Below are positions 1 to 32,000 of a stretch of DNA of 32,000 nucleotides, one piece after another. The position numbers and the translations under genes were made by a program. The stretch lies in the NCBI RefSeq assembly GCF_000829235.1, contig NZ_AP012549.1, positions 720,001 to 752,000 on the forward strand, written 5' to 3'. Each line of letters starts with the position of its first letter. Positions within the stretch are counted from its first letter, which is position 1. Under the pieces are notes generated by a model. That model saw only the letters and a program-made list of their open reading frames with translations, was not told the DNA's origin and did not search any database. The stretch is from a cyanobacterium endosymbiont of Epithemia turgida isolate EtSB Lake Yunoko (GTDB taxonomy: Bacteria > Cyanobacteriota > Cyanobacteriia > Cyanobacteriales > Microcystaceae).

Positions 1-1195
1 ACGGGTGGTTGATTCCCTAGGTCGCCCTATTGATGGTAAAGGGGATATAAACACTTCTGAAACTCGTCTAATCGAATCAATGGCCCCTGGGATTATTGCT
101 CGTAAATCAGTTTGTGAGCCCATGCAAACAGGGATTACAGCTATTGATGCGATGATTCCTGTGGGACGGGGACAACGAGAATTGATTATCGGTGATCGTA
201 AAACTGGAAAAACGGCAATTGCGATTGATAGCATCATTAATCAGAAGTCCGAAGACGTAATCTGTGTCTATGTAGCAATTGGACAAAAAGCGTCTACTGT
301 CGCCCAGGTAATAAGAACCCTCGAAGACAATGGTGCGATGGACTACACCATAGTCGTTGCCGCTAACGCAAATGATCCAGCTACATTACAGTATCTTGCC
401 CCCTATACAGGAGCCACCCTCGCTGAATACTTTATGTATAGGGGCAAAGCTACCCTGGTCATTTACGATGACCTCTCCAAACAAGCTCAAGCTTACCGTC
501 AGTTATCTTTGCTACTAAGACGTCCTCCTGGTCGGGAAGCTTATCCTGGTGATGTGTTCTATATCCACTCTCGTTTATTAGAACGTGCGGCAAAACTTAG
601 CGATAAGCTCGGTGGTGGTAGTATGACAGCGTTACCCGTGATTGAAACTCAAGCAGGTGACGTTTCTGCTTACATTCCTACTAACGTAATTTCTATTACT
701 GACGGACAGATTTTCCTTTCCAGCGATCTGTTTAACTCAGGTTTTCGTCCCGCTATTAACGCAGGGATTTCAGTAAGCAGGGTAGGATCTGCGGCTCAGA
801 CCAAGGCCATGAAAAAGGTTGCTGGTAAATTGAAGCTAGAATTGGCACAATTTGCTGAACTAGAAGCCTTCTCCCAGTTTGCCTCTGACTTAGATGCCAC
901 CACTCAGTCTCAACTGTCACGGGGTCAACGGTTACGTCAAGTATTGAAGCAGCCTGAAAATTCCCCCTTAGCAGTGTGGGAACAGGTAGCAATTTCCTAT
1001 GCAGGGTTAAATGGTTATCTTGATGAAATTGCTGTGGAGAAGGTGACTGAATTTACTATGGGACTACGGAACTATATTAAAACCAGTAAAGCCAAATTTA
1101 CTGAGATCGTTGGAACTGAAAAACAACTTACCGATGAAGCAGAAAGCCTCCTCAAAGAAGCTATCAAGGAACATAAACAGACCTTTGCCGCGTAA
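1..1195 (+). CDS. atpA: F1 ATP synthase alpha subunit, 5'-truncated by the window edge
   Basis: ORF 5..1195 is open to the window start. It carries Walker A 'GDRKTGKT' and the blocks '[27 protein letters not shown]' and '[25 protein letters not shown]', which are classic F1-alpha. The gamma subunit gene follows directly. Confidence 0.97.
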
Positions 1196-1300
1196 TTGAC
1201 CATAAATAAGTCAGTGGTTAGTCATTTCCTGACGAACGAGAAGGAGGGCTAACCACCCATGACCCCTTATGAATAATTAATCCCACAAAAAATAAAAAAT

Positions 1301-2245
1301 ATGCCTAACCTCAAAGCTATCCGTGATCGGATTAAATCAGTCAAAAATACAAAAAAAATTACTGAGGCTATGCGTCTGGTAGCCGCCGCTAAGGTTCGCC
1401 GAGCTCAAGAACAGGTAATGTCTACTCGTCCCTTTGCTGATAATTTAGCCAATGTTCTTTATAATTTGCTCAACCGTCTTAAGTATGAGGATGTGAGTTT
1501 ATCTCTATTGCAACAAAGACAGGTTAAAACCGTGGCTGTAGTTGTTGTCTCAGGTGATCGGGGGTTATGTGGTGGATACAACTCTTATGTGATTCGCCGT
1601 GCAGAACAACGCCAAAAAGAATTAGAAGCTCAAGGACTTGATTATTGTTTCATCACCATTGGAAACAAAGCGACTCAATATTTTTCTCGTCGCAAGGTCC
1701 CCATTCTAAGCAAGTACACGGGATTAAATCAAATTCCTACAGCCAATGAAGCTATATCTATTGCTGACGAGTTGCTGTCTCTATTTTTATCAGAAACAGT
1801 TGACCGAGTAGAGTTAATTTACACTCGTTTCGTTTCTGTTATAAGTTCTCGTCCGGTGATTCAAACTTTGCTACCTTTGACTCTTCAGGGGTTGGAAGTT
1901 GAAGATGATGAAATGTTCCGCTTAATTACCCGCGAAGGGAGATTAGGCGTAGAAAGGGAAACGATTACTCAAGAGATCGAGATCTTCCCTCAAGATATGA
2001 TTTTTGAACAAGATCCTCTGCAAATTCTTGATTCCTTGTTACCTCTGTATATCAACAACCAATTACTCAGGGGATTACAAGAAGCGTCGGCGAGTGAATT
2101 AGCAGCTCGGATGACGGCGATGAGTAACGCGAGTGATAATGCTGGTCAGTTGATCGACAGTCTTACTCTATCTTACAACAAAGCGCGTCAAGCAGCAATT
2201 ACCCAACAGCTAATGGAAGTAGTTGCTGGTGCTAATGCTTTGTAG
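1301..2245 (+). CDS. atpG: F1 ATP synthase gamma subunit (called atpC in cyanobacterial nomenclature)
   Basis: 314 aa. The N-terminus '[36 protein letters not shown]' and C-terminus '[20 protein letters not shown]' are typical gamma-subunit helices. It lies immediately downstream of atpA. Confidence 0.95.
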
Positions 2246-2279
2246 GAATTAGTTATCAGAACACTTTAACGATCTTTCG

Positions 2280-2313
2280 AGCGTTTAGAAATTTTTCTAG
2301 ACGCTTGCTCTTT
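2280..2313 (+). terminator. Candidate intrinsic terminator after the atp genes
   Basis: Arms agcgtttag (2280-2288) and ctagacgct (2297-2305) pair over 9 positions, one of them a G-U wobble. The stem is followed by tgctcttt. The U-tract is weak, so this is tentative. Confidence 0.3.
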
Positions 2314-2387
2314 AAAATAGAGGAAATACTTTTGGTGTCCTATCTATCTTGGTACTAGAATATCTTCGGTTGTCTAGGTTGACAATA

Positions 2388-2864
2388 GTGTACAAGGCAT
2401 ATCGCTATAGAATTTATCGCGACACCTGGCAAAAGCAAGCACTAGTCAAGATCTTTAGATGATGTCAGTGGTGTTGAGACTGTTCATATTTTAGACTAAT
2501 TTATAAAAATTATTAAAAGACAGATAGGGAGCTGTTCGATGTCTTTTGTCAGTACTTTAAAAGAACTATTCTTAGCTTAGTGATATTTCTTTTCGGTGCT
2601 TATCAGTATTTACCAGTTGTGAATGTAGGTCTATTGTGATGGTTAGTCCAATATATCTTTAACAAAAAAGAAAAATAACCAAAATAAAACAAGTTATTTT
2701 GCAAGCACAAAGAGAGTACACTCGTCGGAAGGTTATTTGATAAATTTCACTTCATAATTTATAGATGTAGAGTAAATTTTATGTACCAACTATCACATCG
2801 TACAATCAATCAAAACCAAGTAATTGCCGCAAAAAACGACGTAAAAGGCATAAGAAAACCCTAA
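2388..2864 (+). mobile_element. tnpB: Decayed IS200/IS605-family tnpB (OrfB) remnant with N- and C-terminal pieces and the middle deleted
   Basis: From 2388 the sequence reads VYKAYRYRIYRDTWQKQALVKIFR*CQWC, which resembles the canonical TnpB start 'KAYKYRIYPT.EQ...L...FGC.R.V.N'. At about 2714, EYTRRKVI* resembles the 'YTSQ.C' zinc-finger entry. At 2823-2864, IAAKNDVKGIRKP* resembles the C-terminal 'D.NAA.NI...G'. The pieces are in different frames, and only about 0.48 kb remains where about 1.2 kb is expected. Confidence 0.5.
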
Positions 2865-2914
2865 AAAATCTAACACTATTAATAATTATAACTAGATAAA
2901 GTTCTGTTCAACTA

Positions 2915-2946
2915 TCTCTGCTTGATACTTAAGTATCAAGCAGAGA
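2915..2946. repeat. 32-bp perfect palindrome (tctctgcttgatactt|aagtatcaagcagaga)
   Basis: Read directly; every position pairs. It lies about 50 nt downstream of the tnpB remnant stop, where IS605-family right-end hairpins sit. Confidence 0.9.
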
Positions 2947-3279
2947 ATAAAGGGAATATTTACATTGAAATTGACAAACTCTTCTATAGTTATTAAGACT
3001 TATAATGACTGCATGAATTAAGTAAGCAGATTGCCTCTTGATTTCAGTAATTGGATTTGCGAATGTTACAAAACCAATTATAGTTGTGACATCAACACCT
3101 CAATAAACGCAGAAAATTAAGTCTTAAGAACATGTAAGATACCTATGTATTAAGATTTATTACCTCTTAGACACAACGCGCAATGAAGTTGAAAGTCTCA
3201 AATATAATGCTTTGAACTGGGTGGGTAATTCATCTCACAATATACAATGTAAGGGAATCTTTTTAAGAGAAAAATAATT

Positions 3280-3948
3280 ATGTCAGAAATTGACATTGCC
3301 AGTTATATCGATAATAGCTTACTCAGTCCTACAGCAATTGCCCAAGAGGTAGAACAGTATTGTCAACAGGCTAATCAATTTGGCTTTCCCACTGTCTGTG
3401 TATATCCCTCCATGGTATCTCAAGCAACCGAATTACTTCAAAATAAGCAAACCCAAGTTTGTACAGTGGTTGGCTTTCCTACAGGAGCAACCACCTCAGC
3501 CGTCAAACTTTATGAAGCCAAAGAAGCAGTAGAAAATGGAGCAACGGAACTCGCTGTAGTAATCAACTTGGGATGGTTAAAAATTGGACTTTATGACAAA
3601 ATTTATCAAGAAATTGCCGAAATTTGTTCAGAAACGAGACAAACAGTTAAAGCTATTCTCGAAACTAATTTATTGACGGATACAGAAAAGCGACTCGCTG
3701 CCGAAATTTGTATGGATGGAGGGGCAACTTATTTAGAGACTAGTACTGGATGGTTTGGAGGGGCAACAGTCGCTGATGTAAGTTATCTTAATCAACTAAC
3801 TAAAGGACGAGTGGGTATTAAAGCTTCTGGGGGTATTCGGACTCTAGAACAAGCTTTAGCCCTAATCGAAGCAGGGGCAACTCGGTTGGGAACTTCTCAT
3901 GGGGTTAACTTAGTGAAACAACAACGTGATCCAGTACGAAACATTTAG
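3280..3948 (+). CDS. deoC: Deoxyribose-phosphate aldolase
   Basis: 222 aa. It has a DeoC-type TIM-barrel sequence with 'VKAILET' and the Schiff-base lysine block '[10 protein letters not shown]', plus 'GATRLGTS' at the C-terminus. Confidence 0.93.
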
Positions 3949-3975
3949 GGGATTTTGACAAAATATAATGAGCTA

Positions 3976-4821
3976 ATGAGTCGAATTTATAAAACCACAG
4001 GGATTATCTTAAAAAGAACACCTTTCGGGGAAGCTGATCGTTTAGTCAAAATTCTTTCACCAGAATTCGGTTTAATTCGAGCGATGGTCCCAGGGGCGAG
4101 GAAATATACATCAAAACTAAGCGGACGTAGCGAGTTATTTGTGGTTAATGATTTATTAATAGTCAAGGGGCGATCACTTGATCAAATTATCCAAGCCGAC
4201 ATCTTAAAATCTTACCCAAGATTGAGTAAAAATTTAGGAAAATTGGCTGCTAGTCAGTATTTAGCTGAATTGGTATTGTCCATAGCCTTAGAGCAACAAC
4301 CTCAATGGGAACTTTATGAACTCCTCAACGAACATTTACATCGCCTCGAAGAAATATCATCTGATCAAAGTTTACATAGTCATTTAGCCCAAGGGGTGTT
4401 ACATATATTGGTACTTGCGGGAATTAGTCCTCAAGTTCACACTTGTTGTTTGACTGGTGAAACGTTATCAGCCAATTTTAGTAATCCTCATTGGCGAGTA
4501 GGATTAAGTTTTAAAGAAGGAGGTTTGATAAAATTAGCAATTACAGAATCTTCCGTATCAACTAAACAAGAATACTCTAAAATCATCCGAACTTTAATTG
4601 ATCAACAACTAAATGCCGTAGAATTTAGTCTTTTGCAACAATTATTCCATCCTTATCTCCCGCAACTACGAAAAATCTTACCTCTAGAGTATCTCAATGA
4701 TTTCCTACCCTTAGCTTGGGTTCACATCGAACATATGCTACGTAATTATGCTCAATACCACTTAGGGAAATCTTTTCGGTCAGCCGATCTCATCAGTACT
4801 TTATCTCGGTTAGAGTTTTAA
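3976..4821 (+). CDS. recO: DNA repair protein RecO
   Basis: '[43 protein letters not shown]' is a typical RecO OB-fold N-terminus. The ORF track opens at TTG 3955, but ATG 3976 gives the canonical start. Confidence 0.85.
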
Positions 4822-4948
4822 GGTTTAATAGAACTGTATGATTAACTACAAAATTAATTGCTATCTTCGCAATTAAGTCAAGTAAAACCCCTATTTTTAA
4901 GCCTTAACTTAAGTTATTTTTTCTCCCCAAGATTCCTCACCTAACTCT

Positions 4949-6346
4949 ATGGATCGCCAATCTACCCCCTCTAAGCCACCAATGAGTCAAGGATTTATCC
5001 CTATTCTGCAGAACCCGCGTTTTTTAACGCTTTGGGTTGGACAAATTTTCTCTCAATTGGCTGATAAAGTTTATCTGGTCTTAATGATTGCCTTAATTGC
5101 TGGTCACTTTCAAGGAAACAATCAACCTATTAGTGGTTGGGTATCAGCGATTATGATTGCTTTTACTATTCCGGCGGTTTTGTTCGGTTCCTTTGCTGGG
5201 GTTTATATAGATCGATGGTCAAAAAAAGGGGTGTTAGTTATCTCTAATTTTGTACGAGGGGCATTAGTTTTCGTTATTGCTCCCCTAATCTGGTTATCCC
5301 AAGATAAAACCTTAGCATTACCTGTCTATTGGCTTCCTGTCTGGTTAAGACAGTGGCAATTACAAGTTCAAGATCACTTTTTTATTCCTTTGGGATTTTT
5401 ATTCATACTAATATTAACCTTTATAGATTCAACTATTACCCAGTTTTTTGCCCCAGCAGAACAAGTTACTATTCCTTTGATTGTTGAACGCCGTCATCTG
5501 CTTTCGGCTAATTCTCTCTTTACTACTACCATGATGGCTACGACCATTATCGGGTTTGCAATTGGAGATCCTTTACTAGAATTAGCTGCAACGTTAGCTA
5601 AATTTGTGGGATTATCTTGGGAACTCGGTAAATCTTTAGTTGTTGCCTTATCTTATCTGTTAGCGGGTTTCATTTTAATTTTTTTAAGGACAGGAGAAAA
5701 AAAAGAACACTACGAAAAAGAACGCTCCCATATATTTAAAGATATTCGCGATGGTCTTCATTATCTCAACAATAATCATCGAGTTCGCAATGCTTTAATT
5801 CAACTGGTAATTATTTTTTGTATTTTTGCAGCCTTGTCGGTATTGGCTGTCAGGATGGCTGAAACTATTCCAGGGTTAAAAGCTGAACAATTCGGCTTTT
5901 TATTGGCTTTTGGAGGTTTAGGAATGGCTTTTGGAGCAGGTATTTTAGGCAACTGGGGTCAACAGTTTAGCAAAAATCGATTAGGATTGTGGGGATCGTT
6001 GGGAATGGCAGTTTCCTTGGTGGGGTTATCCTTGTCTATAGACAATCTATGGCTAACTCTGTTGATGACCACATTTTTAGGATTATTTGCAGCTTTTGTC
6101 GGAGTTCCAATGCAAACTATGATTCAATCAGAAACACCTGTTGACATGAGGGGTAAGGTGTTTGGTTTGCAAAATAATGCGGTTAATATTGCTTTGTCTT
6201 TACCTTTAGCTTTAGCTGGTATTGCAGAAACTTTAGTGGGGTTGAAACCTGTTTTACTTGCTTTAGCTGGATTAGCAGTCGCAGGGGGAATTCTCACAGG
6301 GAATATAGGAAAAAATAGACCTGGCAATAAAATACCAGAATCATGA
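4949..6346 (+). CDS. Major facilitator superfamily transporter, substrate unknown
   Basis: 465 aa with about 12 hydrophobic segments and an MFS-like loop 'AGVYIDRWSKKG' after TM2. The substrate cannot be inferred. Confidence 0.85.
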   Translation: MDRQSTPSKPPMSQGFIPILQNPRFLTLWVGQIFSQLADKVYLVLMIALIAGHFQGNNQPISGWVSAIMIAFTIPAVLFGSFAGVYIDRWSKKGVLVISNFVRGALVFVIAPLIWLSQDKTLALPVYWLPVWLRQWQLQVQDHFFIPLGFLFILILTFIDSTITQFFAPAEQVTIPLIVERRHLLSANSLFTTTMMATTIIGFAIGDPLLELAATLAKFVGLSWELGKSLVVALSYLLAGFILIFLRTGEKKEHYEKERSHIFKDIRDGLHYLNNNHRVRNALIQLVIIFCIFAALSVLAVRMAETIPGLKAEQFGFLLAFGGLGMAFGAGILGNWGQQFSKNRLGLWGSLGMAVSLVGLSLSIDNLWLTLLMTTFLGLFAAFVGVPMQTMIQSETPVDMRGKVFGLQNNAVNIALSLPLALAGIAETLVGLKPVLLALAGLAVAGGILTGNIGKNRPGNKIPES

Positions 6347-6584
6347 CTGATTTCAAAAAAAAATAATCATAACTTCTTTACAAGATTTCTCCTTTAGTCA
6401 CGGATTATCAGTAATCTTTTTTATATAACAAATTTACAAAATTTATTCTAAACCTAAAATATAAGTATACGATATATTCTTCCTGATCATGTATTGAGAC
6501 TGTTTAATATTTCTAGTTTTTTCCCTGTAAATAAATTTGAATTTATTTATCCTTGCTATTAATCATTTACCATGATTTTAGATA

Positions 6585-8090
6585 TATTCTTTGATTTGTT
6601 CTGGTAAAAAAACTTGATTCATCACTAGGAAAATTTAATTCAATCACAAAATCAAGAAATAAAAATAGACCCGAAAACATTCAAATATACAGCGGTACCT
6701 ACGTTTTCTTGAGCAGGTGACAAACTAAACACAGTGATAGCTACCTTTTTCTCTAGTTTAGGTTTGTCCCTAGATTAGCCTATTTTATTGCTTGTTGGGG
6801 GACTGCTTCGATGCGCTCTTGCCGTATTTCCGTCCCGTTTTGAGAGGATAATAGGTTCTATCGCCCCATCTAATTCAGGAATAGCTATTTGTAAGGCTAC
6901 TTGGACAGGATGTAATCCTAGAACAATTTCTTTCCATTCTTGGTTAGGTTGAAATACAAGAGACAACGCACACATATAAGGACGGTTGAGGCGTTTTAAT
7001 GATTCGATTGCTTTTGGATAGTCTTGACGAGCTGGACCCATAACTAATACAAAACCTGTCAAAGAAACCATTGCCTCGACAATAGTAATTGTCTCTCCTC
7101 CTTTACTTTAATCTAAGAAATAAGCATCCATCGGGTTATAAAAGTCTAATCCTCCTGCCAATATAAAAAGCACCCTCGCTCCCATAGCTTCTAATTCCTG
7201 CACTGTAGCCACATAGTAAGCAAAGCATCATCCTCAATCGGATAAGTCTGTTGTAGAATCAATCTAATACAGGGGTCTGAAGGGTCTTTTTTTGAGACTA
7301 TCAAAAATAAATATCGATTCGACTATTGAACCATCTTAAATAAGAAGGAACATCCTTAAACATTTCCCTCGATAAAGGATGCCAAATTCCTATGTCAAGA
7401 TAGACTACTAGATCCTGATAGTTAACAGTTTTATCTTCGAGGAGATCTGGATAGGAATATTTGTGGAACAACATTACCAGAAAATTCTCTAAATTTTACG
7501 AAGATCTTCCCAACCAATATTGGAAACTCAACATAAGACTGCGAGCATTTTGAGCTTTTTCAACTGGAAAATACTTCAAAATTTGAGGCAAAGTCCGCAA
7601 CAAGTTTAACATAGTATCTTGAAACCATGCGCTGGAATTTTCCTTTCGTTTCCGCATAAATTGGGCGATTGCATTTTTATACTGTCTCAACTGAGCCATA
7701 GAAAACCTATCTAATTTGTTTAAGTGCATTATCTCGAGCATTGAGGGGAAGACCACCACGGCATCTCAATTATCCCGATGGGGTTCCATCTCGTCTAGGA
7801 CTTTATCCGCTAAATATTCAATAAAAATTAAAGAGGCAATAAATTAAGTTGGTACATACCACGTTATTCATAAATTATGTATATTTTTCAGTATTTATTA
7901 GTTATTTGACTATATAACCACTAATTTTTATGGCTAATTTAGGGTTATTTTTATTGATTGCTTCAACAACTACCGAAAGGGAACTTTGATATTGTGGATC
8001 TAAAACGATATAGACCACCTTTAGCAAAGAACGACCATTAATTGCCTCTGGAACGATATGCCGAACGGTGGACTTCACACGAGTAAACAT
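6585..8090 (-). pseudogene. chlH: Mg-protoporphyrin IX chelatase H subunit pseudogene (about the first 500 codons, shattered; the rest deleted)
   Basis: Colinear ChlH-like pieces are separated by stops and frameshifts. They include 'MFTRVKSTVRHIVPEAINGR..KVVYIVL..QYQS' followed by TAA, 'FIASLIFIEYLADKV', 'VVFPSMLEIMHLNKLDRFSMAQL..AIAQFMRKRKENS', 'LMLSFQYWLG', 'GIWHPLS', 'LEAMGARV', '[35 protein letters not shown]', '[27 protein letters not shown]' and 'KKVAITVFS...[15 protein letters not shown]'. Confidence 0.87.
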
Positions 8091-8452
8091 CTATTACAGT
8101 ACTCCTTAATTTTATGATGGTCTAAACGCTGTAAAGCATTAATTCAGAGTTGGCAAAAAATTTTATAGGACTCTATATGTGTTTCTACCCAAAATAGCTC
8201 TCACATGAGCATTTTATCGAGTATTTGACATAATTTCTAAAGAAGTATTCCATGATTCTCTACAAGAATTGACATACTGGCGATAGTAGTTTCTTTTTTT
8301 CTTGTTTATAACAACTAATTTTATATTCATTGATGAATTTATTATTGACTAAATATACTTACATTTTAGATGCTATCATTGCTATGATAATGCTCACAAA
8401 ATGAATTTAATGAGTGAGATTGGAGATTAATCATTAAAAATAACAAGACAAA

Positions 8453-8554
8453 AATTTTAGTTTGTATTTTTTTATCAAAAGATGATGTTTAATAAAAAAA
8501 TACAAACTAAAATTCGATAGCCATAAGCTATAGTATTTTTTTTATTAAACATCA
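8453..8554. repeat. Two interleaved perfect inverted repeats (23-bp and 18-bp stems)
   Basis: 8453-8475 pairs perfectly with 8492-8514. 8483-8500 pairs perfectly with 8537-8554. The two stems share the A-run at 8492-8500. Confidence 0.85.
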
Positions 8555-8900
8555 CTATCAATTAAAACAACAGTTAAACTTTATTTATTATTTTGTTTAT
8601 AAAACTAAAATATAAAAACTCCTAAGTGTCTATCATAAAGTTAATTTAGCTAGTGAAAAAGTTAAAACTACAGCAAACACTCACACAATGTTTTTAATAT
8701 TTGTGTTCACAAGTCTGCGATGTGCCCAGTCTAACTTGAAAACCACAATTTGTCTTGATTTGGATTCGAGATAAATTTTGACCTACAAGTGATCACTAAT
8801 AGCCATAGCATTAAGGTTAAGACGATTCACAAACAATGATAAGATTCAATTTAGTATAAACTTCACTGTCTATTTACACACTTAAAGGAAAAGCCACTTC

Positions 8901-10199
8901 ATGATTCACGATATCTTCATGCCTGCACTCAGTTCTACCATGACCGAGGGAAAGATCGTCTCTTGGTTGAAGTCTCCAGGGGATAAAGTAAAAAAAGGAG
9001 AAACTGTTGTTGTAGTTGAATCAGATAAAGCGGATATGGATGTGGAATCTTTCTATGAGGGTTATCTAGCAACCATTTTGGTAGAGGCTGGAAAAGAAGC
9101 TCTCGTAGGAACAGCAATTGCCCTCGTGGCAGAGACCAAAGCAGAAATTGCTCAAGCACAGCAAAAAGCTCTCTCAAGCCCAGAGCAAACTCTTCAAACT
9201 CCCTCAACTGTAGCCTCAATCTCCACTCTTGAACTAGCTACGACACCAACAACAACTTTTTCGACGAATGCTTCCAAAACCGATGAAAGTCGTGGCACTA
9301 ATGGCCGTATAATTGCCTCACCACGAGCGAAGAAACTAGCTAAACAATTAGGTATTGAGCTCACAACTATTCAGGGCAGTGGACCTTATGGACGCATTGT
9401 TGCAGAAGATGTAGAACGCACGACGGGGAAACCCCAAACTGCAACTATTACCCCGACTTCATCTTCTGCATCTCAATCGACTACCACTCCGAATACGTCG
9501 CCGACTCCTGTAACTGTTATTTTAGAAGAAACTATTCCCCTTACTACCTTACAAAAAGCAGTAGTACAAAATATGGTAGCGACAGTACAAGTTCCTACCT
9601 ATCATGTAGCTTATACAATAACTACCGATAGTTTAGATAAACTCTATAAGATAATTAAATCTAAAGGGGTAACTATGACGGCTTTATTAGCAAAAGCAGT
9701 GGCTGTTACCCTTCACAAACATCCTTTACTTAACGCTAGTTACAGCAACCAAGGAGGAATCCACTATAATAGGTCAGTTAACGTTGCTTTAGCAGTAGCA
9801 ATGCCCGATGGAGGACTAATTACTCCTGTTCTACAGAATGCTGATAAAATCGATATTTATTCTCTATCTCGTACTTGGAAAGATTTAGTCGAACGCGCTA
9901 GAAAGAAACAATTACAACCCCAAGAATATCAAAACGGAACTATTACCATCTCAAATTTAGGAATGTTTGGGGTAGACCATTTCGATGCAATTTTACCTCC
10001 AGGACAAGGAGCAATTTTAGCTATTGGTAAATCTCGTCTCCAAGTAGTAGCTACTCCAGAAGGATTGACTGGAGTAAAAAGTCAAATGACAGTCAATATC
10101 ACTTGCGATCATAGGGTAATTTATGGGGCCCATGCAGCTGCGTTTTTGCAAGATTTAGCTCAATTAATCGAAACTGATGTCAAATTACTAACCATGTGA
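8901..10199 (+). CDS. pdhC: Dihydrolipoamide acetyltransferase (E2 of the pyruvate dehydrogenase complex)
   Basis: The lipoyl domain is 'VVVVESDKADMDVESF'. The E3-binding domain is 'ASPRAKKLAKQLGIELTTIQGSGPYGRIVAEDVE'. T/S/P-rich linkers are present, and the catalytic motif is 'DHRVIYGAHAA'. Confidence 0.93.
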   Translation: MIHDIFMPALSSTMTEGKIVSWLKSPGDKVKKGETVVVVESDKADMDVESFYEGYLATILVEAGKEALVGTAIALVAETKAEIAQAQQKALSSPEQTLQTPSTVASISTLELATTPTTTFSTNASKTDESRGTNGRIIASPRAKKLAKQLGIELTTIQGSGPYGRIVAEDVERTTGKPQTATITPTSSSASQSTTTPNTSPTPVTVILEETIPLTTLQKAVVQNMVATVQVPTYHVAYTITTDSLDKLYKIIKSKGVTMTALLAKAVAVTLHKHPLLNASYSNQGGIHYNRSVNVALAVAMPDGGLITPVLQNADKIDIYSLSRTWKDLVERARKKQLQPQEYQNGTITISNLGMFGVDHFDAILPPGQGAILAIGKSRLQVVATPEGLTGVKSQMTVNITCDHRVIYGAHAAAFLQDLAQLIETDVKLLTM

Positions 10200-11582
10200 T
10201 AGGTAATTAATGAAGGGAAATTATACTTCTCGACTTCAGTCTCTTTACAAACCTGTCAAGCTAAATCTATCAAGGTATTAATAATAGCTATGATTGCCAC
10301 CGCACTTCTCAGAATATTGTTTAGTGAAAGTTAAAATTACCTATGCCGTTTATGTTTTCTTTTTTTAAGGATGGGCAATGGTTAAGGTGTTGCAATAAAC
10401 TGGATTGACAAACGTTGATTACAGATCAGGCGCGACGTCGACTTACACTATGAGTAAATTATCTATACAACTGCCCTAGCTGCTTTTAATGATATGTCTT
10501 TTTATCAGAACAAATTAACCTAAAGTAGTCACAATTAGCCGTTTGACGGATCAATCGACGAATAATTTTATACTCAACTTAAAAAAAATGACAGTCTTTA
10601 GACCAAAAACCTGACGATTAAATATCGTTTCATACCGAGCTTAATATATCTAAATTTTTAGCTTTAAAAGAGGTTTTGATTGACTGAGTACTAAAGACAG
10701 GTATAACTCTGATATTCTTAGGAAAAATTTAATCATATTACGAAATAAAAGTAATCAAATTGCCAAAGAAAAACTTTATCTTTCTTGCGTAAAATTCTAG
10801 TAAATCCGCACCAAAAACACCAACGATAAAAATTACTATGGTTAAGATAAATTTTTAAAATAGTTGTCTAAAAATCACTGCACGACCTTCTTTGACAAGA
10901 TAATCTTATCTAAGATATTAACAATAACCGTGTTTTACCACTAATTCGAATATGGTGAAGGGTTTCAAAGCGCGCGTCTAGCTTTTTCCGGAAAATTCGG
11001 GATAACAAATAATAAATAGTATTACCGATACTAAATGCTAAAAGTTGCCGTCAGGGGAATCGATCACTCGATGAAGTACTCCGATTATTAGGTCTCCATA
11101 AATTGATAACAGTCCGGTCCGGAAAAAGATTATATTTGGTTAAAGTTCTGCTTAAATCCAGTATTTTCTCATAATTGGTGAGGTTTTAAAAATTAGAAAT
11201 GATTTTAAAAACCAAGAGAAAAAATCTACTAAGTTGACTACGGGAGTAATAACATCGAGTAGAAGTTCTAGATGATTGAGTGCCTAAGCTAGATAGGAAA
11301 AAACTTAGCTTCCTACACTGAAGATACAAGTTATTAGTCCCACCAGGAAATACTTAAGATAGTGTTATTGTATCGTGATTTTGCCTAGAAAATTATCAAC
11401 ACACATCATAATTTTATTTTTTAGTATTTTTTAAAAAAATTACTCCCCTTATTTATTCTGAATATATTGGTTTATTTTTGAACAATTTTAAGTTAGTTTA
11501 ATACATATATAAGCAATTTTTTATATGCAATATTTCACATAATTTATCACTATGTAATTCCTATATTTTTAGTTTTTATCTC

Positions 11583-11978
11583 TCATGCTTTCGGGGACCA
11601 ATCTTTTTGTGTTGGATAACTTTGCCACCTCTGCCAAGCCGCTTTGAAGCCAATAGCAACTCGACGGGTTCCCTGTTGAACAAGACTTACTTGTCTTTTG
11701 GTCTTACTTAAAGTAAGGTCGACTCTTTTTACTACATCTGAAGCACTTTTAACTCCATGATTTAGCTCATCTGTTAATTCAGTAATTTCTAATCCTGTCA
11801 GACGAATAGATTCCAGCGTAGGGGGAAGTTCTCGATTGAGAGTATCACAAAGCTTTTCTACACTACGAGCCGCTCTTATTAACTCTGTACAAGTCGGTAT
11901 AACCATCATTAAGACTGTCATCAAACTGACAGTCACCAAAAGTGAAGAAAGTCCAAGCCATAAAAGAGGATCGCTCAC
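11583..11978 (-). CDS. DUF948-like small membrane protein (GTG start)
   Basis: It has an N-terminal TM segment 'LLWLGLSSLLVTVSLMTVLMMVI' followed by a coiled region 'ELIRAARSVEKLCDTLNRELPPTLESIRLTG', typical of DUF948. Its start overlaps the upstream stop as GTGA. Confidence 0.65.
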   Translation of the reverse strand: MSDPLLWLGLSSLLVTVSLMTVLMMVIPTCTELIRAARSVEKLCDTLNRELPPTLESIRLTGLEITELTDELNHGVKSASDVVKRVDLTLSKTKRQVSLVQQGTRRVAIGFKAAWQRWQSYPTQKDWSPKA

Positions 11979-12355
11979 GCTTGTTTACCTGAAAAGGGTT
12001 TAGCAGAGGAAGATGCAAAATCCATAGTCATCTGTGACGAAGAGGTTTCAGAGTTCTCAAAATTTCCTTGACTGGCTTCGAGTCCAGCCGCTATGGTGTC
12101 TTTGAGTCGTGTCAGAGTGTTATTCCAGCTCTGAAGTGCTGATTCTGATAGACGATAAGCTTGTAACTGCACTGTAGTTGATAGATCTTCAGCTATCTCT
12201 GGCAAAGCATCTGCTGATTTTTTGAGAATACGTCTTGTTTCCTTTCCCGAGTGTGGAGCTATCAAAATGCCGGTTACTGTCCCCAGCACTCCACCGATGA
12301 CCATTCCGGCAGCCAAAATACTACTCTTGTTATTGTTAGACATTAATATTTGCAA
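11975..12355 (-). CDS. YtxH-domain protein
   Basis: The glycine-zipper TM and YtxH signature are 'AAGMVIGGVLGTVTGILIAPHSGKETRRILKKSADAL'. The true start may be the second ATG (MSNNNK, 12343). Confidence 0.7.
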   Translation of the reverse strand: MQILMSNNNKSSILAAGMVIGGVLGTVTGILIAPHSGKETRRILKKSADALPEIAEDLSTTVQLQAYRLSESALQSWNNTLTRLKDTIAAGLEASQGNFENSETSSSQMTMDFASSSAKPFSGKQA

Positions 12356-12459
12356 AATTTTAGTAATTGTAATTTTATTCTAAAGTCAAACCTTAGGCTT
12401 TGATAAGCAATGTCATAATATTCCTAAGTAATGGTTAGCATCTGGAGATTAGATCTTAA

Positions 12460-14010
12460 ATGGCCCGTTTAGCACTACTGAGCGTATCGGACAAAACCGG
12501 AATTATCGATCTAGCTCAACAATTGGTTGATAAATTTGACTTTGAGTTAATCAGTAGTGGAGGAACAGCAGATCTTCTACAAGAGGCACGACTTCCAGTC
12601 ACTAAAGTGAGTGACTATACCGGATCACCAGAAATCTTAGGAGGACGAGTTAAAACCTTGCATCCTCGCATTCATGGGGGTATTTTGGGGCGACGGGATT
12701 TGTCACAAGACGACCAAGAGATGGCGTCCAATCAAATCCGTCCGATTGATCTAGTGGTAGTCAATCTCTACCCTTTTGAACAAACCATTGTTCAGCCTCA
12801 TTTTACAATATCTGAAGCTATTGAGAAAATCGATATTGGTGGACCAACCTTGTTGAGGGCAGCATCCAAAAATTTTGCTCATGTTACAGTCTTATCTAAT
12901 CCTCAATATTATGATAGTTATCTACAGGAGTTAGATATAAACAATGGGGAAGTTTCCCTAGCGTTCCGTAAAAAAATGGCGAGGGAAGCCTTTGCTTTAA
13001 CTCATAGTTATGATGGAGCGATCACTAATTATTTTATGACTCTTACTTTAGAAACAGAGTCTTCTTTACCAAGTCATTTAACTCTCTCAGGTACTCAATT
13101 TCAATCTCTTCGTTATGGAGAAAATCCTCATCAAAATGCAGTTTGGTATCAAACTGGAACTCAACCATCAGGGTGGGCTGCCGCGACTAAATTACAGGGG
13201 AAAGAACTCAGTTATAATAACTTAGTAGATTTAGAAGCGGCGCGGCGTATTATTGCTGAATTTAACTCCGAAGAACCAGCTGTTGCTATTCTTAAACATA
13301 CTAATCCCTGTGGTATGGCGATAGGAAAGACTTTGGCTAATGCTTATGAGAATGCATTTAATGCAGATTTAATTTCGGCTTTTGGGGGTATTGTAGCGGT
13401 CAATCAACCCTTAGATAAGGAGACAGCAAGCCAATTAACAAAAACCTTTTTAGAATGTGTGGTCGCCCCGGGATGCGATGAAGAAGCTAAAAGGGTTTTA
13501 GCTGCTAAATCTAAAATTCGTGTTTTATTATTACCAAACTTAATGAGTGGGCCAAAACAGACAGTTAAAGTGATTGCTGGAGGATTATTAGTGCAAGCAT
13601 CCGACGATCAGATAGATACTTCTGAGAGTTGGGAAATTGCTACAGAAAAGCAACCGACTTCCGAACAATTAGCGGAATTATTGTTTGCTTGGAAAGTTAC
13701 GAAATACGTAAAATCAAATGCTATTGTAGTGACGAAAAATCGTACAACTCTGGGAATTGGTGCTGGACAAATGAATCGGATTGGTGCCGTCAGAATTGCC
13801 CTGGAAAAAGCTGAAAATAAAGCTAAAGGGGGATTCCTTGCTAGTGATGGATTTTTTCCCTTTGATGATTCAGTGCGTACGGCAGCAGCAAAGGGAATTG
13901 TGGCTATTGTACAACCTGGAGGGTCACTACGGGATAAAGATTCTATTGCGGCGGCTAATGAATTAGGGTTAGTGATGGTCTTAACCAGAAGACGGCATTT
14001 TCTACATTAA
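12460..14010 (+). CDS. purH: Bifunctional AICAR formyltransferase / IMP cyclohydrolase
   Basis: 516 aa. The N-terminus is MGS-like, 'ALLSVSDKTGIIDLAQ...SSGGTA'. It also has 'VKTLHPRIHGGIL', 'LRYGENPHQ' and 'KHTNPCG', with C-terminal 'RHFLH'. Confidence 0.97.
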   Translation: MARLALLSVSDKTGIIDLAQQLVDKFDFELISSGGTADLLQEARLPVTKVSDYTGSPEILGGRVKTLHPRIHGGILGRRDLSQDDQEMASNQIRPIDLVVVNLYPFEQTIVQPHFTISEAIEKIDIGGPTLLRAASKNFAHVTVLSNPQYYDSYLQELDINNGEVSLAFRKKMAREAFALTHSYDGAITNYFMTLTLETESSLPSHLTLSGTQFQSLRYGENPHQNAVWYQTGTQPSGWAAATKLQGKELSYNNLVDLEAARRIIAEFNSEEPAVAILKHTNPCGMAIGKTLANAYENAFNADLISAFGGIVAVNQPLDKETASQLTKTFLECVVAPGCDEEAKRVLAAKSKIRVLLLPNLMSGPKQTVKVIAGGLLVQASDDQIDTSESWEIATEKQPTSEQLAELLFAWKVTKYVKSNAIVVTKNRTTLGIGAGQMNRIGAVRIALEKAENKAKGGFLASDGFFPFDDSVRTAAAKGIVAIVQPGGSLRDKDSIAAANELGLVMVLTRRRHFLH

Positions 14011-14146
14011 TTTTTGCAAAAAATATTTTAGATTGATAAATGAGGTGAGGAGAGATCTTTTCTAGGAATATCAATGGAGAAATGGAAAAAGATTGAGCTG
14101 TCAGTCACTGAGTGATTTCGCCCGACTAAACAAAAATGGAATGGGA

Positions 14147-16402
14147 CTACCGAGAAACTAATCCTTTCTTCATATAATTTCTCCACAAGGCCGCTGCTTG
14201 ACTACTACTGCCTCTGGTTGGGGAGTTATCGTCATTACCCAACCATACCCCTGTTACTAAATTCTGACTGGGAACATAGCCCACAAACCAAAGATCCACG
14301 GCTTTATTGGTAGTTCCTGTTTTCCCTGCTTCTCCCAGTCCGATGCTAGCTACTTTCCCAGTTCCCCGTTGTACGACCCCCCGTAATAAATCAGTCATGG
14401 TTTGGGCTAATTGGTAGGAAATAACCCTTCTTCTATTAGTTTGATCTTGATTAAGATTGTAAATGACTCGACATGTCTGCCAATTATTTATATCTAAACA
14501 ATCTCCCCCGTCAAGGATACGCTGAATTGCATGAGGACGGTTCCAAATTCCTTGATTAGCAAAAATAGCATAAGCCCCAGCCATTTCCAAAACAGTGACT
14601 TCACTTTGTCCTAAAATTAATCCTGGTGATCGTGTTAATGCTGATACTACTCCCAACCGTTGCGCCATTTCAATCACTCGATTTAACCCTATATCTTGGG
14701 CAACTCTGAGGGCGATTGCATTTTCTGACTGTGCTATTCCTCGATACATATCTACATTTCCATCACTACGTTCACAGGGTTTGTATCGTTGTCCCATCCA
14801 GCGTAGTCCGTCACAGGAATAAACTTTTCGAGGAGAAATTCCTTGTTCAATAGCCGCCGCATAACTGAATACCTTAAAAATCGATCCAGGTTGACGTTTA
14901 GCTTGAGTGACGCGGTTAAATTGACTTTGTTTATAGTCTACCCCTCCCACTAAAGCTAAAATTTCTCCAGTACGGGTATCTAAGGTGACAATTGCCCCTT
15001 GGGAGAACTTATATGTTGATCCGGCATTTTTAACGTGATTTCGTAGCTCTTTTTCAGCTTTAGACTGTAAGTGAAGATCTAATCCTGTTTCTACAATAAA
15101 ATTACCTTCTTTCGCTAATTCGTTCCCTAAGAGAGTTCTTAGTTCTTTAAAAACGTGACTATAAAGATATGGAGCAATCACATTTGACAAAGTTTTTCTA
15201 GCTTTAGGACTAATTTCTATGCGTGATCTTCGCTCACGATCAGCTTGTTCGGGTTTAATCATCTCTAAATCTGCCATACGAGTGATGACACGGTTTCGGA
15301 GTTGAACAGAAGTATCATAGTCCTGAACAGGGTTATAGAGATTTGGGGCGGGTAACATTGCCACCAGAGTGGCCGCTTCGGAGATTGTTAAATCTCTGGC
15401 TGATTTTTCAAAATAGAATTGGGCTGCGTCTTCAAACCCGTAAAGGCTACCCCCTAGATACACTTGATTTAGATAAGTTTTTAAAATTTGATTTTTGCTA
15501 TAAACAGCTTCTAATTTTAAAGCAACAACCATTTCTCGTAATTTACGACCGGCTGTATCTTCCCATCCCACTTCAGTAAAGAGACTGCGGGCTAATTGTT
15601 GGGTCAAGGTACTCGCTCCTTGACGAATGCCTTGATCTTTTGAATTGATGACTAACGCCCTAACAATTCCGTAGGGATCGACTCCAAAATGCCAGTAGAA
15701 GCGAGTATCTTCTGAGGCAATAAGGGCTTTAGATAAATAAGGAGAAAAGTCTTGTAAACGGTTAATTTCTCGGTGAGTACTTTGGGTAATGGGGTTTAGG
15801 GGGATTTTGTTATTGCTTGCATAAACAACTACTGGACCACTAACTCCTGATGGGAGGGGCGTTACATCATATTTACGGCTTTCCCAGATGATAACGACAC
15901 TGATCAGAGCAAATAGTCCAATGGTTCCATGAAGGGTATAGGAAATCAGTCTACGCCAAACAGGAGGAGGACTATGATAAGCCAGTTTAGCAGTTTTAGC
16001 TAATTCTGGGGGTCCAAGGATAATGACATCTCCATGACGTAAGGAAAGATTTTTAATACGTTGTCTGTTGTGGTAAATACCGTTGGTAGATTGTTCGTCT
16101 TCGAGGACGAAATATTGGGGATCGTTTTTGTCACGGCGGAGAGAACAGTGAACTTGACTAACAAAACTATTAGTAATGAGAATGTCACAGAATCTCGAAC
16201 TCCGTCCCAAAATATAGCGATCACCAATTAATGAGTAGACTCGAGGTTTATCTCCTTCTTTATCTTGTATGTGTAATTCAGGAACTTTTGCCCCTTTTTT
16301 GAGTGTTTCAGGACTTAGTCTTCCTTGTCCAAGTTTTTGTACTACTTGGGTAACCAGTTGACTCAAGGGATGTTTGGGAAGAGATGGCGGTTTTGAGAAC
16401 AT
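14147..16402 (-). CDS. Class A penicillin-binding protein (GT51 transglycosylase + transpeptidase) with an N-terminal FHA domain
   Basis: The FHA core is at residues ~55-130, with 'LGRS', 'SQVH' and 'TNGI'. A TM segment is at ~152-173. GT51 motifs are 'EDTRFYWHFGVD', 'GASTLTQQ' and 'RKLREMVVALKLE'. Transpeptidase motifs are 'SIFK' (SxxK), 'SEN' (SxN) and 'KTGTT'. Confidence 0.93.
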   Translation of the reverse strand: MFSKPPSLPKHPLSQLVTQVVQKLGQGRLSPETLKKGAKVPELHIQDKEGDKPRVYSLIGDRYILGRSSRFCDILITNSFVSQVHCSLRRDKNDPQYFVLEDEQSTNGIYHNRQRIKNLSLRHGDVIILGPPELAKTAKLAYHSPPPVWRRLISYTLHGTIGLFALISVVIIWESRKYDVTPLPSGVSGPVVVYASNNKIPLNPITQSTHREINRLQDFSPYLSKALIASEDTRFYWHFGVDPYGIVRALVINSKDQGIRQGASTLTQQLARSLFTEVGWEDTAGRKLREMVVALKLEAVYSKNQILKTYLNQVYLGGSLYGFEDAAQFYFEKSARDLTISEAATLVAMLPAPNLYNPVQDYDTSVQLRNRVITRMADLEMIKPEQADRERRSRIEISPKARKTLSNVIAPYLYSHVFKELRTLLGNELAKEGNFIVETGLDLHLQSKAEKELRNHVKNAGSTYKFSQGAIVTLDTRTGEILALVGGVDYKQSQFNRVTQAKRQPGSIFKVFSYAAAIEQGISPRKVYSCDGLRWMGQRYKPCERSDGNVDMYRGIAQSENAIALRVAQDIGLNRVIEMAQRLGVVSALTRSPGLILGQSEVTVLEMAGAYAIFANQGIWNRPHAIQRILDGGDCLDINNWQTCRVIYNLNQDQTNRRRVISYQLAQTMTDLLRGVVQRGTGKVASIGLGEAGKTGTTNKAVDLWFVGYVPSQNLVTGVWLGNDDNSPTRGSSSQAAALWRNYMKKGLVSR

Positions 16403-18899
16403 AGCTTACTATGTTTGGGAATCGATTAGCTAAATTTCTTAAAATTTTCTGTGATATCGTTAAGAACGTGTCACTAATTTCTTTAACACTACAACCTATT
16501 ATTGTAACCGCTAAGTGGATAGATATCACTAAAGTTAAATCTGTTTCACTAAGTACTCCATTTTTTACACTTTCTAAATCTCCCCTTGTCAAGAGAAACT
16601 TTTTGTATCTTTTCTTCCTTGCAAAGAGAAAGTTTGCCACATTTTTTTATTATTATACATATTATTTAAAAATATATATGCTATTTTTAATATCTAAGTA
16701 AAAATACGAAAAAGTTGACTTTTATATAGAATAATCACTATCAGTAATTTATTCTGAGACAATGGACCTGATAAGATCATCCTAAACTTTTAGAGTTTTA
16801 AAAATTGTAAATAAAATATTATCAATATTTTATTTACTTAATATATTTAGAGGTTTAGAGTAGAAAGAATGATAATAGACAATTGTTTTTGGTATTTGCT
16901 CAAAAATAAAGAGATTAATTCACCAAGAAGACACGCTGATCTCTTATTGATAAGCAGTTTAGGCAGCTTTTGAGTACTTTCTCGAATGAGATTATCAGTG
17001 ACATCATAGCTAAATAGTGCGTTAATCAAGATTAATACTATAATTCTTTGGATAGAACTGCATCGATTGTTTTGAGGTTTATCATTTTTGACAGAACATA
17101 CGTTGGTATTTTCCGTAAGGTGATGCAATCCAATATATGTCTAAATTTATGGTACTGAGGATATTTTTGAGATATACAAAAGCTATTTATATTCGTTGTT
17201 TTACTACAAAAATTTTATGAGATTTAAGTCTTTGAATAATTTAAAATTGTAATGCAATGTTATTGACTTTAATCTTTTTGAGAAATTTATCAATAAAAAT
17301 TGATACATACTTTTTTGAATGAATTTTAAATCAATAGTATTTATACTAATTTACATAGCTATAAAGCCTGTAAATTATGCAAATAAGTAAATAAATGATA
17401 ATAGTAATAGAGATTCTATCTCTACTACTATCTTAACTTTTTAAGTCGCTCGAATCATTCTGGCTAATCCTTTCGGATAAACTCCCCATGAAGAGAATTT
17501 TTTTCTTAGAATTGCTAGTAACTAGCTTATTCATTGGTTTAATTTTATTATTTGCTTCTCCAGTCAAGTCCCAAATTATAGAATTGGGTAATGATATTCC
17601 TATAAATTTTTCTCATGAACGCCGTCGCCGTAGCAGAACTAAAGTAAGAATGTATCCCGAAAATGGTTGACTCAATGTAGGAATAGAAGAGGAAAGAAGA
17701 CCTCAAACGAGAATCAGGGTATTCGATAAAAATAATTTTTCTTTTATTGGTGTTCGTGAGGAGAGGCTCGTTTCTCAGGAAAGAGTTAGATTTTCTCTTC
17801 CTTTCTAACAAATCAGTATGGGAAATCTCTGAATTTTAGTAGCAAAATATGCAGTTAGGATTTTCCTGTATTTGTCGTTAACCAGTCTTATTTATTTAAG
17901 AGACCAAGCAAGTTGCACAAAATATACATTTAGTAAGCTCTAAAAAGTCGCAGACCACTTATTTTGAACTAAGAAAATGTGGTGAGCGGGCTCCGAACTA
18001 ATGAAATCCATTGAGATCATTGGAATACAAAACAAGTTCTGTTTTGTCGGGGTTTTAGCCATTGCAAAGATGAAGACTCCCATATGAATGTCTAAATGCG
18101 TAGACATGTCGTCGGTAAACAGTTGCTTCGTTAAACCTAAACCTAGTTAAAAATTTTCTGAACTTTGTTTAACTGAATCACTGTTTACTTAGTTTAGTTA
18201 CATTTCTTCAATAATTTTGGTGGGGGATAATAACCTTCAGTCTCTATAATTGTAATAAAAGGTTTCTTGAAGATAGTCTCCCCCAAAAAGGGTATAAACT
18301 TCTCCAAATAGAGAAAAATAATTTCACCTAGCAAAAGTTGGTAACGTTTTTTTCACACATCTTTTTTGTAATTGCCTTAATTTTACCACTTACTTGATTG
18401 AGGCAAAAAGGGAGATAATTTGCCTTCTAAACTACTAGTGTAGGATTTACAATGATAAAATATATGCATTTTCATCATTGTAAATGAATTTCGACATTAA
18501 AATTTATAATTTTGGAAAGCTTCCATTAATTGATCATCAGAAGGGTCTGCTACTAAATCATCAATTTGCTCTCCTAAAGAGTAAATAATAAAACTTACCA
18601 ACTGATCTTAATTAATTAAGACATAAATTTCTTATAACCAAGAATCTGAATTAATTTATATTGCTTTTTGAGCTTTTTGACGAGATTGATGCATAGTATC
18701 GAACTGTAGCCTAGTTATGGGTGGCAAACTACCTTATTTAAAACAAGAAGTCTAACTCATTAGATATGATTAAACGTGTATTTTCATAAAAAATTAAAAG
18801 TAAAGGACTAAGATTTAATTTATTAGACAAGCTCTCAATAAACCTGCTACGAACTTACCATTACTTTTGTTGGCAGACTTATCCTAAAATAACCAATGA

Positions 18900-19865
18900 T
18901 CAATATTCATCATTGTTCGGTTGAAGTGTTTCTAGACTCTCAAAGAGGGGAGTACTTAAGTAACGTTCCCCAAAACTCGCTTGAATCATAACAAGTAGTT
19001 TGCCTGTATTTTCGGGACGTCGAGCAACTCGAATAGCAGCAGCTAAAGCCGCCCCTGTAGAAATTCCTGACAATAGCCCTTCTTCTCTAGCTAAGCGACG
19101 ACTATAAATAATAGCTTCATCATCAGTCACAGTTACTACCTCGTTAATTAGCTCTACCTTGAGAACTTCAGGAATAAAACCTGCCCCTATTCCTTGAATT
19201 TTGTGACTGCCAGGGCTTCCTCCTGATAAGACAGAACTATTAGCTGGTTCAACAGCGATCGCCTGAAAAGTTGGTTTACGTTGTTTAAGTACTTCAGCTA
19301 CTCCAGTGATGGTTCCCCCAGTACCTACTCCTGCAACAAGGATATCTACCCGGCCATTTGTATCTTCCCAAATTTCTTGAGCAGTGGTTTGGCGATGAAT
19401 TGCAGGATTAGCAGGGTTGTTAAATTGTTGCAGCATGTAGGCATTTGGCAACGTTTTCACTAGCTCATCAGCACGTCGAATACAGCCACTCATACCTTCA
19501 GTTCCGGGGGTTAACTCTAATTGCGCGCCATAGGCTTTTAACATTGCCCGTCGCTCTTGACTCATCGTTTCTGGCATGGTCAAAATTAGTTTATATCCTT
19601 TAGCAGCTGCGGCCATAGCTAATGCAATTCCCGTATTACCAGAAGTAGGTTCAACTAAGAGAGTTTTCCCAGCAACAATTAATCCTTCACGTTCTGCGGC
19701 ATTAATCATATTTATCCCAATACGGTCTTTTACTGAAGCCGATGGGTTCATTCCCTCTAACTTTACGACAATCTGAGCCATACATCTCTCTGCTTGAGGA
19801 ATTTGGTTCAATTGTACTAGTGGGGTCCGACCAATTAATTCTGTAATATTGTGGGCAATTCTCAT
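18900..19865 (-). CDS. cysK: Cysteine synthase A (O-acetylserine sulfhydrylase)
   Basis: 321 aa. The PLP-lysine block is '[11 protein letters not shown]'. It also has '[12 protein letters not shown]' and the glycine loop '[10 protein letters not shown]'. Confidence 0.93.
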
Positions 19866-19972
19866 CTTTTTTAAATTAATGTTTACTTACTTTAATAATC
19901 CTTCGGTTGTAATATTTCTATTGTCTTTTTGAGAGCATTCTTTAAATTTTCTTTACACTAAAGCTTACTCCT

Positions 19973-20674
19973 CTATTGAGGTTGTGGTAATTTTTCTTCA
20001 ATTAACCCTTCAAACAATCCTCGCCCGTCTGTAGATCCCAAAAAGGGGTCTGAGGCACGTTCCGGATGGGGCATCATGCCTAAAATATTTCCTTTCCGAT
20101 TGCCAATTCCGGCAATATTATTAAGAGAACCATTAGGGTTTTGGTCCTCATTAATTTCTCCTTGAGCTGTGCAATAACGAAACAAAATTTGTTCGTTGTC
20201 TTCTAAACTTTTAAGGGTATCTTGCCCTGCATAATAACGGCCTTCTCTATGAGCGATAGGTAGAGTAATGATCTGTTTTGATGTATATACTTGTGTCCAG
20301 GGTAGACGGTTATTTTCAACTCTTACAGGGATTTGGTCGCAGATAAAATGTAAGTTTCGATTACGAATTAATATTCCGGGTAATAACCCAATTTCCGTCA
20401 GAATCTGGAATCCATTACAAATTCCTAATACCCATTTTCCTTGGTTAGCGTGAATTATGATTTGTTGCATCACCGACGAAAACCGAGCTATCGCCCCACA
20501 GCGTAGATAGTCCCCATAACTAAATCCTCCTGGTATAACCACCACATCCAAATCAGAAATATCTGTTTCTCGATGCCATACCATACGAGTTGGCTGGTTT
20601 AATAATCCTCGAGTAACTGTTGCTACATCACGATCACAATTAGATCCTGGAAAAACTACAATACCAAATTTCAT
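19973..20674 (-). CDS. purQ: Phosphoribosylformylglycinamidine synthase, glutaminase subunit
   Basis: 233 aa. It starts '[14 protein letters not shown]', has the nucleophile block 'LGICNGFQ', and has 'MMPHPER' near the C-terminus. It lies directly downstream of purS. Confidence 0.95.
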
Positions 20675-20680
20675 GGATGC

Positions 20681-20962
20681 TTACCTCATTGAGGATTGAA
20701 TCACGTTAACAGCTGTTACCTCAAAACAATAATTTTCAATGACTGGGTTAGCTAATAATTGATCACACATTTGTTCAAGTTGTTCTTTTGCATGGATTTC
20801 GCAATTTGCTGTTAAAGTAAGTTCAATGTATTTCCCAATTCTTACTTTTTCAACCCCTTGATAGCCTAACTGTTTTAATCCGGATTCAACTGCAGTCCCA
20901 GCTGGATCTAACACTGATGGTCTAAGGGTAACGTAAATAAGACACTGATATTGTTGAGACAT
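20681..20962 (-). CDS. purS: Phosphoribosylformylglycinamidine synthase subunit PurS
   Basis: 93 aa. 'VTLRPSVLDPAGTAVESGLKQLGY' is a typical PurS block. The gene ends 6 nt upstream of purQ. Confidence 0.9.
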   Translation of the reverse strand: MSQQYQCLIYVTLRPSVLDPAGTAVESGLKQLGYQGVEKVRIGKYIELTLTANCEIHAKEQLEQMCDQLLANPVIENYCFEVTAVNVIQSSMR

Positions 20963-21451
20963 AGAATGTTAGTTATTGCTAAGATAATCATAAAAGTTAA
21001 ATACATTTGTTCTTAAGCGTAAATCCTCCACTTACTCAAATCTTTAAAATTGTGCTATTTCAACTCTAGCCTATGATTCATATTTAACACTCAACAGTCG
21101 AGATTAACCCTGGGGACCGTCCACACAATTTATTCTGCTTTAAAGACTGACTTTAGAATTTAAAGAAACGATGTAAGCGCAACCCTCAGTCGATAAAGAG
21201 TCCTTCTATAGTTTAATCCTCCATGGCATGCTCAATACTGTCTTACCTGTGTCAAGTTCAGTATATCTGTTTCCATTAACTAAGTGTCTTACTACATGAC
21301 CGAAAGGAATAATTAAAACATTCCCATTATTTTTGAGCCATCATACCTTAGAATTTTTTGGATAGTTTTACCAATATCAACTGATTGAGCCAAGAAACTA
21401 TTTGTTTTCACCGACTTAGTTTTTAGTCAATCAATTTAACTTTTGACTAGT

Positions 21452-22936
21452 TTAAAGATTTAACCATTGAGCTAATGTCCCAGGTAAAGGAAGTAAAATC
21501 ATTATCAGCAATGCTAATGAAAACAAACCTAAGATATCTCGTCTATCATCTAATTCTGTTACATCATTTAGAGCAGTCTGCTCAGAAGTTGGCATAAAAA
21601 AGAGCAGGATTGCCCATAGTAAAAACTCTTGTCTAATAATTCCTAAAGCTAAGACAAATAATCTAGTAAATTGACCAATAATAATTGCTGCTCGTTGGCC
21701 AAACATTCCATGAACAATATGTCCCCCATCGAGTTGTCCCACAGGCATTAAATTTAGAGCTGTAATAATTAATCCTACGTAGCCTGCAATGGCTAAAGGA
21801 TGAAGATGAATTGCTTTTTCAGCAATAAAACTACTCCCAAAAACCAATTTAGCAAAAATAGCAAAGAGGAAAGAACCTCGAGGATCAAATGCTTGTAGAC
21901 TTAATAGGTTAGACTCTTCAACCAGAGGCACAACTTTTGATAAAGATAGTCCCCATAATAGAATGGGAACAGTTACCATAAACCCCCCCAAAGGTCCTGC
22001 TATACCGACATCAAATAAGGCTTGACGATGAGGGATAGGAGATTTTATCTGGATAAATGCTCCGAAGGTTCCTAAGAAAAAAGGGATAGGAATAAAGTAA
22101 GGTAGTGTTGTAATAACTTTATAACGAATAGCAGTTAAATAATGACTTAGTTCATGAATTCCTAAAATTATAATTACTCCTAGACTATAGGGTAATCCAT
22201 TTAATAGTAATCTTAGATTTTCTTGCCATTGTTCTACTGAAATACCAGCTATTTCAGTCCCAATAATTGTTGTAGTCAACAACGTCAGTAATAGTAACCC
22301 TAAAGCAAATAAAGGACGGGTGGTAGGTTGTTCAGGTTCTTTCTGTTGAGACTTAGCCCAAGGATTAGCTACTAAGGCAAAAAAAGGCTGTCCCTGTAGG
22401 CTTTCCTGAAAAAGAATCAAAAAGCGATCACCAAACACCCGCTCAATATTAGTTTTAATTGACTGATAAGCTTTTTCTGGAGCTATCCGTAACTTTCCCC
22501 GACAAAGAATAGCTTGAGGACGATAATCTAAATTCTGCAAGTAATACACTCCCCAAGGGAAACAATTTCTTAATGACTGTTCCTCAGTAGCGGTAATCGG
22601 ACGAATGAAAACTGGATTTTCTAGGGTTTTTATCTTTTTTTCAAGGTTAGGGAATAAAGAATAATTCTGACTATCTTGGTTTTTCGTGAGAATACGTCCG
22701 ATGGAAATTAACCACCCATAAGTGATAAAACAAATAAATAGGGGCAAGATGATCCACACCAAGGGAATAGACTTTTCTTCATCCATTACCATATACCATA
22801 CTGTCCAAGCTATGGGAGGAGTCATAACAACTAACCACAATAGCCAAGCAGGAGTATGAGTGACTGACGTTACCGTGCGCTTAATGAGGATATAAGTAAT
22901 AATGCTTAAAGTAAGTAACAGTAAAAGTAACCACAT
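21452..22936 (-). CDS. M50 family site-2 metalloprotease (EGY-like polytopic membrane protease)
   Basis: 494 aa and polytopic. The zinc motif 'HELSHY' and the second signature 'NLMPVGQLDGGH' are both present. Confidence 0.88.
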   Translation of the reverse strand: MWLLLLLLTLSIITYILIKRTVTSVTHTPAWLLWLVVMTPPIAWTVWYMVMDEEKSIPLVWIILPLFICFITYGWLISIGRILTKNQDSQNYSLFPNLEKKIKTLENPVFIRPITATEEQSLRNCFPWGVYYLQNLDYRPQAILCRGKLRIAPEKAYQSIKTNIERVFGDRFLILFQESLQGQPFFALVANPWAKSQQKEPEQPTTRPLFALGLLLLTLLTTTIIGTEIAGISVEQWQENLRLLLNGLPYSLGVIIILGIHELSHYLTAIRYKVITTLPYFIPIPFFLGTFGAFIQIKSPIPHRQALFDVGIAGPLGGFMVTVPILLWGLSLSKVVPLVEESNLLSLQAFDPRGSFLFAIFAKLVFGSSFIAEKAIHLHPLAIAGYVGLIITALNLMPVGQLDGGHIVHGMFGQRAAIIIGQFTRLFVLALGIIRQEFLLWAILLFFMPTSEQTALNDVTELDDRRDILGLFSLALLIMILLPLPGTLAQWLNL

Positions 22937-23087
22937 AGTTATCTATTGAAGAATGTATCAAGAAATCGTCTTCACCGTTTATGATTGAGACGATTTACTA
23001 AATTTAAGGAATAATAGGGTCACAAGGCCACACTCAATTTTGAGATTCCCTGTAATAAATTAACAAGGATTCTACTTTTCACCTATC

Positions 23088-23775
23088 ATGTTTCGAAAGA
23101 CAGCTAGGCTCTCTAAATTCTCTCGTCAACTATTAGAGGAGTTGTTTGCTTTACCCTCCAATAAAGATACTTTAGGCGGGACGGCTTATTTTATTCTAGA
23201 AAAAACTAGCAATATCTTGATGGATTATCCTGAATGAAATCAACAAGTTGAAGACTTTCTTCAACAACACGGGGGAGTGCGTTGTTTATTTATCACTCAT
23301 CGTAGTGCTGTAAGTAAATTGGTAAAATCCCTACAAAAAACTCTAAAGTGCTCAGTTGTGATCCAAGTAAGAACAGGAGGACTATCTGCTTCCAGAGACA
23401 GCCGTAACCTCTTTTAAAAAAGAAGCCTGTCTTAGTCCAAATATTAAAGGAAGGAGTTTGGATTCCTGTTAATTCCCCAGGTTTTTCTTATCTTTATCGG
23501 AGCTTCCATGGAGGAATTCTTTTTACTGAACTGCACTTTTGTGTGATCTTTTAGGGACTCTAAGACCTTGACGGTTAGCTAAAACTTTCCATTGGTTACG
23601 TCAGCTAAAGAGTGTTCAGATGTTACGCAATCACTTCAACTCCAGCTCCCTTAATTAGATTTTCCCAGGAGCCAATATAGAATTCTTACTAGACAAAGGA
23701 CTGATTGACAGAGCTTATGAGCAATTATCTGTTTTAAATTTAGATAATTTTTGTAAAACTCCCATCAGACAATAA
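23088..23775 (+). pseudogene. Metallo-beta-lactamase-fold hydrolase pseudogene
   Basis: From ATG 23088 it reads '...GGTAYFILEKTSNILMDYPE', then TGA (23235-23237) at a position where I recall homologues having Trp. It continues 'NQQVEDFLQQHGGVRCLFITHRS...VVIQ', and after frameshifts 'IPVNSPGFSYLY...GGILFT'. I count at least three further stops or frameshifts before the terminal TAA at 23773-23775. Confidence 0.7.
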
Positions 23776-24780
23776 TTTTATTTATGTTTCACTAGTTCTT
23801 GGATTCTTATAACTCTATCCTCTTTTTTAAAAAAAATTAACATTTTTTAACATCAGATGATATCCTCCTAGATTTAGGAGAATATCATCTGATGGCAGAA
23901 TTATTTAGATTGTTCGGCAACAAAACCAAGTCTGTTGATGAACTTAGTGTACAAGCATAGCAAAAAAAAAGAAATGTTTCATTCTCGAAGCTGATGATGC
24001 AAAAAGATGAGGAGATGCGGAGTTTATGAATAAATATCTTCAATAAAGACAAATATCACTGATAGCAATAGGTTTGTTCCTAAAAATCTACTTCACCCTA
24101 AACCTCAAATCAGTCCCGCAGCAGAATCAAACATTTAACGTTGTCGTAGCGAAAGTAACATAGATATGTCTCTTAAAATGGTTCGCAAGCTTAATAAGTA
24201 AGTTGATCTAGCTTGATAAACATTCTTTATAAGACACTAAATAACTAGGTGAAGTAGACATGATTAATTTATTTTTCCTATGTTTAAAACTAAGTTTTTT
24301 AAAATAAATACAAAATTTAGATAGTGTAATAATTTTAATTATTTTTAATATCTAAAATAAATTTATTTTTTATATCATTATGACATTTTATTGATTTTTT
24401 CAAGAAACTAATTAATTCAAAGTTAATTTGCCAATAGCATAGATAAGCTTTAAGTTTGCTCTGATTGTAGAGAGTAAGTTTGTATATATTCTCTAGTAAT
24501 TTATTGAAATATTTTTTTTTGATAGCTGATTTTGATCTGCTTTAAAATTATTTAATTCTCGACAAAACCTCTATATATACTTATGTTTATAGATATCTTA
24601 TTTATAATTTTTTATATTAAATATATTATTTACTTTGTATAAAAAAATATATTTAATGATAATACTTTTTATGTTTATTTCTTATTTATTTTATACTGAT
24701 TTTAAATGACTATTAACTTAGTTAATTATTTTATAAATGAACTAAAAATATTATATATTCTCTGGTTTAATTGGTTATGT

Positions 24781-24825
24781 TAAAAGTTATTAGTTTACTT
24801 TAATAAAGTAAACTAATAACTTTTA
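24781..24825. repeat. 45-bp perfect palindrome centred on 24803
   Basis: I checked taaaagttattagtttacttta-a-taaagtaaactaataactttta position by position. All 22 pairs around the central base match. Confidence 0.9.
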
Positions 24826-25956
24826 TGATTAATGTACAGGATACTTATTGAATTTAGTAATATTCTCTTATTCCTACAAAATTTTGTTTTTGATGTACTT
24901 ATTTTTTAGCTTGAATCACCTAGAATACAGTTAAAATAAAAAAATAATAGTTTAATCATTTTTTATTTCAACTGTTTTCTTATATTGTAAATAGGTTTAA
25001 ATGATAATATTCAATACTAAATACATATAGATCATGAATACATTATTTAATGATATTATTTAAAATAACAATGATTATTATAGTCGCCAACTATTTGCAC
25101 AATTTATTGTACAAATCAGGTAAAATAATTCTTTTTTTATTAAAATTAGTTCTATAGTTATGGACTTTATTGGAAATAAAAAAACTTAATTTCATAAAAA
25201 TTTATTTATTTACTGAGTTACTAAAATTTTTACTAATAATTTTATAAAATTGTTTTTTATTTAGAATAATAAATTCTAACTCATTAATTAAATCAATAAG
25301 TTTTTTATCTAAATCTTTGTTTATTTTTTAAATAAAATTTCATATGTGATATTATTCACATTTCGTTAATTTATCCTTTTTGTTATTTATTTTATTAAAG
25401 GTTAATTATGTTATTATTTTATAGCTTAATTATTATTTTTTTTGAAAAAGCTTTTAATATGTCAACAATCCATATAATCATTAGTAGCACATTACTGAAG
25501 CAATAACTAGCAAATAATTAACTATTAAGAAATAAACCCTGATCCAATCATCACCTTAAGATATCTAGTTTTACTGTTAAATGGAAATCCCCCTAATTGT
25601 AGCAAATCTACCTCATAAATAGTCCATAAATCAATGCTGTAACTATACAATAAATGAGTATTAATATAATCATCGATGATATTTATTTTTTATTTAGTTA
25701 CTTTGAAAACAGATTAGATTTCTTATAAACCTAAAAAAATGAAATTATAAATAATAAATTTAAAAGAAAGTTATATGCGAATTAATAAGTTTTTTAAAAA
25801 AATTCTTGTTTGAGTTGTATTAATTGAAAACATTCCATTAAAATACAATACCAGTAATAAAAAATTCAGAAATAATATTTTTTATCTATTAAAATAATCT
25901 ATGTATTAAGATATAATGCCATCGACAGTCATATAAACTCTGCTGATTTATACATT

Positions 25957-27150
25957 ATGAAAAATTTTTTTCAAATCAACCAAAACTTCACCTCTACAAC
26001 TAACACAGATGAATCGTTTTTTCAATTTCTTATTCCCGAAGGCCCATCTATTATTTTAGGTGAACAGTTCTCTAATACTTTGGTAATGCCCCTAGAACCT
26101 AAGTCCACTACTATGTTTGGTCCAAGAGGTGTTTGTTTAGTATCTGAAACTGGTCCGTTATGGATAGCAGACACAGGACACCATCGACTGTTGGGATGGA
26201 AAAATCGGCCTGAAACTGATGGCAAACCCGCAGACTTGGTCATCGGACAAACAGACTTTTATCAAGAAGGGCAAAACGCTAATGGAACTCCCCAAAGCAA
26301 TACTTTCAGTGTTCCTACTGGGATTTGCACTTGTGGAGAAGGATTAGCAGTGGCTGATGCCTGGAACCATCGGGTCTTAATTTGGAAGAAACTACCTCAA
26401 GATCATAATGTTCCTGCGGATATTGTGTTAGGACAAACAGACTTTCACCAAAATCAAGTTAATCGAGGAAAAATTAATACAGCTGCGGATAGGATGCATT
26501 GGCCTTATGGCGTTTTTTACCATCTAGGTTATTTTTTTGTCGCAGATACCGGAAATAGACGGGTTTTAGTGTGGAATCGACTTCCGGAAGTTAATGGACA
26601 ACCGGCAGATTTTGTTCTAGGACAGTCCCAGATGAATCTGCGGGACGAAAATGGAGGAGGACCTCCAACAGCTTCAAGTATGCGTTGGCCTCATACATTA
26701 GCAATTTGGCAAGATAACCTAGTTGTAACTGATGCGGGAAATAATCGTGTAATGATTTGGGATGGAATACCAACCGAAAATAATGTTCCTTGTAAATTAG
26801 TTTTAGGTCAATCAAATTTTGAAGATGTAGAACTTAATCAAGGGGTCTATTGTCCATCTTCTAGTAGTTTAAGTATGCCGTATGGCGTAGCTGCTTGTAA
26901 GCAATGGTTGATGGTGGCAGACACGTCTAATTCTCGTTTATTAGGGTGGAAAAATTCCCTAGAGATGGGTATCCCTTCCCAAGGATTAATGGGTCAACTT
27001 AACTTTCTTAGTAAAGGAGAGAATCGTTCTTACGGGAGGACTTATCGTAATAGTTTAAATTGGCCTTATGGAATCTCGGTTTGCGGTGATACGGCTATTA
27101 TTGCTGATTCTGGAAATAATCGAGTTTTACTATGGTCTATTAAAAGTTGA
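25957..27150 (+). CDS. NHL-repeat (six-bladed beta-propeller) protein with no obvious signal peptide
   Basis: Six repeats of an 'AD(T/S)GN.R(V/L)L.W' blade motif are present: ADTGHHRLLGW, ADAWNHRVLIW, ADTGNRRVLVW, TDAGNNRVMIW, ADTSNSRLLGW and ADSGNNRVLLW. Five of them are preceded by 'P.D.VLGQ.(D/N)F' linkers. Confidence 0.85.
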   Translation: MKNFFQINQNFTSTTNTDESFFQFLIPEGPSIILGEQFSNTLVMPLEPKSTTMFGPRGVCLVSETGPLWIADTGHHRLLGWKNRPETDGKPADLVIGQTDFYQEGQNANGTPQSNTFSVPTGICTCGEGLAVADAWNHRVLIWKKLPQDHNVPADIVLGQTDFHQNQVNRGKINTAADRMHWPYGVFYHLGYFFVADTGNRRVLVWNRLPEVNGQPADFVLGQSQMNLRDENGGGPPTASSMRWPHTLAIWQDNLVVTDAGNNRVMIWDGIPTENNVPCKLVLGQSNFEDVELNQGVYCPSSSSLSMPYGVAACKQWLMVADTSNSRLLGWKNSLEMGIPSQGLMGQLNFLSKGENRSYGRTYRNSLNWPYGISVCGDTAIIADSGNNRVLLWSIKS

Positions 27151-28719
27151 AATAAATAAGTAATAAATTCCAAATAGCAGTAAAAAATATATTTTTTATA
27201 TCTCTTATATTTAGAGAAATTAGAATTACAATTTAATCACTTTTATTAACACTTTTTATGGTAACGATTTTGTAAAAAATTTTGAGAAAAATTATATTGA
27301 TTGCAAAATATTCTTCCGTTAATTTTATGAACTTTCATGTGATGCTATTTTCCTTGTATAAGGGTATTTTAGTTATTTTTATTTCTAAAGTCCATCTTTG
27401 AATAATAACTTTTCAAGTTTAAATATTATTAATAAATCTTAGGTTTACTCATTTATAAATTTTTTATATATTTATATATTTTTTAGAAAACCTTACTAAT
27501 AAGGTTATTTAAATCTAGGTAAAATAAAGCTAAATATCAGTAAACTTATAAACTAACTTATCTTAAGATTAAGAGTCGTCATTATTTTCATTACCTTTTC
27601 ACATAAACTAAATCAAGAAAAGACATACATTGTAAATAAGTCTCTACTATAGAAGATACAAATAGAAGTTAGCCCTCATGTCCAACATGATGCATAAAAC
27701 CAGTGTTTGTCATCTAAGTTTTTTGAGTAGGTTTTAATTTCTCGTAAATGGATGAAAAGGAAATTATATCGAATTGATAATATAAAATTATCTAGTAAAA
27801 TATCAAATATAAAAATTTCAGAGTTGAAAATTAACAAAATTTCTGTATCTATAAGCTCTCTTTTTAATAAAAATTAATATATTATCAATCTCTTCTACTT
27901 TTCTTCACTCAAAATAGGGAATAGTTTTCCAAATTTAACGCCTAACCTAATTGTCGTAATGCTTTTTTCTAAAAAATAAGTACTATAGTATCTAATTGTC
28001 ATCTTAAACAAGAAGACCAAAGTAGAATCATTAAACAGAGCAGAAAAAGAGAATAGAAAAATAGATAAAGCTAGTCTTAAAATGTCAACTAGATATAAGT
28101 ATCTATTCTATTTCTTAAGATGGAAATGAGAGTAACATTCTGCATATTTTATTTTTGTCGGTTTTGTTGTTGGTATTGACTAATTATATGAACAATCATG
28201 CCAGAAGGAAAATTAGGAAACGGAATTAAATCAGCAAAACAAAAAACAATCGCACTAACCAGGAAGAATTTTAAAAAACAACTCATGATGATAAACCTTT
28301 GTGCAATCTTCCTTTCACTATCCTAGAATTAACTTGCTTAAATCTTCCCCTAATTGGATGAATCACTTGAACTCTTATTTTTATGAAAATTTAATTGATT
28401 AACCACTAACCCATCAACAGAACTGATATAGCAATGACTACTGTAGTAATTCACAAAGTCATCAATCATTAATTTAGCTAAATCAATTAGCTAAACTAAT
28501 GTCTGAATATTTCAGAATAGCCAGAAATTGATAATTATATAGAAATCCTTAGGATCAAAAGATAGTTGTTTGGAGTCAACCTAAAATGACGAGCAACAAT
28601 GCCCAAAGATTAATTGCGAACGCGATCCTCTCAGTTATCCTATTATATCCTATTGTTTTAGATGAGCACCTAAACAAAATTCATTGTAGGGTGACATTTC
28701 CTAAGAAAATAATTATATT

Positions 28720-29076
28720 TCAAGGAAATTTACTAGTAACTTTACCAATAATATGATAAGGAGTTATAAAACCAAAAGACCGACTATCATTACTTTCTGC
28801 TTTATTTTCTCCCAACAAAAAACAATTACCATTTTTGTTAACTAAAACAACTCGTTTAATAATCTTTAAATCCTGACGGTGAGGGTGCCTAGCAACGACC
28901 AAATCCCCTATTTCTGGCAAACGACGCCGGTAGGCCCTTGTGTCTACAAGAACTTCATCTCCTGCTTGAAGCAGAGGAAACATAGAAGTCCCTGTAACAC
29001 AAAACCGTTGACGCAACCTAAACAACCAAAGAAGCAATTCTTGATTGTTACTAGCAAGGATCAACTGCATGCCCAC
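28720..29076 (-). CDS. sodX: NiSOD maturation endopeptidase (S26 signal-peptidase family)
   Basis: 118 aa. The Ser/Lys dyad blocks are 'GTSMFPLLQAGDEVLV' and 'KIIKRVV', followed by 'GENKAESNDSR'. It lies 18 nt downstream of sodN on the same strand. Confidence 0.85.
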   Translation of the reverse strand: MGMQLILASNNQELLLWLFRLRQRFCVTGTSMFPLLQAGDEVLVDTRAYRRRLPEIGDLVVARHPHRQDLKIIKRVVLVNKNGNCFLLGENKAESNDSRSFGFITPYHIIGKVTSKFP

Positions 29077-29094
29077 TACCTAAGATCAACAAAT

Positions 29095-29607
29095 TTAGCT
29101 AGCTCTTACCCAGGCTACATTCCGATTTTTGGTAGACCAGAACATAGTATGAATTTTTTCAACAGTAGCAAGTAATTCGGTTGCTTGGTCTAAGTTAACT
29201 TCTACTTTACACGCAGAGCAAAGTTTAGCTGCCTTCCAAAAAATATCGTGAAGATCAGGATATTTTTCTAAATGTACAGGTTTAAAGTAGTCAGTCCAAA
29301 GGATAAGTAATTCTTCTTTAGTTTTTTGTGCTTGCTCTTCCTTAATTGCAATATAGCGGAAAAGAATATTAGCAGTGGCATGATCTCCGACAGAAGGATT
29401 AAGGTCTAGGATTTTCTTAGTCATGGACAATACTGCTTCAGCATAGATGCGAGCAGAGGCGGAGTCATAAACACCACAAGGTCCATCGCAATGAGCACTA
29501 ACTTCTGGCGCGCAGAAGTGCTTTTTAATGTGAGTAGCAATTCTGTTGAGCATAGTTTTCTCAGATGTATCTAATTTTTCAAAAATAACGTTTGCAAACG
29601 TTATCAT
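29095..29607 (-). CDS. sodN: Nickel superoxide dismutase precursor (true start probably ATG at 29553)
   Basis: The Ni-hook 'HCDGPCGVYD' follows a leader ending in '...PEVSA'. 'ARIYAEAVLSMTKK' comes next. The internal Met19 gives a 20-aa leader 'MLNRIATHIKKHFCAPEVSA', which as I recall matches the usual cyanobacterial leader length. Confidence 0.93.
   Translation of the reverse strand: MITFANVIFEKLDTSEKTMLNRIATHIKKHFCAPEVSAHCDGPCGVYDSASARIYAEAVLSMTKKILDLNPSVGDHATANILFRYIAIKEEQAQKTKEELLILWTDYFKPVHLEKYPDLHDIFWKAAKLCSACKVEVNLDQATELLATVEKIHTMFWSTKNRNVAWVRAS
29585..29604. promoter_or_regulatory. 20-bp perfect palindrome ATAACGTTTGCAAACGTTAT, candidate operator in the sodN leader
   Basis: The palindrome is read directly. 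It lies 32-51 nt upstream of the probable sodN start (29553), or inside codons 2-8 if the 29607 start is real. An operator function is inference only. Confidence 0.35.
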
Positions 29608-30099
29608 AAGGAACTATTTTTAGGGAAAAACTTTCTTGGTAACTTCCCTACTCCTAATTTTAATTGAAAAGTGTAGGCATTTCAGATCTTAAAATTATAG
29701 ATTCTTGCCTCTACCCTTATGGCTTCCTAAAGAGTTGCACTGTGTTAATTATTTAAATATTGTTTTTGTCTTTGAATACAAAGATTTGGAATGTTGGAAT
29801 TGACCGAGAAAAAATGGACGGTTTTTAGGCTTATATAGCTTGGACAAATCAACCTTTAAGTAGTGTTCTGACTTTCTCTTATGCTTCCTTTCGACAAAAA
29901 GTAAAACCTAGCAATATCATTTGATTTGTTAAAAAGCTCAAAAAGACTAGCTTTTAGCCAATTTATGCTTGTACTCGTTTAATTAGTAATTGAATTTGAT
30001 TAGTTACTTCTGATGATTCAAAAGAGAGAAAAAAATTACTACTAGCTACCATTTACAAGCCCAAAGGAGCAAGACTAAACAATCCTCTTAGATCTTTCA

Positions 30100-30950
30100 A
30101 ATAATTCCCTATTATAAATAATCCAAACTTACGCTGATAAATCCATCCTCTTGTTTGCCTAAGTCTACTAAAACTTTACAATAGCGAATAGAACGACTGT
30201 CTTAAGAATTTTTTCTGTCTAAAATTTATTGTTTAATGTGAGCAATTTAGTCCATTGGAAAACCGTCCATGGAACAAACGACATTACCAAAATAGCAACG
30301 AGCATACCCCCAAGCTCCTTTGGTTCTGTCATTATGGGATTATAGGCGAATCTCAGTTTCTATATCCCTTAAATCAACTATCATACGTTGTGTTTTGGCG
30401 AGAGCGTGAGGACTGACAAAATCGTGGTTGACCGTAACGTAAGAGCATTACATTCAAAATGACAGGCTCCACAGATAATACAGCTACTAGTTTGATTGAG
30501 ATGTAATCACTCTTCAGTGGTTTGCCGGAATTCACGTTCAGAAATAGAATATGCTTTGACATTAAGGTATGGTTCTATAGCTTCTAATTTTTTTCCAAAA
30601 AAAGACATGTCCACCACTCAACCCTTAACTACTGGAAGATTTTTGGGGTCAATGGTCATGGTTGACGGGTTTTGCTTCCCAGAGTATCCGAATTTTTCAA
30701 GTTCACCACCCATATTTTCTTTGCAGGTAAGGGCAGAACGACCATTAATTTTCATGCTACAACTACCACAGATTGTAGCATGAAAATTTTTGCGAAAGGC
30801 AAGGGTTCCATCTTTTTTCTATTTAATACAATTGAGGCAATCTAAAATAGTTGAGTTTGACTTCACGTATAAGCTATAAGTCCATAAATAAGGTATGTTA
30901 TTTAACTTTTGTTTTGTCGTAGAATTTTAAATTGAACTTTTATAGGGAAA
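30100..30950 (-). pseudogene. sdhB: Succinate dehydrogenase / fumarate reductase iron-sulfur subunit pseudogene
   Basis: The minus strand reads 'STILDCLNCIK*KKDGTLAFRKNFHATICGSCSMKINGRSALTCKENMG...TIDPKNLPVVKG*VVDMS', then after a frameshift 'LEAIEPYLNVKAYSISEREFRQT', 'SSCIICGACHFECNAL', and 'WGYARCYFGNVVCSMD' where 'WGCTRCYFCN.VCP' is expected. In-frame TAG and TGA codons, frameshifts and lost cluster cysteines are all visible. Confidence 0.82.
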
Positions 30951-31514
30951 ATATAGGGTGATTTATCAGAAGGGAAGTAAGGATAACCCTATCTATTAGT
31001 TTAGTGCACCAACACATTCACTAAAATATCTTAATCATTGTTCCACTGCAGTCGCAGTAGAAATTATCGAAAGTCTACAATCTCTATGGAGTATCCTCTT
31101 CTTTAGCCTTCTTTTAAGAAGACAATTAAACGGTGAGGTTTTTAAAACTTCTGGGACAATTCCATAGATCGAAATCCTAGCAAATGATTCTGCGATCTTT
31201 AGATTTAATCCTGTCGTATACCCATAAGTATATTCCCCAAAACTCAGTATCACAAAGGTTATCCAGATTTGTAGAATCTAACTTTTAAAAACTTATTTTT
31301 AGACTGAGCAACTCAAATCCATCACGATCTTAGTGGTAAATTTTCTTGAGGGGAAGCACTTCTACTTGCATTTTGTCTCCTTGAACTGTCTGCTTCTCCC
31401 GTTCATAATTGTTGAAAATTTTCTTGATTTTATTAGGAAGATAACGCTATATTTTTGATATGATCAATAAAAGCAACGATCATTAAACTTCAATCAAGGA
31501 ACATTGATAACATC

Positions 31515-31910
31515 ATGACCGACAAACCAATCCCTTTAACGGGAAAAGCCCTACTTCAAAAAGTCAAAGAGCTATCCCACAAACCAAGGAGAGAAACAGC
31601 CAAAGATTGTGGCTATTACTCGGTTACAAAGGACGGGCAAGTCCGCGTTAATTTGACAGAGTTCTATGATGCAGTGTTGGGAGCAAAAGGAGTTCCTCTT
31701 GAGCCAGGAACTGCTAAAGATGGTCGAGGACGTGAACCCACCTACCGTGTAAGTGTCCACAAAAATGGTCAAATTGTCATCGGCTCAACATACACCCAAG
31801 AGATGGGATTGAAACCTGGAGATGAGTTTGAAATTAAATTAGGATACAAACACATTCACCTCAAACAAATTGGAGATGATGGAAGGGTTGTTGAGGAAGA
31901 AGCGGCTTAA
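31515..31910 (+). CDS. Cyanobacterial AbrB-family transcriptional regulator (cyAbrB / CalA-CalB type)
   Basis: 131 aa. The conserved N-terminal part is 'LTGKALLQKVKEL...ETAKDCGYYSVTKDGQVRVNLTEFYDAVLGAKG'. The C-terminal SpoVT/AbrB swapped-hairpin block is 'GQIVIGSTYTQEMGLKPGDEFEIKLGYKHIHL'. Confidence 0.88.
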   Translation: MTDKPIPLTGKALLQKVKELSHKPRRETAKDCGYYSVTKDGQVRVNLTEFYDAVLGAKGVPLEPGTAKDGRGREPTYRVSVHKNGQIVIGSTYTQEMGLKPGDEFEIKLGYKHIHLKQIGDDGRVVEEEAA

Positions 31911-32000
31911 GAATTATTTGATCTAGACAAAGATTATAGAATCTCTTAAGCCTAAAAAACTCCATTGGATGGGTTTACATTCACCTGTTTTTATTAGGGT

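Follow-up and report, generated by a model that had tools for sequence, protein, structure and literature searches.

Gene content and coding density

The window, meaning the whole 32,000-base stretch of DNA analysed here, carries 18 intact open reading frames (ORFs) that read normally with translation table 11 (Table 1). They cover 16,844 bases (52.6%), in line with the estimate of about half made in an earlier sequence-only reading, whose ORF coordinates and ORF-free stretches match the ORF listing. The relatives carry the same ATP synthase operon (Pfam ATP-synt families). Seven ORF-free stretches of at least 1 kb, one more than the six announced earlier, measure 1.0-3.0 kb and sum to 13,964 bases; their GC content is 0.294 (29%) against 0.404 (40%) in coding sequence. 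They do hold one intact gene, a conserved 45-aa ORF in spacer 6 with syntenic homologues in the Rhopalodia musculus and Epithemia pelagica endosymbionts and in free-living Cyanothece sp. UBA12306 (E 1e-15 to 1e-27). This ORF has no NCBIfam match and forms a conserved island at 28129-28257. Searches of the whole 32 kb found neither tRNA genes nor Rfam families.

Table 1. Genes, spacers and gene remnants of the window, in order of position.
Feature	Position	Strand	Basis or remark
atpA	5-1195	+	ORF, cut at window start; ATP synthase operon end
atpG	1301-2245	+	ORF; last gene of ATP synthase operon
Spacer 1	2246-3279		1,034 bp, GC 0.31; contains tnpB remnant
tnpB remnant (IS200/IS605 type), heavily decayed	2390-3150	+	HMM and DNA alignment
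deoC	3280-3948	+	Pfam DeoC; TIGR00126, E 3e-73
recO	3955-4821	+	Pfam RecO_N/C
MFS transporter	4949-6346	+	Pfam MFS_1
Spacer 2	6347-8900		2,554 bp, GC 0.32; contains chlH remnant
chlH remnant (magnesium chelatase subunit H)	6661-8090	-	Pfam and tblastn
Pyruvate dehydrogenase (PDH) E2 (dihydrolipoamide acetyltransferase)	8901-10199	+	Intact ORF
Spacer 3	10200-11582		1,383 bp, GC 0.30; no recognisable gene
DUF948	11583-11978	-	Pfam
YtxH	11975-12355	-	Pfam
purH	12460-14010	+	Pfam
FHA-domain class A penicillin-binding protein (PBP)	14147-16402	-	Pfam; orthologues
Spacer 4	16403-18899		2,497 bp, GC 0.29; contains two remnants
TldD/PmbA-family metalloprotease relic	16698-17137	-	Codons 19-165 of ~480, 7 stops
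Conserved 106-aa gene, hydrophobic N-terminus	17488-17805	+	Premature TGA
cysK	18900-19865	-	TIGR01139, E 6e-140
purQ	19973-20674	-	Intact ORF
purS	20681-20962	-	Intact ORF
M50 site-2 protease	21452-22936	-	Intact ORF
Spacer 5	22937-25956		3,020 bp, GC 0.25; MBL-fold remnant, then extremely AT-rich block
Metallo-beta-lactamase (MBL)-fold remnant, 234-aa gene	23059-23772	+	tblastn
AT-rich block	24230-25450		GC 16.5% (local 0.164-0.21); inside spacer 5
NHL-repeat protein	25957-27150	+	Intact; conserved across cyanobacteria including UCYN-A
Spacer 6	27151-28719		1,569 bp, GC 0.25; no gene recognised except 45-aa ORF
Conserved hydrophobic 45-aa ORF	28149-28286	-	MSCFLKFFLVSAIVFCFADLIPFPNFPSGMIVHIISQYQQQNRQK; intact, below ORF length cut-off
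sodN maturation peptidase	28720-29076	-	TIGR02754, E 3e-24
sodN, nickel superoxide dismutase	29095-29607	-	TIGR02753, E 3e-58
Spacer 7	29608-31514		1,907 bp, GC 0.34; contains sdhB remnant
sdhB remnant (succinate dehydrogenase/fumarate reductase iron-sulfur subunit)	29966-30992	-	Pfam Fer2_3, E 2e-12
AbrB-like regulator	31515-31910	+	Intact; upstream region 31240-31514 conserved

Gene density has been taken to indicate how far pseudogenes have been removed (PMC12903740). Measured as the fraction covered by ORFs of at least 100 aa, it was 0.52 in the window, 0.55-0.63 at three sister endosymbiont loci and 0.71 at the compact locus of the E. pelagica endosymbiont. By this measure, 58 other cyanobacterial loci containing the PBP gene had a median of 0.83 (range 0.58-0.94), and the values for free-living Crocosphaera and Cyanothece were 0.77-0.82. 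The low coding density of the window is atypical for the group.

Relatives of the window

Spheroid bodies, or diazoplasts, are obligate, vertically inherited, non-photosynthetic, nitrogen-fixing endosymbionts. The PBP of the window is 91-94% identical to those of the spheroid bodies of Rhopalodia gibba, R. gibberula and Epithemia clementina; it shares 67-77% identity with those of free-living Crocosphaera and Cyanothece. AtpG and PDH E2 share 99% identity with proteins of the Epithemia adnata endosymbiont, whose DNA (CP076462) is the best match, at 97-98% identity over 12.8 kb. These identities agree with the earlier guess of a host-restricted lineage near Crocosphaera, Cyanothece and Rippkaea. 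Colinearity with six other spheroid-body genomes extends to the spacers (loci L002-L005, L087, L088, L091 and L092). The window represents part of the chromosome of such a spheroid body, the cyanobacterial endosymbiont of a rhopalodiacean diatom, probably from the E. adnata/E. turgida clade.

Dead genes in the spacers

Six dead genes are recognisable, and together they account for ~4.8 kb (~35%) of the 13.96 kb in spacers. Four of them (tnpB, chlH, the MBL-fold gene and sdhB) had been named from the letters alone, and all four proved real by profile, tblastn or DNA alignment. An HMM built from three Pfam-verified cyanobacterial TnpB proteins matched the orthologous spacer 1 of L091 (E 7e-18), that of E. 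adnata (8.7e-6) and the window at 2739-2858 (3.3e-3; E values relative to the 24 translated frames searched). At the DNA level, 2728-3107 aligns with positions 792-1160 from the start of the L091 spacer. Two weak colinear pieces add an N-terminal KAYRYRIY (2400-2471) and CDINTSINAEN (3037-3150), the latter resembling DRDxNAAxNI. Spacer 1 differs by 2.5% and 3 indels from that of E. adnata, which is 998 bp long; the orthologous spacer is longer in L091 (1,364 bp) and shorter in the E. pelagica endosymbiont (481 bp).

Of chlH, codons 1-479 of 1,329 are left, in at least three frames with 6 in-frame stops, and ~2.5 kb of the 3' part is deleted. The remnant matches Pfam CobN-Mg_chel (E 3e-35) and DUF3479 (E 2e-28), and the small ORFs at 6775-7071 and 7496-7759 are fragments of it. 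The tblastn references were the intact 1,329-aa orthologues of L004 (NF009140 magnesium chelatase subunit H, 2,230 bits) and L005 and a 1,270-aa ORF of L003 that runs off the locus end; in locus L092 of the E. pelagica endosymbiont, too, chlH is called at its full length of 1,329 aa. In spacer 2, divergence from E. adnata is 2.7%, with 7 indel events. One of these is a 513-bp gap: 6568-7080 of the window, part of the chlH remnant, has been lost from E. adnata and is present in the outgroups. Since this loss separates genomes that are 98% identical, reduction is continuing.

The MBL-fold remnant has a frameshift (23366/23371) and 5 in-frame stops. It matches the intact 234-aa ORF at L004:1658-2359 (tblastn E 8e-83) as well as L005 and L087, where the gene is likewise intact; Pfam Lactamase_B finds the intact orthologue at E 7.5e-5, just above the cut-off. 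The sdhB remnant spans nearly the whole gene, is spread over 3 frames and contains 11 in-frame stops; it matches L043:4065-5114 (tblastn E 3e-68), an ORF assigned to NF009227 (E 2e-155). The E. pelagica endosymbiont has an orthologue called as an intact 275-aa gene (L088:13449-14276). Since sister endosymbionts still carry intact copies of chlH, the MBL-fold gene and sdhB, the deaths of these genes are recent and lineage-specific.

Two further remnants, which the earlier reading had not named, lie in spacer 4. The TldD/PmbA relic matches a gene of free-living UBA12306 (L007:6012-7451, tblastn E 7e-20) that is syntenic, adjoins the PBP gene and matches Pfam PmbA_TldD domains 1-3; in this region ~3.8 kb of ancestral genes has shrunk to ~1 kb. 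The 106-aa gene, which has no Pfam or NCBIfam match, is a full-length ORF in L003, L004, L005 and free-living L007 (E 4e-29 to 9e-47). In the window a TGA at 17668-17670, where four relatives have CGC (Arg), leaves 60 codons. Spacer 4 is 62-82% identical to those of sister endosymbionts, with large indel differences near 18378.

Spacer DNA without a recognisable gene

The remaining ~65% of spacer DNA (spacer 3, 8100-8900, 17900-18899, 23800-25956 and most of spacer 6) gave no match with Pfam on stop-free fragments, with tblastn using free-living neighbour genes and against plasmids, or with a five-genome consensus. For spacer 3, the consensus of five endosymbiont copies restored no ORF longer than 52 aa, and no match was found to genes adjoining pdhC in free-living relatives, to plasmids or to Pfam. 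This spacer changes fastest among those compared (3.2% and 4 indels from E. adnata); it is 83% identical to that of the R. gibba endosymbiont and 76% to that of the E. clementina endosymbiont, and only 22% of it can be aligned in the E. pelagica endosymbiont. Genes found next to atpG, pdhC or the NHL gene in free-living relatives (alpha-amylase, moaA, dtd, hydantoinase, ribD, PhyH and putA) have left no trace in the window, so either the ancestral synteny differed or their remains are gone. The unrecognisable two thirds or so of the spacer DNA probably consists of older dead genes.

Divergence, indels and mutational bias

Between the window and E. adnata, coding sequences are 1.04% divergent (0.71, 0.50 and 1.89% at the three codon positions), with a single, in-frame indel per 7.1 kb. 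For the spacers, divergence is 2.76%, and 4.6 kb contain 14 indel events. Spacer divergence is thus 2.7 times that of genes, reaching a neutral rate, and indels are ~20 times commoner per base. In more distant endosymbionts, coding sequences are 90-95% identical and fully aligned and spacers 75-84% identical; in the E. pelagica endosymbiont (2.48 Mb), only 22-84% of spacer bases retain a counterpart.

Polarised spacer changes comprise 40 from GC to AT against 17 from AT to GC, in a small sample of 63 spacer events. The per-site rates of 0.051 and 0.009 give a 5.5-fold bias and an equilibrium GC of 0.15. GC content descends from 40% in intact coding sequence through 37% (chlH and MBL-fold), 35% (sdhB), 31% (tnpB) and 28% (TldD relic) to 16-25% in unrecognised blocks, and this ladder is one of ages.

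Interpretation

We conclude, with a probability of about 0.93, that the window comes from a diatom endosymbiont and that its spacers are dead genes turning AT-rich and being slowly deleted. The ongoing reductive evolution proposed earlier is upheld by the verified remnants, by spacers changing at or above the third-codon-position rate, by excess indels and by partial deletion in the E. pelagica endosymbiont; moreover, the spacers show syntenic gene homology and free-living relatives are much denser. Host restriction would have freed host-redundant genes from purifying selection: chlH (chlorophyll synthesis), sdhB (part of the TCA/respiratory link), the TldD-type protease, the MBL-fold hydrolase, the IS tnpB and others. 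Such genes would gather stops and frameshifts under a strong GC-to-AT bias, towards an equilibrium of ~15% GC, and removal would be slow, through deletions ranging from a few bases to a few kb. With deletion lagging behind inactivation, dead DNA would then make up about half of the genome. Host provisioning is the probable cause of the relaxed selection.

It is possible, though unlikely, that much of the matchless DNA goes back to insertions (IS elements, MITEs, prophage or AT-rich DNA gained by other horizontal transfer) that predate the symbiosis or date from its early phase and have since decayed. One of the remnants is a tnpB of IS type, the spacers contain several perfect or near-perfect hairpins, and free-living relatives are rich in transposases (Abresch et al.). 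The MBL-NHL junction spans ~420 bp in the E. pelagica endosymbiont and ~300 bp in Rippkaea PCC 8801, and neither has a counterpart there of the 2.1-kb stretch at 23800-25956. As this AT-rich stretch is absent from that endosymbiont and, at the junction, from both free-living relatives, it may be an old insertion. The block at 24230-25450 within it is present but unalignable in the R. musculus endosymbiont. No gene homology was detected in this block, and its composition is uninformative on origin because it lies near the mutational equilibrium. However, UBA12306 has two small genes between the neighbour gene and the NHL gene, so resident DNA is possible, and spacers 1, 3 and 6 show no similarity to plasmid DNA. 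An inserted origin would alter the source of some dead DNA only, with the decay process unchanged.

Selection on the spacers as functional non-coding DNA (regulatory regions, small RNAs or nucleoid-organising AT tracts) is very improbable and is largely refuted for the bulk of them. The spacers do persist in several genomes, and short islands are conserved across endosymbionts at 2272-2332 (downstream of atpG), 31240-31514 and the 45-aa ORF. However, these islands can be put down to a small protein-coding gene, to a probable terminator and promoter, and to recently inactivated genes with orthologues still under constraint elsewhere. The bulk outpaces third codon positions, accumulates indels and lacks Rfam families, and in the E. 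pelagica endosymbiont individual spacers have shed 16-78% of their bases. Assembly or sequencing error, or a non-standard genetic code, for which the one remnant that a single TGA sets apart from an intact gene is the only formal hint, can be dismissed: 2917-24010 (21,094 bases) is base-for-base identical to a separate Logan contig (run SRR29904087), complete genomes of other endosymbionts hold the same spacers and remnants, frameshifts and large truncations accompany the stops, the TGA replaces Arg and not Trp, and the 18 intact genes fit table 11.

Comparison with known systems

The spheroid-body genomes (EtSB, E. adnata CP076462, RgSB, R. gibba 17Bon1, EcSB and E. pelagica) share gene order and orthologous spacers with the window and, like it, combine a GC content of ~33-35%, low coding density and hundreds of pseudogenes with a lack of intact transposases. 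EtSB-type and RgSB-type genomes differ in the chlorophyll a pathway, whose genes are dead in the former and intact in the latter. In EtSB, 225 pseudogenes are reported and every chlorophyll a gene is dysfunctional, and chlH of RgSB is intact (PMC5638926). The half-empty layout is an already published signature of this lineage, ordinary there and not novel. Set against the E. pelagica endosymbiont, the window holds far more dead DNA and has lost three more genes: sdhB, chlH and the MBL-fold gene.

Early-stage reductive genomes with ~50% coding, such as 'Nostoc azollae' 0708, Richelia intracellularis, Sodalis glossinidius and Mycobacterium leprae, likewise have many pseudogenes, AT-biased mutation, slow deletion and retained core functions, and typically show IS proliferation and rearrangements. 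The window differs from them in that one decayed tnpB is the sole trace of a mobile element and gene order is conserved in all endosymbionts compared, in agreement with a published remark on early loss of mobile elements in spheroid bodies. UCYN-A, the nitroplast (Candidatus Atelocyanobacterium thalassa), is a related nitrogen-fixing endosymbiont or organelle of the same Crocosphaera-type ancestry and has homologues of AtpG and the NHL protein; it is compact, with high gene density, whereas the window represents a low-density stage.

Coding density of the window

The sequence-only reading had described about half of the window as coding, and its ORF coordinates were matched exactly on re-listing: 18 ORFs occupy 16,844 of the 32,000 bases (52.6%). 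It had also announced six kilobase-scale spacers, which exist but number seven, with lengths of 1,034-3,020 bases each. Taken together, these spacers comprise 13,964 bases with a GC content of 29.4%, against 40.4% in the ORFs (0.353 for the whole window), the lowest values (16-21%) being found at 24.2-25.5 kb. No tRNA genes or Rfam families were detected anywhere across the window.

As a control for density, the region around the gene for the FHA-domain class A penicillin-binding protein (PBP) was compared in 80 genomes for the share occupied by ORFs of 100 aa or more. Coverage was 0.52 in the window, 0.55-0.63 in three sister endosymbionts, and 0.71 in the compact endosymbiont of Epithemia pelagica, versus 0.77-0.82 in free-living Crocosphaera and Cyanothece and a median of 0.83 in 58 other cyanobacterial loci. 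This bears out the claim that the layout is unlike that of a free-living cyanobacterium; the low coding density of the window is unusual among cyanobacteria.

Relatives and gene order

The closest relatives of the window are the genomes of spheroid bodies (the N2-fixing endosymbionts of rhopalodiacean diatoms), nested in the Crocosphaera/Cyanothece/Rippkaea group. In a scan with one genome per species, the PBP was 94, 93, and 91% identical to its counterparts in the endosymbionts of Rhopalodia gibba, R. gibberula, and Epithemia clementina, 85% identical to that of Cyanobacterium sp. uoEpiScrs1 (the E. pelagica endosymbiont; Abresch et al.), and 67-77% identical to those of free-living Cyanothece and Crocosphaera. 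AtpG and PDH-E2 were 99% identical to those of the Epithemia adnata endosymbiont (CP076462, 2.78 Mb), whose DNA matched the window at 97-98% identity across 12.8 kb. The order of genes and spacers was colinear with every endosymbiont locus compared (L002-L005, L082, L087, L088, L091, and L092), in keeping with the high synteny expected of spheroid-body genomes, and free-living relatives shared only fragments of it. No nif genes lie within the 32-kb window. Its diatom host is probably E. turgida or some close relative of E. adnata.

The PBP of Unicellular cyanobacterium SU2 (NEED01000005) was 84% identical, above that of any named free-living Crocosphaera or Cyanothece. ORFs cover 0.78 of its locus, a dense layout without synteny to the endosymbionts; SU2 is possibly the closest relative that has not undergone reduction and could serve well as an outgroup.

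Decayed genes in the spacers

Four genes had been read in the spacers as corpses, i.e. decayed genes that can still be recognized (tnpB, chlH, an MBL-fold gene, and sdhB), and Pfam, tblastn, and, for tnpB, an HMM search via a sister locus recovered all four.

Features of the seven spacers and the PBP gene, with supporting evidence
Feature	Position	Strand	Evidence or remark
Spacers 1-7	2246-3279, 6347-8900, 10200-11582, 16403-18899, 22937-25956, 27151-28719, 29608-31514		
tnpB corpse	about 2390-3150	+	TnpB HMM, via orthologous spacer of L091
Hairpin palindrome	2915-2946		32-bp perfect palindrome within tnpB corpse
513-bp indel	6568-7080		in chlH corpse; largest difference from E. adnata endosymbiont (L082)
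chlH corpse	6661-8090	-	Pfam CobN-Mg_chel E 3e-35, DUF3479 E 2e-28
Hairpin palindrome	8453-8514		
PBP gene	14147-16402	-	
TldD/PmbA protease relic	16698-17137	-	tblastn E 7e-20; syntenic with intact UBA12306 gene
106-aa gene of unknown function	17488-17805	+	hydrophobic N-terminus; conserved in endosymbionts and UBA12306
Premature TGA in 106-aa gene	17668-17670		conserved CGC in four relatives
MBL-fold corpse	23059-23772	+	tblastn E 8e-83 vs 234-aa orthologues
Hairpin palindrome	23851-23894		directly 3' of MBL-fold corpse
AT block	24230-25450		1.2 kb, 16.5% GC
Hairpin palindrome	24781-24825		
45-aa hydrophobic ORF, intact	28149-28286	-	syntenic in two sister endosymbionts and free-living UBA12306
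sdhB corpse	29966-30992	-	Pfam Fer2_3 E 2e-12; tblastn E 3e-68 vs cyanobacterial SdhB (matches NF009227)

The chlH remnant covers codons 1-479 of 1,329, broken by six stops and spread over three or more frames, and the 3' part of the gene (~2.5 kb) is deleted in the window. The ORF is intact, at 1,329 aa, in the endosymbionts of E. clementina and E. pelagica, an unbroken ORF of 1,270 aa extends to the edge of the R. gibberula locus, and in the R. gibba endosymbiont the gene is shattered though full length. All ten Chl-a genes were reported lost in the E. turgida endosymbiont (EtSB) and nine kept in the spheroid body RgSB, chlH among them (PMC5638926), and the state of chlH across the endosymbionts matches that report. 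Truncated and frameshifted, chlH is the sole photosynthesis-related gene of the window, and it displays the loss of photosynthesis and Chl-a synthesis characteristic of EtSB. The sdhB corpse carries eleven stops in three frames. Five stops and one frameshift damage the MBL-fold gene, whose orthologues are intact in three sister endosymbionts; orthology with the 254-aa gene found just ahead of NHL in free-living relatives was rejected, as the intact MBL-fold orthologue shows no blastp similarity to that gene.

The window copy of tnpB is by itself barely detectable, with suggestive HMM and tblastn matches (iE 0.075); searches for TnpB motifs by regular expression in six frames gave no convincing match, and none of the ORFs of the window matched TnpB. 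The HMM E-value was 7e-18 in the orthologous spacer of L091 (a 3.10-Mb sister endosymbiont), which aligns in DNA to window positions 2728-3107, 8.7e-6 in the E. adnata endosymbiont, and 3.3e-3 in the window. We accept the identity because the less decayed L091 spacer settled the case. This decayed tnpB is the sole trace of a transposon, and intact transposases are absent, as expected of spheroid bodies.

Three further features, absent from the sequence-only reading, were found in spacers 4 and 6. In the free-living Cyanothece sp. UBA12306 (L007:6012-9818), four genes spanning ~3.8 kb separate a 122-aa ORF from the PBP gene: tldD, a second PmbA/TldD-like ORF (453 aa), and two shorter ORFs (139 and 172 aa). 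The same interval measures ~1 kb in the window (16403-17457), and its recognizable part is the 440-bp TldD relic alone. The neighboring 106-aa gene is cut by its TGA, past which it continues in frame with 65-73% identity to endosymbiont orthologues and 52% to UBA12306. As this 3' half is still in frame and conserved, the inactivation looks very recent. The 45-aa ORF gave no match to NCBIfam and is probably an unannotated small membrane protein, a survivor in an otherwise dead spacer. Being intact and conserved, it restricts the description of the spacers as ORF-free to long ORFs: they are not strictly gene-free.

The four hairpin palindromes in the spacers have perfect or near-perfect arms of 16-27 nt; the one next to the MBL-fold corpse may be the old terminator of that gene. 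Each of the short conserved islands in the spacers falls on one of a few features: a recently dead gene, the 45-aa ORF, what is probably the terminator of atpG, or the stretch upstream of the AbrB gene.

Spacer DNA without a recognizable origin

Recognizable corpses account for ~4.8 kb of the spacer DNA (roughly 35%). No match was obtained for spacer 3, the AT block, and most of spacer 6. A Pfam search with stop-free fragments (25 aa or longer, joined end to end) recovered chlH and sdhB but none of the TldD, MBL-fold, and tnpB relics, so it is insensitive to old corpses. Fragments of spacers 1, 3, and 6 had no tblastn match among 72,556 plasmids, and no ORF was restored by a majority consensus built from the spacer 3 copies of five endosymbionts. 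With the atpG, NHL, and pdhC neighbors from UBA12306, Rippkaea PCC 8801, and Crocosphaera XPORK-15E, no significant tblastn match was obtained in the spacers except for the TldD relic, the 106-aa ORF, and the 45-aa ORF.

Some of this unmatched DNA may stem from decayed insertions rather than resident genes, a partial alternative favored by the tnpB corpse in spacer 1 and by the fact that the E. pelagica endosymbiont and Rippkaea lack the AT block at this junction. Even with the R. musculus endosymbiont the block gives no alignment, and either an old gene or an old insertion may be its origin.

Divergence and decay of the spacers

Compared with the E. adnata endosymbiont, genes diverged by 1.04% (0.71, 0.50, and 1.89% at the three codon positions) with one in-frame indel per 7.1 kb, and spacers by 2.76% with 14 indel events per 4.6 kb; this divergence and these indels argue that there is no detectable constraint on spacer DNA. 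In more distant endosymbionts, genes were 90-95% identical and fully aligned, and spacers were 75-84% identical. The spacers are shrunken in the E. pelagica endosymbiont (2.48 Mb), where a counterpart is left for just 22-84% of each. An explanation of the spacers as functional non-coding DNA is contradicted by their neutral-rate divergence, their indels, and these losses. The notion that the low density reflects an artefact or an altered genetic code is likewise contradicted, as window positions 2917-24010 match, without a single difference, a Logan contig of run SRR29904087, an independent assembly that rules out an assembly artefact, and orthologous loci exist in other endosymbionts. Stop-codon reassignment was rejected, since the corpses bear frameshifts and the TGA of the 106-aa gene stands in place of Arg.

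The interpretation as ongoing reductive evolution in a host-restricted lineage is supported by the corpses, the divergence and indels of the spacers, AT bias, and deletion. Outgroups keep the 513-bp segment, which places its deletion in the E. adnata lineage and indicates that deletion is still continuing. Spacer substitutions polarized with two outgroups comprised 40 GC-to-AT and 17 AT-to-GC changes (per-site rates of 0.051 versus 0.009), implying an equilibrium GC of about 15%, to which the AT block comes close. GC content falls from 40% in intact genes through 37% in chlH and the MBL-fold gene, 35% in sdhB, 31% in tnpB, 28% in the TldD relic, and 22% in the left part of spacer 6 to 16.5% in the AT block, a ladder that would reflect the age of gene death. 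Selection on genes would first be relaxed, AT-biased decay would follow in the unselected genes, and corpses would then slowly be deleted.

The chlH, sdhB, MBL-fold, and 106-aa genes are dead in some sister endosymbionts and alive in others. The most compact genome, that of the E. pelagica endosymbiont (loci L088:13449-14276, holding sdhB, and L092:10884-12945), keeps sdhB, chlH, and the MBL-fold gene intact, although the window, from a larger genome, has all three as corpses. Genome size is therefore decoupled from the number of surviving genes, and compactness reflects the removal of corpses, not greater gene loss.

We consider it a tentative and rather doubtful proposal that the spacers form a dated stratigraphy of gene death, with GC steps from 40% to 35-37% to equilibrium blocks of about 15-16%. 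If true, it would, with the many genomes available, show how fast genes are inactivated, decay toward AT, and are deleted in each lineage, and the losses of succinate dehydrogenase and Mg-chelatase would be independent and recent in the E. adnata/E. turgida clade. It would amount to a quantitative clock for early organellogenesis, not a new kind of element.

Comparison with known systems

Spheroid bodies, whose age is of the order of ten million years, are a young counterpart of the UCYN-A nitroplast and a leading model for the passage from a bacterium to a nitrogen-fixing organelle. The window illustrates a stage at which gene death outpaces deletion. The latest losses in the lineage are those of chlorophyll synthesis, of the iron-sulfur subunit of succinate dehydrogenase, of a protease of the TldD type, and of a mobile element.

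The features of the early-reduction model of McCutcheon and Moran (2012), as cited by Abresch et al., are largely present: a pseudogene peak, a coding-density minimum, and relaxed selection, together with AT-biased mutation and net deletion, here represented by the 40 versus 17 changes and the 513-bp and ~2.5-kb chlH losses. Mobile-element proliferation and frequent rearrangement, which the model also includes, were not seen. The sole departure from the general model is the lack of IS proliferation, with one dead tnpB and gene order kept, and this had already been reported as an exception in spheroid bodies (Abresch et al.).

Pseudogenes number 225 in EtSB and 286 in RgSB (PMC5638926), spheroid-body genomes are highly syntenic without intact transposases (Abresch et al.), and gene density, taken to indicate how far pseudogenes have been removed, is high in UCYN-A, intermediate in the E. 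pelagica spheroid body (EpSB), and low in other rhopalodian endosymbionts (PMC12903740). Degraded fragments, low coding, and a GC content of about 33-35% mark these genomes, and the window, with six corpses, 52.6% coding, and a GC of 0.353, shows every testable defining feature of the class. Because the pattern is already published, the value of the window lies in confirmation and local detail, not discovery: the recent deaths of sdhB, the MBL-fold gene, and the 106-aa gene, the GC ladder, the 513-bp deletion, and the 45-aa ORF may be of use to specialists and leave the overall picture unchanged. The half-empty, decaying layout is the published, already known picture of spheroid-body genomes.

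Follow-up and report, generated by a model that had tools for sequence, protein, structure and literature searches.

A decayed and 3'-truncated chlH remnant at its ancestral locus in the spheroid body of Epithemia turgida

The 2014 genome paper on the spheroid body of Epithemia turgida reportedly had as its headline that this endosymbiont makes no chlorophyll and is no longer photosynthetic, both abilities having been lost. A related situation is found in UCYN-A, the nitroplast of Braarudosphaera, which is likewise a nitrogen-fixing and genome-reduced relative of Crocosphaera residing inside a photosynthetic alga. Unlike UCYN-A, spheroid bodies are reported to be without any photosystem genes and in the E. 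turgida symbiont the chlorophyll pathway is gone too. The E. turgida spheroid body (EtSB) has a chromosome of 2,794,318 bp, is without most photosystem I and II genes, carries rbcL and rbcS as pseudogenes and has ten out of ten chlorophyll-a genes either pseudogenised or undetected (Nakayama and Inagaki, 2017, Sci Rep 7:13075; PMC5638926). Table S3 of that study gives the EtSB gene for Mg-chelatase subunit H (chlH) as a pseudogene of the type 'S, T, F' (stop, truncation, frameshift), with chlI also a pseudogene and chlD not found, while chlH is intact in the symbiont of R. gibberula (RGRSB_0428). In its orthologue table the MFS transporter gene RGRSB_0427 corresponds to ETSB_0464 and the E2 gene RGRSB_0429 to ETSB_0466, with chlH lying between the two and having no EtSB coding counterpart (PMC5638926). 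Two papers of 2026 agree with this: RgSB, EcSB and EpSB keep a nearly complete chlorophyll pathway and EtSB and EaSB are among three with little or none of it (PMC12903740), and the spheroid-body core genome is without chlorophyll synthesis (Abresch et al., preprint).

The window dealt with here is a stretch of 32 kb of E. turgida symbiont DNA, whose numbering is used for all coordinates. It possesses a chlH pseudogene remnant on the minus strand (6663-8090), corresponding to ancestral codons 1-479 of approximately 1329. This is the same locus as the EtSB chlH pseudogene of Nakayama and Inagaki (2017) and the published lesion types match the lesions mapped here; the pseudogene is therefore already known and its recognition in the window is a rediscovery of a catalogued item. 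What is new beyond the published entry are the base-level coordinates of the lesions, the deletion junction and the comparison with genomes published later. It is almost certain that the window holds a decayed chlH remnant in the spheroid body of Epithemia turgida, an obligate N2-fixing and non-photosynthetic endosymbiont, with codons 480-1329 deleted.

The remnant is flanked by two intact genes, both on the plus strand and both identified by exact protein match and by synteny. These are an MFS transporter gene (BAP17318.1, 4949-6346), the conserved downstream neighbour of chlH, and a gene for dihydrolipoamide acyltransferase E2 (BAP17319.1, 8901-10199), its conserved upstream neighbour. The purH gene product (BAP17322.1, 12460-14010) is also an exact match to a protein of the E. 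turgida endosymbiont. The other genes of the window are ordinary housekeeping genes, namely atpA, atpG, deoC, recO, DUF948/YtxH, PBP1A, cysK, purQ and purS; there are also genes for an M50 peptidase, an NHL-repeat protein, sodN together with its maturation protease, and an AbrB-family regulator. Long AT-rich gaps poor in ORFs are present as well; Pfam scans of stop-free fragments from such gaps other than the chlH remnant returned only PurS and one SdhB-like fragment, and tRNA and Rfam scans across the 32-kb window gave no match.

The identity of the remnant is supported by ChlH alignment, tblastn and syntenic DNA identity. A stitched conceptual product of 469 aa aligns with chain residues 21-501 of the Synechocystis ChlH (PDB 4zhj/6yt0) in one colinear stretch (E-value 4e-180). 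When the intact ChlH of the R. gibberula symbiont (1329 aa) is used as the tblastn query, its residues 1-479 map to 8090-6661 in four blocks which lie in alternating frames, these being residues 1-83, 83-260, 263-285 and 287-479. The initial annotation of this DNA, made from the sequence alone, had described chlH as a shattered, 3'-truncated pseudogene whose fragments are colinear with ChlH, and both alignments bear this out. ChlH residues 480-1329 have no convincing tblastn match in the 32 kb, the other matches to ChlH regions having E-values of only 3.7 and 3.9.

Domain searches with stop-free fragments gave a similar result. DUF3479 (PF11965), the N-terminal domain of Mg-chelatase H, matches 7499-7759 (E-value 6.5e-19) and 7905-8090 (E-value 8.9e-4), and there is a match to CobN-Mg_chel (E-value 6.3e-18) at profile positions 134-218 of 1090. 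The CobN/Mg-chelatase domain is incomplete, with only profile positions from about 22 to 218 of about 1090 present in the remnant. The closest database relative of the remnant protein among the matches listed is a ChlH from Crocosphaera (68% identity), and at the DNA level the remnant is 82-85% identical to the syntenic chlH genes of the R. gibberula and R. gibba symbionts. Judged from these alignments, the homology to ChlH is far beyond chance.

Lesions were placed by alignment in the frame of the intact orthologue and come to six in-frame stops and six frameshifting indel sites. With the uninterrupted frame of the active Mg-chelatase subunit H broken in this manner, the remnant is a relic of the ChlH/BchH family and not a functional member of it. 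All lesions are given here on the minus strand. The first is a TAA stop at ancestral codon 63 (7902-7904), which is GAA in the intact orthologue; the same TAA occurs in the R. gibba symbiont and a TGA in the E. adnata symbiont. The initial annotation had correctly recognised an open frame of 62 codons ending in TAA, but placed the stop at 7899-7901. It is followed by a TAA stop at codon 72 (7875-7877), common to the E. adnata symbiont, and by the first frameshift, a +1 insertion of A after nt 245 (7845), common to the E. adnata and R. sterrenbergii symbionts. Codon 108 is changed from TTA to a TGA stop (7766-7768), common to the E. adnata symbiont, and codon 198 from GAA to a TAA stop (7496-7498), which is found in the symbionts of both E. 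adnata and R. sterrenbergii.

Further along the gene lie two +4 insertions, TATT after nt 776 (7313-7310) and CAAA after nt 791 (7294-7291), both of which are present in the E. adnata symbiont. These are followed by an indel cluster of -3/+6/-1 at nt 845-855 (7223-7237, net +2), of which the +6 is common to the E. adnata symbiont and the -3 and -1 are private to that of E. turgida, and by a change of TAC to a TAA stop at codon 324 (7108-7110), again common to the E. adnata symbiont. In the last part of the remnant the alignment places a 17-bp deletion after nt 1257 (between 6823 and 6822), a change of TGG to a TAG stop at codon 439 (6780-6782) and a 1-bp deletion after nt 1334 (between 6763 and 6762). 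Several of the frameshifts thus fall in the range of 7500-6650 to which the initial annotation had assigned them, but the one at 7845 lies upstream of it.

The remnant ends at the junction of a deletion of approximately 3 kb (6657-6669, minus strand), where nt 1435 of chlH is joined to downstream spacer within T-rich microhomology; chlH homology ends at 6663 and homology to the R. sterrenbergii symbiont spacer begins at 6669. The sequence from 6347 to 6662 is a retained part of the ancestral intergenic spacer between chlH and the MFS gene, as seen from spacer alignments with three related symbionts. That of R. sterrenbergii aligns to 6669-6472 (70% identity, E-value 2e-28), that of R. gibba to 6580-6347 (80%) and that of E. 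adnata to 6567-6347 (96%). As the sequence past 6663 is ancestral spacer, one deletion took both the coding 3' part and some of the spacer. In a single clean event, 2555 bp of coding sequence (codons 480-1329) and several hundred bp of spacer were lost, the size of the deletion being roughly 2.9-3.3 kb and varying with the reference used. The T-rich microhomology at 6669-6657 would fit slippage or illegitimate recombination. A segment of 99 bp past the breakpoint (6564-6662) was at first taken as orphan filler, being without a match in the symbionts of R. gibba or R. gibberula; this was rejected, as it is conserved spacer in that of R. sterrenbergii.

These alignments also settle the extent of the pseudogene. 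The initial annotation had assigned 6585-8090 to chlH, which holds for 6663-8090, but 6585-6662 is ancestral intergenic spacer. Its MFS stop at 6346 and gap of about 300 bp are confirmed, with a spacer of 314-316 bp, and its view that the 3' part had been deleted stands, but the number of missing codons is about 850 in place of about 800.

The syntenic chlH slot was compared in the E. turgida symbiont and four other spheroid-body genomes, with the E. pelagica symbiont (uoEpiScrs1) represented as a database protein only. The gene order recO-MFS-chlH-E2 is common to the symbionts of R. gibberula, R. gibba and R. sterrenbergii, and in the R. gibberula and R. gibba loci, the ones reaching that far, purH and the PBP1A gene come next. 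The flanking order of the window is equal to this, placing its chlH in orthologous position to the intact gene of the R. gibberula symbiont, which occupies the same site between MFS and E2 and has approximately 84.5% DNA identity to it over the retained part. The R. gibberula symbiont gene is an intact ORF of 1329 codons (RGRSB_0428). The E. pelagica symbiont has a full-length ChlH of 1329 aa, with 91% identity to the last 850 residues of the RgSB ChlH. Whereas these two copies are uninterrupted over 1329 codons, that of the window has its six stops and six frameshift sites and is without codons 480-1329.

The other three copies are, like that of the window, dead genes at this locus, each in a related endosymbiont that is not photosynthetic; however, they are at other stages of decay. 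In the R. gibba symbiont chlH is full length with a few frameshifts and with two stops within the N-terminal 479 codons, and in the R. sterrenbergii symbiont there are several internal deletions which leave the pieces 1-470, 681-816, 862-949 and 1081-1191. The E. turgida symbiont retains residues 1-479, and in the same slot the E. adnata symbiont has a cut-down chlH remnant with residues 1-335. In the latter, the sequence corresponding to 7080-6568 of the window is missing (approximately 0.5 kb), pointing to a further or larger deletion.

Of the six stop codons of the window, five lie within the stretch of chlH which the E. adnata symbiont retains, and each of these is a stop there too, TGA being the form at codon 63; the +1, the two +4 and the +6 insertions are also common to the two symbionts. 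It follows from these shared stops and insertions that the inactivation of chlH is older than the split between the E. turgida and E. adnata symbionts. The E. adnata symbiont has in addition two further stops, at codon 148 and at codon 236, and a 9-bp deletion within the first 62 codons. The unrooted grouping obtained from four flanking genes is (E. turgida, E. adnata), R. gibba, (R. gibberula, R. sterrenbergii); it is supported by 122 and 69 sites versus 19 and 14 for the alternatives and agrees with the published clades.

The substitution pattern of a coding sequence is lost in the remnant, which is evolving by neutral drift. Differences between the E. turgida and E. adnata remnants at codon positions 1, 2 and 3 are 0.024, 0.052 and 0.021, whereas flanking genes of the same pair show a third-position excess (0.004, 0.004 and 0.015 for the MFS gene; 0.004, 0.011 and 0.028 for recO). 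Private changes of each branch were also counted, polarised with Crocosphaera as outgroup. At codon positions 1, 2 and 3 these amount to 17, 10 and 3 on the Epithemia stem and 29, 20 and 12 for R. sterrenbergii, while the R. gibberula branch (5, 2 and 6) and the R. gibba branch (6, 5 and 10) look much less relaxed. The chlH genes of the R. gibba and R. gibberula symbionts differ by 0.056, 0.036 and 0.167 at the three positions, which resembles housekeeping genes, and the R. gibba gene looks to have been under constraint for most of its history.

The lesions shared outside Epithemia do not follow a single line of descent. The TAA at codon 63 is common to R. gibba, while R. sterrenbergii has in common the +1 A and the TAA at codon 198, and these two patterns are in mutual conflict on any tree. 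The codon 63 TAA could be read as an ancestral inactivation shared with R. gibba. This was set aside as the preferred reading, because the R. gibba chlH has the substitution pattern of a constrained gene, with few position-1 and position-2 changes on its own branch, and because two other lesions are found instead in R. sterrenbergii, the partner of R. gibberula in the tree of flanking genes. Of the eight substitutions exclusive to Epithemia and R. sterrenbergii, seven run from GC to AT, which favours parallel hits. The shared lesions may thus be, on these small counts, parallel AT-biased hits in genes that were dying independently, which would mean that chlH was inactivated independently at least three times among the spheroid bodies, a figure which rests on the same small counts. 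The sites hit repeatedly are few, namely the GAA codons 63 and 198, each turned into TAA, and the position after nt 245 with its +1 A.

Purifying selection appears to have acted on chlH for a long time after photosystem loss. It is conceivable, though we consider it rather unlikely, that in some diazoplasts ChlH itself, or a partial Mg-tetrapyrrole pathway, serves a purpose other than photosynthesis, and that Epithemia sensu stricto later gave up this function. The idea derives from the intact ORF of the R. gibberula symbiont, the full-length ChlH of the E. pelagica symbiont and the constraint seen between R. gibba and R. gibberula. Persistence of the chlorophyll pathway in spheroid bodies has already been raised in print (PMC5638926, PMC12903740); the sole new element here is the observation of recurrently hit sites, which are few in number.

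Three other explanations of the locus can be considered. As the genome is AT-rich with homopolymers and several of the chlH indels sit in A/T runs, the stops and frameshifts might be thought to be sequencing or assembly errors in an otherwise intact chlH. However, a Logan assembly built from an unrelated run (SRR29904087) reproduces the window from 2917 to 16346 (13,430 bp), the remnant included, with 100% identity, and because this independent assembly is identical the lesions are no assembly artefact. Most of them are also found in the E. adnata symbiont, whose genome was sequenced separately, and 850 codons are plainly absent, with the flanks joined cleanly to conserved spacer. Sequencing error is thereby excluded as the cause of the lesions, and the probability left to an intact gene behind them is negligible. 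A second intact chlH elsewhere in the genome, which would sustain chlorophyll synthesis and make the window copy a redundant duplicate, is equally hard to credit. The window copy occupies the orthologous syntenic site of the single chlH of its relatives, and in the published whole-genome analysis each of the ten genes for chlorophyll a is either a pseudogene or undetected and the photosystem genes are for the most part absent (PMC5638926). In agreement, albeit as a weak negative, the 120 best relatives of the deleted C-terminal part (850 residues) include no protein of the E. turgida symbiont. The initial annotation had raised the possibility of a non-photosynthetic cyanobacterium, and this holds, because the window belongs to the E. 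turgida spheroid body, which is published as being without most photosystem genes, with rbcL and rbcS as pseudogenes and its chlorophyll-a genes dead or undetected (PMC5638926); those who described the genome had come to the same conclusion.

There is slightly more to be said for a remnant that still yields a functional product, either a short regulatory protein from the N-terminal ChlH domain or one made by recoding or readthrough. The frame is open from the start codon through codon 62, recognisable pieces of the domains survive in ORFs of 87 and 98 aa, and a regulatory function of ChlH is reported from other cyanobacteria. However, the E. adnata symbiont has kept none of the fragments as an ORF, given its 9-bp deletion, its stops at codons 148 and 236 and the loss of everything past codon 335, nor is there a third-position excess among the substitutions of the remnant. 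With regard to recoding, six stops and six frameshift sites far exceed any known case. A functional product is for these reasons considered very improbable.

The preferred explanation is therefore decay in place, the order of events and the mechanism of the deletion being what we infer from the comparisons above. With the photosystems lost, Mg-chelatase subunit H would no longer have been needed, and in the lineage of Epithemia sensu stricto chlH would have drifted without constraint, gathering AT-biased nonsense mutations and small indels. One deletion of approximately 3 kb would then have taken codons 480-1329 and some of the downstream spacer. What is left is non-functional DNA at its ancestral place between the MFS and E2 genes, in the course of being slowly erased, and the sister genome, that of the E. 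adnata symbiont, is a step further on, already being short of another 0.5 kb.

The chlH remnant adds nothing new on the biology of the organism and its use is solely that of a well-resolved example for the rates and mechanisms of gene decay. As such it is a textbook case of reductive evolution in a young obligate endosymbiont, an indispensable gene of the photosynthesis pathway caught halfway between inactivation and erasure, with all the earlier and later stages to be seen in its relatives.

The chlH remnant (window 6663-8090, minus strand) is still shrinking. In the Epithemia adnata symbiont (locus L004, 3966-6000), a further 513 bp are missing relative to window positions 7080-6568, a stretch corresponding to chlH codons of about 334-479 together with the 95 bp nearest chlH in the spacer that is retained between chlH and the MFS gene, and there is also a 9-bp deletion within the first 62 chlH codons. 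The EtSB sequence itself matches an independent assembly, with a Logan contig of 68,980 bp from a 2024-era public sequencing run (SRR29904087) being 100% identical to the window over 13.4 kb.

Some of the individual lesions recur in other symbionts. The TAA at codon 63 (window 7902-7904; codons numbered as in the intact chlH of the Rhopalodia gibberula symbiont) is also present in chlH of the R. gibba symbiont, while the TAA at codon 198 (7496-7498) and the +1 A (7845) are also found in the R. sterrenbergii symbiont. EtSB shares identical chlH lesions with the R. gibba symbiont in one case and with the R. sterrenbergii symbiont in the other two, lineages which are set apart by the flanking-gene tree. 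Such lesions could instead have arisen from recombination or lineage sorting; the best reading of these sequences, from small counts, is parallel GC-to-AT mutation.

Erosion in the window appears to extend beyond chlH. A 66-aa stop-free fragment (30621-30818, minus strand), lying inside an ORF-poor gap (29608-31514), matches Pfam Fer2_3 (E-value 7e-11), a 2Fe-2S domain typical of the iron-sulfur subunit of succinate dehydrogenase/fumarate reductase. No full-length ORF is present around it, and the fragment probably marks another pseudogene, one that resembles sdhB. Positions 24001-26000 (GC 0.19-0.21) and 27001-28000 (GC 0.24) are extremely AT-rich compared with the genes (about 0.35-0.41) and flank an intact gene for an NHL-repeat protein (25957-27150). 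These tracts may be genes decayed past recognition; two stop-free fragments outside them, just upstream (23296-23487) and just downstream (28152-28322), gave no Pfam match. Another eroded region is likely to be the 2.5 kb between the PBP1A gene and cysK (16403-18899), with a GC content of about 0.30-0.32, short ORFs only and no Pfam matches. The "gap" at 20675-21451 is not empty, since it holds a small intact purS (20684-20968, minus strand; Pfam PurS, E-value 1.7e-31) adjoining purQ; this purS is shorter than the 100-aa ORF cut-off.

Intact forms of chlH are found in relatives, with a 1329-codon ORF in the R. gibberula symbiont (locus L002, 10001-13990) and a full-length 1329-aa ChlH encoded by the E. 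pelagica symbiont uoEpiScrs1 (P0134). Between the R. gibba and R. gibberula symbionts, chlH differs by 0.056, 0.036, and 0.167 per site at codon positions 1, 2, and 3, respectively. This coding-like pattern suggests that chlH stayed constrained after the photosystems had been lost. Pathway persistence has already been discussed in print (PMC5638926, PMC12903740).
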